Positions 1 to 64,000 of a DNA stretch of 64,000 nt are shown here, piece by piece (position 1 is the first letter of the stretch; the number at the start of each line of letters is the position of its first letter). Made by a program: the position numbers and the translations under genes. The notes under the pieces are model-generated. The model was not told the origin of the DNA and ran no database searches. It worked only from the letters and a program-made list of their open reading frames with translations. This DNA comes from Actinomycetota bacterium. Its GTDB lineage: Bacteria; Actinomycetota; Thermoleophilia; RBG-16-64-13. The stretch lies in NCBI GenBank assembly GCA_016278725.1, contig JADQBG010000011.1, positions 6,189 to 70,188 on the forward strand, written 5' to 3'.

Positions 1-811
1 AGAACGCACGATTCACGGGCAGGCCCCAAATGGCGCTTACGCTGGCCAACATCGTCACCTGTATCGGGACGATGGCCGCAGCGTCGGCGAACGGAATCGG
101 GGTCAGGCCCACTGAAGCCGCGGCTGTAACCGCCGTGGCCACAGCCGCGTGCGACCTCCTCTGCTTCTGCTTCAGACTTACTCGCTGCGCGGCAGACAGG
201 GCGTTTCGTTGCCCCTCGGGAACCACCTGATCAGTCAACTCGATCAGGTCATCCAGTCCCATGGACTCCAGCCGGTGACCGTCGTCAAACACGGTCGCCA
301 ATGCCCGAACACGGACAACGTTCTTCACGTCTGACAGAAGATCTGTCACGGCATCCCTAAACCCTTCGTCAGATTTGGCCTTGGTGATCACCGCTATGAC
401 AGGCACCTCGCGCCTCGTGAGCATGTGGACGAGTTCGGACTCCGCGGGCTCAACCCGGCGCGAGTCCTCCACCAGGCAAACCCAGCCGACGTGAATATGA
501 TCGTCGGCATTCTGCTGCGCCCGTCGGTCTTGGATTAACTTCTCCAGTTCCCCTATGGTTTCTCTAAAACTTGCGGCTTCGAGTCCGCGGGTATCGTAAA
601 TGCCGAGGGGTACGCCCTCCTTTGTGATGTACCTCGTGTGTAGCGTAACCGGCCGGCCCACGCCCGTCGTCGCCAGCTCACCCTGGAACACGGCATTAAT
701 GAGAGTGCTCTTGCCAACTCCTGTCTTGCCGGCAACGAGGATGTTGATCCTCCCGAGTCGCCGGAGGGCCTCTGCCAGTACTTCGTCGAGGTCTGGGATG
801 CCGTCTACCAT
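1..811 (-). CDS. P-loop GTPase (MMR_HSR1-like) with hydrophobic DUF697/YcjF-like C-terminal region; runs off the window edge
   Basis: Not in the ORF track. Manual translation from ATG 811 (overlapping the upstream TAG): MVDGIPDLDEVLAEALRRLGRINILVAGKTGVGKSTLINAVF (G1)...IYDTRGLE (G3)...VITKAK (degenerate G4)...AVATAVTAAASVGLTPIPFADAAAIVPIQVTML. Confidence 0.85.
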   Translation of the reverse strand, partial: MVDGIPDLDEVLAEALRRLGRINILVAGKTGVGKSTLINAVFQGELATTGVGRPVTLHTRYITKEGVPLGIYDTRGLEAASFRETIGELEKLIQDRRAQQNADDHIHVGWVCLVEDSRRVEPAESELVHMLTRREVPVIAVITKAKSDEGFRDAVTDLLSDVKNVVRVRALATVFDDGHRLESMGLDDLIELTDQVVPEGQRNALSAAQRVSLKQKQRRSHAAVATAVTAAASVGLTPIPFADAAAIVPIQVTMLASVSAIWGLPVNRAF

Positions 812-3800
812 GTCTCCTCCTCGTCGGTGCCGGCGCACCCAGACGCCAAGTCACCGCCTGCGTTCGCCAAATCCCTGAACTCCAGCCTCCCCTTCGCCAC
901 CAGGCGGTTCACGGTGTCCAGCGCGGCTTGCCTCGCGTCAGGGTCGCCGCAGGCGATCGCCTCGGCGAGGACGGCGCGGGCGTCGTCCTTCCAGCCGCCG
1001 ATGCGCCAGCCTTCCCGGTCGCTGTCCACGAGTGCACCTAGCACGGCCACCGACCTTCGCGGGTGCGACCGAACAAGGACGGCAAGCCGTCGCGCAATCA
1101 TGTACGCGGGGTCTAGCAGGCTCGTGCGCCGCATGACGAACTCCAGCTGCGTGAACGCCCACTCGTCCTCGAACTTGCCAGAGGCGAACCACCACGCGAA
1201 GGCAGCCAACTCGTCGGCTTCACCAGCAAGTAGCCGGGCCGCCCCAGGTGGGTGGGCTTCCCGCCGCGAGGAGCGTTCGGCGGCTGCAAGCGCGAATGAC
1301 CACAGGGCCTTCAGACGGTCGGTGACCTCTGGCGGCACATCCAATGGCCAATCACGAAGGCTGCGGCCCACGTATCCCAAGACATGCTTCCTCAGTGCCG
1401 TAGGTGCTTTGGACCAGAAGTCGGCCAGGAGAGAGTCGATCGGATCGACTGTCAGCTCGCCCCGCCATGCGAACGTCACGAGGTGCTCGCCGAGTCGTTC
1501 TTCGGGACGCTGGCCCACGGGAGCCTCACCTGTGACCGACCCCATCCGCTCCACGGCCCGCTCGTACTCCGGCCGCAACAGTGCGAACACATCGTCGAAC
1601 GGTCTGCAAAACACGATGTAGGTGGTCCAAGCCGCATCCCAGAACGCCCGCTGCTCCTTGTCGACAGGAAACACCATAGGACGACGAGACTCAGCCCACG
1701 AGGGGTCGAGCAAACGGAGCCACGGAAACCACTGGCCGTACACGGAGCGGATGGCGAGCGATGGGTCCCGGTCCACATCGAGGTGGACGTCCAGGGTCTC
1801 CCAAAGCTCATGCAGGGAAACGGACGCCGCGGTGGCGGCGACGTCAGAACCCACACCTTCGTGATGACGCTGGACCCACAGGCCGTAGCGCACTGCAGCG
1901 TGCATCGCCTCGCCTCTGATGGTGTTGATCGATAGCGTAGCGGGATCGAAGCCGCTGCGCCCGCGCTCCTCTTCATCCCGCGGCGTCGGGTCTGGATCAT
2001 TCGTCAGGGGCTCGAGGATCTCCCACACGGTGTCCCGCAAAAAATACGGGATCTCCGCTGGGCCCGGCTGCGCCCCAGCGGCCAACAGACCGGCAATAGT
2101 CTTGCGCGTCCAGCCCCAGTCCGGGTCACGACGATCTCGATGCTCGTCCGACCTTGGTACGGTCGCCCACGGGTCGTGCACCACGGTGCGCGCAACCCCA
2201 AGTGCTGGCTCCCACAGGAACGGCTTCTTCGATTCAACGGCCTGCCGGAGCCCTTGGAGCAGACTGCGAACGTACGTCGCCTCCAAGCCGACGAATTCAG
2301 CAGCCGCCGAGGCGTACGGCTCGGGGTTTTCAGCCACGAGTGTCGTGACTAGTCGCCCGAGATCCTCCGGGGTTGCCGTGCCCCATTCGCCGGATGGCCG
2401 CCACGCGCGGAGGTACGCGGCTAGGTCGGCAGGTGCCACCCCTTCGAGCTCTTCTACCGAAAGCGGGCTCGTTGGGCCGAGTGAGATTCTGCGGTTACCG
2501 GCGAAATCGGGACGCTCGGGCTCGCCTACCTCCTGGACCAGCTTCCCATAGGTTTCCTTCCGGGTCGCAGTTAGATAGGCCAATATCGGCGTGAGCTTTT
2601 CAATCCGCCAGCGGTTCGCATAGGAGACCAGCTCCTCGTCCGTCGGCCCGCGCCCAGCCACCTCCGTGGCGGAAGCCGCGAAGTCATCAAGATCAGGCCC
2701 CGCGTCAATCCAGCCGATAACGACCGACTGCTGCTTGGAATCAAGCTCGCCAAATCGCGTCCGCTGAAGGTGATAGTACTCGTGACGCATACCAGAATCG
2801 TCAAAGAGCATACGCCTTGTCAATCGATCCACCACCAGATCACGGGCCGCATCGGGGAACTTGGAGAGCAGATCCAGCGCAATCCGAAGAAAGACCTTCC
2901 AGCGCCGACCTTCGAGCGTCGCAACCAGAGAACGAACGGAACTCGCGTCTGCCTCAGCGGAGAATTGCACCGCATCGCGAATGCCTCCGACAAGCACGTC
3001 GAGGATGTCTTCACGATCGAAGTTCTGCTCGTGATCCTCGATGGCGGGGCGCCAGCTGCTGGAGTAGTCCTCGGCCAGCCACTCGCGGCTTGAGCCACCA
3101 AGGGTCGGGAACGATTGAACCATGGCGCCCTCAAGCTGCTCGCAGAGCAGCTTGAGAGTCTCAATCGGTGCTGCAGGCGCCAGAGAAGGCAACGCAAGCC
3201 CGAGAGCTTCGCCGTAGTCCCACAAGGTGAGACGCGCACCAAGCCTCTCGCGCCGAGACGGGTCCGCATACCCGCCCGCGTCGAACAGAACCCCCGCAAG
3301 GCTCAAGGCCTCCGCGATCGCCCTGCCACCTGCAAGGTGGCCCACGAGACGACCAAACTCTTGGCCGGCGATCGGCCGGTATGGGCATTCCAGCCACCGA
3401 ATCGCCGCCGGGACAAGTTGGCTTCCCAGTTCTACGGGTAGCGCGAGCGCCACGCGTGTCAGATCAAGGTGAACGCGCACGTCGTCCGTGTTCGGAACTG
3501 CCAAGGCGGCCCGAAGAATCCGGTCGTACGCGCTCGGATACTCCACAGCCATCCGGGCCAGATAGGATGTGATCGGCCAGCCGGGGAAGCGGACGCCATT
3601 CGAGTCCTCGGCAAGTTCCGGAGCCGGCGGATGCTGGAACATCCCCGCGTCGACCAGAGGGCCAATCCAGGCCGGGTCGTTGAGCTTGCCGAAGAAGTAC
3701 CCATGGGCTACGCGATTGCTGGGGATGTTGTTCTTGAGAGTAGAGACATCAGGAGACCTGGTAGCAAGTAGAGCGTCCAGCTGTTCCAGGATCAAGGTGT

Positions 3801-4338
3801 ACCGCTCCTCGAACCGCCCCAGGATCGCATCCAGCACAGTCTGCACCGTTTCCCACCAGGCAAGGAAGTCGCCGTCCGCGCCCCGGAGCCCGAGAGCATC
3901 ACGGTGGGCGCGCCGTGCCAGGCTGCTATCAGAGCCCTGCTTGGCGAGCCCGAGCCACGCCGCCCCGACTGGGTCATGCTCCGGGATCTCAAGTGCTGTC
4001 AAGATCGCGCGAATTCGGTCCGCATGGCTGTGTTGCCTCGAACAAGGCCCTCCGGCCCCTGCGGTTGAACTGCCGGCCAACGGCTCGAGCACGGCTCGCA
4101 GGGCACTCTCGATTTCGCGAACCAGATGGGCCACCAAGTGAGTCGCGCTGGGAAAGCCGGAGCGACCGTCGACAAGCCTGCATGCGTCGGCGAAGAACGC
4201 AGCCGGCCCGGGACCAATCAGCAGCAGCCTCCGACATACCCGCTCCTGGCGGGGGTCGGTGAACTCCCGAAGCTCCGAAGCTCGTTGATCACCATCAAAG
4301 CCGGGGGTATCGCCGGTTGATGGACGGCCCTCAGTCAT
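805..4338 (-). CDS. 1177-aa uncharacterised, probably alpha-helical protein with putative HEPN-like N-terminal domain
   Basis: Long open frame 9 nt after the upstream gene. N-terminal AHLVREIE...LARRAHRD motifs. Remainder is Leu/Ala/Trp-rich; no Walker A seen. Confidence 0.7.
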   Translation of the reverse strand: MTEGRPSTGDTPGFDGDQRASELREFTDPRQERVCRRLLLIGPGPAAFFADACRLVDGRSGFPSATHLVAHLVREIESALRAVLEPLAGSSTAGAGGPCSRQHSHADRIRAILTALEIPEHDPVGAAWLGLAKQGSDSSLARRAHRDALGLRGADGDFLAWWETVQTVLDAILGRFEERYTLILEQLDALLATRSPDVSTLKNNIPSNRVAHGYFFGKLNDPAWIGPLVDAGMFQHPPAPELAEDSNGVRFPGWPITSYLARMAVEYPSAYDRILRAALAVPNTDDVRVHLDLTRVALALPVELGSQLVPAAIRWLECPYRPIAGQEFGRLVGHLAGGRAIAEALSLAGVLFDAGGYADPSRRERLGARLTLWDYGEALGLALPSLAPAAPIETLKLLCEQLEGAMVQSFPTLGGSSREWLAEDYSSSWRPAIEDHEQNFDREDILDVLVGGIRDAVQFSAEADASSVRSLVATLEGRRWKVFLRIALDLLSKFPDAARDLVVDRLTRRMLFDDSGMRHEYYHLQRTRFGELDSKQQSVVIGWIDAGPDLDDFAASATEVAGRGPTDEELVSYANRWRIEKLTPILAYLTATRKETYGKLVQEVGEPERPDFAGNRRISLGPTSPLSVEELEGVAPADLAAYLRAWRPSGEWGTATPEDLGRLVTTLVAENPEPYASAAAEFVGLEATYVRSLLQGLRQAVESKKPFLWEPALGVARTVVHDPWATVPRSDEHRDRRDPDWGWTRKTIAGLLAAGAQPGPAEIPYFLRDTVWEILEPLTNDPDPTPRDEEERGRSGFDPATLSINTIRGEAMHAAVRYGLWVQRHHEGVGSDVAATAASVSLHELWETLDVHLDVDRDPSLAIRSVYGQWFPWLRLLDPSWAESRRPMVFPVDKEQRAFWDAAWTTYIVFCRPFDDVFALLRPEYERAVERMGSVTGEAPVGQRPEERLGEHLVTFAWRGELTVDPIDSLLADFWSKAPTALRKHVLGYVGRSLRDWPLDVPPEVTDRLKALWSFALAAAERSSRREAHPPGAARLLAGEADELAAFAWWFASGKFEDEWAFTQLEFVMRRTSLLDPAYMIARRLAVLVRSHPRRSVAVLGALVDSDREGWRIGGWKDDARAVLAEAIACGDPDARQAALDTVNRLVAKGRLEFRDLANAGGDLASGCAGTDEEETW

Positions 4339-4347
4339 CGGGCGACC

Positions 4348-5511
4348 TCAGGATTCATCGTAGGCCCCCTCCGCCGTGACCCGCCCCGAAGCCCCGCTCG
4401 CTTCATCATCCGACCGGTGACTATCGTTTGCGGATTGCGGAGTCGGGTCGCGCCCGATGACATTGCGAAATCCATCAGGAGTGCCGCATTCTCGCACAAG
4501 CAGAGCTATAAAGGCCGCAGTGTAGACATAATCGTCGTGGGCCTCATCGTAGGAACAATAACGCTCGTCGGTCTTCCGGCGGGCCTTTCCTCGAGCGGAA
4601 GCAGCAGGTCGAACTCTGAAGTGCTTCCAAGCGACCGGGAATTCCGCCGAATGCCGGAATCTGAAAGGTATCTGACCCTCTACCTCCTCGCAGACTCCTT
4701 TCGGGCGCAGCCTACCAAGGTTGGACACTGGCCTCTCTTTCTCGCGGAGAATGATCCTCCCGGTCTTCTCAAGAGCTGCGTATGCAGCCCGTTCTTGAGG
4801 CAGGAGGTCCTCCTCCTGCACGAAGCTCACCGCGAGATCAGCATCAGTTCTCGGGGCTCTCTTCTGCACGATGTCCACGCGGAGCTCGAATCGTCGGTCG
4901 TTCACCACGTCGGAATCGAACCCCGATCGGTACTCGATGAAGAAATCGTGCAGCTTTCTTGGTAGACCTTGTTGTGCCGCGATGAGCCGGACGACCCCTT
5001 CGCGGGAGAACGTCCCGAGCGCAATGGGTAAGTGCACCTGGTCAGCTATGGAATACGTCGGTCCGAATTGCGCGACCAGCTCTTCCTCGAAGTTGATCAC
5101 CAGCGCCTGTGTGAAACCGGCAGCTGCGACCATGAGCCCCGCCTGGTATCGATGCTCTATTCGATTACGGAGTTTGATGGTCAGCTGGAGGTTGTTGCGC
5201 ACTGGGTCTTTCGGGTCCACCCAGCGCTCCTGGACGCACCGGTCGAGTTCCCACGACTTGCGTTCACCATCGACCTTCAGATACCGGGTTGGACTCTTTC
5301 GGTCTCTGTAGTAGTAGCTAACCCCATCTCGTTCGAACTCCGCTTGCAGCAAATGGGTCCAAGCAATGTGCATGTGTACCAGAAAGGATTCGAGCGGTTT
5401 GCGGGCGCCGGGGCGGTTGTGAAACTCGACCGCGTTCAACGCCTCCTCACGAGACGACTCAACCATCTGGTGCCATCGGGGCCGCCGTGCCACGAGCTTA
5501 GCCCCTGCCAC
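4348..5511 (-). CDS. DUF3644-like HEPN-domain protein (putative RNase effector)
   Basis: ESSREEALNAVEFHN...ESFLVHMHIAWTHLLQA N-terminus and HEPN R-x4-H motif RNRIEH. Confidence 0.8.
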   Translation of the reverse strand: MAGAKLVARRPRWHQMVESSREEALNAVEFHNRPGARKPLESFLVHMHIAWTHLLQAEFERDGVSYYYRDRKSPTRYLKVDGERKSWELDRCVQERWVDPKDPVRNNLQLTIKLRNRIEHRYQAGLMVAAAGFTQALVINFEEELVAQFGPTYSIADQVHLPIALGTFSREGVVRLIAAQQGLPRKLHDFFIEYRSGFDSDVVNDRRFELRVDIVQKRAPRTDADLAVSFVQEEDLLPQERAAYAALEKTGRIILREKERPVSNLGRLRPKGVCEEVEGQIPFRFRHSAEFPVAWKHFRVRPAASARGKARRKTDERYCSYDEAHDDYVYTAAFIALLVRECGTPDGFRNVIGRDPTPQSANDSHRSDDEASGASGRVTAEGAYDES

Positions 5512-5556
5512 GCATACTTGAGCGCCACCAACCGTCGCGTGACCCGTGGCTAGTCA

Positions 5557-9564
<4,008 letters not shown>

Positions 9565-9725
9565 AGTCAGCGAACCTCCGTCGAACGACGGATCGATGAC
9601 TTCCCGGGACCGGCCTTGTCCCGGCCGGCCGGTCTCGCGAGAAGGTCTGGGAGTCCGCCCTGTGTCTCGCCTGTCATCCGAGCCACCCCTCAAGAGTCTC
9701 CAGCTCTAGCTCACCACTGGACTGA

Positions 9726-10151
9726 CTACTCACGATCGCGCAGGTCAATCCGAATCCGTTCCATCACGACCTCCCATGGCTCGCCGGCGTCCGGGTTGCG
9801 CTCGTGGTCGGCGATCCGCTCGTCGAGCAGCGCCCGCATCTCGGGCGTCAGTGGCCAGTTCTCGCGGTCCGGGTCCATACCGTCCCAGAGGCTTTGAGCC
9901 ACCTCGATGCCGTGGGAGACTCGGGCGAAGTCGATGTCGGCCACGGTGACGTCGACGCTCACGTCCACCAGTTCGGCCGGCCGGTGCACGCCGCGCTCCG
10001 CGAGGACCTCAAGGCAGGCTTCGATCGCCTCGCGGACGTTCGCTATCGCTTCATCCCGGGTGGCGCCCTGACTCACGCACCCGGGTAGGGCGAGGCACTC
10101 GGCGATCCAGATGCCGTCCTCGTCGGTCCAGAGGTTGACGAAGAAGTCCAC
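9726..10151 (-). CDS. HicB-like antitoxin fused to an addiction-module antitoxin-like domain
   Basis: N-half WIAECLALPGCVSQGATRDEAIANVREAI (HicB RNase H fold). C-half SLWDGM...LLDERIADHERNPDAGEPWEVV (addiction module component). Confidence 0.75.
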   Translation of the reverse strand: MDFFVNLWTDEDGIWIAECLALPGCVSQGATRDEAIANVREAIEACLEVLAERGVHRPAELVDVSVDVTVADIDFARVSHGIEVAQSLWDGMDPDRENWPLTPEMRALLDERIADHERNPDAGEPWEVVMERIRIDLRDRE

Positions 10152-10166
10152 GTCAGGCCTCCCGTC

Positions 10167-10391
10167 TCAGGCCGCGTACCGCACGATCTCCACCTCATGA
10201 TGGCGCTCCAAGGCCTCATCAGCCAGGGCGTAGACCCGGTCCGCGACTGCGTCATTGAGGTAGTACTCGCCGCAGTCGTCGCAGACTTCTGCGGGCACGT
10301 CCTTGACCACGACGATGGACTCCCCCCGCTGCAGGGTGACGGTCACTCTTCCTGGACTGGTCTCTCCGGTCTTGCAGATCGTGCATTTCAT
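10167..10391 (-). CDS. YgiT-type zinc finger / MqsA-like antitoxin
   Basis: MKCTICK...VVKDVPAEVCDDCGEYY; 4-nt overlap with the DUF4258 gene. Confidence 0.85.
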   Translation of the reverse strand: MKCTICKTGETSPGRVTVTLQRGESIVVVKDVPAEVCDDCGEYYLNDAVADRVYALADEALERHHEVEIVRYAA

Positions 10392-10675
10392 GAGTGCCTC
10401 CGGGCCTTGAAGTCGTCAGTCCACACTGCGGGATCGGGTTGATACACCGTGACAACTTGACACAGACCAGATTCCGGCTCACGCGCGACCACCACGTGGA
10501 TTGCGCGTCCTTGATGTTCACCAAGGATCAGACAGCTCGGAAACGGTGTGTCATCAGGGTACTCCGTAATCACCTCGCCAGAGCGGATCACCGAGCGCAC
10601 CACCCGCGGAGGGAGGCCACGCTCGAACATCCTTCCTATCGCGTGGCGCGAGAACCAGAAGTCACGACATTCCAC
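10388..10675 (-). CDS. DUF4258-family putative toxin
   Basis: FSRHAIGRMFER...GEVITEYPDDTPFPSCLILG...IHVV...VTVYQPDP. Confidence 0.85.
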   Translation of the reverse strand: MECRDFWFSRHAIGRMFERGLPPRVVRSVIRSGEVITEYPDDTPFPSCLILGEHQGRAIHVVVAREPESGLCQVVTVYQPDPAVWTDDFKARRHS

Positions 10676-10772
10676 GAGCTAGACCTCCCCACCCCACGTC
10701 GGTTCCCACCGGGACGGCCAATCTGAGGATACAATGAAGCCGCCCAGTGACCGAGTGCCAAGGGAGCCCGCC

Positions 10773-10985
10773 ATGCACGGCTCATTCACCGCTGTCGTGA
10801 AGCACGAGGCCGAATGGTGGATCGGTTGGATCGCGGAGGTGCCCGGCGTCAACTGCCAGGAGGCCACCCTGGAGGAGCTGCTGGACACTCTCGCCGTGAC
10901 GTTGAAGGAGGTGCTCGAACTCAACCGGCAGAACGCCTTGTCCGAGGTCACGCCGCCATACGAGGAGGTGACCATCGTCCTCTGA
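10773..10985 (+). CDS. Short HicB-family antitoxin (no adjacent HicA seen)
   Basis: FTAVVKHEAEWWIGWIAEVPGVNCQEATLEELLDTL; AGGGAG RBS before ATG 10773. Confidence 0.8.
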   Translation: MHGSFTAVVKHEAEWWIGWIAEVPGVNCQEATLEELLDTLAVTLKEVLELNRQNALSEVTPPYEEVTIVL

Positions 10986-11073
10986 GGCCACGCGGCCAAC
11001 TCGGGTACCACGCCCATCTGATCGCCCGCGCCTCTCACAGTTCACAACCGCCTCCATGTCCGACAGTCCTCAC

Positions 11074-11388
11074 TCATGCGACCTGGAGCGGCTTGATCCG
11101 TTCCACCTCGGCGCCGATCGCCCGTTCCGCGTCCCAGAGGTCGACGGCGCGCTGCGCGTTCAGCCAGAACTCCGCCGAGTTGCCAAACAGGCGGGCGAGA
11201 CGCAGGGCCATCTCCGGACTGAGGGAGCGTCGCTCACGCAGCAGCTCATTGACCGTCTGGCGGGAGACCTCGAGCGAGGCAGCCAAGCCGGCGACACTCA
11301 AGCCGTAGTCAGGCAGAAAGTCCTCCCGCAACATCTCACCGGGATGCGTGGGCCGGATCTTCCGCTTGGTCGTGTTGGGGATGCTCAT
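11074..11388 (-). CDS. higA: HigA/VapI-family antitoxin
   Basis: RPTHPGEMLREDFL...HTH...MALRLARLFGNSAEFWLNAQ. Confidence 0.92.
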   Translation of the reverse strand: MSIPNTTKRKIRPTHPGEMLREDFLPDYGLSVAGLAASLEVSRQTVNELLRERRSLSPEMALRLARLFGNSAEFWLNAQRAVDLWDAERAIGAEVERIKPLQVA

Positions 11389-11403
11389 GCTGGCTCCTCT
11401 GTT

Positions 11404-11685
11404 TCAGTGATAGTCCGTGATCTCGACTTCGAATGCATCGCCGTCAATGAACTGGAAGCAGACGCGCCACTGGTCGTTGACCGAAATCGAGTACTGGCCT
11501 TTGCGGTCTCCTTCGAGCGCGTGAAGTCGATTTCCGAGCGGTGCACGCAGGTCCTCGGCTCGGGTCGCCAGATCTATGTACTCGAGCTTTCGCACGGCCC
11601 GCTTGATGATGTCCGGCGGCAATCGACGCGATCGACCGGTCAGATAAAGAGACTGCGTCTGGGCATCGGCGAAGGACCTGATCAC
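11404..11685 (-). CDS. higB: HigB (RelE-family, plasmid-killer-type) toxin
   Basis: MIRSFAD...NRLHALEGDRKGQYSISVNDQWRVCF...EITDYH, toxin-first order with higA. Confidence 0.92.
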   Translation of the reverse strand: MIRSFADAQTQSLYLTGRSRRLPPDIIKRAVRKLEYIDLATRAEDLRAPLGNRLHALEGDRKGQYSISVNDQWRVCFQFIDGDAFEVEITDYH

Positions 11686-11691
11686 CGGTCA

Positions 11692-11720
11692 AACGTACTC
11701 TGTCACGTGACACATGTCAA
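11692..11720 (-). promoter_or_regulatory. sigma70-type promoter of higBA with palindromic operator
   Basis: Minus strand TTGACA-N17-TACGTT; the spacer contains the perfect palindrome TGTCACGTGACA (11701-11712); GTG start follows 6 nt after the -10. Confidence 0.75.
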
Positions 11721-14572
11721 CTGGAAAGAACCCGCGGCAAGAACACATACAGCCCCAGCACATCCGCCGGCAACTCGGGGGCCACGGTGGCGGCCTTTCC
11801 CGTCGCCCGGGTCCAGGCCTGACGCACCCGCTCGTGAGAACCCGCCAGGGCCGCCGTCCGCTCCCCGGCCACCTGATCGAGGTGGGGCCGCACCTGATCG
11901 AAGTCGACAAGGATCCGCTCCACCGCGGCCTGCGCCTGGTCTGGGGCGATGTTGCCTGCGGGCGTCGCGGTCAGAAGGCGCGCTACCTCCCCGTCGGCCA
12001 GCCACTCCGCCTCCGACGGCGCGCCCCGGAAGGCAACCGCCCGGCACTCCTCGGCCAGAAGGGCGCCCCGACGACCGAGGGAGTCGGAGATGTGAAATCG
12101 CAACCGCAGGAGCAGGAGCGTGGTGCGCTTCGCGACGTCGCGCGTGCGGACAACCCCGAGACGCTTGGCGACCGCCTCGTCGAGGGCGTCCAGGGCCGAG
12201 TCGGCCACGTGGGTGGCCAGGCCCTCCACCACCGGGTGGGTTCGCGAGAGGTAGAGTTCCCCATCGCCCACCGGAAGCTCGAAGCGTCCCCGGAAACGGG
12301 TCTCATCCAGCAGCCCCATCGCCTCACGCAGGGCGGGTGGCGACTCGGCCAGATCGACGGTCACGGTGCCGTTGCCGGCCACCACGGCTTTGTAGGCTAC
12401 GAGGGAGTCGCGCACGAACGTCTCCACGTCGAAGCCGCTGCCGATCGCGTTGCGCACTTCGGCCAACTCCCCCCTCACCTCGTCCACCTTGATCGACTCC
12501 TGGGCGAACATGGTGCGCGAGCGTTTCTCCCGGTCGGCGGCCGCCTCCCATTGGCGGTGGGCGTCGTCGCGCTTCCTCTCGGCGAGATCCCCGAGATCCA
12601 GCATGAGCTGATCGGGTCGCCGTCCGGCCTGCTCGCGGAGCAGGAGCCCCTCCAGCAGGGCCTCCATCAGCGCCTCGGTATCCACCGGAACGGGCACAGA
12701 CACCCCGGTTCGCTCGCGGATCTTCTTGTGCTTGCGCAGGAGCACGTCGAGCACGATGCCGTCGATCTGGTTATCGGTGCCGAAGTAGGTGAGCACGCGC
12801 ACGGTAGGGTTCTTCTGGCCGTAGCGGTCGACGCGGCCTTCGCGCTGCTCGTGGCGGGTGGGGTTCCAGGAGAGGTCGTAGTGCACCACGGCGTCGAAGT
12901 GCTCCTGCAGGTTGATGCCCTCGCTCAGGCAATCCGTGCAGACAAGCACGCGGCGCTCGTGCTCCCCAAGGGCGGCGACCCGCTCCTCGCGCTCGGCCGG
13001 GGGAAGCGTGCCGGTGACCGAGACCACCTCGACATCCTTGAGGGCCTTGCGCAAAACGCCGGCCACGTAGTCGGCCGTATTGATAAAACGACAGAAGACG
13101 ATGGGGCGGTAACCGTCTTTGAGAAGGTCGGCCACCAGGGTGGTGGCCTTCTTGAGTTTGGCGTCCTTGGCGCCGTGAAGCGCTTCGGCCTCGCGGGCCA
13201 TGTCCAGGAGACGGCGGCGGGCGGAGGCGTCGGCGCTCTGGTCGGCGGTGTCGCCCGCCTCGTCGGCGTCGGCCCCCGGGATGAGGTCGGTGCCCTCGGC
13301 GGTGTCGGCATCCATGAGGTCGAGGACGGTGCGGCGGCCGATCTCGTCGGCTTCCTCGGCCGTGGCCGTGTCGGCGGTGGCGGCGCGGGTGCGCATGGTG
13401 GCGGCCGCGGCGGCCGGGCTCGAAGCCAGGGAACGCAGGAGGGCGAGCGCCGACCACCAGCGGACGCGCTGGCGGCGGCGGTCGGTGGCGGCGTCGGTGA
13501 CCGTCTCGCGGGCGTAGTGCAACACCCGCTCGAAGAGCTTCTTGTATTCGGGGGAAAGCTGGTAGATCTCTTCCCGTTCCTCCCGGTCGGGGAAGGGAGT
13601 GTCCTCGTCGAGGTAGCTGCGGATGTCACCCCGCCGGCGCTGCACGAAGTGGCGGGCCAGGCGCCGGCGATGGACCCTATTCTGCTCGCCGCCGAGTTCC
13701 ATCGGCAGCTGGAGGAAGTCCTTGTCGAGGAACCCCAGGAGCGAGCGGAAGGCCTCTTCTTTGCCGCTGTGGGGGGTGGCCGTCACCAGAATGAGGTGAC
13801 GTGTCGGGTCGGCCGCCAACGCGGCCACCAATCTGTGGCGCTGGATCTGGGTGCTCCGATCGCCGGCGGCGGAGGCGCAGGTGTGGGCCTCGTCGACGAT
13901 CACCAGCTCAGGGCAGGCGTTCTTGAACTCCTCGATATGCCGAGGCGACTTGATGAAGTCGGTCGACACCACCACGAAGGGATGGCGGTCGAAGAGGGAC
14001 TCGCTGATGCCGAGGCCGCGCTCCAGGCGGGCGGCGGTGGAGGCGAGCACCAGCTCGGCGTCGATGTGGAACTTGTCGGCAAGCTCCTTCTGCCACTGCT
14101 CGGCGAGCGCCGGCGGACAGAGCACGGCCAGGCGCTCCACCTCACCCCGGGCGAGGAGTTCCTTCGCGATCAACCCGGCCTCGATGGTCTTGCCGATGCC
14201 CACGTCGTCGGCGATGAGCAGGCGCACCGGGTCGAGCTTTAGGGCCATGAGGAGCGGCACCAATTGGTAGGGCCGGGGCTCCACGCCGATGGCGGCGAAG
14301 GAGCGGAAGGGCCCGGCGCTCGAGCGGAACCCCAGGCGCACGGCGTCGCGCAGGAGCCGGGCCGAGCGGTAGTCGCCGATCTGGGCGGAGTCGCGGGGGT
14401 CGGGCAAGGCAAAGGTGGCGGGCTCCACCGACTCGAGGGCCTGCAGGATGCCGGCGACCTCGTCCTCGGTGCCGCCCAAGGGGCGCAGAACCAGCAGGTC
14501 GCCTTCGGACTCCGGCAACACTACCCACTCGCGCCCGCGGGCGCGCACCAAGGAGCCGACGGCGAAAGTCAT
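11717..14572 (-). CDS. SNF2-family helicase, DISARM DrmD-like
   Basis: IADDVGIGKT, VDEAH, TATPHSG, SEGINLQ, WNPTRHEQREGRVDRYGQ. Start ATG 14572 overlaps the upstream TGA (ATGA). Confidence 0.9.
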   Translation of the reverse strand: MTFAVGSLVRARGREWVVLPESEGDLLVLRPLGGTEDEVAGILQALESVEPATFALPDPRDSAQIGDYRSARLLRDAVRLGFRSSAGPFRSFAAIGVEPRPYQLVPLLMALKLDPVRLLIADDVGIGKTIEAGLIAKELLARGEVERLAVLCPPALAEQWQKELADKFHIDAELVLASTAARLERGLGISESLFDRHPFVVVSTDFIKSPRHIEEFKNACPELVIVDEAHTCASAAGDRSTQIQRHRLVAALAADPTRHLILVTATPHSGKEEAFRSLLGFLDKDFLQLPMELGGEQNRVHRRRLARHFVQRRRGDIRSYLDEDTPFPDREEREEIYQLSPEYKKLFERVLHYARETVTDAATDRRRQRVRWWSALALLRSLASSPAAAAATMRTRAATADTATAEEADEIGRRTVLDLMDADTAEGTDLIPGADADEAGDTADQSADASARRRLLDMAREAEALHGAKDAKLKKATTLVADLLKDGYRPIVFCRFINTADYVAGVLRKALKDVEVVSVTGTLPPAEREERVAALGEHERRVLVCTDCLSEGINLQEHFDAVVHYDLSWNPTRHEQREGRVDRYGQKNPTVRVLTYFGTDNQIDGIVLDVLLRKHKKIRERTGVSVPVPVDTEALMEALLEGLLLREQAGRRPDQLMLDLGDLAERKRDDAHRQWEAAADREKRSRTMFAQESIKVDEVRGELAEVRNAIGSGFDVETFVRDSLVAYKAVVAGNGTVTVDLAESPPALREAMGLLDETRFRGRFELPVGDGELYLSRTHPVVEGLATHVADSALDALDEAVAKRLGVVRTRDVAKRTTLLLLRLRFHISDSLGRRGALLAEECRAVAFRGAPSEAEWLADGEVARLLTATPAGNIAPDQAQAAVERILVDFDQVRPHLDQVAGERTAALAGSHERVRQAWTRATGKAATVAPELPADVLGLYVFLPRVLSS

Positions 14573-17500
14573 GCCCGACCCCCGAACACGTACGGATACC
14601 GATCGATAATCGCCCCCCAGTCGTCTTGATGATGGAAGCGGATCACGGTGAACCCGCCGTCGTCCATGCAGACATCCCGAGCCGCATCCCGCGCCTGGCG
14701 CTCGGGGTAGTCGTGGGGCGGACCGTCGATGTAGACGGCGGCCTGGTAGTCGTCGTAGAAGAAGTCGGGGCGGGTGGAGCAGGCTTCGATCAACCGCTGC
14801 GCCGACGAGGGCAGGCGGAGATCGCAACCCTCCAAGAAGTCGAGCCAACGACGCTCCAGATCCGAGCCCGCCAGGCGCTTGAGTTCGGCCAAGTGCTGGG
14901 CACGAGGTCGTGCACTGCCGGAGACGGCCACCCGCGCCTGCGCGAAGCGCACCATCAGCTCGCGGATCAGTTGACGGTCGAGGAAGCCGTGGTAGCGCTG
15001 GTTCTGGTAGCTGAGCAGACAGTCGTAGCAGGCGGCTTCGCAGTCCTCGGTCGCCCCTAGCGCCCGACGTTGGTCGGCGCCGGTAGTGGGATCGAAGTGG
15101 CAGATCGCGAGGGCTCCCCGGGCCACCTCGGCCACGGCGCCGGGGGAGTCGAGCAGACGCCGGAGCGCCCCCGCTCCCCCCTCCGCGGCCTCATATAGAA
15201 GGATGCGCCGGGGGTCCTTGTCGGAGGGTAGGCTCTCCACTGCCAGTTCGCCGTCCTCCAGTTGGTAGAGGGCTTGGATCGCCCTCTTCAACACCGCCTG
15301 CAACGAGAGCATCACGTCGGCGTCGACAGGCTCCGCCAAGTCGACGATCAGGCAGTTGCGCCGGTCGTCCACGAAGGGGATGACCCGAGTGGTTCTGGCG
15401 GAGAGGGGATCGTCCTCGTCGGCCTCGATCGCGTCCTTGTCGCTCGCCCAGTAGCCCCGTTCGGTGTCCAGCACGAAGCCGAACTGATCCTTGTTCTTGC
15501 GGCGCGCCAAGCCCAGGTTCGCCCGCCAGATGGTGGCCGCGTGGCCATAGGTGAGCGTCGCCAGCACCGCCCCGTCGGACTCCACCGTGGCCTTGTGAAA
15601 CTTGGCCTCTCCCCCGCGCTCGGCGAAACGCATGCCCGTGAGGAGTTCATACCCGTAGCGCATGCGCTCCTCTTCGTCGGAGTTGATGTGGTCGCGGCGC
15701 TTCGTGGAGACGTTCTGCATGCGGAAGAGGTTGGTGTAGGCATGCCCGAGGAGCGTACCGCAGCTCTCGCAGAGGTCGGGGCCGTCGCCCTCGGGGATCT
15801 CGTGCAGGTAGCCGCAGTGGCCGCAGAGCTTGGCCTTGCGGGTGATGACGTCGTCGTCTCCCACCGGGAGAATGGCCTTGTTGATGGTGTAACGGGATCC
15901 CTCGTGATAGACGATGGCCCGGGGACCGAACTCGGAGATAGCCAAGAATCGGGGGCGCGAGAGGAACTCGTCGCGTCGACCTCCCCGGAACCGGCGCCCC
16001 GGGATATAGGCGGAGAGGGGTAGGCGCGGGAAGCTGTAGCCGGGCAGAAAGCCTTCACTCGCGAAATAGCGATAGCTGTAGAAGTCGGACTGCGCCAGGG
16101 TGTCAACCTGGGTGAGCAGGTTCAGCTGTTGTTCGGCCTCAGCGCGCAGGCGCTGGGCCTCGCTCTTTGCCTGAGCGGTCGCGGAAGCGTCCAACTTGAT
16201 CTTCTGTTGCGCAACGGCCTGGGCGTGAGCACTGCGGAAGAGGTCCCGCCAACGCTGACACGCCCGGTCGAACTGCCGCACCACCTGGCCCAGCACCTCG
16301 TCGAGCCAACCCACGGTGTACCAATCGGAGTCCTCGAGTTCGTCGCGGAAGGTAGCCAGGATGGTCTCGGCCCGCGCACGCGCCCGTGCTCGGGCCCCCT
16401 CCGACGAAAGGCCGTCCAGAAGCTGCTCCTTGATCGCCAGGGTCGGCTCTTCCCCCGCCAGGTCAAGCACGTCGACCAGCGACCTCCCAAGTGACTCACC
16501 GGTCTCGGCCAGCCAGACGGCATGCACGTGGGCGCGCACCAGATCCTCGTTGGCCAGATCGATGCGGGGAGGCGCCACGGCGCCCGACACCATGAGGCCC
16601 GGCCGCCGGAAGAAGTACTGGTCGTGAGGACTCCCGGTGGAACAGTAGGTGTAGACCAGGGCGGGTTGACCACTCCGGCCCGCCCGGCCGCTCCGCTGAG
16701 CGTAGTTGGCAGGCGTGGGCGGCACGTTGCGCATGTTCACCACGTTGAGCTCGGCGATGTCCACTCCCAGCTCCATGGTGGGCGAGCAGAAGAGGATGGG
16801 CAGGCGACCCTCCCGGAAGCGGTCCTCCCGCTCCTGACGGTCGCCGCTGGTTACCTGCGCCGTATGCTCGCGGGCCTCGAGGCCCACCAAGGTTTGCGCC
16901 ACCTGCCGATAGAAGTCGACGAAGAAGGAGTTGGGGTGGGCGCCCTCGTCGGGCAAGTTCGGGACCCGGATAGGGTCGTGAGGCACACAGGAGCCGTCCC
17001 CGGCCCGCCAGACAAGCGCAGACGCCGGCACCTGATAGCCGCGGGTGTCGCCGTCGGTGCGGGGCGCCGCCACTTCTTCCACCAGACCGGCCACGCGCAG
17101 GGTCTTCAACAGATCTCGGATCACCGTCTCGGTCTCGGGCACCCTGAGCTTCCCGCCGAAATCGGGGAACGTGGCCGTCCGCCGAAGATAGCGGGCGAAA
17201 CCGCTCCGCGACGAGAGGTAGAGGGCAGAGATGTCGTCGCCTTTGGCCTTCGACCGAGCGAAGAGGGTGGCCGCCCGCTCCCAGGGCTCCTTGTCGTCGA
17301 TGGCCCACGGCGGACAGAGCCGCTGATTGCTCTGCAACCCGAGACGCTCCTGGAACCCGGGTTCCAGGTAGTCCACTTTGATGGCGAGTCCGCGGCGCAT
17401 GAAGTCGAGCAACGCACCGGCTACTTTGGAGCGCGTCTCGGGCGAGGCTGTGACCAACGCAGGGTGCACCCCAGCCCACTCCTCCTCGGCCGCGCAGAGC

Positions 17501-19824
17501 TCTTCCAAAGACTGATAGCCGATCTGCAGAAGGCCGGACTGCTCTAGGTTGGGCAAGGTAATGCGCCATCCACGCTTCAGATCTCTATAGAGGCGGTAGC
17601 CCAGAGCATTACGGAGGGCGGCCTGCGTGTCGTGAAGGGCCGCGAACTTCACCTCGGGGTCCTGCGCGTAGGTCGCGAGGGGCAGCGCGAGGGCGTCGAA
17701 CACCTTGGCCGCCAACTCGTCGTGACGCAATCCGGCCTCCCCGGCAGCCGCCGCTGCTCGGTAGAGAGCCGAACGGAGCAGTCCGACCTCCACGAAGTCG
17801 TTGAAGTGCCCTGCCTGCAGGGAGGCGTCCTGGCGGTTGTCGGTAAAGCTGAGCAGCTTCCGCGCCCGCTCGGCGAGGTCGCTGTCGCGAAGCGTGCGGA
17901 TGGTGGAGAGACCCATGACCGTCGTCGCCGAGCTACGACCTCCGGAGCCCAGCTGCCCCAGCTTGCCGAAGTCGGACCTCACCGTGAACGCGTAGGAGAC
18001 ACCACATGAGAGACAGAAGCGGAAGGTACCGGGAATGAATGCGGCCCCCACCCCGTCGGCGACCTCGCCGCCATCAGGTCCGATATTGATCACCCGTGGG
18101 AGAGACTTGACCCGGTCCTTTCGCAGCTTGGACCCGCCGCCGGCGCCGGCCTCCAGCCAGTCGTCAGGCACACGCGTCAGAACCTCGGCAGCGTCGAGCG
18201 GCCACGGCTTCTCGGTGCTGATGTAGAGGAGCCCCGGCTCCGGCCCGCCGTCAACCGTGTCCACCCCCGCCAGCCGATCGGAGAGTCCGCGCGGCGAGTA
18301 TTCCACTCCGTCCGGGCTCCCCCGCCCCGACGCCACCGCGGCGTAGTACTCCTGACCACACTCCCTACAGAACACCAAGGGAAGGAAGACCCGGCCACGC
18401 TCCCCAGGCACGAACTTCTGCCCCTGCAGCGATATCTCGCGCCGATCTTCGGTCTCCGGTGTGGCGTAGACCGTCTCTCCCCGGCCGACGAACTGATGCA
18501 GCCGGAATGCGAACACTGGGAGGCCGGTGTCGGGGCTAAGACAGCCATACGCACCGAGCAGCAGATTCTCCAGCGCTTCCGCGCAGATCTCCTCGGGGAC
18601 CCCGCTCTCAGCTTCGAGCTTAGCCGCCGCTCCGTTGGCGCCCCGGATGCTGATGGGTTCGGCCCGCACCAACCGCCCCGTCGCCGGATCGGACACGACG
18701 CCGAAAGCGCTCTCTACCCAGGAGGCAAGAGGGTCCTGGACGAACTCCTCGTGGTCCATGGCCGGCGGCCACCCGTTGCGCGCGACCTCTTCGACCCGCG
18801 CGCTGAGCAGGCGCATGAACTCAACGTCACTACCGTCGTGGGGCGGCGTCGCCCGCTGCAGGGTCTCGCCGATCACCCGCTCGGGTGCTACCGAGGCACC
18901 GAAGATCTGCGTGGCCACTTGAGCCACCTCCGCCCGCTGCTCATCCAGCGTGCCGCCACCGGCGAGGGTGGCCGAGGTGCCGACTATCTGCAGGTCGGCG
19001 GCCGCCAGCCGGTCGCGGACGCGCCTCACCAGCAGGGCTACGTCGGACCCCTGCCTGCCTCGATACGTGTGCAGCTCATCGAGCACGAGGAACTTGAGAC
19101 CTTGGGCGGCCTTGATCAGGTTCTTCTCGCGCTCGCGGGTGAGGATGAGCTCCAACATCACGTAGTTCGTCAGGATGATGTCGGGCGGGTTGGCCATAGC
19201 CTCGACCCGGGCCTCGTCGTTCTCCTGCCCGGTATAGCGGGCGAAGGTCACCGGAGCCTTGCGGTCGGGATAGCCCTCGCACAGGAACTTCTCGAGTTCT
19301 CCCAGCTGACTGTTGGCGAGCGCATTCATGGGATAGACCACGATAGCCTGCACGCCGCGCCCCGACCCGCGACGCAGAACATGGTCTACGATGGGGACGA
19401 TGTAGGCGAGGCTCTTGCCCGAGCCGGTCCCGGTGGTCAGGACGTAGTTGGCCCCGGTGCGTGCCGCACGGATGGCGTCGACCTGATGGCGGTGGAAACG
19501 CAGGAGGCGGCCGGCGCCGCCGTTCGGTGTCGCGATGCCGCCGCCGCTTTCGGCACCCGAGGCGCTGGGTTCAGCTCCGCCCTTGCCGACACGGAAGATG
19601 CGCGCACATTCGGGGTGCAGAGTGCCGTCGGCCACCAACTCATCGACCGTTTCAGCGGGTTCGAAGGTGGGGTTGAGCTGTACCAACGGCGCCGGCCAGA
19701 GTAGCCCGCCGTCGATCGCGCCCTCCACCGTTTCGCGGATGCGCTCGTCCTTGATCCGGATGAAACTCTCAACGTACTCCCGGTATTCCTCGACGAGTTG
19801 GTCGCGCAGGTGGAAGACATCCAA
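14569..19824 (-). CDS. DEAD/DEAH-box helicase fused to DUF1998 and a C-terminal Vsr/DUF559-like nuclease domain
   Basis: TGTGSGKS, DELH, SAT, MELGVDI, QRSGRAGR; several CxxC pairs; DUF1998-type EGGAG...CEAACYDCL; C-terminal RPDFFY...YIDGPPH. Likely TTG start at 19824 (track start 19893). Confidence 0.9.
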   Translation of the reverse strand: MDVFHLRDQLVEEYREYVESFIRIKDERIRETVEGAIDGGLLWPAPLVQLNPTFEPAETVDELVADGTLHPECARIFRVGKGGAEPSASGAESGGGIATPNGGAGRLLRFHRHQVDAIRAARTGANYVLTTGTGSGKSLAYIVPIVDHVLRRGSGRGVQAIVVYPMNALANSQLGELEKFLCEGYPDRKAPVTFARYTGQENDEARVEAMANPPDIILTNYVMLELILTREREKNLIKAAQGLKFLVLDELHTYRGRQGSDVALLVRRVRDRLAAADLQIVGTSATLAGGGTLDEQRAEVAQVATQIFGASVAPERVIGETLQRATPPHDGSDVEFMRLLSARVEEVARNGWPPAMDHEEFVQDPLASWVESAFGVVSDPATGRLVRAEPISIRGANGAAAKLEAESGVPEEICAEALENLLLGAYGCLSPDTGLPVFAFRLHQFVGRGETVYATPETEDRREISLQGQKFVPGERGRVFLPLVFCRECGQEYYAAVASGRGSPDGVEYSPRGLSDRLAGVDTVDGGPEPGLLYISTEKPWPLDAAEVLTRVPDDWLEAGAGGGSKLRKDRVKSLPRVINIGPDGGEVADGVGAAFIPGTFRFCLSCGVSYAFTVRSDFGKLGQLGSGGRSSATTVMGLSTIRTLRDSDLAERARKLLSFTDNRQDASLQAGHFNDFVEVGLLRSALYRAAAAAGEAGLRHDELAAKVFDALALPLATYAQDPEVKFAALHDTQAALRNALGYRLYRDLKRGWRITLPNLEQSGLLQIGYQSLEELCAAEEEWAGVHPALVTASPETRSKVAGALLDFMRRGLAIKVDYLEPGFQERLGLQSNQRLCPPWAIDDKEPWERAATLFARSKAKGDDISALYLSSRSGFARYLRRTATFPDFGGKLRVPETETVIRDLLKTLRVAGLVEEVAAPRTDGDTRGYQVPASALVWRAGDGSCVPHDPIRVPNLPDEGAHPNSFFVDFYRQVAQTLVGLEAREHTAQVTSGDRQEREDRFREGRLPILFCSPTMELGVDIAELNVVNMRNVPPTPANYAQRSGRAGRSGQPALVYTYCSTGSPHDQYFFRRPGLMVSGAVAPPRIDLANEDLVRAHVHAVWLAETGESLGRSLVDVLDLAGEEPTLAIKEQLLDGLSSEGARARARARAETILATFRDELEDSDWYTVGWLDEVLGQVVRQFDRACQRWRDLFRSAHAQAVAQQKIKLDASATAQAKSEAQRLRAEAEQQLNLLTQVDTLAQSDFYSYRYFASEGFLPGYSFPRLPLSAYIPGRRFRGGRRDEFLSRPRFLAISEFGPRAIVYHEGSRYTINKAILPVGDDDVITRKAKLCGHCGYLHEIPEGDGPDLCESCGTLLGHAYTNLFRMQNVSTKRRDHINSDEEERMRYGYELLTGMRFAERGGEAKFHKATVESDGAVLATLTYGHAATIWRANLGLARRKNKDQFGFVLDTERGYWASDKDAIEADEDDPLSARTTRVIPFVDDRRNCLIVDLAEPVDADVMLSLQAVLKRAIQALYQLEDGELAVESLPSDKDPRRILLYEAAEGGAGALRRLLDSPGAVAEVARGALAICHFDPTTGADQRRALGATEDCEAACYDCLLSYQNQRYHGFLDRQLIRELMVRFAQARVAVSGSARPRAQHLAELKRLAGSDLERRWLDFLEGCDLRLPSSAQRLIEACSTRPDFFYDDYQAAVYIDGPPHDYPERQARDAARDVCMDDGGFTVIRFHHQDDWGAIIDRYPYVFGGRA

Positions 19825-19924
19825 TGCTGCTATACCCCCTAATGACTCCGCGGGCCGGAGCGAGCGCCCGGTTGGCCAGATGTCCTTAGCCATGGGTGCC
19901 CAGCCATGGGTGCCATCCTATAAC

Positions 19925-20155
19925 TTTGGTCGGACAGAACGGAAATCGAGTGTGGGGAGGACCGCGGACGTCGGGGTTTGGGAACTCAGAGCGCCGGCAC
20001 CCGTTCCTCGTTCCCGATAGGGCGCCGACCGTAATCGATCTGGAGGAGGCCCTCGAGCGCCACGGAGCGCCCACCTCCACGACCGTGGTGTCCGGATCAG
20101 CATGGACGGCCGGCTGAACCCAGGGAAGCTGTCTAACGAAACCCGGCCACCTCTA
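19925..20155 (+). mobile_element. Internally deleted IS3-family remnant
   Basis: Peptide fragments LEEALERHGAP and HDRGVRISMDGR (integrase-core-like, different frames), then the end-like sequence CTGTCTAACGAAACCCGGCCACCTCTA; partial inverted match TTTGGTCGGACAG at 19925-19937. Confidence 0.55.
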
Positions 20156-20235
20156 TCGGGAGGTGCGCTGCCGCCCTCGCCGAGGAACATGAGGGATCTG
20201 GCGGGTTGCCCGGGGGGCCGAGAATGCCTCGGGCG

Positions 20236-20844
20236 CTAGTAGATCAGCACATGGATGTTCGCGTCGGAGAGAACAGGTACTCCCGTGCCGTCGTCCCAAC
20301 GATAGGTCCACACGTTCACGCTTGTGCCACTCACGCTGGCCGTAGCCCAACGGACGGCAGGCGTTCCCCCAATTACAAACAGACCCGTCGGAGAAGTGGT
20401 CGCCTGAACGTATCGGTCGGACAGGTCGAAGCCGAAGTCCAGTCTGTATTGTCCCCCTCCGAGTTTGGTGAAGGTCGGTTCGGTGCCATTCACGTTATTG
20501 AACCAGCGGCCTAAGCTGGTCGAAGCCCCGATGATAAACGGTACATTCACCGTGGCTCCGGCTGCCACCAGTTCGCCGGCATTCCTATGGAGGAAGGTGG
20601 CCATCTGGCCACGCGTCACCGGATTATCCGGCCGATAGGTGCCATCGCCGTAACCGACGGTGATGCCCCTCTCGGCGATCCAGGCGATCCCCTCTGCGTG
20701 CGGGTGACCTGCCGGCACGTCGCTGAAGCTGCTCACCGCGACCGCAGCCACCGGAACGAGAATGAGTATCACTCCCGTCAAGAACAGTGTCAGGCGCAGC
20801 CGGCTCCATCCCCTCGTCTGAGGTAGAAGGCGTCTTGCATTCAT
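20236..20844 (-). CDS. Secreted S-layer homology (SLH) domain protein
   Basis: Signal/TM segment then FSDVPAGHPHAEGIAW...GITVGYGDGTYRPDNPVTRGQMATFL. Confidence 0.85.
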   Translation of the reverse strand: MNARRLLPQTRGWSRLRLTLFLTGVILILVPVAAVAVSSFSDVPAGHPHAEGIAWIAERGITVGYGDGTYRPDNPVTRGQMATFLHRNAGELVAAGATVNVPFIIGASTSLGRWFNNVNGTEPTFTKLGGGQYRLDFGFDLSDRYVQATTSPTGLFVIGGTPAVRWATASVSGTSVNVWTYRWDDGTGVPVLSDANIHVLIY

Positions 20845-21060
20845 GTGTTCCCCCTTTTTGCATCCGAGTCGGTGCTCGGACCACGGTCGGGCGGTCAGAA
20901 GAGACTGGGTGGGAGTTGAAAGGTTCTCGGCCCCCCGAGCACACCACCAGTTCGACGCTAAGCCCGGACCGGGGAAAAGTCAATTGCTTAGCCCAGCGAA
21001 CCACACGCGGCGTGGCGCACCAAAGGCCGGCGGGCTGGGGGAAGCCGCTCCGACCCGGGC

Positions 21061-21094
21061 AAAAAGAAAACCCCGCCATATGCGGGGCTTTTCT
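21061..21094 (-). terminator. Intrinsic terminator after tRNA-Ile
   Basis: CCCCGC/GCGGGG hairpin followed on the minus strand by TTTTCTTTTT. Confidence 0.8.
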
Positions 21095-21095
21095 A

Positions 21096-21169
21096 TGGGC
21101 CCACCAGGACTCGAACCTGGGACCAGCCGATTATGAGTCGGCCGCTCTAACCAACTGAGCTATGGGCCC
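21096..21169 (-). tRNA. tRNA with CAT anticodon, most likely tRNA-Ile2 (lysidine-modified)
   Basis: GGGCCCATAGCTCAGTTGGTTAGAGCGGCCGACTCATAATCGGCTGGTCCCAGGTTCGAGTCCTGGTGGGCCCA; resembles ileX-type tRNAs; CCA not encoded. Confidence 0.9.
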
Positions 21170-21179
21170 GCGAACCTAG

Positions 21180-21872
21180 TCATTTTACCGAATCGCCGGT
21201 CAGGACATAAACGCCGTGCTCGGCCATGAGGTTGGGCCAGAAACCCACGGGACCACGGCGGCCGATGTAGAAGCTTCGCTCGGCCTTCATACCAAGGCCG
21301 GCGATGAAAAGGCGGAAGTCCGCAATCGTAAGACTGTGGATGTTCGGCGTCTCGTACCATTGGTAGGGCAAGGCGGGCGTGACCGGCGCCCGGCCCCGAA
21401 GCAGCAGTTGAGAGCGGGCGCGCCAGTGGCCGAAGTTGGGAAAGCTGACCACCAGGTGCTTCGCCACCCTGAGCGCCTCGCACATCACCAGGGCCGTCGC
21501 CCGCGCCTCCTGCAGAGTCTGGCTGAGGATGACGTAGTCAAACATGCCGTCGGGGTAGTAGGAGAGGCCTTCGTCGATGTCGCCGTGATAGACGGAGAGG
21601 CCTTTGCCCACGGCCTCGTAGACCTTCTCCTCGGCGATCTCCACCCCGGTGCCGCGCACGTTCTTCCGGTCGACCAGGAGCTTGAGCAGCACTCCGCGGC
21701 CACAACCCAGGTCGAGCACCCGGGAGCCCTCCTCGATGGTGTCGACAATGAAGTGGTGATCGTAGCGCACGCCGGCAGGGTCCCGCGCTATGCGGCTGGG
21801 CAGGCCTTCGGCGGGACGGCCCTGCTCGGGGTTCGCCAAGAGTTCACGCAGTTCCCGCCCCGGACGCCTCAC
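21180..21872 (-). CDS. metW: Methionine biosynthesis protein MetW (SAM-binding fold)
   Basis: [37 protein letters not shown]; GTG 21872 overlaps the metX TGA. Confidence 0.9.
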
Positions 21873-23035
21873 CCGCCCACCCCCCGCCGGTGGGCCGTGA
21901 CCTCGAGGAAATGCGTGATCAGGTGCGTTTGCTGTTGCGCCTCGAGCAGGAAGGCGTCGTGGCCGAAATCGGAGCGGATCTCCAGATAGGTGCAGTCCAA
22001 CCCGTTCCCTTTGATCGCCCGCACGATCTCTTTGGACTGATAAGGGGGATAGAGCCAGTCGCTGGAGAAGGCGATCACCAGAAAGCGCGTCTCGGCCGGC
22101 AATTCGCGGAAGGCCTCGACCAGCGTCCCATGTCCATTGGCCAGATCGAAGTAGTCGAGCGCCTTGGTGATGTAGAGGTAGGTGTTGGCGTCGAAGCGCT
22201 GGGTGAAAACCTCCCCCTGGTGCTTCAGATAGCTCTCGACCTCGAAATCCATGGTGAAATCGAAGCCGTAGACCTCCTTGTCCCGCAGACGCCTTCCAAA
22301 TTTCTCGTGCATCGAGCCGTCGGACAGGTAAGTGATGTGGCCGATCATGCGCGCGATGGCCAGACCGGCATCCGGCGCCGTCCGGTCGTAATAATCGCCC
22401 CCGCACCAGTTGGGATCGCGCAGAATGGCCTGCCGGCCCACCTCATTGAAGGCGATCTGCTGAGGCGAATGCCGGTGAGTCGTGGCGATCGATATGCAGG
22501 AGTCCACCATCTCGGGATAGGCCGTGACCCACTCCAGCGCCTGCATCCCTCCCATCGAGCCGCCGGCCACTGCGAGCAGCCGGGGGATGCCCAAACGATC
22601 GACTAGCATCTTCTGCGCCCTGACCATGTCGGGAACGGTCACCACCGGAAAGCGCATACCGTAATGTTGGCCTGTCTTTGGGTCCAGGCTCGCCGGGCCG
22701 GTGGTGCCTCGGCAGCCGCCAATCACGTTGGAACAGATCAAAAAGTAGCGGTCGGTGTCGAAGGCCTTGCCGGGACCGACCATGATGTCCCACCAGCCGG
22801 GACGGTCATCGCCCTCGTGGTAGCCGGCCGCGTGGGCATCCCCCGAAAGCGCGTGAAGCAACAAGATCGCGTTCGAGCGGTCGGCGTTCAGGGAGCCGTA
22901 GGTTTCGTAGGCGATCTCGAGCGGCGCCAACTGGAGCCCCGAGTCGAGCGGCAGGACCTCGAACTCGGCGTACTGGGTTTCCACCAGCCCCACTGGGCTG
23001 GCGGCGCTGCCGCCTTCGGTCAAATAGTCACTCAT
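21869..23035 (-). CDS. metX: Homoserine O-acetyltransferase
   Basis: [14 protein letters not shown] nucleophile elbow, GHDAFL. Confidence 0.95.
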
Positions 23036-23090
23036 CTGTCAGTTTCTCCGGCGGGGTGTTTGTGACCGGACAGACCCCCCGCCGGTTTGG

Positions 23091-24509
<1,419 letters not shown>

Positions 24510-24554
24510 CTACCGCCTACCTAGAACATGCGCAAGGGGGAAAGTGATGGAGGT

Positions 24555-26273
24555 TCAGCCGCGGTAGCGGTTGGTGATGGGCAGCCGCCGGTCCTTGCCG
24601 AAGGCTTTGGAAGTCACGCGCGGCCCCGGGGGGGCCTGCCGGCGCTTGTACTCGTTACGGTCGATCAGCGTGACCACCTGCTCCACGTCGGCCCGGGGCA
24701 GGCCGCGCGCCACGATCTCCTCGATGCTCTCGTCCAGAACCACGTAGGCTTCCACGATTTGGTCCAGGATTTCGTAAGGCGGCAGTGAGTCCTGATCCCG
24801 CTGGTCCGCCCGCAGTTCGGCACTGGGAGGCCGGGTAATGGTCGACAGGGGAATGGGCTCCCTCCCCTCCTCCAGCTTGTTCCGGTACTCCGCCAACTGA
24901 TAGACGATGGTCTTGGGCACGTCCTTGATCACCGCGTAACCGCCGGCCATGTCCCCGTAGAGCGTGGCGTAACCGGTGGCCATCTCGCTCTTGTTCCCCG
25001 TGGTCAGCACCAGCCAGCCGAACTTGTTCGAAAGCGCCATCAACAGGTTCCCGCGGATACGGGCCTGGAGGTTCTCCTCGGCCACCCCGGTTTGGGTGCC
25101 TGAGAAGTGAGGCGAGAGCATCTTAAGATACGCCGTGAAGGCGTCCTCTATGGGGATCTCGCGAAAGTCGATTCCGTTCCGTTCGGCGAGAAGCCGAGCG
25201 TCGCTGCGGGTGCCGCCGCTCGTGAAACGGGAGGGCATGGAGACCCCGGTCACCCGCTCGGGGCCCAGGGCATCCACGGCGATCAGCGCGGTCAGCGCGG
25301 AGTCGATCCCTCCGCTAAGACCGAGAACCACGTGCCGAAAGCCGTTCTTCTGCGCGTAGTCGCGCACTCCCAGTTGGAGCGCCGCATAGAGTTCGGCCAT
25401 CCGCTCTAGGGGCGGGGGCGGATCGGCGGGGGCCGGCCCTCGGTCCGGGTCCGGAGAAGGCGGCTGCGCCAGTTCGAGTTCCACGACATCGACCGGCCAG
25501 CGCGCCGGGGCCTCCGCGCGCCCCTGCACTTCGGCGGCTTCTTCCAGGTCAACGTCCACGAACTGGACCTCTTCCGCAAAGGCCGCGAGGCGGGCCCGCA
25601 AAACCCCCCGAGGGTCGAACACCAGCGATTGACCGTCAAAGATCAGCTCGTCCTGGCCGCCCACGCCGTTCAGATAGACCACGTAGGCGCCCGAATCGCG
25701 GGCGCGCTCGGCCAGCATGTTTTCCCTCGCGGGGCCCTTGCCGAAGTGATAGGGCGACATGGAGATGTTGACGATTAGGCCGGCCCCTCCCCCAAGCGCA
25801 GCTTCCTCCGACGGCCCTCCCGCATTCCAGATGTCCTCGCAGATATTGACCGCGACCCGGCCTTCGGGCAGTTGCAGCACCAGCACCCGGTCACCGGAAG
25901 CGAAGTAGCGGTCCTCGTCGAAAACGGCGTAGTTGGGCAACCGAATCTTGCGGTAGAGAGCCTGGACGCTGCCTCCGGACAGCACCGCCGCTCCGTTGTA
26001 GGCGAGCCCGCCTTCCCACAGGGGACAGCCCACGATGGCCACGAGGTCGTCGCCGACATCCGCGGCGAGCCGCCGGACCGCCTCCTCGCAATCCCGCACG
26101 AAGTGGTCCTTTAGGAGCAGGTCTTCCGGCGGATAACCGCAGATCGCAAGCTCGGGAAACACCGCCAACCGGGCTCCCCCCTGCTCCGCCAACTCGATCC
26201 CCCGCCGAATCAGGGCACTGTTGCCGGCCAGATCACCAACCGTCGGGTTGATCTGCGCCAGCGCGATCCTCAT
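24555..26273 (-). CDS. nadE: Glutamine-dependent NAD+ synthetase
   Basis: MRIALAQINP, FPEL, LPNYAVFDE, ICEDIW (nitrilase triad), GLSGGIDS, TTGNKSE; ATG 26273 overlaps the upstream TGA. Confidence 0.95.
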   Translation of the reverse strand: MRIALAQINPTVGDLAGNSALIRRGIELAEQGGARLAVFPELAICGYPPEDLLLKDHFVRDCEEAVRRLAADVGDDLVAIVGCPLWEGGLAYNGAAVLSGGSVQALYRKIRLPNYAVFDEDRYFASGDRVLVLQLPEGRVAVNICEDIWNAGGPSEEAALGGGAGLIVNISMSPYHFGKGPARENMLAERARDSGAYVVYLNGVGGQDELIFDGQSLVFDPRGVLRARLAAFAEEVQFVDVDLEEAAEVQGRAEAPARWPVDVVELELAQPPSPDPDRGPAPADPPPPLERMAELYAALQLGVRDYAQKNGFRHVVLGLSGGIDSALTALIAVDALGPERVTGVSMPSRFTSGGTRSDARLLAERNGIDFREIPIEDAFTAYLKMLSPHFSGTQTGVAEENLQARIRGNLLMALSNKFGWLVLTTGNKSEMATGYATLYGDMAGGYAVIKDVPKTIVYQLAEYRNKLEEGREPIPLSTITRPPSAELRADQRDQDSLPPYEILDQIVEAYVVLDESIEEIVARGLPRADVEQVVTLIDRNEYKRRQAPPGPRVTSKAFGKDRRLPITNRYRG

Positions 26274-27658
26274 GCGCCCTCGCGCTCCAGGAAGGCCAGC
26301 AGCTCGCGGGTTTTCCGCTCGACCATTTCCGCGTCGCCCCGGGTCTCCAGGTTGAGCCGGATGAGAGGCTCGGTGTTCGAAGGCCGCACGTTGAAGCGCC
26401 AATCGGCGAATTCGACGCTGATTCCATCGGTCTCGTCCACCGAGAGCGCACGGGGCCCGTACTCCTCCTTCAGCCGGGCAAGAGCCTTGTCCGGGTTGGA
26501 GAGGCGGGTGTTGATCTCGCCGCTGATGGGATAGCGGCTCTGCATCTCGGAGACCAGATCCGACAAGGGCCGCCCGGTGGTGCTCAGCAAATCGGCCACC
26601 AGCAGCCAGGGGATCATGCCGCTGTCCGCGTACGAGAACTCGCGGAAGTAGTGGTGCGCCGACATCTCGCCCCCGTACGCCGCGTCCTCGGCCCGCATCC
26701 TCTCCTTGATGAAGGAATGCCCGCTCTTGCTCTGGACCGCCACGCCACCCTGCTGGTTCACGATTTCGAGAGTGTTCCACACCAGGCGGGGGTCATGCAC
26801 GATCTTGGCGCCCCGGTGGCGCCGCAACACGCCCTGGGCAAGCAGGCCCACCAGGTAGTAGCCGTCGACGAACTCGCCCCGCTCGTCCCAGAAAAAGCAA
26901 CGGTCGAAGTCGCCGTCCCAGGCCAGGCCCAGATCGGCCCCCTCTTCCCGCACGGCGCGGGCGGTGGCTTCGCGGTTCTCGGGGAGCAGTGGGTTGGGGA
27001 CGCCGTTGGGAAAGGTGCCGTCGGGTTCCCCGCGCAGAATTTCGAAATCGAGGGGCAGCCGCTCCGCGAGTACCTTGACGATCGGCCCCGCCATTCCGTC
27101 TCCGCCGTTGGCCACGATCTTCAGGCGGCTAAGGTCCTCCGGCTTGACGTAGCCCAAGAGGTGCTCGATATAGAGATCTTGAATGTCGCGCTGCTCCACC
27201 GAACCGGAACCGCCGATAACGACCTCGTCCAGCGCCTTGCTGTCCCCGGCCAAAGCGTCCGCCACCAGCCCTTCGATCTCGGCCAGGCCGGTCTCGCTGC
27301 TGATGGGAATCGCCTTCTCCCGCACCAACTTCATGCCGTTGTATTCGGCGGGGTTGTGACTGGCCGTCACCATGATGCCGCCGTCCAGTTCGAGCGCGAA
27401 GACCGCGAAGTACACCTGCTCGGTCCCGACCAAACCGATATCCACCACGTCCACCCCGGCCGCGGTCAGTCCCTTGGTGAGCGCCTCGACGAGTCCCTGT
27501 CCGGTTGGGCGCATGTCTCTCCCGACCGCGACCTTCTTCGGCTTGAACAGGAGCGCGAAGGCCCGTCCGATGTATTCGGCCATCTTCTCGTCGAGTTCTT
27601 CGGGAACCTTCCCCCGAATGTCATAAGCCTTGAAGCCGGTTAGCTTCTCTCTGGCCAC
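26270..27658 (-). CDS. manB: Phosphomannomutase/phosphoglucomutase
   Basis: FKAYDIRG, TASHNP, DGDFDR, GGEMSAHHYF. Confidence 0.92.
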   Translation of the reverse strand: MAREKLTGFKAYDIRGKVPEELDEKMAEYIGRAFALLFKPKKVAVGRDMRPTGQGLVEALTKGLTAAGVDVVDIGLVGTEQVYFAVFALELDGGIMVTASHNPAEYNGMKLVREKAIPISSETGLAEIEGLVADALAGDSKALDEVVIGGSGSVEQRDIQDLYIEHLLGYVKPEDLSRLKIVANGGDGMAGPIVKVLAERLPLDFEILRGEPDGTFPNGVPNPLLPENREATARAVREEGADLGLAWDGDFDRCFFWDERGEFVDGYYLVGLLAQGVLRRHRGAKIVHDPRLVWNTLEIVNQQGGVAVQSKSGHSFIKERMRAEDAAYGGEMSAHHYFREFSYADSGMIPWLLVADLLSTTGRPLSDLVSEMQSRYPISGEINTRLSNPDKALARLKEEYGPRALSVDETDGISVEFADWRFNVRPSNTEPLIRLNLETRGDAEMVERKTRELLAFLEREGA

Positions 27659-27664
27659 GGAGCT

Positions 27665-28786
27665 TCACCCCTTCCCGGACGACTCCCCCAAATCCTGGGT
27701 GAGGCGCTTTATCTCTTCCGCCCGGCTGCGATCGGCAATCAGGGTCCGATTTCCCGAGCGCACGACGATTAGGCCCTCGACACCGAGCAGAGCGATCAAC
27801 TCCTCCGCATCCTCGGCGAAAACCACATTACCCCGAGCCTCGAGCGCTCGAAGACGCCCTCGGTAGCGGTTACCCTCCCCATCATCCGGCAAAAACTCGG
27901 CCAGGGAAGGCCAGCCGCCGATATCGTCCCATTCGAACGAGGCCTCGATCATGCGGATCTCCTCGGCGCCCTCCATGATCCCGAAATCGATGGAGACCGA
28001 GGGCAGTTCGGCAAAGCCGTCCGATAGAGCCTGCGGGTCGAGTTCGCCTCCGGACCGGATGGCAGGGCGTAGCGCTTCGAGGTGCCCGGGAAGCTGCCGA
28101 ACGTACTCGGCCAGGATCGTGGCGACGCTCCAGACGAACATCCCGCTGTTCCAGTAGAAGCGCCCCGAATCCAGGTAGCGGCGGGCGGTGGGCTCGTCGG
28201 GTTTCTCGCGAAACTGCTTCAGCTGATAGTGCTTCGTGCCCCCGGATTCCTCCACCGGGTTGCCCCGCTCGAGGTAGCCGTATCCCGTGGCCGCATAGGT
28301 TGGAGAGACACCCAGGGTGTAGAGAGCTTTGCTTTGCCCGGCTCCCTCGACGGCCGCCTCGACGTCCTTGACAAACGCAGCGGTGGGTTCGATCCGGTGG
28401 TCCGCGGTCAGCACGACCATGACCGGATTCTGCGAAGCCCGCTTCTCCCCAACCCCAGCCGCCGTCCGCGCCTCCGCCAGCAGGGCGGCCAGCGCGACGG
28501 GGGCGGCGGTATCCCGGCGCATGGGCTCCCCGATGATGTTCCCCGGGGGCAGCTCCGGGAGTTCCCTGGCGACCTCTTCCCGGAAACGAGCCGCCGTCAA
28601 TACCAGCACGTTCTCAGGCTCCGTGAGCGCCCGGGCGCGGGCGTAGCTCTGCTGGAGCAGAGTGCCCTCGCCGACCAGGCTGAGGAACTGCTTGGGCTTC
28701 TCTTCGGTGCTCAGCGGCCAGAACCGCGTCCCGGCGCCACCGGCCATGATCAGAACGAAGACGTCCCCGGAGCGCGAAGCGCTCAT
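27665..28786 (-). CDS. manC: Mannose-1-phosphate guanylyltransferase
   Basis: MAGGAGTRFWPLS, PKQFL, FREKP, WNSGMF, WDDIGGW. Confidence 0.92.
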   Translation of the reverse strand: MSASRSGDVFVLIMAGGAGTRFWPLSTEEKPKQFLSLVGEGTLLQQSYARARALTEPENVLVLTAARFREEVARELPELPPGNIIGEPMRRDTAAPVALAALLAEARTAAGVGEKRASQNPVMVVLTADHRIEPTAAFVKDVEAAVEGAGQSKALYTLGVSPTYAATGYGYLERGNPVEESGGTKHYQLKQFREKPDEPTARRYLDSGRFYWNSGMFVWSVATILAEYVRQLPGHLEALRPAIRSGGELDPQALSDGFAELPSVSIDFGIMEGAEEIRMIEASFEWDDIGGWPSLAEFLPDDGEGNRYRGRLRALEARGNVVFAEDAEELIALLGVEGLIVVRSGNRTLIADRSRAEEIKRLTQDLGESSGKG

Positions 28787-29142
28787 CCTGCCCGGCCGAA
28801 GTCGTCTTCCAGCCGCTCGATATCGTCCTCGCCGAAGTAGTCCCCCCGCTGGACTTCGATGAAGACCAGGGGTGCGTCACCGGGATTGGCCATGCGATGC
28901 GCCGAACCACGTGGGATATCGAAAGACTCCCCTTCTTGCAGTTCGAAGTCGTCGCCATCTCTGGTCACGACGCCCCGGCCCGCGACCACCACCCAGTGCT
29001 CAGCCCGCCTTCGATGGCGCTGGAGGCTGAGCCGCTTGCCCGGGGACACCACGATCCGCTTGACCTTGTGGTCCGCCTCGTCCGAGAGCACCTCATAACG
29101 GCCCCAGGGGCGCTCCGACCCCTCGCCCAAATTGTCCGACAA
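28783..29142 (-). CDS. Stand-alone type II phosphomannose isomerase cupin domain
   Basis: ERPWGRY, LSLQRHRRRAEHWVVV, EVQRGDYFGEDDIERLED; probable TTG start 29142 after GGAGG. Confidence 0.88.
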   Translation of the reverse strand: MSDNLGEGSERPWGRYEVLSDEADHKVKRIVVSPGKRLSLQRHRRRAEHWVVVAGRGVVTRDGDDFELQEGESFDIPRGSAHRMANPGDAPLVFIEVQRGDYFGEDDIERLEDDFGRAG

Positions 29143-29228
29143 CTCGAGTGCCTCCTCCAAGCGCGGCCTCGCCCGCAACGGAAGGCGCTTCGCCTCCCTG
29201 TGGATCATCCTAGCAAAGGGATGGTTGA

Positions 29229-29271
29229 GACCGTTTGAGCTCGACGCGGTCCGGGACCGTTTGAGCTCGAC
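29229..29271. repeat. 17-bp perfect direct repeat in a divergent intergenic region
   Basis: GACCGTTTGAGCTCGAC at 29229-29245 and 29255-29271. Confidence 0.85.
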
Positions 29272-29282
29272 TCTCCCCGGCG

Positions 29283-30548
29283 ATGTTTCAAAAGATGAAG
29301 CCGCTCGCTCGATATGCCGCCGGGCCCACTCGGCTGCTGCGCCTGGGAATCGGCCTGGTGATGCTCCTGCTCGCCCTGGGGTTGGCCGGATGCCAGGAGC
29401 AGGAGAGCCCCACCACGGTCAGCTCCGAAACTGCGGCCACCTCCGAAACCGCGGCCACCTCCGAAGGTGCGGCACCGGAACCCACGCCCGGCGGCTCCGA
29501 GGATACAGCCGCCCGGGAAGCCGCGGCCGAGGACGACCTCATGGTGGAGACGGTGACCACCGGCTTGAACGTCCCCTGGGAGATGCGCTTCTTGCCCTCC
29601 GGGGACCTGCTCGTCACCGAGCGCACGGGGCGCTTCCTGAGAATCACTCTTCCCGAAGGAAAACCGGTGCCGGTGGGCCAGATCGAGGTTGTCGCCGTGG
29701 GAGAATCGGGCCTGCTGGGCTTTGACCTCGACCCGCAGTTCCCGGAAAGCCCGTATATCTACGTGGTTTACACCTACTCTCATCGCGGTTCGCCGGCCAA
29801 CCGGCTGAGCCGCTTCACCCTGGATGGGGACAGTCTGGGTGAAGAGAAGGTCCTCTTGGACGGGATTCCCGCAGGCCGGATCCATGACGGCAGCCGGGTG
29901 GCCTTCGGCCCCGACGGATACCTGTGGATGACCATGGGCGAGACCGGAAGGTCCACCCTGGCTCAGGATCGAGACTCCCTGGCCGGGAAGGTGCTGCGGG
30001 TTGACACAGAAGGCCGTCCCGCCCCGGACAACCCGTTTGGCACGAGCGTCTTCACCTGGGGCCACCGCAACCCCCAGGGACTCGCTTTTCATCCTCAGAC
30101 CGGCCAGGCCTTCGTCACCGAACACGGACCCAGCGAGAACGACGAGATCAACGCCCTCGTCGCCGGCGAGAACTACGGCTGGCCCGTGGTCACCAGAGTC
30201 GACGGGGCTGGGGAATTCCACGGTCCGATCTACACCTGGACACCCACCATCGCCCCCGCGGACGCTTCCTTCTATACGGCCGGCCTGATTCCCGGCTGGC
30301 AGGGATCCTTTCTGTTCGTAACCCTCAAAGAGCAGGACCTGAGGCGCCTGGAGCCGACGGACGAGCAGTTCACCGGAGTGAGTGAGGAGCAGATCCTCTT
30401 CGATGGGGCCTTTGGCCGGCTCCGCGCCCTCGCCATCGACGACCAGGGGACCATCTACTTGGGAACCAGCAACCGCGACGGCCGCGGCAACCCCACCGCA
30501 GAAGACGACCGCATTCTTCGCGTGCGACCGAAGCAGGCTGCCAAGTAG
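29283..30548 (+). CDS. PQQ-dependent glucose/sorbosone dehydrogenase-family lipoprotein
   Basis: LAGC lipobox, SETAAT repeat linker, GESGLLG, HDGSRVAFGPDG, WGHRNPQG, NYGWP; exact start uncertain. Confidence 0.88.
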   Translation: MFQKMKPLARYAAGPTRLLRLGIGLVMLLLALGLAGCQEQESPTTVSSETAATSETAATSEGAAPEPTPGGSEDTAAREAAAEDDLMVETVTTGLNVPWEMRFLPSGDLLVTERTGRFLRITLPEGKPVPVGQIEVVAVGESGLLGFDLDPQFPESPYIYVVYTYSHRGSPANRLSRFTLDGDSLGEEKVLLDGIPAGRIHDGSRVAFGPDGYLWMTMGETGRSTLAQDRDSLAGKVLRVDTEGRPAPDNPFGTSVFTWGHRNPQGLAFHPQTGQAFVTEHGPSENDEINALVAGENYGWPVVTRVDGAGEFHGPIYTWTPTIAPADASFYTAGLIPGWQGSFLFVTLKEQDLRRLEPTDEQFTGVSEEQILFDGAFGRLRALAIDDQGTIYLGTSNRDGRGNPTAEDDRILRVRPKQAAK

Positions 30549-30616
30549 ATCGGCAGGCGGTTAGGTAAGGGGCAGACGGCTGGCCGTCGCCGGAGCCCGA
30601 ACGCAATCCAATCAGG

Positions 30617-30688
30617 CTCCTCGGGCAGGACTCGAACCTGCAACACCCTGGTTAACAGCCAGGTGCTCTACCATTGAGCTACCGAGGA
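30617..30688 (-). tRNA. tRNA-Asn(GTT)
   Basis: TCCTCGGTAGCTCAATGGTAGAGCACCTGGCTGTTAACCAGGGTGTTGCAGGTTCGAGTCCTGCCCGAGGAG. Confidence 0.95.
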
Positions 30689-30760
30689 ACGTCAGATCGG
30701 CGGGTAGTATAGCCGAAGCGCTTCGGCTTGCAAAGCGGCCCGCCGCCGCCTCGAGACGCG

Positions 30761-31039
30761 CTACGCAGCCGATTCACCCGGCACCATTCGCTCGACCTCG
30801 GCCCCGCACTCGGGGCAGTGGAGTACCGCTGCGTGGGCCCGCGCGGGCTGCTCTATCAAGGGGGCTCCGCAGGCCAAACAGGGGGATCCGCCCCCGAGGC
30901 CACGCAGGAACGCTGCGAGAGAGGGCGCCTGCAAATGCCCGCGCGAGCTATCCGAAACCAGCCTCAGCTGCCGCTTCTTCTTGCCTCCGCCCAGATCACA
31001 CTCGGCGGAAAGAACCAATGCCTGTTCGATCACCATCAC
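30761..31039 (-). CDS. Small zinc-ribbon hypothetical protein coupled to lexA
   Basis: CLACG...HCPECG; start overlaps the lexA stop (ATGA). Confidence 0.6.
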   Translation of the reverse strand: MMVIEQALVLSAECDLGGGKKKRQLRLVSDSSRGHLQAPSLAAFLRGLGGGSPCLACGAPLIEQPARAHAAVLHCPECGAEVERMVPGESAA

Positions 31040-31656
31040 AGCCTCCTCATGACACCCACCACGCGTCCCACCACGGTCGCGTCCCGAACCAGAATCGGTT
31101 CGAGTGCGGGATTTTCGGGTTGCAGGCGAATATGTCCGTCCTCTTTGAAAAAACGCTTGAGGGTAGCCTCTTCTTCGCCGAGCAGGGCCACCACGATGTC
31201 GCCGTTGTCCGCGCCGTCCTGCCGCCGAACGATCACCACGTCGCCGTCCATGATGCCGGCGCCGATCATGGAGGTGCCCCGCACGCGAAGGGCGAAGCAG
31301 TCCTCGTCATTCGACATGAACTCGGGAGTGGACACATACTCCTCGATGTTTTCCTCCGCGAGCAGCGGTTCCCCCGCGGCCACGCGGCCGACCAGGGGCA
31401 CCAGGCGCCCCGCCTTTTCTTGGGAGGAGCGCGAAGCATCGGTGCCCGTCTCCACCAGTTCGAGCGCCCGCCTCTTGGCCACTCCCCGGCGAAGGTAGCC
31501 CTTCTGTTCCAAGGTGGCCAGTTGGTTGTGCACCGACGCCGGAGAGGCCAGACCGACGGCCTCGCCAATCTCGCGCACGGTGGGCGGATATCCGTGCCGG
31601 CCGACGTACCGGCGGATGAAGTTGACTATCGTCCTCTGCCTATCGGTCAAATCCAT
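31036..31656 (-). CDS. lexA: SOS repressor LexA
   Basis: LTDRQ, YPPTVREIG, VAAG cleavage site, GTSM and ATLKRF catalytic residues; ATG 31656 after AAGGAG. Confidence 0.96.
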   Translation of the reverse strand: MDLTDRQRTIVNFIRRYVGRHGYPPTVREIGEAVGLASPASVHNQLATLEQKGYLRRGVAKRRALELVETGTDASRSSQEKAGRLVPLVGRVAAGEPLLAEENIEEYVSTPEFMSNDEDCFALRVRGTSMIGAGIMDGDVVIVRRQDGADNGDIVVALLGEEEATLKRFFKEDGHIRLQPENPALEPILVRDATVVGRVVGVMRRL

Positions 31657-31689
31657 ACTCGGCTCCTTCACTATCCGCTACCCCAATAC

Positions 31690-31727
31690 CGAACTTATGT
31701 TCGTAAGCAGTATAGAACAAACGTTTG
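31690..31727. promoter_or_regulatory. Two LexA (SOS) boxes flanking the lexA -10 element
   Basis: CGAACTTATGTTCG (31690-31703) and AGAACAAACGTTTG (31714-31727); TATACT on the minus strand at 31709-31714. Confidence 0.88.
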
Positions 31728-31838
31728 GATGCGGCCATCGGATTAGAGTAGCAACGAGACCGGACAGAACCAGAAATCCCCGCACAAGCAGGCGCTTATC
31801 CGGGCGGGCCTACAGGGGATTCGAGCCCTCGGGGGAAG

Positions 31839-31867
31839 TTGCAGGGGTACGGGGCATCCTCTATACT
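31839..31867 (+). promoter_or_regulatory. Promoter of tRNA-Leu
   Basis: TTGCAG-N17-TATACT. Confidence 0.7.
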
Positions 31868-31886
31868 CTGCGGGCACAATCAGCAG

Positions 31887-31973
31887 GTCCGAGTGGCGGA
31901 ACTGGCAGACGCGCTAGGTTGAGGGCCTAGTGAGCCTTATAAGCTCGTGGGGGTTCAAATCCCCCCTCGGACA
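31887..31973 (+). tRNA. tRNA-Leu(GAG)
   Basis: GTCCGAG/CTCGGAC acceptor stem, CTAGG-TTGAGGG-CCTAG anticodon arm, long variable arm, GTTCAAATC T-loop. Confidence 0.95.
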
Positions 31974-32034
31974 TCCCTCTGGCGGGCCGGATGCGGCCCG
32001 TTTCTCGTTGGCGGGCAGGTTCCGTTAGCGGTGA

Positions 32035-33480
32035 CTATTGGGGCGCGTTGGCCCGCCCAAGGATGGCGCTCGCGACTCGATCCGCGCTCGCAATGCAGTC
32101 AGGGATGCCGATGCCCCAATACGAACCGCCGGCGAGATGCACGCCGGGCAACACCTTCATCCTGCGCTCGATCGATTCCACCCGCTGCCGATGGCCCACG
32201 TTGTACTGGGGCATGGCCTGTTCCCAGCGGTAAAGCCGCCGCACCACCGGGTTGCGGGCTCCGAGGAGGCCGGTCACCTCCCGCTCTACGGTGGCCAGCA
32301 GGGTCTCGTCATCTTCGCGCAGCAGTTCCGGGGCCTTGGTCCCCCCCACGAAGGCACGTACGAGCAGGTGGCCTTCCGGCGCGCGTCCCGGGAATTTCGA
32401 AGAGCTCCAGGTGATGCCCATTATTTGCCTGCCCTCCGAACGGGGAATGACCAGGCCAAACCCGTCGAGGGGGTGGGCCACGTCGGCCCGGGCAAAGCCC
32501 AGGCTGACCGTCGCCGCGTCCACGAACTCGATTTGGCCCAGCTCGGTGGCGGCTGCCGGAGCGAGCTCCCGCAGAAGACCGGCGGCGGCGAAGGCCGGAA
32601 CCGCCAGCACCACCTCGTCGAAAGCTTCCTGCAGGGTACCGCCCCCGCTCTCGCCCGAGCTGTGGCCGAGGTTGTAGGGCGGGCCGCCCCCGGCGCCGTG
32701 TTCCAGGCCCTGGACCACCGCGGCGCGGCGGACCGTCCCCGGAGGCATCCCTTCTTCCAGGGCGACGATGAACCGATCCAGGCCCGGTTGCAGGGTGACG
32801 AAGGCGCTTCGAGCGGCGGCCGGCTTCGACCTCGTCTTGCGCCGCGCCCTCAGCATGGCCAGCACCAGCGAGCGGTGTTCGTCCTCCATGGTCTTGAAGC
32901 GGGGAAAGGTGCTCATCAGGCTGAGGCGGTCGGGGTTCCCTGCGTGCACTCCCGCGACCAGCGGCTCGGCAATGCGCTCCAGGGCTTCTTCGCCCAAGCG
33001 CCGGCGCACGAAATCCCCCAGGGTCTCGTCGGCGCTGCCTCCTCGCGGCAGGACGAGGTCGAGACCCATGCGGAGCTTTCCCGGCCAGGAGAGCAGGTGG
33101 GTTCGGGCGAGGGGCATGAACTTGGTGGGGACCATCAGCATGACCCCATCGGGCAGGGCGTGGGGAACGCCTCCTTTGAGCACGTAGGTCTTTCCCCCGC
33201 CCATGGTCTTGGTTCCGGTGACGGCCTGCTCCAGATCCAGCTCCGAAGCGAGACGCAAGCCCCAGGGCTTTTGGGAGACAAAGCAGTCCGGGCCCCCCTC
33301 GATCAAAAAGCCTGCCTCCCGGCTGGTGGCGATATGGCCTCCCAGCCGCCGTTCCCGCTCGAAGAGGCGCACGTCGAGTTCGACGCCTTCCTGGCGGGAT
33401 CTCTCCAGCAAGAAGCGGGCGGTGGCGAGACCGGCGATGCCGCCGCCAACCACGGCAATCTTGCGGGGTGAGCCGGTCAC
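32035..33480 (-). CDS. hemG: HemY-type proto/coproporphyrinogen oxidase, copy 2
   Basis: VVGGGIAGL, EGGPDCFVSQKP, EPLVAGVHAG, MPQYNVGH, GIGIPDCI; GTG 33480 overlaps the upstream TGA. Confidence 0.9.
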   Translation of the reverse strand: MTGSPRKIAVVGGGIAGLATARFLLERSRQEGVELDVRLFERERRLGGHIATSREAGFLIEGGPDCFVSQKPWGLRLASELDLEQAVTGTKTMGGGKTYVLKGGVPHALPDGVMLMVPTKFMPLARTHLLSWPGKLRMGLDLVLPRGGSADETLGDFVRRRLGEEALERIAEPLVAGVHAGNPDRLSLMSTFPRFKTMEDEHRSLVLAMLRARRKTRSKPAAARSAFVTLQPGLDRFIVALEEGMPPGTVRRAAVVQGLEHGAGGGPPYNLGHSSGESGGGTLQEAFDEVVLAVPAFAAAGLLRELAPAAATELGQIEFVDAATVSLGFARADVAHPLDGFGLVIPRSEGRQIMGITWSSSKFPGRAPEGHLLVRAFVGGTKAPELLREDDETLLATVEREVTGLLGARNPVVRRLYRWEQAMPQYNVGHRQRVESIERRMKVLPGVHLAGGSYWGIGIPDCIASADRVASAILGRANAPQ

Positions 33481-34970
33481 GCTCGTAGCCGAGTCACCAA
33501 TTCCCGGGCCCGCTCGCGCCCGACGCGCACAGTGTCGGGAATGCCGGAGCCGTGATAGGCGCCTCCGGCCAGAACCACTCCGGGCAGTTCTGCCAGCGCG
33601 GCTTCCACGCGTTCGACCCGCGCACCGTGGCCCACCACGTACTGAGGCATGGCCCGCTCCCAACGATACGCCCGGGCCCACAGGGGCTCGGGAAGGCCCA
33701 GGATGTCGGCCAGCTCGCGGGCCGCAATGCGTTTCAATTCGTCCTGCGAAGGGACGCGTTCGCCAAAAGGCACCCGTACGAAGCAGCGCATCAGCACCGT
33801 GTCCGCCGGAGCTCGCTCGAAGAACTTGGTGGTCACCCAGGTGAAGGCTTTGATCCTCCTCGCCTCACCCTTGGGAATCACCGTGCCGAATCCGCCGGGT
33901 GAGGTCGGCACGTCTTCGCGGCGATAGGCCAGCGTAACCGTGGCCGAGGAGACGTAGGGCATCTCCCGCAGCTCGTCCGCAATGCCCGGCGCCAGGCAGG
34001 CGAGGATCTCCGCCGTCGCATGCGCCGGCGTTGCCAAGATGACCGCGTCGGCGGGTTTCGCCTCACCCTCGGCCGTGGTCACCTCCCAGCGACCGTCGGC
34101 GCCGCGGCGAATCCCCGTAACCTTCTGGCCCAACTCTATGCGTTCGTCGCCCAATCGCCGCGCAAGCTCCACCACCAGCTCCTCCAGGCCTCGGCGCAAG
34201 GTGACGAACATCGTCCGGGGGATCTGCCTGCGGGGCGCGCCCGAGCCGGTGCCGGTGCCGGACCCGTCCCCCGCAGCCTCCGCGAGCTGGGCTGCGGCCC
34301 GCTCCCGGGCCTGCCGCGCGGCCCGCATGCGCCGCAGCATCCCCAGGATCAGACTGCGCTCTTCCTGCTCCATCTGCAGAAAACGCGGGAAGGTGGAGGC
34401 GACGCTCATGGTCTCGGGATCGCCGCTGTGAATGCCGGCCACGAGCGGCTCCCCCAACTTGTCCAAGGCCTCGCTGCCCAGACGCCGGCGGATGAAATCG
34501 CCCAGGGTCTCGTCGCCGGTGGTCTTCCGCTTGGGCAGGACCAGGTCGAGCGCCATGCGGAATTTCCCCGGCCAACTGAACAAGCTGGCGGTGATGAACG
34601 GCGTCACCTTGGTGGGCACCAGCAGGATCAACCCATCGGGGAGCGGATGGAGCTTTCCCTTCCAGAGCACGTAGGTGCGGCGATCGGCGTCGTTCGTTGG
34701 GGTGAGTTGCCCGCCGAGGTCAAGGTCCTCTATCAACTGCACTCCCCAGGGCTTCTCGCTGACGATGCAATCGGGGCCCGCCTCGACCAGACAATCGCCC
34801 ACCCGGTCGGTCCGGATGCTTCCGCCCACCCGGCCCGAGGCCTCGAGCAGCTTGACCTCGAGCTCCAGCCCCTGCCGTTTCGCCTCCTCGGTCAACTCCC
34901 AGGCCGCGGCCAGGCCTCCGATACCGCCGCCCACGACAATGACCTTCCTGACCTGCGAAGCCGATTCCAT
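33477..34970 (-). CDS. hemG: HemY-type proto/coproporphyrinogen oxidase, copy 1
   Basis: VVGGGIGGL, EAGPDCIVSEKP, EPLVAGIHSG, MPQYVVGH. Confidence 0.9.
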   Translation of the reverse strand: MESASQVRKVIVVGGGIGGLAAAWELTEEAKRQGLELEVKLLEASGRVGGSIRTDRVGDCLVEAGPDCIVSEKPWGVQLIEDLDLGGQLTPTNDADRRTYVLWKGKLHPLPDGLILLVPTKVTPFITASLFSWPGKFRMALDLVLPKRKTTGDETLGDFIRRRLGSEALDKLGEPLVAGIHSGDPETMSVASTFPRFLQMEQEERSLILGMLRRMRAARQARERAAAQLAEAAGDGSGTGTGSGAPRRQIPRTMFVTLRRGLEELVVELARRLGDERIELGQKVTGIRRGADGRWEVTTAEGEAKPADAVILATPAHATAEILACLAPGIADELREMPYVSSATVTLAYRREDVPTSPGGFGTVIPKGEARRIKAFTWVTTKFFERAPADTVLMRCFVRVPFGERVPSQDELKRIAARELADILGLPEPLWARAYRWERAMPQYVVGHGARVERVEAALAELPGVVLAGGAYHGSGIPDTVRVGRERARELVTRLRA

Positions 34971-34976
34971 ATTGGT

Positions 34977-35939
34977 CTAATTCTCCTCCGGGCCGGCAAG
35001 GACCGCTTCCGCCAGCGCCGCTATGAATCGCGGGTGAGTCCCGACCGTGTTGGCGCGGGCGAATCTGACTCCCAATTCGCGCGCGCGCTCCTTGAGTGCG
35101 ATATCGAGATCGTAGAGGGTCTCGAGATGCTCCGAGACGAACCCCAGCGGCGCCACGACGACCCCCGTATGCCCCGCGGCCGCCAGTTCCTCCAGCACCG
35201 ATTCGGCGAAAGGGCCCATCCACCTGACACCGGGGCGGGGCGCCGCGCTTTGAAAGGCCAGCCGGACCTCGACCGCCCGCAGCTTTTCGGCCAAGAGAGC
35301 CACGGTCTGCTCCAGGCGGGTTCGGTAGACCTGGTCCTCCTCCTGGCCGTCACGGAACGGCAGGCTGTGTGCGGTGAAGAGCACGGGGGCTGTTTCCGGA
35401 AGGCCGGCGTCCGCGCGGGCGCTCTCGATGCGATCGGCTACCGCCTCGAGGTATCCGGCGGCGAGGTGCCACCCGGAGACAAAGGCCTGCGCGAGATCGT
35501 ATCCGTCGCCCAGGACTACCGCCACCCGCTCGCGGTAGGCTCCGGTCGCGCCCTCAGAACCATGGGAAGCCAGCACGGCGAAGCGCAGCCGACCGCCCCA
35601 GTCCGCAGCTTCCCGCACGGCTTCTTCCAAGAAAGGCTCGGAGCTGCGCATGCCCAAGAAGACCCGGGTCTCCGTCTGGGCGCCCAGCAGGCCGGGGGTT
35701 TCGCTCAGGCGCCTCTCCAGTTCCTGCTCTAGGGCCGCCGCCTGCGCGCGGCTGTTCGCCACCAGGGGAGAGCCGCCTCCGATCAGCCGGTAACGCTCCT
35801 GCGCGCTCCGCACCGCTTCAGCCGAAGGCCGGCGCGGCGCCATCACCCGGCTGAGGAAGGCCTCCACCTCGTCCAGATCGCGGGGGCCTCCATAACCCAG
35901 GAGAACGACCGCCAGACGTCGCCGGTCCGCGTCCAGCAC
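34977..35939 (-). CDS. hemH: Ferrochelatase
   Basis: RYRLIGGGSPL, FTAHSLP, WMGP, GFVSEHLETLYDLD. Confidence 0.92.
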   Translation of the reverse strand: MLDADRRRLAVVLLGYGGPRDLDEVEAFLSRVMAPRRPSAEAVRSAQERYRLIGGGSPLVANSRAQAAALEQELERRLSETPGLLGAQTETRVFLGMRSSEPFLEEAVREAADWGGRLRFAVLASHGSEGATGAYRERVAVVLGDGYDLAQAFVSGWHLAAGYLEAVADRIESARADAGLPETAPVLFTAHSLPFRDGQEEDQVYRTRLEQTVALLAEKLRAVEVRLAFQSAAPRPGVRWMGPFAESVLEELAAAGHTGVVVAPLGFVSEHLETLYDLDIALKERARELGVRFARANTVGTHPRFIAALAEAVLAGPEEN

Positions 35940-36982
35940 TACTCCTTCGGGCAGCCGCTGAGGCGATGGACCGCGTCGATCATGAACCCGGCGTTCTCCA
36001 CCGGAACCGTGGGCAGGATGCCGTGGCCCAAGTTGAAGATGTGCCCGGGACGGCCGCCCGCGGAGTCGAGCACCCGCTTGACTCTCTCTTCGATGACCGC
36101 CTGATCCGCATAGAGAACGATCGGATCGAGATTGCCCTGCACGGCGACGTCATGTCCCAGCAGCTCCCAAGCCTGAGCCAGCTCCACGCGCCAGTCGAGG
36201 CCGATGACGTCTCCGCCGGCCTGCTTCATCAGTGCGAGCAGGGTGGTGGTATCGGTTCCAAAATGAATCGTGGGAACCGCATGACCGATCCCCTCGAAGA
36301 CCCTGGTGCTGTAGGGAAGCACGTATTCCTCATAGTCGCGGGGGCTGAGAATCCCCACCCAACTGTCGAAGAGCTGAAGCGCCTGCGCGCCCGCTTCCAC
36401 CTGATATTTCAGGTAGGCGATGACCACCTCGGTGACTTTATCCAGGAAGGCGTGCCAGACTTCCGGGCGGCTGTACATCAGGGTCTTGGTATCGACGAAG
36501 TTTCTCGAGCCGCCGCCCTCGATGATGTAGCTGGCCAGAGTGAAGGGAGCGCCCGAGAAGCCGATGAGGGGCACCCGGCCGCCAAGTTCGCGGCGCACCA
36601 TGCCGATGGCCTCCCCCAGGAAGGGAACGTCGCGCTCCGGCTCGATCGGAGTGAGCGCCGCCACGTCGTCCGCCGTGCGCACGGGATTGCCGATGACCGG
36701 GCCTTCTCCTTTGGCGAACTCGAGGTCAATACCCATGGCCGGCAGGGGCAGAAGGATGTCGGCGAAGATGATGGCCGCATCCAGGTCAAACCGGCGCAGA
36801 GGCTGCACGGTCACTTCCGCCGCCAATTCTGGGGTGCGGCACATCTCCAGGAACGAGTGCTCGGCGCGAAGGGCCCGATACTCCTCGAGGTAGCGGCCGG
36901 CTTGGCGCATCATCCAGACCGGAGTGCAGTCGACCGGCTCCCGCCGGCAGGCCTTCAAGAAGCGGTGCTCTGAGGGCGACAT
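35939..36982 (-). CDS. hemE: Uroporphyrinogen decarboxylase
   Basis: PVWMMRQAGRYL, AIIFADIL, GFSGAPFTLASY, HIFNLGHG; probable start ATG 36982. Confidence 0.95.
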   Translation of the reverse strand: MSPSEHRFLKACRREPVDCTPVWMMRQAGRYLEEYRALRAEHSFLEMCRTPELAAEVTVQPLRRFDLDAAIIFADILLPLPAMGIDLEFAKGEGPVIGNPVRTADDVAALTPIEPERDVPFLGEAIGMVRRELGGRVPLIGFSGAPFTLASYIIEGGGSRNFVDTKTLMYSRPEVWHAFLDKVTEVVIAYLKYQVEAGAQALQLFDSWVGILSPRDYEEYVLPYSTRVFEGIGHAVPTIHFGTDTTTLLALMKQAGGDVIGLDWRVELAQAWELLGHDVAVQGNLDPIVLYADQAVIEERVKRVLDSAGGRPGHIFNLGHGILPTVPVENAGFMIDAVHRLSGCPKE

Positions 36983-37102
36983 CGAAATCCTTTCTGCAGG
37001 ACTGACCTTGAAAATCCAGCGGGGGCGAACGATTCTTCGCCCGCCCCCAGCGGCTAAGAATATCAGTTTGACCGTGGACGGCGCCGCCGCCCCCAAACAG
37101 AT

Positions 37103-37135
37103 GGGGGCGTCCGTCCCGCAAGGACGGACGCCCCC
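37103..37135. terminator. Strong hairpin between fdhA and hemE
   Basis: 14-bp perfect stem GGGGGCGTCCGTCC/GGACGGACGCCCCC; weak U-tract. Confidence 0.6.
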
Positions 37136-37176
37136 TATGACCCCGCTTTAAGCGCCCGCCAAGCGCGCGCTTTCGG

Positions 37177-39987
37177 CTAGACCGAAGCTTCCTCGGGCTC
37201 CACGGCGGCGCCGGGCGATCCGCCGTTCATCGCCTCCAGCCTGACGGCCGCCACCTTGAGTTCCGGAATCTTGGAAATCGGGTCCAGCGTCTGAACCGTG
37301 AGCCGGTTGGCCGGCGCTTCCGCGAAGTGGAAGGGCATGAAGACCAGTCCGGGCGAAACCCGGTCGGTTACCCAGGCGAAGGGCTCGATGGAACCGCGCC
37401 TGCTGGTCAGGCGCACGCGCTCCCCGTGCTTGATACCCAGGTCGCGCGCGTCATCGGGGTTGATCTCCAGGCGCGCATCCGGGACCAGAGCGTTCAGACC
37501 GGGGGCCTGCCGCGACATGGTGCCGGTGTGATAGTGCACCAGTTCCCGTCCCGTCGTCAGGATCATCGGATACTCATCCGAGACTTCCTCGACGGGCTTC
37601 TGGTACTCCACCGCCGAGAAGAAGCCGTTGCCCCGGGAAAACCGGCCGGCATGGAGCACCGGGGTTCCCGAGTGGTCTTCGTCCGGGCACGGCCACTGCA
37701 GGCCGCAGCTGTCGGTCTCCTCGAAGACGACGTCGGGCGTGCGCTGCTCGCTCTTCGCCTCCAGGCGCCGATAGGTGATGCCGCCGTACTGCGGGGTCAC
37801 CTGGTTGATCTCGGTCATGATGGATTCGGCGCTGGTGTAGCTCCAGTCGGCCCCCATGCGCGAGGCGATCAGCTGCACGATCTGCCAATCCGGCATGGTG
37901 CCTTCGCGAGGCTCGAGGGCCGCACGCACCCGCTGCACCCGGCGCTCGGTGTTGGTGAAGGTGCCGTCTTTTTCCAGGCTGGTACAGGCCGGAAGCACCA
38001 CATCGGCGTACTCGCAGGTCTCCGTGAAGAAGATGTCCTGCACCACCAGGAAGTCCACCTTGGCCAGGCTCTCCTCGACGTGCTTCTGGTTGGGGTCGGA
38101 GATTATCGGGTTTTCGCCCATGACGTAGAGAGCGCGGATCTCACCGTCGTCGATGGACCGCATCATCTCCATGATGGTTTTGCCCTTCTGCCGGTCCTCC
38201 AGCGTGACTCCCCAGGCCTCTTCCATCTTCGCAACGGCAGCGGGATCGTCCACCTTCTGGTAACCGGAGAAGACGTCGGGCAGGCCGCCCATGTCGCAGG
38301 CTCCCTGCACGTTGTTCTGACCGCGGAGCGGGTTGACCCCCGTGCCCCGCCGGCCGATGTTGCCGGTGAGCATCGAGAGATTGGCCACGGCGAGCACGTT
38401 GTTGGTGCCTGTGTGGAACTGGGTGATGCCCATGGCGTAGAGGATGTTCGCGTTGTTACAGGTGGCGTAGAGCTCTGCCGCCTTCCTGATGTCCTCAGCG
38501 GGCACGCCCGATATTTCGGCGGCCTCCTCGACCGTCGCGCTCATGATCGATTCGCGGAAGGCCGGGTAGTTCTCGGTCCGCGACTCGATGAACTCCATGT
38601 CCTCCAAGCCCTTGTCCAGTATGTGCCGCATCATGCCGTTGAGCAGCGCGACGTTGGTACCGGGCCGGAGCTGCAGGTGCAGGTGCGCACGCCGCGCCAG
38701 GTCGATCTTCCGCGGATCGGCCACGATCAGTTTCTTGCCCTCGTTGAGCAGGCGGACGACCTCGATGCCGATAACCGGGTGCGCCTCGGTCGTATTCGAA
38801 CCGATGAGCAGCATCACGTCGGCTTCGTGAATGTCGGCGATGGAGTTGGTCATCGCGCCGCTGCCAAATGCTGTCGCCAGACCGGCGACGGTGGAGCTGT
38901 GTCATAAGCGGGCACAATGGTCTACGTTGTTTGTGCCGATCACCCCCCGCATGAACTTCTGGAAGGCGTAGTTGTCCTCGTTGGTGCATTTGGCCGAGGC
39001 GAGCCCGGCAAAAGCCTCGGCCCCGCTCTCCTCCTTGATGCGCTTGAAGTTCTGCTCGACCCGGTCGAGCGCCACCTCCCAGGTGCTCGGGACCAGATTG
39101 CCGTCCTCGTTGCGCACCATCGGCGTGGTCAGCCGGTCCGGTGAGTTGACGAACTCCATGCCGAAGCGGCCCTTGACGCAGAGGTTTCCGTTGTTGATTC
39201 CCTGTCCGGGCTCGGTGGTCACGCGGACCAGGCGATCGCGGAAGGTCTGGGCCGTGAACTCGCAGCCCACCCCGCAGTAAGGGCAGATGGTGTCGGTCTT
39301 GTCGGTCTGCCAGATGCGGACATCGTGGCGGCTGCGCTTGTGGGTCAGGGCGCCCACGGGACAGGCGCTCACGCATTGCCCGCAGGACACGCAGCCCACC
39401 TGCTCGAGCGGCAGGTTGTAGGGGGTGTCGATGATGGTCTCGTAGCCGCGGTTGGTGAAACCCCAGCAGCCGATCCCCATGACGTCCCGGCAGATGCGCA
39501 CGCAACGGCCGCAGTTGATGCAGCGGTTGGGGTTGCGGGCCACGTTGGGATGATCGTCGCGGGTCGCGAAATCCTTGGGGTGCCAGCCCCAGGGAGTCAT
39601 GTTGACCTCGTACTCCCAGGCGTAATCCTGGAGGCGGCAGTCGCCGGCCGCCTCGCATACGGGGCAATCCAGCGGATGGTTCGAGAGAAGCAGTTCGATG
39701 ACGAACTTGCGCAGCTTGAAGATCTTGTCGCTCATGGTGGTGACCGACATGCCGTCTCCCACGACGGCGGCGCAGGCGGGAACCGGCCCGCGCGCGCCTT
39801 CGACCTCCACCAGGCACAGGCGGCAGCCTCCGTAGGGCTCCATGCGCTCGTCATAGCAGAGCGTGGGGATGTCGATCCCCAGGCGCCGGCATACGGTCAA
39901 AATGGTGTCACCGGGAATCGCCTTGACCTCCTGACCGTCAACGGTCAGGGTCAGCGTTCTCTCTCCGGTTTCGGGCGCAACCGCCAT
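37177..39987 (-). CDS. fdhA: Selenocysteine-containing formate dehydrogenase alpha subunit with NuoG/HydA-like N-terminal Fe-S domains (about 936 aa)
   Basis: Track ORFs 38902..39987 and 37177..38853 are in frame across a single TGA (38902-38904): DHCARL-U-HSSTVAGL...GAMTN. CPYCGVGC, RGQNNVQGACDMG; SECIS follows the TGA. Confidence 0.93.
38873..38904 (-). promoter_or_regulatory. UGA-Sec codon and bacterial SECIS element
   Basis: TGA CAC AGC TCC ACC then hairpin GTCGCC-GGTCT-GGCGAC, fdhF-like position and apical G/GT. Confidence 0.88.
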
Positions 39988-41874
39988 CTAGGCCCTCCTC
40001 ACGGCGTCGAATCGGCACTTATCGTAGCAGGCCCCACATCGGATACAGATGTCCGAATCGATGACGTGGACCTCTTTCTTCTCCCCCGTGATCGCATCGA
40101 CCGGGCAGGCGCGCGCGCAGGCGCGGCAGCCGGTGCAGTTGACCGGATCGATGCTGTAGGTGGTCAGGGCGGCACAGGCGCCGGCCCGACACTTATGCTC
40201 GTGGATGTGCTCCTCGAATTCCTCGCGGAAGTACTTGATCGAGGTCAGCACCGGGTTGGGCGCCGTGCCCCCGAGGGCGCACAGCGAGGCCGCCTTGATG
40301 TTCTCCGCCAGATCCAGGAGCAGGTCGATGTCCTCCGGCTGACCCTCACCCTCGGTGATGCGGTCCAGGATCTCGAGCATCCGCGTGGTGCCGATCCGGC
40401 AGGGGACGCACTTGCCGCAGCTCTCCGCCTGGGTGAACTTGAGGAAGAACCGCGCCGTGTCCACGATGCAGTTGTCCCGGTCCAGCACCACCATGCCGCC
40501 CGAGCCCACAATGGCTCCGGTCTGGTTGAGCTCCTCGTAGTCGACTCTGGTGTCCAGCAGAGACTCGGGCAGGCAGCCCCCGGAAGGACCGCCCATCTGC
40601 ACGGCCTTGAACTCCTTGTCGTTCTTGACCCCGCCGCCGATCTTGAAGATGACTTCGCGAAGGGTGAGGCCCATGGGCACCTCGGCCAAACCGCTGCGGT
40701 TGATCTTCCCGGTGACGGCGAAGACCTTGGTCCCCTTGGATTTCTCGTAGCCCCGCTCGGCGAAGGCTTCGGCCCCCTGGGTCATGATCCAGGGCACGCA
40801 GGCCAACGTCTCCACGTTGTTGATGTTGGTGGGGCGGGCCCACAAGCCCGACTGCGCCGGGAAGGGCGGCCGCAGCCGCGGCATTCCCCGCTTGCCCTCG
40901 ATCGACTGCATGAGAGCGGTCTCTTCGCCGCAGACGAAGGCGCCCGCGCCCTCTTTGATCTTGATCTTGAAGTCAAAGCCGGAGCCCATGATGTCCTTGC
41001 CGATCAGACCCCGTTCCTCGGCCTGCTGCAGCGCGATCTTGAGCCGCTTGATGGCGAGCGGGTACTCCGCGCGGACGTAGATGTAGCCCTCGGCCGCCCC
41101 GATGGCGTAGCCGCCGACGGCCATCCCTTCGAACACGGCATGAGGATCGCCCTCCAGCACCGATCGGTCCATGAAGGCGCCGGGGTCCCCCTCGTCGCCG
41201 TTGCAGATGAAATACTTCTTGCCGTCGGGGCTCTTGGCCTCGGCGGCGAACTTCCATTTGAGGCCCGTGGGGAAGCCCGCTCCCCCACGGCCGCGGAGGC
41301 CCGAGGCCAGAACCTCTTCGTGGACCTGGGTGGGGGTCATCTCCGTCAGCACCCGATAGAGACCCTGATAGCCACCCTCTTCCAAGTAGGCGTCGATGTC
41401 CTCCGGATCGATGCGCCCGCAGTGCCTGAGCACCAGGCGGTCCTGATAGGCGTAGAAGTCATTGTGCGAGGTTTCTTCCTCCGAGGAAAGCACGATCCAT
41501 TTGTGAACCGGCTCGTCGCCGACAATGTGCTCCTCGATGATCTTGTCCACCATCTTTGGCGTAACCGTGCCGTAGGTGACCGTGCGCTCTTGGCCGTTCT
41601 TGCGGGTGGTGACGTCCACCAGAACGTCCATGGCGCACATTCCGCGGCATCCGGTCCCGGTCAGGGTTGAGCAGCTGCCCTCGCACTTGTCCTCGCGCGG
41701 CTTGACCACCGCGTAGGTATCCGTGGCAGCGAGCCCTTTCTCGAAAGCCTCCCAGACGTCGTTGCCACCGGCGGCGATGCCGCCCGTGCCCATGCAGATC
41801 CCGACCTCGACCTCAGGAATGGTCTTGAGGGGGCGAAGTACCGTCGGTTTCTTGACCTTCTGCGCGACCGCCAT
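39988..41874 (-). CDS. NuoF/HydB-like NADH/FMN-binding subunit with C-terminal 2x[4Fe-4S]
   Basis: GLRGRGGAGFPTG, NGDEGDPGAFMDR, GAFVCGEETAL, ESCGKCVPCRIG, CTGCRACARACP, CIRCGACYDKC. Confidence 0.93.
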   Translation of the reverse strand: MAVAQKVKKPTVLRPLKTIPEVEVGICMGTGGIAAGGNDVWEAFEKGLAATDTYAVVKPREDKCEGSCSTLTGTGCRGMCAMDVLVDVTTRKNGQERTVTYGTVTPKMVDKIIEEHIVGDEPVHKWIVLSSEEETSHNDFYAYQDRLVLRHCGRIDPEDIDAYLEEGGYQGLYRVLTEMTPTQVHEEVLASGLRGRGGAGFPTGLKWKFAAEAKSPDGKKYFICNGDEGDPGAFMDRSVLEGDPHAVFEGMAVGGYAIGAAEGYIYVRAEYPLAIKRLKIALQQAEERGLIGKDIMGSGFDFKIKIKEGAGAFVCGEETALMQSIEGKRGMPRLRPPFPAQSGLWARPTNINNVETLACVPWIMTQGAEAFAERGYEKSKGTKVFAVTGKINRSGLAEVPMGLTLREVIFKIGGGVKNDKEFKAVQMGGPSGGCLPESLLDTRVDYEELNQTGAIVGSGGMVVLDRDNCIVDTARFFLKFTQAESCGKCVPCRIGTTRMLEILDRITEGEGQPEDIDLLLDLAENIKAASLCALGGTAPNPVLTSIKYFREEFEEHIHEHKCRAGACAALTTYSIDPVNCTGCRACARACPVDAITGEKKEVHVIDSDICIRCGACYDKCRFDAVRRA

Positions 41875-42474
41875 CTACTCGTCCTCCTCAGGCTCGGCAG
41901 CGGGTTGGGAGCCGTTGCCGTCACCTTCCGGCGCCAGGGAAGTGCGGAATTCCTTGATCGACTTGACCGCAGAGTCCGCCGTCAGCTTGCCGTAGGTGCG
42001 ATCGTTGATCATCATGACCGGCGCCATTCCGCAGGCTCCCAAGCAGGCTACGTTCTCCAGAGTGAACAGCATGTCCTCGGTATTCTCACCGTCTTCGATA
42101 CCCAGGTGGCGGCCGACCTCGAGGCTGACCAGGGGCGCACCGGAGACGTGGCAGGCGGTGCCGTGGCATATGCGCACCACGTGTTTGCCCCGAGGAACCA
42201 GACGAAACTGCGCGTAGAAGGTAGCCACGCCGTACAGCGCGCTCAGCGGTTGGTCCAACTCCGCAGCGATAATCGCCATGGCCGGATCGGGCAAGAACCC
42301 GTAGATCTCTTGCGTCCCCTGAAGAAGCGGGATGAGGGTCCCCGCCTGCCCTCGGTACTTAGCGAGCAATTCCCTGAGCGGCTCGGCGTCGAAGCCCTCC
42401 ATGTCGATCATGGGAGGGTGTTCGGCCACTCCGTGAGAATTTTCACCAGTCCGCGTAGCTTTCGTTTCCCACAT
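41875..42474 (-). CDS. NuoE/HydC-like [2Fe-2S] subunit
   Basis: YGVATFY, CHGTACH, ACLGAC; true start may be downstream. Confidence 0.92.
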   Translation of the reverse strand: MWETKATRTGENSHGVAEHPPMIDMEGFDAEPLRELLAKYRGQAGTLIPLLQGTQEIYGFLPDPAMAIIAAELDQPLSALYGVATFYAQFRLVPRGKHVVRICHGTACHVSGAPLVSLEVGRHLGIEDGENTEDMLFTLENVACLGACGMAPVMMINDRTYGKLTADSAVKSIKEFRTSLAPEGDGNGSQPAAEPEEDE

Positions 42475-42513
42475 AGAAACCTCCGGACGATCGAAGAACT
42501 AGCGATCGACGCG

Positions 42514-43317
42514 CTACCTGAGCTCCGCGTCGGAGACGGAGTAGAGGGACACGTTTTGGAGCGCCCGGATCAACCGGATGGTCCGCATCATGTCCTGGTC
42601 AAGCGCGTCTACAATAGCCGATGTCATGCCGACCGCAGCCAGCATGCTCAAATAAACCGCGTTGATGGGCGGGCGCAGATCGTCCGGGGCCCCGTTCGAG
42701 ATGTTGGAGAGCCCGCAGGTGGTCTGCACCTTGGGCTCGAACATTTCCGAGATCATCTGCAGCACTTCCATCACTGCCTGGGAGTGCTGCTGACCCACGT
42801 CAACCCCCACCGGCAGGATGATCGGATCGATGATGATCTTCTCGTTGGGGATCCCGAGCTCGTTAGCCGCCGTCACCAGCTCGTAGGCGATGGCCACCCG
42901 CTCATTGGCGTCGATCGGGATGGCCTGGCCCATCGTCAGGCCGATAATCTCACAATCGTACTTTGCGGCCAAGGGCAGGATGTTCTCCATCTTGTCCGGC
43001 TGAGCGGAGAAGGAATTGATGATGGGCTTGGGCAGCCCCAGGTCGAGGCATTTGACCACTCCCGCCTCCATGGCGACATGGTTGGTGGTGTCCAGGCATT
43101 GCTGGACGCCCGGCGCGGCCTCGGCTACCGTCTCGACCACGAACTCCATGATCTTGTCCCCGTCTTTGCGCGCCGGGCCCAGGTTGATGTCGATGACATC
43201 GGCGCCGGCGGCCATGATCTGCTTGGCCAGGCTGGCGATCGGTTCCTTGTCCCGCTCCTTCATGGCGGTGCCGATCCGGTTGATCATGACGTTGATGTTC
43301 TCGGCGATTACGAGCAC
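42514..43317 (-). CDS. acsE: Methyl-THF:corrinoid/iron-sulfur protein methyltransferase
   Basis: Pterin-binding barrel: IAENIN, DINLG, IINS, IDP, GLSNISNG; GTG 43317 after AGAGGA; acs context. Confidence 0.88.
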   Translation of the reverse strand: MLVIAENINVMINRIGTAMKERDKEPIASLAKQIMAAGADVIDINLGPARKDGDKIMEFVVETVAEAAPGVQQCLDTTNHVAMEAGVVKCLDLGLPKPIINSFSAQPDKMENILPLAAKYDCEIIGLTMGQAIPIDANERVAIAYELVTAANELGIPNEKIIIDPIILPVGVDVGQQHSQAVMEVLQMISEMFEPKVQTTCGLSNISNGAPDDLRPPINAVYLSMLAAVGMTSAIVDALDQDMMRTIRLIRALQNVSLYSVSDAELR

Positions 43318-43330
43318 GTGTCCTCCTCTT

Positions 43331-44215
43331 TTAAAGGTCATCCACCCTGCCGGCACGGAGATAGCCCTCTTCCGCCCGGTATGAGCTACGTACGAAGGGC
43401 GCCGCCTCCACCCGCAGGCCGAGCGACTCCCCATGCTTCCGATACTCCTCGAAGACCTCGGGTCGGACGTACTCCTCGACCGGCAGGTGGTCCTTGCTCG
43501 GCCGCAGATACTGGCCCACGGTGACCACCTCTACTCCCGCCAGGCGGGCGTCGTCGAGCACCGTGCGCACCTCCCCCACTGTCTCCCCCAATCCGACCAT
43601 GAGGCCGGTTTTGACCACGCTCCGTCCCTCCCGCGCAGCCTGCTCGAGCACCGCCAGCGAACGGCGATAGTCCGCCTGCGGCCGCACCCGCGGATAGAGC
43701 CGCGGGACGGTCTCGAGATTATGGTTGAATACTTCCGGACTCGCCTGCAGCACCAACCGCACGGATCCCGGATCCCCCTGGAAGTCCGGCACCAGCACCT
43801 CGATACCGGCCTCGGGCAGGCGTTCCCTGACCGCGGCGATCGTGGCCACGAAGTGAGCCGCACCCCCGTCCGGGAGGTCGTCCCGGGTGACCGAGGTGAT
43901 CACCACGAAGCTGAGCCCCAGCTGCGCGGCGGCGTCGGCCACCTGCCGGGGTTCCTCCGGGTCGAGGGGCGCCGGCCGGCCGCCATCCACGTTGCAAAAG
44001 CGGCAGTTGCGGCTGCACACGCCTCCCATGATCAGGAAGGTCGCCGTCCCGTGCTCGAAGCACTCGCCTTTATTCGGGCAGCGGGCGCTCTCGCAGACGG
44101 TATGCAGACTGCGCTCCCGCAGCAGCCCTTCCATCTCCCGCAGGGCGCCCGCCTTCGGCAGAGGCTTCTTGAGCCACTCCGGCTTGCGCCCGGGTCCTTC
44201 TTTGGGTTTCGTCAT
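43331..44215 (-). CDS. lipA: Lipoyl synthase
   Basis: RKPEWL, CESARCPNKGEC, CSRNCRFC, VRSSY. Confidence 0.96.
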   Translation of the reverse strand: MTKPKEGPGRKPEWLKKPLPKAGALREMEGLLRERSLHTVCESARCPNKGECFEHGTATFLIMGGVCSRNCRFCNVDGGRPAPLDPEEPRQVADAAAQLGLSFVVITSVTRDDLPDGGAAHFVATIAAVRERLPEAGIEVLVPDFQGDPGSVRLVLQASPEVFNHNLETVPRLYPRVRPQADYRRSLAVLEQAAREGRSVVKTGLMVGLGETVGEVRTVLDDARLAGVEVVTVGQYLRPSKDHLPVEEYVRPEVFEEYRKHGESLGLRVEAAPFVRSSYRAEEGYLRAGRVDDL

Positions 44216-44219
44216 ATCC

Positions 44220-45623
44220 CTAACGGAAAAAGTGAATTGCCTCGCCGTGCACGTCCTCGGCCGCCTCGAGCACGCCTTCGGCGATCGTGGGATGCGCATG
44301 GATCATGTTGATGATGTCCTCGACCTTGAGCTCCTGCTCGATCGCCAGGCCGATCTCGTGGATCAGGTCGGTGACGTGCGCGCCCATCATGTTGGCGCCG
44401 AGAACCCGATCGGTGTCTTCGTCGGCCACGATCTGGATGTATCCCTGATCCTCGCCGATGGCCAAGGCCTTGCCCAGCCCGGCCATGCGGAAGCTCCCGG
44501 TCACCGGCTTGAAGCCCTCGTCCTTGGCCTGGTCCTCGGTCAGCCCGATGCTGGCGATCTCAGGCATGGTGTAGATGCAGCTGGGAACGGCCCGCAGGTC
44601 GCGTTTCACGTCGCCGCCCATGCAGTTCTCCACCGCGACCAGACCTTCATGCGAGGCCACGTGCGCCAACTGAATGCCGCCGTTTACGTCGCCGACGCAG
44701 TAGACGTTGGCCGCTGCGGTCTCCAGCTTCTCGTTGACCAAAATGTAGCCGCGCTGATCGGTCTCGATGCCCAGCACTTCGAGGCCGATGTTCTTGGAGT
44801 TGGGCGTGCGGCCGATGGAGACCAGCATCTTCTCCGCGGTGATCTGCTCGCCGCCCTCGACATTGGCGGTTATGAAATTCTCGCCGTACTCGGCGATTCC
44901 CTCGACTCGGGTCTTCAGCCGGATGTCGATGCCGCGTTTCTTGAAGATGCTCTGGAACTGCTTGGCCAGGCGTTTGTCCTCGAGAGGCAGCACCTGAGGC
45001 ATCATCTCGACCATGGTGATCTTGGTGCCGAGTTCACTGAAGATGCCGGCGAACTCGCAGCCGATGACGCCGGCCCCAATGATCAGCAGCGTTTCGGGAA
45101 GCTCGGTGAGGCGAAGGGCATCCGTCGAGTCGAGAACCGTCGGCTGGTCGAAGTCGAAGAAAGGCAGCTGAGCCGGCTCCGAACCGGTGGCGATGATCAG
45201 CTTGTCGTACTCCACGGTCTCCTTGCCGTCCGTGGTCTCGACTTCGACCTTGCCCTCGGCCACGATGCGCCCGTGTCCCCGGACCAGCTTGATCTTGTGG
45301 CGCTTGAACAACCCCTCGACGCCCTCGCGCATCTTGCGCGCGACGTCGTCCTTGCGTTCGTACATCCGTGTGAAGTCCGGCTTGATCTCGCCCTCGATCT
45401 TGAACCCGAACTCGTCGCCCTCCCGGGCCTTGTGCAGGGCGTCCACGCTGCCCAAGAGCGCCTTGGTGGGGATGCACCCGCGGTTGAGGCAGGTCCCCCC
45501 AACCAGGTCCTTCTCCACGCAGGTCACTTCTGCCCCGCGCTGTGCCGCACGGATGGCGGCGACGTAGCCGCCTGGCCCACCTCCGAGAACGACGATCCTC
45601 GTACGCTCGCTCACCGTGTCCAC
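44220..45623 (-). CDS. lpdA: Dihydrolipoamide dehydrogenase
   Basis: GGGPGGY, GGTCLNRGCIP, GAGVIG, HAHPTIAE. Confidence 0.95.
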   Translation of the reverse strand: MDTVSERTRIVVLGGGPGGYVAAIRAAQRGAEVTCVEKDLVGGTCLNRGCIPTKALLGSVDALHKAREGDEFGFKIEGEIKPDFTRMYERKDDVARKMREGVEGLFKRHKIKLVRGHGRIVAEGKVEVETTDGKETVEYDKLIIATGSEPAQLPFFDFDQPTVLDSTDALRLTELPETLLIIGAGVIGCEFAGIFSELGTKITMVEMMPQVLPLEDKRLAKQFQSIFKKRGIDIRLKTRVEGIAEYGENFITANVEGGEQITAEKMLVSIGRTPNSKNIGLEVLGIETDQRGYILVNEKLETAAANVYCVGDVNGGIQLAHVASHEGLVAVENCMGGDVKRDLRAVPSCIYTMPEIASIGLTEDQAKDEGFKPVTGSFRMAGLGKALAIGEDQGYIQIVADEDTDRVLGANMMGAHVTDLIHEIGLAIEQELKVEDIINMIHAHPTIAEGVLEAAEDVHGEAIHFFR

Positions 45624-45646
45624 CCTCCTCCGGTTTTCCCTCGTAC

Positions 45647-45679
45647 AAAAGGGGCGGGCCCTTGGCCGGCCCGCCCCTT
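45647..45679 (-). terminator. Intrinsic terminator-like hairpin between metF and lpdA
   Basis: AAGGGGCGGGCC/GGCCCGCCCCTT stem ending in TTTT on the minus strand. Confidence 0.65.
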
Positions 45680-45694
45680 GCTTCGCTTTTTTGG

Positions 45695-46591
45695 CTATAC
45701 CAAATCCGCCATTTGGAGGATCTCGGGTACGATCTCCTCCTTGCCAATGGCCATGATGTGGACCCCGTCACACACGTTCTTATCCTTGAGCAGCTTGATG
45801 TGCCGGGCACAGATCTCCATGCCCTTCTTGATGGCCTCTTCTTTGGGAACCGAGGCCATCTCCTCCAGGAGGTTGTCCGGCACGAACACTCCAGGCACGA
45901 ACTTGTTCATGTACTTGGCCATGCCCACGCTGGTGAGCACCACCAGGCCGGCCATGATCTTGACGTCCTTGCCCTCGGTCACCCCGCGCGCGTACTCCAT
46001 GAAGTTCTGGAAGTTGTCCATGTCGTACACGGCCTGGGTTTGGAAGAACTGCGCTCCGGCCGCGATCTTCTTCTCGAACTTGGCCTTCTGCGGTTCGATG
46101 GGATTCGACTCGGGCGTGACCACGGCACCGATGTAGAAGTCGGTCGAGCCTTGGAGCTCGTTTCCGGTCCAGTCGTAGCCTTCGTTCATCTTCTTTACGG
46201 CCTGGATCAGCTGCACCGACTCGAAGTCGTAGACTTCGCGGGCGTCCTTGTGGTCTCCGACGCTCACGTGGTCACCGGTCAGGCAGAGCACGTTGCGGAT
46301 CCCGAGGAAGTGCGCGCTCAGCAGGTCGTTCTGCAGGGCCAACCGATTGCGGTCGCGGGTGGTCATCTGGAAGACGGCGTCGCCGCCCTCGCTGACAATG
46401 TGGTGAGAGACCGCCATGGAGCCCAGCCGCAGGACCGCGCTCTGATTGTCGGTCACGTTCAGGCCATCGACCAGGTCCTTGAGAAGGTCGATGTGGTGCA
46501 GCATGTCATCGACCTGAGTTCCCTTCGGCGGACCAATCTCACCGGATACGACGAACTTCCCTGATTCTGCCGCCTCCCGGTACTTACCCAT
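45695..46591 (-). CDS. metF: Methylene-THF reductase catalytic subunit
   Basis: EIGPPKG, VTDNQSA, RDRNRLALQ, LTGDH, FFQTQ. Confidence 0.93.
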   Translation of the reverse strand: MGKYREAAESGKFVVSGEIGPPKGTQVDDMLHHIDLLKDLVDGLNVTDNQSAVLRLGSMAVSHHIVSEGGDAVFQMTTRDRNRLALQNDLLSAHFLGIRNVLCLTGDHVSVGDHKDAREVYDFESVQLIQAVKKMNEGYDWTGNELQGSTDFYIGAVVTPESNPIEPQKAKFEKKIAAGAQFFQTQAVYDMDNFQNFMEYARGVTEGKDVKIMAGLVVLTSVGMAKYMNKFVPGVFVPDNLLEEMASVPKEEAIKKGMEICARHIKLLKDKNVCDGVHIMAIGKEEIVPEILQMADLV

Positions 46592-47263
46592 TTAGGCTGC
46601 CCCTTTTTCCTCGTCCTTGTCACGAGCATCCAACCGTCCGGGCCGCTCGACGGCGTTCCAGCGCTTGGGACCTTGGATCTTCATGAACTGATCGATCCGG
46701 TCCTCTTTCTTCAACTGATTGTGGATCAGCACCCAGGCGCAGGGCTTGTCGGGATCCACCTCGCACTGCCCGTTGTTGGTACCACCGCAGGGGCCGTTCA
46801 AGATACCCTTGGCGCAGCGGGTGACCGGGCAGATGGAGCCGTATTCGTCGAGCACGCACTCGCCGCACAGGGAGCATTTCTCCTCGTACTGCAGATTGCG
46901 CTTGACGTTGCCCAGGAAGAGCGTGTTGGTCCCAGGGATCACGTGCTTGTCCGTTGCCTCGCGCACCGACTGGGTGCCGGCACCGCACGAGAAGACGATG
47001 AAGGCGTCCGTTTCCTTTGCCGCGTCCTTGCTCTGCCGAAAGATGCGCTTCATGTCGAGCTCGTGGCAGGTCGCATGAGCCACGTCGTTGCCGAGCACGG
47101 TCTTGCCCGCCGCTTCCAGCCGCGTCTTCATATCGGCGATTTCGTTCTCGCCGCCGGACTCGGTCATGGTCGCGCACTCCCCGCAACCGACCAGATACAC
47201 CTTCTCTTGGTCACCCAGTGCTTCGAGGATCTCCTCAAAGGGTTTCTGCTGACTGATGATCAC
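46592..47263 (-). CDS. metV: Methylene-THF reductase Fe-S subunit
   Basis: GCGECAT, CSLCGEC, CPVTRCAKG..NGPCGG, CAW; GTG 47263 after GGAGGT. Confidence 0.92.
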   Translation of the reverse strand: MIISQQKPFEEILEALGDQEKVYLVGCGECATMTESGGENEIADMKTRLEAAGKTVLGNDVAHATCHELDMKRIFRQSKDAAKETDAFIVFSCGAGTQSVREATDKHVIPGTNTLFLGNVKRNLQYEEKCSLCGECVLDEYGSICPVTRCAKGILNGPCGGTNNGQCEVDPDKPCAWVLIHNQLKKEDRIDQFMKIQGPKRWNAVERPGRLDARDKDEEKGAA

Positions 47264-47378
47264 TTCGTCATACCTCCGTTCTCGGCCCGCCACTGCGGCG
47301 GGCCGGATTCCTATAGCTTCTCGGTCACGGACAGCCGGCCCGCGGCCGATTGCCCGCGGAATGCCGGTGAATGACGGC

Positions 47379-48719
47379 TTACGCGCTGGTCATCTGTCGC
47401 AGGTAGCGAGGCACGTCCGCCGCCTCGCGGACACCGACGACGACCTCCCAGTCGGAAAGCTCTTCTTCGAGCTCGCCGCTGATCTGGGCCACGTAGCCGG
47501 GAATTACTATCTTGCGGTGCTTTATCTTCTCTTCGATTCCGCTCTTCTTGACGAAGGGGGCGATGGCGTCGGCCACGAACTTGCCCGCGGCCCACGAGGT
47601 AAGCACCGACTGCCCCTCGGTATCCATGACCAAAAGCCAGGTGGGCACCTTGCTGGCTTCGATCTCTCCCGCGACCGTGAAGTAGGTCAGAGAGAAGTTC
47701 GTGGTCAGCAGGACCGGGCTGTCCTCGGAGGGATCGTTGAGCGGGTAGACCCCCTGATCCATCTGCATCGGCCGCTGTGGGTCGGTGTAGATGTTCTGAG
47801 CCAGCACCAGGAGCGGCATCAGATGGCCCGGATCGGAGGTGTCGAGCACGATGATGCCCGCGTACTTCGCCACGAAGACCCCGGCATAGACGACCTGCAG
47901 GTTCTTGTCGTCCGTCATCTTGCAGGGGAAGGCGATGGTCGGAAAGCCCAGCGCGCGAAATTTCTTCTTGATAGCCGCGCGGCGGATGTAGGTCTGATCG
48001 CGAAGAGCGTCCTTCAGGTTGGCCGACATCGGGTCGAGCACCACTTCCTTGAAGTCGCCGTCGATCGCCTTCTGGCCGAGTTCCGCCAATTGATCCAGGT
48101 CGGGAGCCGTGATGGCAAAGGGAACGTTGAGCTCCTTGGCCGCGGCGGAGACTTGATCGAAGTTCTCGGCGGTGGCCGCGTAGAGCAGGGGTTTCTTGGC
48201 CTTGATGGGCTCGGCCGCCTGCTTGAGCGCGGCAGCATCCTCGCTCATCAAGACGACGGCGGCACCGGTGTCCGACGCCTTCTTCGCGCGGTCGGCCAGC
48301 CTGCCGGCGTCCGCCGACTCGATGGCGAACATCTTCGCGCGAAGCACCTGGCCCACCCGCTCGAATTCCTGGGTTTTGAAGGTCTCGAGCTTCTGCTCGA
48401 AAGCGGAGTCGTCGGTGTCGTCCCCGACGTACACCGCGATGCCCGGGGGATTCTCGAACCGCTTCTCATGGCGGTAGAGCACGGTCTCCTCGCCCACGCT
48501 CACGGCGTAATCGCCTGAACCGATCGTGACCTTGCGAACCGGAGGCGCCGAGGCTTCACCCAGCTCTGCCTTGACTTCGTCCGTAACGTGAGGGCACTTG
48601 TCCAACTCGGCCTTGCCGGCCGCGAGTTGCATGGCGAAGGCCATACATGTTGGGAACCCGCAATCCTTGCAATTAGTCTTAGCAAGGAGCTTGAAGATCT
48701 GAAGCCCGCTTAGCGCCAC
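47379..48719 (-). CDS. acsC: Corrinoid iron-sulfur protein large subunit
   Basis: KTNCKDCGFPTCMAFA, YRHEKRF, IYTDPQ, TTNFSLTYF, SVLTSWAAGKF. Confidence 0.96.
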   Translation of the reverse strand: MALSGLQIFKLLAKTNCKDCGFPTCMAFAMQLAAGKAELDKCPHVTDEVKAELGEASAPPVRKVTIGSGDYAVSVGEETVLYRHEKRFENPPGIAVYVGDDTDDSAFEQKLETFKTQEFERVGQVLRAKMFAIESADAGRLADRAKKASDTGAAVVLMSEDAAALKQAAEPIKAKKPLLYAATAENFDQVSAAAKELNVPFAITAPDLDQLAELGQKAIDGDFKEVVLDPMSANLKDALRDQTYIRRAAIKKKFRALGFPTIAFPCKMTDDKNLQVVYAGVFVAKYAGIIVLDTSDPGHLMPLLVLAQNIYTDPQRPMQMDQGVYPLNDPSEDSPVLLTTNFSLTYFTVAGEIEASKVPTWLLVMDTEGQSVLTSWAAGKFVADAIAPFVKKSGIEEKIKHRKIVIPGYVAQISGELEEELSDWEVVVGVREAADVPRYLRQMTSA

Positions 48720-48813
48720 AGGTGCTGCTCCTTTCTCACTTTATGACCATGAACAAGGCCCCCGGTGGCGGGGCGGCGGACCGCCCCGCCACCGGATGGC
48801 CGTACTAGACCTG

Positions 48814-51024
48814 CTAGAAGAGCGGATCCATTTCCAGAGCCGGGTGACCGACTTCGGTCAGGAAGGTGAGGATCTCGTCCTCTTCGGTCCCGTTCTCTTC
48901 GGTCGCGATCTTATCGTACAGGTCCTCATAGCCCTGACTCGCCGCGTTGGCGCCGATCAGTTCCTTGAGTTCCTCCTTGAGCTTCTTGGGCATCCACACC
49001 AGCCGGGCGATGCCGCCCTCGGCGCTGACGAACTTGCCCGAGCCCATGTAGAACTTGGAGTGCCCGATGAAACCGGGAGTCTGCGCTCCGCCGCCGACCG
49101 ATCCGGCCAGCGTCGAGAACTTCATCCCGCTCGGGGTCATGCCGGTGTGATCACGGTCCACCGTCATGATGCCGTTGCACATGGGAAGCACCACGCTGAT
49201 CGCTTCGAAGCAGCCGCAGGAGGTCATGGGCTCCTCGAGGATGCTGTATGCGTTGAAGCGTTCCAGCGCGTTATGAGACGCGGAGTAGACGAACTCGTTG
49301 ACGCCCTCCCACTGGCCCATGTGCTCGTCCAGGGTCATGCCCTTTTCGATCGGCTGGTTGGGCCCGGTGGGATTGATTTCGAACGCCGCCTTGCCGTCCA
49401 GCCAGTTGTACGCGCCGCACAGGCCGGAGCGCTCCGGGGTGATCACGCAAACGTGATCCGGGGCGAAGCTCTGGCAGAGCGTGCAGGAGTAGAAGGTCTC
49501 CACGCTGGTGTCGGTCAGAGACCCCAGCCGCTCGTCGCGCTGCTGGTAGACGGACTGAGCCCGTTCCAGCAGTGCCGAAACCTCCGGCTCTTGGGTGAAC
49601 ACGTTGACCTGAACCTTGTCCAGGATGCCGCCGAACTCGGAGTGGTAGCGGGCGTGGATGATCTTGCCCACGTGCTCGAAGGTGAAGCCGGCGTCGACCG
49701 CCTTTTTCGAGATGCGCTCCCAGATGATGTCCCGCTGACCGACGTGCAGATAGCCTTCGGCCTCGTTGAGGAAGTGGTGGATCTGCCGCTCGAGAATCGG
49801 CTCGAAGTCCGACTGCATCTTGCGGCCCGAGACTTCGACCAGCAGGCCGAAGGGGATGGTGGAGCCCGGTTCGATGTCGGCGATATCGGGACCCACCACG
49901 GTTACCTTACCGTCTTCCACGTCCTCGGCGGTGACGGTGAGTTCGGCTCCGGTCGCCTTGGGGCCCGCCATCTCCACGTAGAGGTCGTCCTTGCGGATCC
50001 GTTCCCCCTCGAACGCCGGACCGTAGGCCACGGGAACCGGGACCTCGGTGATGACGATCTTGAGACCGCGGACCTCGATGGCCTTGCTGACGATTTCCGT
50101 CAGGGGCACGTCCGAGCAGACGTGCTCGTAGGTGCAGACGCCGGTGGGCAGGATCTGCGGAATGTCGTCCTCCGCGATCGTCGGGAAGCCATAGTTGATG
50201 GCCCCCGCCGCCGCGGCGTATTTGAGGTCGTCCACCTCGCCCAGGGCGAGAACGAACGCGAAGACCCGATCCTTGTTGTACTTGAGGATGCGGGCGAAGT
50301 CACCCGGCTGCACCCCGCCGAAGGCCATGGCCGCCCGCGTAGCGAAGTTGACCGAGTAGATGTGGCCGTAGATCTCAGGGCCGAAGGGAACCAGTCGGGT
50401 TTCCCAGCCCACATCGACCCCACCTTCCACCAGCTGCTCGGCGAAGGTGGTTCCGCGGGATTCGCCGGCCATGAAGACGTAGAGGTACTTCCCTTGCATC
50501 TCCCGGGCGAGCGCCACGGCGGTCTCCACGTCCGGAGCCGCGCCGGTGACCGCGGCGAAACCGGGGGCCGAACCGTCCACGAACTCCACGCCCCGCTGAC
50601 GCATGATCACGTCGTCGGCAAACCCGAGCCAGATCCCTTCGGTCGGCGAGGGACCGACGCCCACGTACTTGAGGGCTTCGATGATCTCGGCCAGCCAGAG
50701 GGCGGCCATGCCGCCGTCCAGGGTCTCACCCAGATAGGGGAGCCACATCTTGGGGCTGGGCTCCGGCGGAATCAACTTCTCCGCCTCGTCCAGCACCCAC
50801 TGAATGTCCTCGAGTTTCTCGACCACGTGGCCCGTGATGCCGTAGATCACGGGGAGGTAGTAGCCGGTGTTGGGGAACTCGACCGTGGTCGAGGCGTCCA
50901 TGGAGGCAAGGGCCTCCTCGTACCGGCTGGTCGCCAGGTCGTAATAGCGGCGCACCCCGCGGGCCACGCCTCCCGCGATGGTTTCGCGGATGCCTTCCGG
51001 CTTGCGCTTAGCAGTTACAGCCAT
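48814..51024 (-). CDS. acsB: Acetyl-CoA synthase
   Basis: FPNTGYYLP, YSCTLCQSFAP, GLCGA, PMTSCGCFE. Confidence 0.97.
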   Translation of the reverse strand: MAVTAKRKPEGIRETIAGGVARGVRRYYDLATSRYEEALASMDASTTVEFPNTGYYLPVIYGITGHVVEKLEDIQWVLDEAEKLIPPEPSPKMWLPYLGETLDGGMAALWLAEIIEALKYVGVGPSPTEGIWLGFADDVIMRQRGVEFVDGSAPGFAAVTGAAPDVETAVALAREMQGKYLYVFMAGESRGTTFAEQLVEGGVDVGWETRLVPFGPEIYGHIYSVNFATRAAMAFGGVQPGDFARILKYNKDRVFAFVLALGEVDDLKYAAAAGAINYGFPTIAEDDIPQILPTGVCTYEHVCSDVPLTEIVSKAIEVRGLKIVITEVPVPVAYGPAFEGERIRKDDLYVEMAGPKATGAELTVTAEDVEDGKVTVVGPDIADIEPGSTIPFGLLVEVSGRKMQSDFEPILERQIHHFLNEAEGYLHVGQRDIIWERISKKAVDAGFTFEHVGKIIHARYHSEFGGILDKVQVNVFTQEPEVSALLERAQSVYQQRDERLGSLTDTSVETFYSCTLCQSFAPDHVCVITPERSGLCGAYNWLDGKAAFEINPTGPNQPIEKGMTLDEHMGQWEGVNEFVYSASHNALERFNAYSILEEPMTSCGCFEAISVVLPMCNGIMTVDRDHTGMTPSGMKFSTLAGSVGGGAQTPGFIGHSKFYMGSGKFVSAEGGIARLVWMPKKLKEELKELIGANAASQGYEDLYDKIATEENGTEEDEILTFLTEVGHPALEMDPLF

Positions 51025-51028
51025 TTAC

Positions 51029-52984
51029 CTACCCCCGCCTTTCAGCCATGTCGACCAGCACACGTTCACGGGCCTCGTGAATACCGAGGGCCTCACGCTT
51101 CTTCTGGATGTGGGCCATGGAGTGCTCGAAGATGTCCTCCCACTTGGGATGGAACTCGAGTTTGCCGCCGAACTTCTCTTCCCAGCCATCGGTGTGTATG
51201 TCGGTCACCACACCGGAGGCTTTCACGGGAGAGTCGACGCCCCCGAAGATGACGTACACGCCGCTACCGACGCAGTAGGTGGCGATTTCCAGGGCCTTCT
51301 CGCAGTAGTACTCGGGAGAGATACCGACCGCAGGTATGTCACTGATGTCCTCGCCCAGGCCGCCGGTCTCGACGATGTCGGCCAGCAGGGTGAGGATCCG
51401 AGAGTTGTCGACGCAGCTGCCCATATGCAGCACGGGCGGCATACCGGTGGTTTCGGCCACCTCGGACAGTCCGGGGCCCGCGTTTTCGAACATCTGCGGG
51501 TTCAGGTAACCGTGCTTGCCCGAGGCGTGCGCCGCGCAGCCGGTGACGATAACGATGACGTCGTTCTCGATGAAGTTCTTCACCAAGTTGACGATGCCCT
51601 CGTCCTGCGGCGTCTGCGCGTTGTTGCAGCCCACGATGGCCACGGCGCCCTGAATCTTGCCGTTGATGATGTTCTCGTTCAGCGGAGTCAGGCTCTCGCG
51701 GAACTTGCCGCCCAGCATGTAGCGAATGTACTCGTGGGAGAAACCGGCCACCACTTCCTGCTTGAAGTTCGGGATGTGGATGTCGGCGCGGTTCTCGTAG
51801 TTGTCGATCGCCATCTTCACGATCTCATTGGCGATCTCGCGGGCACGGTGCTCGTCGAACTCCATGTGCGTGGCGCCGGTCATCTTGCCCTTAGGCGAGG
51901 TGGTCACCAGGTGCGTATGGAAGTTCTTGGCCACGTCCACCAGACCCTGGAAGGTGCACTGGACGTCGACGACCATCAGTTCCACCGCGCCGGTCATCAG
52001 CGCGAGTTCCTGGTGGAGCGAGTTGCCTGCGGGCGGCACGCCCCGGCGCATCCAGATCTCGTTGGCGGTACAGCAGATGCCCGCCATGGTGATGCCCTTG
52101 GCGCCCTTGGACTTGGCGTACTCGATCATCTCCGGGTCCTGGGCCGCGTCCACGATCAACTCCGAGAGCGTGGGCTCGTGGCCGTGGATGATGATATTGA
52201 CCTCGTCCTCGTTGAGTACGCCCAGGTTGCTCTCGCTGGAGAGCGGCTTAGGCGTGCCGAAGAGGATGTCCGAGATGTCGGTGGCGATCATCGAGCCGCC
52301 CCAACCATCGGCCATGCACATCCGGACCGCGTGGTCCATGATGTTCTCGGCGTCCTGGTCGGTCCCGGCATGGGTGCGGTGCATGGCTTCCACGACCTCG
52401 CGGTCGAAGCCGCGGGGACGCACCCCCAGCTTGTCCCAGAGTTCCTGGCGCTTTTTGGGCGCCCGGTAAGACATGGTCTGGTAGCCCTCCTGGCGGCCGA
52501 AGTCATTCAGAGCGGCCTCGGCGACCTCGGCGGCCAGCGCCAGATCCTCCTTGCCTTCGACGTCGATGTCGTAGTAACCGGCAAAGCGGCGGAGCTTCAA
52601 GGGATCCTTGATGCGGTAGTCCTTGGTCTCCCCGCGGCCGACGGCGAGCAGAGTCTTCGCCATGTCGCGGCCATGATCCGCGTGGGCAGAAGCCCCCCCT
52701 GCGCAGGAGCGTAGGTAGTTACGGGCGGCAACGGTGCCCAGAGTGGCCCCGCATACGCCCCGCTTCTCGTCTTTGTTCTGCCCGGTAAACCGGCAAGGGC
52801 CCATGAAGCAGATCTTGCAGCAGGCCCCTTCCCCCCCGACGGAACAGTACTTGCCCTTCTCGTCGACCCGGGAGAACATCGTCGAGATGCCCTTTTCCTC
52901 CGCGACCTTGAGCATTTCTTGGGCCGCCGGGTCCATCGATTTGTGCGCGTAACCGTTTCCGTTTCCGGTCTTCTTTTCTGCCAT
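51029..52984 (-). CDS. cooS: Anaerobic Ni,Fe carbon monoxide dehydrogenase
   Basis: CCKICFMGPC, HADHGRD, HGHEP, GICCT, VQC, GCNN, GSCVDN, EKA; probable start ATG 52984. Confidence 0.96.
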   Translation of the reverse strand: MAEKKTGNGNGYAHKSMDPAAQEMLKVAEEKGISTMFSRVDEKGKYCSVGGEGACCKICFMGPCRFTGQNKDEKRGVCGATLGTVAARNYLRSCAGGASAHADHGRDMAKTLLAVGRGETKDYRIKDPLKLRRFAGYYDIDVEGKEDLALAAEVAEAALNDFGRQEGYQTMSYRAPKKRQELWDKLGVRPRGFDREVVEAMHRTHAGTDQDAENIMDHAVRMCMADGWGGSMIATDISDILFGTPKPLSSESNLGVLNEDEVNIIIHGHEPTLSELIVDAAQDPEMIEYAKSKGAKGITMAGICCTANEIWMRRGVPPAGNSLHQELALMTGAVELMVVDVQCTFQGLVDVAKNFHTHLVTTSPKGKMTGATHMEFDEHRAREIANEIVKMAIDNYENRADIHIPNFKQEVVAGFSHEYIRYMLGGKFRESLTPLNENIINGKIQGAVAIVGCNNAQTPQDEGIVNLVKNFIENDVIVIVTGCAAHASGKHGYLNPQMFENAGPGLSEVAETTGMPPVLHMGSCVDNSRILTLLADIVETGGLGEDISDIPAVGISPEYYCEKALEIATYCVGSGVYVIFGGVDSPVKASGVVTDIHTDGWEEKFGGKLEFHPKWEDIFEHSMAHIQKKREALGIHEARERVLVDMAERRG

Positions 52985-53013
52985 TCTCTGTGGTGCTCCT
53001 TTCTGCTTTACTG

Positions 53014-53949
53014 CTATTCGCCCTGCAGGCTCGCGATGGCCTGCCGGACGAGTTCGGCCGATTCTGGATGCCTGAGAACAAGAACCTCGCCGCCGGCCAC
53101 CAGGAGGCTGACCGCGGTCAGCGACTCCCACATCAAGCCGCGGGTCTTACGGTCTCCCGTGCCGGGCAGTTCGTCCTCCCCGACCTTGGTTTCTTTGGCC
53201 TTCCAGGCCTCTTGGCCCACGGTGGCGATGATGGGCATCTGCATCTTGGGATCGTTCTGGGCCAGCGCCGCCAAGCGGTCGCGCTCGAACACGGTGTACG
53301 AGTACTCGAGACCGTAGCCGAGAGCTCCGGTGGTGGGATCCATCATGATGTTGGTTTCTTCGACACCCAGCTGACCAAGGAGCACGTTGAGCTGTTTGGC
53401 CAGGTTGACGTCGATGGGCGAGAAGGCGATCACGCCGTGCTTGAAGCCCATGGAGGCCGCCCCTACCTGACGGTAGTTGTCCTCTTCCGCGTTGCCCAGC
53501 ACCACGCGCTTGTCACCCGCCGCCTCCGACATCTCGCGGACGACTTCGGCGTCACGGTCGATATCTCCCGATCCAACCACGACGAAGGGCACGTCCAGGG
53601 AATCGATTACCTCCTTGGCGGCAGCTGCTGCCTCTTTGGGATCCCGGTCCGCCCCGTTGGGATCAGTCGACTTCAGGCGCAGATAGATGAACTGCGCGCC
53701 ATAGTCCTCTACGACCTTCTTGGCCCATGCCTTGGGGTCGTCGTAGACGTCTTGGTAGATCTCGTTCAGCTCCGGGGACCAGTCGTCGGGCGCGGCGTCC
53801 CACACCTCGAAGCCGATCACCGGCGCGTTGGGCATCTCGCCCTCGAAGGTCTGAAAGGGAAATGTCGATTCCCCTCCAACCGTGAGATCGCCGATCTTGG
53901 ATTCGCGGATGCTGCCTTTGTAGTTCTCGTTCGGTGCCTGGAACGCCAC
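53014..53949 (-). CDS. acsD: Corrinoid iron-sulfur protein small subunit
   Basis: DVNLAKQLN, MDPTTGALGYGLEY, EAWKAKE, LRHP. Confidence 0.95.
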   Translation of the reverse strand: MAFQAPNENYKGSIRESKIGDLTVGGESTFPFQTFEGEMPNAPVIGFEVWDAAPDDWSPELNEIYQDVYDDPKAWAKKVVEDYGAQFIYLRLKSTDPNGADRDPKEAAAAAKEVIDSLDVPFVVVGSGDIDRDAEVVREMSEAAGDKRVVLGNAEEDNYRQVGAASMGFKHGVIAFSPIDVNLAKQLNVLLGQLGVEETNIMMDPTTGALGYGLEYSYTVFERDRLAALAQNDPKMQMPIIATVGQEAWKAKETKVGEDELPGTGDRKTRGLMWESLTAVSLLVAGGEVLVLRHPESAELVRQAIASLQGE

Positions 53950-54015
53950 GCGTCTTACTCCTTTCCTGCCATTTTGAGCTGCTCTCTCGCCGCTGGTTCG
54001 GTTTCTCCGGATGCC

Positions 54016-54981
54016 CTAGCGCTCGGCCAGCAGCCGCGCGGCCCGAAGAGTGTTCTTGGCCAGCATCATATTGGTCACCGAGCCCACGCCGCCCGGGACA
54101 GGAGTGATGGCCTTCGCCTTCTCCTTGACCTGATCGAAATTCACGTCCCCGACGGTCTTGCTCGGGGCGTCCGTGAGATCTGCGGCGCACTGTCGGCAGG
54201 GGCTTTTCTTGCCGCGGTTGTACGTCTGGCACTCGGGACAGACGATGACACGGTTGATGCCGACGTCGATGACGACCGCCCCCTCCTTCACCTGGTCGGC
54301 GTTCACCAGGTTGGGCACGCCGGCCGCCACGATCAGGTAATCCGCGGTGGTCGTGTGCTTCTCCAAATTCCCTTTCTGCGAGGTGAAGACGTGGGCCGTC
54401 GTGGTGGTTGCATTCCGGTTCAGACAGAGGAAGCTGACCGGCTTGCCCACTATGTTGGAGTGGCCCACCACGCAGATCTCTGCGCCTTCGAAGCCGTCTT
54501 TGGGATCGATGCCCTCGCCGGTCATGTACCGCTCCATCAGTTCGATGCAGGCAGACGGAGTGGCGGGCGGGAAGGTCGGTTCACCCAAAGCCAGCTTGCC
54601 CATGTTGAAAGGGTGAAAGCAATCGATGTCTTTGTCGACGCTAATGGAGTTGATCACCGCCGAGTCGGAGATGTGCTCGGGAAACGGTCTGAGCGGAAGT
54701 ATACCGGATATTTGTGCGTCTTGATTCAAACTATTCACGATCGCGATGACGTCCTGCTCGGAGACGTCCTCGGGGTGGGTCTCTTCCCGGTAGTTGAAGC
54801 CCATCTCGCCGCAGAACTTCTCCACCGCGCCGCGGTACATCTTGGCGCCGAAATTGTCACCCACGAGCAGCGTCGCGATTCCCGGCTCGATGCCCTGGCT
54901 TTTGAGCTCTTCCAGCTCCCGCGCGAGCTCCCCGCGAATCTCCTCCGCGATAGCCTTGCCGTCGATGATCTTTGCCGCCAT
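54016..54981 (-). CDS. folD: Methylene-THF dehydrogenase (FolD family) with zinc-ribbon insertion
   Basis: IIDGK, KDIDCFHP, SNIVGKP, DVGIN, TPVPGGVG; CPEC...CRQC insert. Confidence 0.93.
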   Translation of the reverse strand: MAAKIIDGKAIAEEIRGELARELEELKSQGIEPGIATLLVGDNFGAKMYRGAVEKFCGEMGFNYREETHPEDVSEQDVIAIVNSLNQDAQISGILPLRPFPEHISDSAVINSISVDKDIDCFHPFNMGKLALGEPTFPPATPSACIELMERYMTGEGIDPKDGFEGAEICVVGHSNIVGKPVSFLCLNRNATTTTAHVFTSQKGNLEKHTTTADYLIVAAGVPNLVNADQVKEGAVVIDVGINRVIVCPECQTYNRGKKSPCRQCAADLTDAPSKTVGDVNFDQVKEKAKAITPVPGGVGSVTNMMLAKNTLRAARLLAER

Positions 54982-55098
54982 GCGTCCCCCTCTACCGATC
55001 GAATGATGTTTGCTGTCCTTCGTGCTTCGTACTTCGCCCGGAACGGCGGGGTGCCGGTCCGTCGCTTTCCTCTTGGGCTCCGATTCCCGGGTGAGGCT

Positions 55099-55734
55099 CT
55101 AGCCCAGCTTTTCGTAGGTCAGCCGCAACACCTTCTGCCGCAACTGCCAGACCTCGTCCATGATGGCCTGCATCCGGGCCCAGCTCACCTGGTTGTACTC
55201 CTGGTCCGAGATATAACCCACGTTGATCTTCACATTGAGAGCCGCGCTCTCGGCCGCCGCGTCGGCGAGGAGCACGGCCACGCCGGCGTCGCTGACCGCG
55301 TTGACATTGCCGATCTGAGCCGCCGTCAGGCTGAGTTGAGCCACGCGCAGCGATTGCTCGCCGATCGCCAAGGGCACGTTGGCCGCTTCCTTCAAGGATT
55401 CCTGCATCTTGCGGTCGCGCTCGGCCTTCTGGTCTTCGGTGGCGCGGGGCAGTTTCATCGCCGCGGAGACCGCAGCGTAGGCCTCGGTGTCGCTCTGCAC
55501 CAGATCCTGGAGGAAGGCGCGGACCTCTTCCGCTTCCGCCAGCAGCAACTGAACGCGGTCCTCGACGTCGGCGTACTTCTCCTTGCCGAGCGTGAGATTC
55601 GCGACCATGCTCACCAGCCCCGCTCCCAGCGCGCCCGCCAGGGCGGCGACGCTGCCGCCCCCCGGTTCGGGGCTGGAGGTGGCCAGTTTGTCGAGAAAGC
55701 CTTTGATGCTGCCTTCGACATAGGACTTGCTCAC
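55099..55734 (-). CDS. fchA: Methenyl-THF cyclohydrolase (cyclodeaminase family)
   Basis: PEPGGGSVAAL, MVANLT, GNVNAVSDA, LNVKIN; probable GTG start 55734. Confidence 0.9.
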   Translation of the reverse strand: MSKSYVEGSIKGFLDKLATSSPEPGGGSVAALAGALGAGLVSMVANLTLGKEKYADVEDRVQLLLAEAEEVRAFLQDLVQSDTEAYAAVSAAMKLPRATEDQKAERDRKMQESLKEAANVPLAIGEQSLRVAQLSLTAAQIGNVNAVSDAGVAVLLADAAAESAALNVKINVGYISDQEYNQVSWARMQAIMDEVWQLRQKVLRLTYEKLG

Positions 55735-55753
55735 AGTGATCTCCCTAAAGCCG

Positions 55754-56536
55754 TCATTCCTTCTTGCCCGCCTGTCCATTGCCGAGCACGAACTGGTCCA
55801 CCAGGTCACGCACCGCCTTGCGGCTGACGGCGTCGTCACCCAGCGCAAAGACGTCGCGCCCGGCGAGGTCGTTTTCGAAGATGGCCGGATCCTGGGGAAT
55901 CGTCATCGCAGGCTCGAGCGAGGTGTGTTCGAGCAATGCCTGCACGTCCAGACCCTCCGGCACGCGGTTGACCACCACGTAGCGTTCCTTGACCACGAGA
56001 CCCATCTCGTCGATCAACTCATTGACCCGCTCCACGGTGCGCATCCCGCGCACACTGGGATCGGTGACCACCAACATCACGTCGACGTCTCTGGTGGTGT
56101 GCCGGCTCAGGTGTTCGAGGCCACCCTCGTTGTCCATCAGCACCCAGTCGTACTCCTTGGCCAAGGTCTTGATGTACTCCCGCAGGAGGTTGTTGGCGTA
56201 GCAGTAGCAACCGGGCCCTTCCGGACGGCCCATCACCAAGAGGTCGTAGCCCTTGGCCTCGGCCAGAGCCTCGTGCATCTTGTACTCGATCCAGCTCTGC
56301 TTGTCCCAGCCGGTCGGGATCTCGCGCGCGCCGACGAAAGCTTCTTCCCGCAGGCCGCCCACAGTGGCCGGAGCCTTGACCCCCAGGACCTCGCCGAGGT
56401 TGGCATTCGGATCCGCATCGACCACCAGGATCGGCGCCTCATCGCGCTCCACCAATTCGCGGAGGATGAGGCCCGTCAGGGTGGTCTTGCCCGTCCCCCC
56501 TTTGCCGGCCACCGCCACGGTTCTCGTTTCGCTCAG
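55754..56536 (-). CDS. cooC: CODH/ACS nickel-insertion ATPase (CooC/AcsF)
   Basis: GKGGTGKTT, DADPN, GPGCYC, GLEHLSR; start is either GTG 56518 or a CTG at 56536. Confidence 0.92.
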   Translation of the reverse strand: MSETRTVAVAGKGGTGKTTLTGLILRELVERDEAPILVVDADPNANLGEVLGVKAPATVGGLREEAFVGAREIPTGWDKQSWIEYKMHEALAEAKGYDLLVMGRPEGPGCYCYANNLLREYIKTLAKEYDWVLMDNEGGLEHLSRHTTRDVDVMLVVTDPSVRGMRTVERVNELIDEMGLVVKERYVVVNRVPEGLDVQALLEHTSLEPAMTIPQDPAIFENDLAGRDVFALGDDAVSRKAVRDLVDQFVLGNGQAGKKE

Positions 56537-58488
56537 GACGCGCCTCCGGTCTCGTTCAACACCTTGTCCATGTTGGGGAAGTAGGTCATGTCCGTGTGGG
56601 GCAGGAACATGGCCGCCATATAGTAGTCCATGAAGGTCTGGTTGTCGGAAAGCTCCACGTTGGTCATCGAGGTGGCGATCTGCTCCGCCGAGCGCAGCAG
56701 CTCCTTGGAGAACGACACCAGTCTCGCGCCCAGCAACGAGCCGTTGCCCACGAAGGTGAATTTCTCGAAGTCAATCTCGGGGAACAGGCCGATGGCCTGG
56801 GCCTGCTCGATTCTCAGGTACTTGCCGAAACCACCCGCGACGTAGACCTGCTCCAGGTCGCTCCAGTCGAGCGCCACGCTCTCCAAAAGAGTCTGGATGC
56901 CCGCGTAGATGGCCGCTTTGGCGCGCACCAGGTTGTCGATGTCCGCCTCGGTGATGACGATGTCGTCTCCCGTGCCCGAGTACTCGGCCTCGACCAGGAC
57001 GTACTCGTTCGCCCCCTCGGTCTCCCGCACCCGCCAGGTGTCCAGTTCCGTGCGGAACTTGCCGTTCTGGGTGATCACCCCGGTCTCCAGAAGTTCGGCG
57101 ATGGCGTCGATGATGCCGGAGCCACAGATACCCACCGGGGAGACCTCGCTGATGGTCAGAATCGTGGGATCGTACGTCACCGGGTCGATGCGCACGCTTT
57201 CGACGGCCCCGTCCGTCGCCCGCATGCCGTGCTTTATCCCGCCCCCCTCGAACGCCGGTCCGGCAGAACAGGAGGTGGCCAGCAGCCAGTCTTTGTTGCC
57301 GACCACGGCCTCGCCGTTGGTGCCGATGTCCATGTAGAGCGTGATCTTTTCGGTGCGGAACATGCCGGAACCCAGCACGCCCGAAACGATGTCTCCACCC
57401 ACGTAGCTGGAAACGCTGGGGAAAGTGTAGAGGTGGACATGCCGGCCCACCTCGATCCCGTCGCCCAGATTCGCCGCCCTGACCGGCGGAATGAAGTCCG
57501 CGGGCGGCACGTACGGCGTCATCCGCAAATACTTGGGGTCGATACCGACCAGCAGGCAGGTCATGGTGGTGTTGCCCGCAGCCACCAGGTGGCTGATCTT
57601 CATGCGGTCGATGCCCGAGGAAGCCACCAGGCTGTCGATGATGTCGTTTATGGTGTTGACGATCGCCTGCTGCAGCCGTTCCCGGCCGCGGCTCTTCTGG
57701 GAAAAGACGATCCGGCTGATAACGTCCTCGCCGAAGCTGATCTGCCGGTTGTACTCGGAGGCCTGGGCCAGGCTCACCCCTTGCTTGAGGTCGAGCAACT
57801 GGCCCCAGACGGTGGTGGTGCCGATATCGAGGACCACCGAGTAATCCTCATTGCAGACGGCGCCCGGCTCGAGGTTGATCACCTTGTAGCCGTAATTGGT
57901 GTCGACCACCGTCGCCGTGACCGACCAATCCTGCTCGCGCAGGATGTGCGGCATGTTGCGGATCCAGATGGAGTCGACGGAAGCGTTCTCCAAATGGTGC
58001 TCGTCCTTCAGCCCCTTCTTGAAGCGGGCGAGGTCGTTCAGGTTGTCGAGCGCGCTGGGCTCCGGGAGCGTGAGGCAGACCTTCTTCACCACCGGGTCCA
58101 GGGTCCAGTCCGGAACCAGCGATTCCAGTTCTGCCGGGGTGAGCAGCTTGCCCTTACGGTCGCCCACCATCTCCCGGTCGAGCACCGCCGCATTACCCAT
58201 GCGCGATGTCTCCGGGACGAAGACCACAACATCCGAGCGGAGGTAGGTCTGGCAGGCCAGCCGCAGCCCGGATTCCCAGTCGGCGTCGTCGATTTTGGAG
58301 GCGCGCTCGGCCACGGTCTCGCCGGACACCAGTTTGACCACGCACTTCCCGCAGGAACCGGCGCCGCCACACGAGGCGTTGATGTGGACGCCCGAGCGCA
58401 TGGCCGCGCGCAGAATGGATTCATCCGGGGCGACGTCGCTTATGGCGAGGTCGCCCGGTTGAAAGGTGAGGGTGTAGCGCTCGGTCAC
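56533..58488 (-). CDS. acsV: Reductive activator of corrinoid proteins (2Fe-2S + ASKHA)
   Basis: CGGAGSCGKC, RLACQ, DIGTTT, DIGTNGE, AGPAFEG, GICGSG. Confidence 0.92.
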   Translation of the reverse strand: MTERYTLTFQPGDLAISDVAPDESILRAAMRSGVHINASCGGAGSCGKCVVKLVSGETVAERASKIDDADWESGLRLACQTYLRSDVVVFVPETSRMGNAAVLDREMVGDRKGKLLTPAELESLVPDWTLDPVVKKVCLTLPEPSALDNLNDLARFKKGLKDEHHLENASVDSIWIRNMPHILREQDWSVTATVVDTNYGYKVINLEPGAVCNEDYSVVLDIGTTTVWGQLLDLKQGVSLAQASEYNRQISFGEDVISRIVFSQKSRGRERLQQAIVNTINDIIDSLVASSGIDRMKISHLVAAGNTTMTCLLVGIDPKYLRMTPYVPPADFIPPVRAANLGDGIEVGRHVHLYTFPSVSSYVGGDIVSGVLGSGMFRTEKITLYMDIGTNGEAVVGNKDWLLATSCSAGPAFEGGGIKHGMRATDGAVESVRIDPVTYDPTILTISEVSPVGICGSGIIDAIAELLETGVITQNGKFRTELDTWRVRETEGANEYVLVEAEYSGTGDDIVITEADIDNLVRAKAAIYAGIQTLLESVALDWSDLEQVYVAGGFGKYLRIEQAQAIGLFPEIDFEKFTFVGNGSLLGARLVSFSKELLRSAEQIATSMTNVELSDNQTFMDYYMAAMFLPHTDMTYFPNMDKVLNETGGAS

Positions 58489-58525
58489 GCTACACCCTCG
58501 AACCGTTGTCTGCTGCAGACGCCAC

Positions 58526-60199
58526 CTAGAACAGACCGACGATCTTCCCGTCGCTGGTCAGGTCGATGTTCTCGGCGGCCGGCTTTTTGGGCAGCCCGGG
58601 CATGGTCATCATCTTGCCGCAGACGGGCACGATGAAGCCGGAGCCCGTGTTCAGCCGCACCTCACGCACGGTCAGCCGCCAATCCCTCGGCCGGCCGACC
58701 TTGGTCTTGTCGTCGGAAAGGGAGGCTTGGGTCTTGGCCATGCAGATGGGCAGGTTGCTGTAGCCCAGTTGGTTGATGCGCTCGATGGACTCTTCCGCCT
58801 CGGCGGCGTAATCAACGCCGTCGGCTCCGTAGATCTTGGTCGCGATGGCCTCGATCTTCTCTTTGATGGGCTGCTCGACGTCGTAGAGGAACTTGAAGTC
58901 CGGCTCCTCCTCGGAGCACATGCGCACGATCTCCCGCGCCAAGTCCACGCCGCCTTCGCCCCCGTTGGCCCACACGTCGGACAGCACGACCTTGGAGCCC
59001 ATCTCCTTGACCCGCTTGTCCAGGTGCGCCAACTCGGCGTCGGTGTCGGTGGGGAACTTGTTGATGGCGACCACGACCGGTACGCCGAACAGTTGCATGT
59101 TCTCGACGTGCTTCTGGAGGTTCTCCAGACCTTTGTCCAGCGCGTCGACGTTCTCTTCCTTCAGGTTCTCGAAGGCGACACCGCCGTGCATCTTCAGCGC
59201 GCGAACGGTGGCCACGAGCACCACGGCGTCCGGGACCAGGCCGGCGTAACGGCACTTGATGTCGAAGAACTTCTCCGCGCCCAGGTCGGCGGCGAAGCCC
59301 GCTTCGGTGACCACGTAGTCGGCCAGCTTGAGAGCCAGCTTGGTCGCCTGCACCGAGTTACAACCGTGAGCGATGTTCGCGAACGGGCCGCCGTGAACGA
59401 TGGCGGGAGTGTTCTCCAGAGTTTGCACCAGGTTGGGCATGAGCGCGTCCTTGAGCAGGACGGCCATGGAGCCCGAGGCCTTGATGTCGGCGGCGGTGAT
59501 CGCGTTCCCGTCCTTGTCGAAGCCCAACGTCACCCGGCCGAGCCGCTCCTTGAGATCGTCCAGGTCGTTCGCCAGGCAGAGGATGGCCATGACCTCGGAG
59601 GCCACGGTGATGTCGAAGCGGCTATCCCGTTCGACGCCCTCGCCTTCCTTGCCGATAGTGACGGCGCGCAGGGCGCGGTCATTCAGGTCGACCACGCGCG
59701 GCCAGACGATGTTCTCGGTGTCGATGCCGAGATCGTTGCCCTGGAAGAGGTGGTTGTCGAGGATGGCGGCGCACAGGTTGTGCGCGGTGGTGATCGCGTG
59801 CAGATCGCCGGTGAAATGCAGGTTGATGTCCTCCATCGGGACCACCTGGGCATAGCCGCCGCCCGCGGCGCCACCTTTGATTCCGAAAGAGGGACCCAGA
59901 GAGGGCTCGCGGAGGGTGGTGATGACCGATTCGCCGATCTTGGCGAGGCCCATCGAAAGACCCACGTTGGTGGTGGTCTTCCCCTCGCCGGCCGGGGTCG
60001 GGGTAATTGCCGTGCAGAGAATCAGTTTGCCGTCGGGATTGTCCTTGACTCGATCCATCACATCCAGATGGATCTTCGCCTTGTACTTCCCGTATAGATC
60101 GAGATCATCCTCCGAGAGGCCAAGCTTGTCAGCCACCTCGATGATCGGCTTGAGCTCAGCCTCTTGCGCGATTTCGATATCGCTCTTGTACTCCGCCAA
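58526..60199 (-). CDS. fhs: Formate--tetrahydrofolate ligase
   Basis: [44 protein letters not shown]; start TTG 60199 (GGAGG) or ATG 60223. Confidence 0.97.
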
Positions 60200-60242
60200 T
60201 GCCCCTCCCTTTACCTTTTCCATTGTTTCAGCTGGCGCGACG

Positions 60243-60271
60243 ATTCTAAGTGACGAAAGATGCTAACGCAA
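60243..60271 (-). promoter_or_regulatory. Putative promoter of the Wood-Ljungdahl cluster
   Basis: Minus strand TTGCGT-N17-TAGAAT in an AT-enriched intergenic patch. Confidence 0.6.
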
Positions 60272-60315
60272 ATAGGTAAGACCGTTCAAGTTCGGTCTCG
60301 CCCCGCTCCTCCTTC

Positions 60316-61575
60316 CTAGGTGCCGTTCCCCGGACCGGCACTCCTCCTGGCGGCGACCGCCTCGTGCATGACCTGCTTCAGCGAGCGCCCGCTCTGCTCC
60401 GCCACCCGGCGGCAATCCTCGTACTCCGGGGAACAGGTGACCTCGACCCCCTTCCAATAGCCTACCTTGACCGAGACCTCGCCGTCCCCCACAGACACGC
60501 ATTCCGTGCGCCGCTCGAGTTCATGGCGCCCGCTCAGCCTCCGTCTCAGGCCGAAAGTGGTGGATTCGGCAAAGATGGCGTCCACCAGCGGATCTTCGTC
60601 CTCGGGGCGGGCGATCACGGTCAGTTGCACTCCCGGCCGGCTTTTCTTCATAAGCACCGGGACCAGATAGACGTCCAGAGCGCCCAGCGCGAACAGGCGG
60701 CTCTGAAGGAAGCCGAGGACTTCGGGCGTGGCGTCGTCGATGGCGGCTTCGAGGACCAGGCAGGAGGGTTCCGCTTCGGCCAAGGCGTCATCTCCGGATT
60801 CGCCGGGAATTTCGGCGGTCTTCCCCACGACCGCCCGCAGCAGGTTCGGTCCGTGCTCGAGGACGCGATGGCCCGCTCCGTAACCCACGGCCTGCACGGT
60901 CATGGGCGGCAATCCGCCCCAAAAGTCGGCCGCTTCGGTGAGAAGCAGGGCGCCCGTGGGCGTCGTCACCTCGCAGCTTTCCGGCCCGGCCGTGACCGGC
61001 ACACCCTCGAGGAGAGCCAGGGTGGCTGGTGCGGGAATCCCCACATCCCCATGCTCGGTCCGCAGCCTGCCTTGGCCCAGAGGCACCGGCCCCACGGCCA
61101 CGCGCTCGATACCGAGCTCGTGAAGCAGGCTGAAGAAACCCACCACGTCGACCATCGTGTCGACCGCACCCAGTTCGTGGAAGTGGACCTCGTTGACGGG
61201 GACGCCGTGCAGGTCGGCCTCCACTCGGGCGAGACGGTCGAGGGCCTTCAGCGAACGCTGCCGCACCTGCTCGGGCAGCGCAGCCGCCCGAACCAACGCA
61301 GACACCTCCCGGGGCCCCCGGCGCGGCTGCCCGCCGCCATCCTCCACGGTCAGGCGCGTGCAGGCGAAGCCCTTCTCCACCCCACGCTCCGCGCGAACCC
61401 TGACGTTCGGGAGGCCCAGGGCCGCGATCGTCCCGGCGAGCCCCCGTTCCAGGTCTCGCTCCGGAAAAGCGTCGAGGAGGGCCGCCAGGAGCATGTCTCC
61501 GGCTGCGCCCGCCCAGAGGTCCACATATAAAAGCGTCCTCGGTCCGGTCTTGGTCTTATCAGTCTGGTTTTCCAT
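60316..61575 (-). CDS. larC: LarC-family nickel insertion protein
   Basis: GAAGDMLLAAL, VHFHELGAVD, PAPAT, TPTGA, MKKSRPG, PEYED. Confidence 0.92.
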   Translation of the reverse strand: MENQTDKTKTGPRTLLYVDLWAGAAGDMLLAALLDAFPERDLERGLAGTIAALGLPNVRVRAERGVEKGFACTRLTVEDGGGQPRRGPREVSALVRAAALPEQVRQRSLKALDRLARVEADLHGVPVNEVHFHELGAVDTMVDVVGFFSLLHELGIERVAVGPVPLGQGRLRTEHGDVGIPAPATLALLEGVPVTAGPESCEVTTPTGALLLTEAADFWGGLPPMTVQAVGYGAGHRVLEHGPNLLRAVVGKTAEIPGESGDDALAEAEPSCLVLEAAIDDATPEVLGFLQSRLFALGALDVYLVPVLMKKSRPGVQLTVIARPEDEDPLVDAIFAESTTFGLRRRLSGRHELERRTECVSVGDGEVSVKVGYWKGVEVTCSPEYEDCRRVAEQSGRSLKQVMHEAVAARRSAGPGNGT

Positions 61576-61587
61576 GGCAGAAAGACA

Positions 61588-61675
61588 ATCTTATGGTCCC
61601 GCGCTGGGCATCACAAGCGGGTTCGCGGATCTCTCCCGGGTTTTCGTTGCAATAGCGTCCGCATCTTTCTAGACT
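61588..61675. promoter_or_regulatory. Back-to-back promoters for larC (-) and the XRE gene (+)
   Basis: Minus TTGTGA-N17-TAAGAT (61616-61588); plus TTGCAA-N17-TAGACT (61647-61675). Confidence 0.55.
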
Positions 61676-61728
61676 TCGGGATATCGCCGCCAGCGTACGG
61701 AACCCCACCCGAAGCGGACAGGGATGGA

Positions 61729-62100
61729 ATGATCGAAGAGAGGCTCGCGCACTACATCGGCCGGACCGTGAGGCGCCTGCGCCTGGAGCGCGACTTCACC
61801 CTGCAGGCGCTGGCCGATGAGTCCGGTATCTCCAAGAGCTATCTGGGGGATATCGAGAAGGGACGCAAGAACCCGACCACCGACGTCCTCGAGTCGATCG
61901 CTCGAGCCCTGGCGGTGCCGTCGCGGCAACTGCTCTATCAGGCCGCTCTCGACGAAGGTGCGGCGGCGGGAGGTCAGTTGGTCCTGGAGGAGGACCGTGA
62001 CGAAGAGATGGAGGTCCGGGAGATTCAACAGTTGTCCCGCCGTCTGGGCCCTCGGGACCGACGGCTCTTGATAGACCTCGCCCGGCGCCTGTCGAAATGA
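61729..62100 (+). CDS. XRE-family HTH transcriptional regulator
   Basis: TLQALADESGISKSYLGDIEKGRKNPT. Confidence 0.9.
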   Translation: MIEERLAHYIGRTVRRLRLERDFTLQALADESGISKSYLGDIEKGRKNPTTDVLESIARALAVPSRQLLYQAALDEGAAAGGQLVLEEDRDEEMEVREIQQLSRRLGPRDRRLLIDLARRLSK

Positions 62101-63047
62101 GCCGGCCTCCGACTGAAGACCGAGACGAGTTCCGGCCGGGCGGGTCTCGAGCGGGATCCGGCCCCGACGACGCCGGATTCGACGCCGACAATGCCGAGCC
62201 GGGGGCGGCGGATGTGGGGCCGCGAGGCGAGGATCCGGGCCATGGGGCCGACCATGGCGAGCCGGGGCCGGCCGCCAACGCCGGCTCTGCGAGCGGCTTC
62301 TACTCCACGAGGCTTGCCCACTACGGCAGCTGGAGGATGGTGGTGGGGCTCCTGCTGCTGTCCGTGCTCCTGGCCAACCTGGCCGGTCTCGCCATCTCCT
62401 TCGCGGCGCTGGGCCTCGACGTCCAGAGCAGCGAACTCCTGAGCAACCCGGTGACCGTGCTGCTCCTGCTGTTCTTGCAGGCGGTGATCTTCGTTTCGGT
62501 GGTCTACTACTTCATGGTCCGCCGACGGGTGACATCTTGGCGGGAAATGGGAGTGGCCGACTACGGACCGGGGAGCTCCATCCTGCGCGGCCTCGGTTAC
62601 GGGCTGCTCTTCCTTTTCGTATCGGGCGTGGTAGGCATTCTTCAGTCGCTTCTGGGCATCGAGCAGACCGATCCCCTGCCTTTCGACGTGGATACCCACA
62701 GCCTCTTCGGACGCGCCTCGCTGCTCTTCGGAGGCGTGGTGCTCGCCCCCATCAGCGAGGAGATCTTCTTCCGGGGATACATCTTCCGGGCGATGGCCGC
62801 CCGCAAGGGCCTGATCCTGGGGATCGTCTACAGCTCCGCCCTATTTGGCGCCATCCACCTGATACGGGATCTTCCCAGCGATACCGCGGGCCTGCCCGGC
62901 TACTTCTCGGTCTTCCTGCCGATCGCCGTGGGCTCGACCCTGCTGGCAGTCGCGTATCACCGCAGCCGCGACCTCTGGACCCCAATCGTGGCCCACGCGA
63001 TCAACAATGCTTTCGCCATCGGGGTTCTCTTCGCCGCCGGTTCCTAG
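62097..63047 (+). CDS. CPBP (CAAX/Abi) family intramembrane protease
   Basis: Multiple TM segments, EEIFFRG, FGAIH, HAINN; ATGA overlap with XRE gene. Confidence 0.9.
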   Translation: MSRPPTEDRDEFRPGGSRAGSGPDDAGFDADNAEPGAADVGPRGEDPGHGADHGEPGPAANAGSASGFYSTRLAHYGSWRMVVGLLLLSVLLANLAGLAISFAALGLDVQSSELLSNPVTVLLLLFLQAVIFVSVVYYFMVRRRVTSWREMGVADYGPGSSILRGLGYGLLFLFVSGVVGILQSLLGIEQTDPLPFDVDTHSLFGRASLLFGGVVLAPISEEIFFRGYIFRAMAARKGLILGIVYSSALFGAIHLIRDLPSDTAGLPGYFSVFLPIAVGSTLLAVAYHRSRDLWTPIVAHAINNAFAIGVLFAAGS

Positions 63048-63082
63048 CGCCCGCTCCGCCGGTTCCTAGCGCCCGCTCCGCC
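63034..63082. repeat. 22-bp tandem duplication between convergent genes
   Basis: CCGCCGGTTCCTAGCGCCCGCT x2 plus partial CCGCC. Confidence 0.85.
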
Positions 63083-63459
63083 TAGCCCCAGCCCATCTCT
63101 TCCAGCCGCTCGTCGGAGATACCGTAGAAGTGGGCAATCTCGTGAATCACGGTGCGCTGCACCTCTTCGCGCACCAACTCCGGCTCCTCGCCGGCAGCCC
63201 GCTCGAGGGGACGCTGATAGATGACTATGCGGTCGGGAAGCACTCCGGCATACCAGGAACCCCGATCGGTCAGGGGTATCCCGTGGTAGAGACCGAGCAG
63301 GTCCGCGGGATCGGCTCCCTCCATGCCGGCATCCTCCAAGTCGTCTTCGGTGGGCCACTCCTCGATCACCACCTCGACGTTTTCCAAATGAACCAGGAAC
63401 TCCTCGGGCAGGGAATCGAGCGCCTCGGCCACCAGTTCTTGAAAGCGATCCGATTCCAT
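63082..63459 (-). CDS. Zinicin-like metallopeptidase family protein
   Basis: LLGLYHGIPLTDR, PDRIVIYQRP, VIHEIAHFYG; probable ATG 63459. Confidence 0.88.
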   Translation of the reverse strand: MESDRFQELVAEALDSLPEEFLVHLENVEVVIEEWPTEDDLEDAGMEGADPADLLGLYHGIPLTDRGSWYAGVLPDRIVIYQRPLERAAGEEPELVREEVQRTVIHEIAHFYGISDERLEEMGWG

Positions 63460-63463
63460 AGGC

Positions 63464-64000
63464 CTAGCTGTCGCCGCCAGGGGAAGGCAGATCGCCGCCC
63501 GGGGAAGACAGAGCGCCGCCCGGCGGAGAGCCAATGGACTGCCACAGCGCGACGAGTGCCCTCACCGCGTCGCCGCGATGGGAGATTGCATCCTTTTCGT
63601 CCGGACCGCCTTCGGCGAGAGTGCGCTCCCAACCGGCCGGCCGGAAGACCGGATCGTACCCGAAACCGGTCTCCCCTCGGGGCTCCAGGGTGATGGTGCC
63701 TTCGAGCGTGCCTCTGGCCTCGAGCAATCCCGTTCCGGCAAGTCGAGCAAGTTCGGGTGGAAGGAGCAAGGCAAGCGCACAGACGAAGCGTCCGCGGCGG
63801 TCGCTCCGGCCGGACAGCTCCTCGAGCAGCCGAAGGACGTTCTCCCGATCGCCGGCATCCTCTCCGGCGTAGCGCGCGGACCTCACCCCCGGCTCGCCAC
63901 CGAGAGCATCGACTTCGAGCCCGGAATCGTCGGCCAACACGGCCACCTGGCCTCCGACCTCGGCGAAGCCAGCGCCGGCCTTGAGCAAGGCATTCTCGGC
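63464..64000 (-). CDS. rdgB: Non-canonical purine NTP pyrophosphatase (partial; starts outside the window)
   Basis: ADDSGLEVDALGGEPGVRSARY, GFGYDPVF, ISHRG. Confidence 0.93.
   Translation of the reverse strand, partial: AENALLKAGAGFAEVGGQVAVLADDSGLEVDALGGEPGVRSARYAGEDAGDRENVLRLLEELSGRSDRRGRFVCALALLLPPELARLAGTGLLEARGTLEGTITLEPRGETGFGYDPVFRPAGWERTLAEGGPDEKDAISHRGDAVRALVALWQSIGSPPGGALSSPGGDLPSPGGDS

Follow-up and report, generated by a model that had tools for sequence, protein, structure and literature searches.

A probable intact ARMADA Type I operon and its probably independent neighbours in a defence island of an actinobacterial-type host

The window (the whole 64,000-nucleotide stretch of DNA analysed) carries six large co-directional open reading frames (ORFs) on its minus strand, as the initial annotation of this DNA had described; they are numbered P1 to P6 here and listed with the other features in Table 1. 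They lie in a defence island between a tRNA-Met gene, which stands right next to the right edge and outside it, and a block of mobile-element genes. Beyond the tRNA-Met follow housekeeping genes (metX/metY-type genes and an NAD synthase, by Pfam on the flanking ORFs), and the left edge at the contig start holds IS21 genes and three tyrosine recombinases, all named from their translations rather than by a family search.

Table 1. Coordinates of the core genes, the genes following the methylase, the intervening cassette and the bordering tRNA gene.
Feature	Positions	Strand	Description	Basis
P1	14569-19893	minus	ArmC-like YprA-family helicase-nuclease, 1774 aa	DEAD, Helicase_C, MZB/DUF1998, C-terminal DUF559/Vsr-type domain
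P2	11717-14572	minus	ArmA-like BrxHII/RapA/DrmD-like SNF2 helicase, 951 aa from ATG	PADLOC, NCBIfam
P3	5557-9693	minus	ArmB-like PglX/DrmMI-like N6-adenine DNA methyltransferase, up to 1378 aa	Pfam, PADLOC
P4	4348-5511	minus	DUF3644 (HEPN) protein with RNRIEH motif, 387 aa	PADLOC, Pfam
P5	805-4338	minus	predicted HEPN-fold N-terminal helical domain (about 29-192) and long HEAT-like solenoid, 1177 aa	
P6	1-838 (cut by window start)	minus	GTPase with DUF697 hydrophobic tail, 376 aa in full (279 N-terminal aa in window)	
Toxin-antitoxin cassette	9726-11685	mixed	six ORFs, ~2 kb, between P2 and P3	
HigB	11404-11685	minus	toxin	Pfam HigB-like_toxin 2.9e-19
HigA-like HTH	11074-11388	minus		Pfam HTH_3 4.1e-8
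HicB/DUF1902-like	10734-10985	plus	sole plus-strand ORF of the cassette	
DUF4258	10388-10675	minus		Pfam DUF4258 3e-21
MqsA/YgiT-like	10167-10391	minus	zinc-finger	Pfam MqsA_antitoxin 3.4e-6
HicB-like+Unstab_antitox	9726-10151	minus		Pfam Unstab_antitox 1.9e-6
tRNA-Met	21096-21169	minus	outside the island	ARAGORN

The tight junctions reported initially were found at most places: an ATGA overlap at 14569-14572 sets the start codon of P2 on the stop of P1 (minus-strand reading ...gggcATGActttc...), gaps of 45 nt (5512-5556) and 9 nt (4339-4347) separate P3 from P4 and P4 from P5, and the start of P6 overlaps the stop of P5. The description fails between P2 and P3, where the junction measures 2,023 nt (9694-11716) and is occupied by six small ORFs of toxin-antitoxin type, a cassette embedded in the core that had been overlooked. 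Given the shared strand and tight spacing of P3 to P6, their co-transcription would be possible; scans for promoter-like sites (none against 1.4 expected) and terminator-like sites (seven against 8.6 expected) gave nothing above chance.

P1 was rightly read as a helicase and DUF1998 in a single polypeptide, with DEAD (9.7e-26), Helicase_C (6.8e-14) and MZB (2.3e-10) matches in Pfam and a fused nuclease domain at the C-terminus. The match of the latter is weak (DUF559 over residues 1710-1755 at 6.5e-5 and 23.2 bits, where the cutoff is 20.6), and the predicted Vsr/DUF559 catalytic region is only moderately conserved. P1 has GSGKS, DELH, QRSGRAGR and the CxxC pairs, which are kept in 52-63 relatives. 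PADLOC models of DruE match P1 at up to 1.2e-92, and in BLASTP its similarity to E. coli DruE (114+100+38 bits) and to ArmC (145+112 bits) is about equal. P2 is matched in PADLOC by DpdE (PDLC02853, 1.2e-268), DrmD (1e-93) and BrxHII (6.9e-56) and in NCBIfam by RapA (3e-36), its GIGKT, DEAH and QREGRVDR motifs being conserved in relatives.

P3 matches Eco57I (4e-16), N6_Mtase and MmeI_Mtase in Pfam, and DrmMI (3.3e-67) and REase_MTase_IIG models (up to 2.3e-47) in PADLOC; the SAM motif DPACGSG and the NPPW motif are conserved in 80 relatives. Its coordinates are those of the longest ORF, and its 5' end is uncertain because the relatives mostly align from residue ~40-55. The C-terminal ~550 residues are presumed to be the target-recognition region. 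Against its closest relative, at locus L005, P3 is a mosaic (74-93% identity over residues 1-800, 25-55% over residues 800-1378), the C-terminal half being cleanly swapped, as would be predicted if the DNA motif were determined there. The motifs singled out initially (DELH, NPPW and RNRIEH) are all present.

The initial annotation had regarded the core as related to DISARM, and the fusion of helicase, DUF1998 and nuclease, the SNF2 helicase and the N6-adenine methylase found by PADLOC and Pfam agree with this. Its further view that the core was not known as a named system no longer stands, for the trio matches ARMADA Type I by content and order, and the core is not new because its architecture has carried the name ARMADA since September 2025 (Bell et al. 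2025, bioRxiv 10.1101/2025.09.15.676423). [quoted passage not shown] The present core has the same three components in the same order, the C-terminal Vsr-type nuclease, no ArmD and an actinobacterial-type host, and it differs in the six toxin-antitoxin-type ORFs between SNF2 and methylase. Judged by domains, content and order, P1-P2-P3 very probably constitute an intact ARMADA Type I system, with P4 to P6 as independent neighbours.

The validated ARMADA II system of E. coli ATCC 8739 has proteins homologous to those of the core, with identities of 24-34% for ArmC and P1 (BLASTP), 27% for ArmA and P2 and 24% for ArmB and P3. Relative to its order ArmA-ArmB-ArmC-ArmD, the genes of the core are permuted, the helicase is shorter (1774 aa in P1 against 2113 aa) and the GajB-like/RelE-fused ArmD is absent; in the whole genome no ArmD-type helicase was found, weak helicase-core matches on another contig being all that appeared. 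The Walker and NPPW motifs essential in ARMADA II are present in the core. In the accessible literature, experimental tests were found for Type II only and none for Type I (Bell et al. 2025). The present copy, intact and in a small high-GC genome, would be a candidate for testing Type I.

A scan of the species-representative genome set returned 589 relatives. Among the 80 loci surveyed that hold relatives of the P3 methylase, the P1 helicase is found in 63 and the P2 SNF2 helicase in 73, in the same order and across many phyla; the suggestion that the three-gene core may be widespread was thus borne out, and a real and widespread defence architecture had been recognised independently. The initial proposal that the three downstream genes belong to the same system met the opposite fate. 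No relative of P4, P5 or P6 occurs in any of the 80 methylase-relative loci, which reach at least 3 kb downstream in 53 cases and at least 6 kb in 44, and P4 or P6 relatives are likewise missing from the seven genome loci of P5 homologues and from 80 metagenome loci of the P5 family. P4, P5 and P6 are independent neighbours within the defence island, outside the conserved system.

The cassette between P2 and P3 includes a HicB_lk_antitox match (1.1e-6), GC falls to 0.637 across 10001-12000, and the cassette is shared in part with L005 and with two metagenome loci considered below (L110 and L111). This cassette of type II toxin-antitoxin genes is an insertion that separates the SNF2 gene from that of the methylase. 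Inserted genes are frequent in operons of ARMADA I type: they part the helicase from the SNF2 gene at 16 of 63 junctions and the SNF2 gene from the methylase gene at 11 of 73, and the toxin-antitoxin cassette is the insert at the present locus.

The gene after the methylase, P4, had been taken for a HEPN-like effector, and its Pfam match to DUF3644 (2.6e-41), a family classed among the HEPN domains in PMC3710099, agrees. PADLOC gives a full-length match to PDC-S19 (4.4e-88; residues 9-357 align with positions 4-346 of the 353-position profile), and P4 is a PDC-S19 member, a candidate single-gene defence residing separately in the island. PDC-S19 has candidate status only; according to Payne et al. 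(2024), it was defined from genes inside BREX, DISARM or type I restriction-modification systems, and the precedent of PrrC is discussed for it. P4 shares with it the DUF3644 HEPN N-terminus, a ~190-aa C-terminal domain and the form of a single gene beside a methylation-based system. By description P4 may share these likenesses with Ishtar as well (bioRxiv 10.64898/2026.07.06.735840), whose proteins Ist1 and Ist2 join an N-terminal HEPN domain (DUF4145 or DUF3644) to a C-terminal beta/alpha domain; the DUF3644 head is present in P4.

P6, at the end of the row, is a GTPase with a membrane-type tail, much as had been proposed (MMR_HSR1 5e-11; DUF697 3.2e-5, 24.2 bits, below the cutoff of 27.7); the complete ORF lies at 5896-7026 of locus L002. 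This DUF697 GTPase is rare, being found in four of 401 genomes of the phylum, its own counted. The two relatives examined both lie among housekeeping genes, and neither has a P5-like neighbour.

P5 has no Pfam family match, SIR2 included, and the NCBIfam Dsr1 model gives 21 bits, far below its cutoff of 1400; the PADLOC Dsr1 profile (positions 545-1020) aligns with its residues 423-930 at 3.7e-29. The AF2 model (pLDDT 89.2) is an all-helical solenoid that matches importin-type repeats. For the N-terminal domain (pLDDT 84), the best structural matches are HEPN toxins (5yep_B at Z 9.9, 8xdj_A at 8.9, 7ae2_A at 8.8), those to HEPN toxins spanning Z 9.9-8.6 and seven of the 50 matches listed bearing HEPN in their titles, at a level (Z below ~13) that helical bundles commonly reach; Foldseek returned no match at E<=0.001. 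At Z 8-10 the predicted fold is consistent with the second HEPN-like protein proposed initially. In the place of the canonical Rx4-6H motif, which is absent (local consensus R-A-H-R), the head has H71/R74/H145/R146: H71, R74 and H145, like W128, are invariant in both alignments, and H67, E75 and R146 are invariant in one alignment and kept at 90% or more in the other. In common with Dsr1/Avs7-sensor proteins, P5 places a large helical sensor behind a predicted N-terminal effector, but it lacks the SIR2 domain and the STAND NTPase. Li et al. (2026, Nature, PMC13581612) describe a Streptomyces HEPN-like protein with an Avs7/Dsr1 sensor and give the phage major capsid protein as the trigger of SeAvs7 and EcDsr1. 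None of the 139 relatives of P5 is functionally named, those with names being called 'hypothetical protein', bar one. This one, with MarR-type domains, is labelled 'predicted transcriptional regulator'.

For the activities and the trigger, which we infer, homology to ARMADA II and to DISARM and BREX suggests that P3 would use its C-terminal recognition region to mark a motif in the host DNA. By the same homology, both helicases together with the methylase would engage unmodified invading DNA, which the Vsr-type nuclease of P1 would cut. Such immunity would be direct and non-abortive, after the example of ARMADA II and the logic of DISARM and BREX. P5 is most likely a single-protein abortive-infection RNase that would be fired by a phage structural protein.

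A different classification, in which the core is a variant of class 1 DISARM (drmD, drmMI, drmA, drmB, drmC) or of Druantia and not ARMADA, could appeal to the common SNF2 helicase, N6-adenine methylase and helicase-DUF1998 module and to the PADLOC matches of P1 to P3 with DruE, DrmD and DrmMI. That search, which also returned PDC-S19 and Dsr1, drew on a 2023 library from which ARMADA models are absent. The variant is highly improbable, for DrmA and DrmB are fused here instead of separate, and a Vsr-type nuclease replaces the PLD protein DrmC; none of the six proteins has a PLD domain in Pfam, as the initial annotation had remarked. Moreover, NCBIfam scores fall below cutoff for DrmA with P1 (15.4 bits against 950) and for DISARM_DrmD with P2 (351.3 bits against 610), the Druantia partner models (DruH, DruA-D, DruM/F/G) are unmatched among the scanned P2 to P6, and Bell et al. 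(2025) give the ARMADA architecture a clade of its own between DISARM and Druantia. That P3 might instead be a stand-alone type IIG restriction-modification enzyme beside two unrelated helicases is suggested by its REase_MTase_IIG matches and is scarcely credible in view of the overlap of P1 with P2 and the order which the trio keeps across phyla.

The initial annotation's own reading would unite all six genes in one system, the HEPN RNases and the membrane GTPase forming an abortive-infection layer behind the methylation-based core; such a layer would be fired on inhibition of the core, in the manner of PrrC with EcoprrI. The shared strand and close spacing, the HEPN-like character of both P4 and P5 and the origin and PrrC precedent of PDC-S19 speak for it. 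So do the relatives of P5: 15 of 80 loci (eight of 62 groups once loci sharing 95% identity or more are merged) hold a P5-family gene directly after a type I hsdR-M-S operon, and L110 and L111, the closest metagenome relatives of P5 (49% identity), are likewise preceded by an ARMADA methylase (70% identity), which makes the neighbourhood of ARMADA and P5 older than the present genome. We nevertheless regard the six-gene system as quite unlikely. A described system is matched by the core, with which the downstream genes were never found in the 80 methylase-relative loci, two outcomes that the initial annotation had itself named as refuting its proposal; ARMADA accompanies the P5 family in two of 80 loci, both of one lineage, and P4 or P6 in none; at L111 two unrelated ORFs that have no Pfam match separate the methylase from the P5-like gene and no GTPase follows; the relatives of P6 sit among housekeeping genes; and ARMADA II protects without cell death according to Bell et al. 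(2025).

A functionally unnamed protein family with a HEPN-like head and a Dsr1-type sensor recurs just after methylation-based operons, both hsdR-M-S and, here and at L110/L111, ARMADA I, and it is conceivable, if unlikely, that P5-type proteins guard these systems. The putative P5 RNase would then fire in response to a disabled restriction complex or to the appearance of a capsid protein, like PrrC with EcoprrI; were this true, the initial two-layer idea would be right in function, even without a fixed system formed by the pair.

All six large ORFs (P1 to P6, Table) were recovered on the minus strand by ORF calling, at the coordinates originally annotated. The tight junctions reported between them were reproduced in the ATGA at which the P1 stop overlaps the P2 start, and in the gaps of 45 nt and 9 nt and the overlap of the last two genes given by the ORF coordinates, but not between the SNF2 and methylase genes, where 2,023 nt of lower GC (0.637) holding six small ORFs separate the end of P2 (11717) from the longest-ORF start of P3 (9693). 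A scan for promoters and terminators yielded nothing exceeding chance.

The initial annotation regarded the P1-P2-P3 core as related to DISARM and did not identify it with any characterised, named system. Pfam assigned DEAD, Helicase_C, MrfA zinc-binding (DUF1998) and C-terminal DUF559/Vsr-type domains to P1, while P2 was recognised as an SNF2 helicase matching DrmD, BrxHII, RapA and one DpdE model, and P3 as an N6-adenine methylase of the Eco57I/PglX/DrmMI type. The NCBIfam equivalog cutoffs for DISARM were unmet (DrmA, 15 versus 950 bits; DrmD, 351 versus 610 bits), and the core is not DISARM because neither a separate DUF1998 gene nor a PLD gene was found. The DpdE match of P2 (1.2e-268) raised the Dpd system as a candidate, which was rejected given that no 7-deazaguanine genes are present and that P1 matches DpdJ only in part; the model was read as being built from the helicase family of P2. 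Weak matches to MADS models, LeoBC and mad8 for P6 and mad2 for P3, were not taken as membership of that system. [quoted passage not shown] 2025 (bioRxiv 10.1101/2025.09.15.676423), and so the core can no longer be called unnamed. According to the available text of that preprint, the experiments concern Type II alone, a four-gene system of E. coli, in which protection depended on each of the four genes as well as on the Walker motifs and NPPW, and proceeded without cell death. A literature search for an experimental test of ARMADA Type I found none.

For comparison, the experimentally validated ARMADA II genes and the Druantia III genes were both located in E. coli ATCC 8739. ArmC, ArmA and ArmB of ARMADA II were matched by P1, P2 and P3 at 24-34%, 27% and 24% identity, respectively, whereas no ArmD-like helicase was found in the genome of the window. 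P1 matched DruE of Druantia at bits approximately equal to those for ArmC, but with less of its length aligned; this dual similarity agrees with the placing of ARMADA beside Druantia in the text available from Bell et al. 2025. The suggestion that the core may be widespread was borne out by a P3 scan of species-representative genomes, which gave 589 relatives with hosts (by record titles) in many phyla. Among the 80 loci kept, tblastn detected P1 in 63 and P2 in 73, always 5' of P3 and in unchanged order, the absences falling mostly at loci that end at contig ends. Intact motifs conserved across the relatives include GSGKS, DELH, QRSGRAGR and the CxxC pairs of P1, GIGKT, DEAH and QREGRVDR of P2, and DPACGSG and NPPW of P3.

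Coordinates and comparisons of the features discussed
Feature	Location	Reading or value
P1	window 14569-19893 (-)	ArmC-like YprA-family helicase-nuclease
P2	window 11717-14572 (-)	ArmA-like SNF2 helicase
Six toxin-antitoxin-type ORFs (T1-T6)	window 9726-11685	one on plus strand (HicB/DUF1902-like); Pfam
P3	window 5557-9693 (-)	ArmB-like N6-adenine methylase
P4	window 4348-5511 (-)	DUF3644 HEPN protein
P5	window 805-4338 (-)	putative HEPN-like head and Dsr1/Avs7-type sensor
P6	window 1-838 (-)	DUF697 GTPase, runs off window start
tRNA-Met	window 21096-21169	
Recombinase-like ORFs and IS21-type pair	L002:475-5724 (contig start, left of window)	names from translations
P1 versus L005		83-85% identity
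P2 versus L005		91% identity
P3 residues 1-800 versus L005		74-93% identity
P3 residues 800-1378 versus L005	window 5557-7290; L005:10085-14101	25-55% identity
Split P1 homolog	L005:180-5500	two pieces
ArmD homolog between P1 and P2 homologs	L023, L028, L041, L047, L065, L070, L071	7 of 63 helicase-first operons
GmrSD-like insert	L041:1045-3609	
Fic/DOC insert	L007:5827-6987	
Weakly NucS-like insert	L047:6019-7170	
P5-family gene 3' of type I operon (example)	L126:1517-10283	hsdR-hsdM-hsdS
P5-type solenoid in longer protein	L098:8571-13385 (also L097)	~1600 aa
HigB/HigA pair 3' of P5-family gene	L138:4306-4879	unrelated metagenome contig

The three genes downstream of the methylase had been proposed as an effector layer of one six-gene system. 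When the suggested neighbourhood survey was run, relatives of P4, P5 and P6 were found at none of the 80 ARMADA-type loci (E<=1e-5). The sequence beyond the methylase reaches 3 kb or more in 53 of these loci and 6 kb or more in 44. Conversely, none of seven genome loci of P5 relatives carried P4, P6 or ARMADA genes, and neither P4 nor P6 occurred at any of 80 metagenome loci, which form 62 groups at 95% DNA identity. An integrated six-gene system is thus not supported by co-occurrence, and P4 to P6 are separate residents of the island, of kinds known or lately described. Among these metagenome loci, the closest P5 relatives (49% identity) lie in two of one lineage, L110 and L111, where they are preceded by the SNF2 gene of an ARMADA operon, a T6-like gene and a methylase that is 70% identical to P3, with two ORFs lacking a Pfam match between the methylase and the P5-like gene and no GTPase after it. 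In 15 of the 80 metagenome loci (8 of the 62 groups), P5-family genes stand directly 3' of type I hsdR-hsdM-hsdS operons, in which HsdS is far more divergent than HsdM. With type I operons in 15 of 80 loci and ARMADA in two, P5-type genes thus often adjoin methylation-based systems in general rather than ARMADA specifically, and a looser functional pairing with such systems is possible.

P5 itself has no Pfam family, although its residues 423-930 are matched by the PADLOC Dsr1 model (3.7e-29). It is rare in its own phylum (12 of 401 genomes, its own and the unpublished G336 and G001 included, the latter two entering this tally alone), and its family numbers at least 139 proteins of ~1100-1170 aa, none functionally named. 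Its AlphaFold model (pLDDT 89.2, pTM 0.81) is entirely helical, with a body resembling importin-type HEAT solenoids; the full-length fold search returned generic HEAT-repeat proteins alone and no Dsr or Avs chain. For the head modelled separately (pLDDT 84), the best fold matches were HEPN toxins and other HEPN proteins, at Z scores of 9.9 to about 6, a range common for helical bundles. Neither the full-length nor the head-only alignment shows any variation at H71, R74, W128 and H145; H67, E75 and R146 are invariant in one of the two and reach at least 90% conservation in the second. The head lacks the canonical Rx4-6H motif. Foldseek gave nothing for the head at E<=0.001, profile searches against PDB sequences gave no match for the family at E<=0.1 and seven for the head, all at E>=0.6, the HepT-like_2 HMM was matched by two of 61 family members, and hhalign found no relation of the head to P4 (probability 0.13). 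A protein-atlas lead (score 0.91) to the pPIWI-associated nuclease PF18165 was discarded after HMMs matched none of 61 members at E<=1. The available text of Li et al. 2026 (PMC13581612) describes an Avs7 sensor common to Dsr1 and a Streptomyces HEPN-like protein, SeAvs7 and EcDsr1 being triggered by the phage major capsid protein, and the modelled architecture of P5 would fit such a combination of HEPN-like domain and sensor. In L098 and L097, a P5-type solenoid occurs with a ~650-aa N-terminal part, which, as read from the L098 translation, would be thioredoxin/YyaL-like and hence another head on a P5-type sensor.

P4 was matched over its whole length by PADLOC PDC-S19 (4.4e-88) as well as by Pfam DUF3644, described as a HEPN family of restriction-modification operons in the text available from Anantharaman et al. 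2013 (PMC3710099); PDC systems are, in the available account of Payne et al. 2024, candidates defined by genes located within BREX, DISARM and type I restriction-modification systems. For the Ishtar anti-plasmid proteins, the available text of bioRxiv 10.64898/2026.07.06.735840 describes a head that is DUF4145 or DUF3644, by domain description a possible parallel to P4. P6 is a GTPase that Pfam matches weakly to DUF697, and it was found in four of 401 genomes, its own included. The two relatives examined adjoin aconitase-family genes, a lytic transglycosylase, a PLP decarboxylase and a GGDEF-EAL protein, and this small sample of neighbourhoods provides no evidence for P6 as a defence gene.

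The region is a defence island carried by a mobile element. At the contig start, P6 is preceded by three tyrosine-recombinase-like ORFs in a row and by an IS21-type pair, and an SLH-domain fragment, tRNA-Met and housekeeping genes lie to the right of P1; with these recombinase-like and IS21-type ORFs at one edge and the tRNA at the other, the island may be an integrated element 27 kb or more in length. A repeat scan of window 1-22000 found no att-like repeats and no convincing pairs. Elsewhere, AT skew is strongly negative (-0.1 to -0.19) over ~20 kb (window 38000-58000), unlike the remaining window.

The cassette between P2 and P3 comprises, by Pfam, a HigB toxin and HigA-type HTH pair, a DUF4258 and MqsA/YgiT-like zinc-finger pair, and two HicB-like antitoxin-type genes, one HicB/DUF1902-like (+) and the other a HicB-like and Unstab_antitox fusion. 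The same junction in L005, the closest relative locus (a Thermoleophilia MAG), carries toxin-antitoxin genes, one matching T1 in part (94% identity) and others matching T5 (66%) and T6 (57%), and a T6-like gene also occupies it in L110 and L111. Separately, directly 3' of a P5-family gene in L138 lies a HigB/HigA pair whose members are 47% and 36% identical to their counterparts in the window. Inserts are common in ARMADA-type operons, the P1/P2 gap exceeding 300 nt in 16 of 63 junctions and the P2/P3 gap 400 nt in 11 of 73. Ten inserted ORFs were scanned, of which seven were UvrD-type helicases (~690-745 aa) and one each GmrSD-like, Fic and weakly NucS-like. The seven are homologs of E. coli ArmD at 32-35% identity, six of them near full length and that of L071 over ~600 aa, and therefore in some helicase-first operons ArmD stands after the helicase gene and before the SNF2 gene, an order that is a cyclic permutation of that of ARMADA II.

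Outside the C-terminal half of P3, the operon is 74-98% identical to L005, and the fall in identity within P3 lies close to NPPW (residue 818). With L111, this C-terminal region shares 63-75% identity, and with a further related locus, L003, mostly 61-77%, apart from a single 100-residue window at 36%. Target-recognition domains are C-terminal in MmeI- and PglX-type enzymes, and by its pattern of identity this part of P3 looks like a target-recognition half exchanged between close relatives. In the alignment, the P1 homolog of L005 is split into two pieces in different reading frames meeting near residue 470, reflecting either a frameshift or a MAG assembly error.
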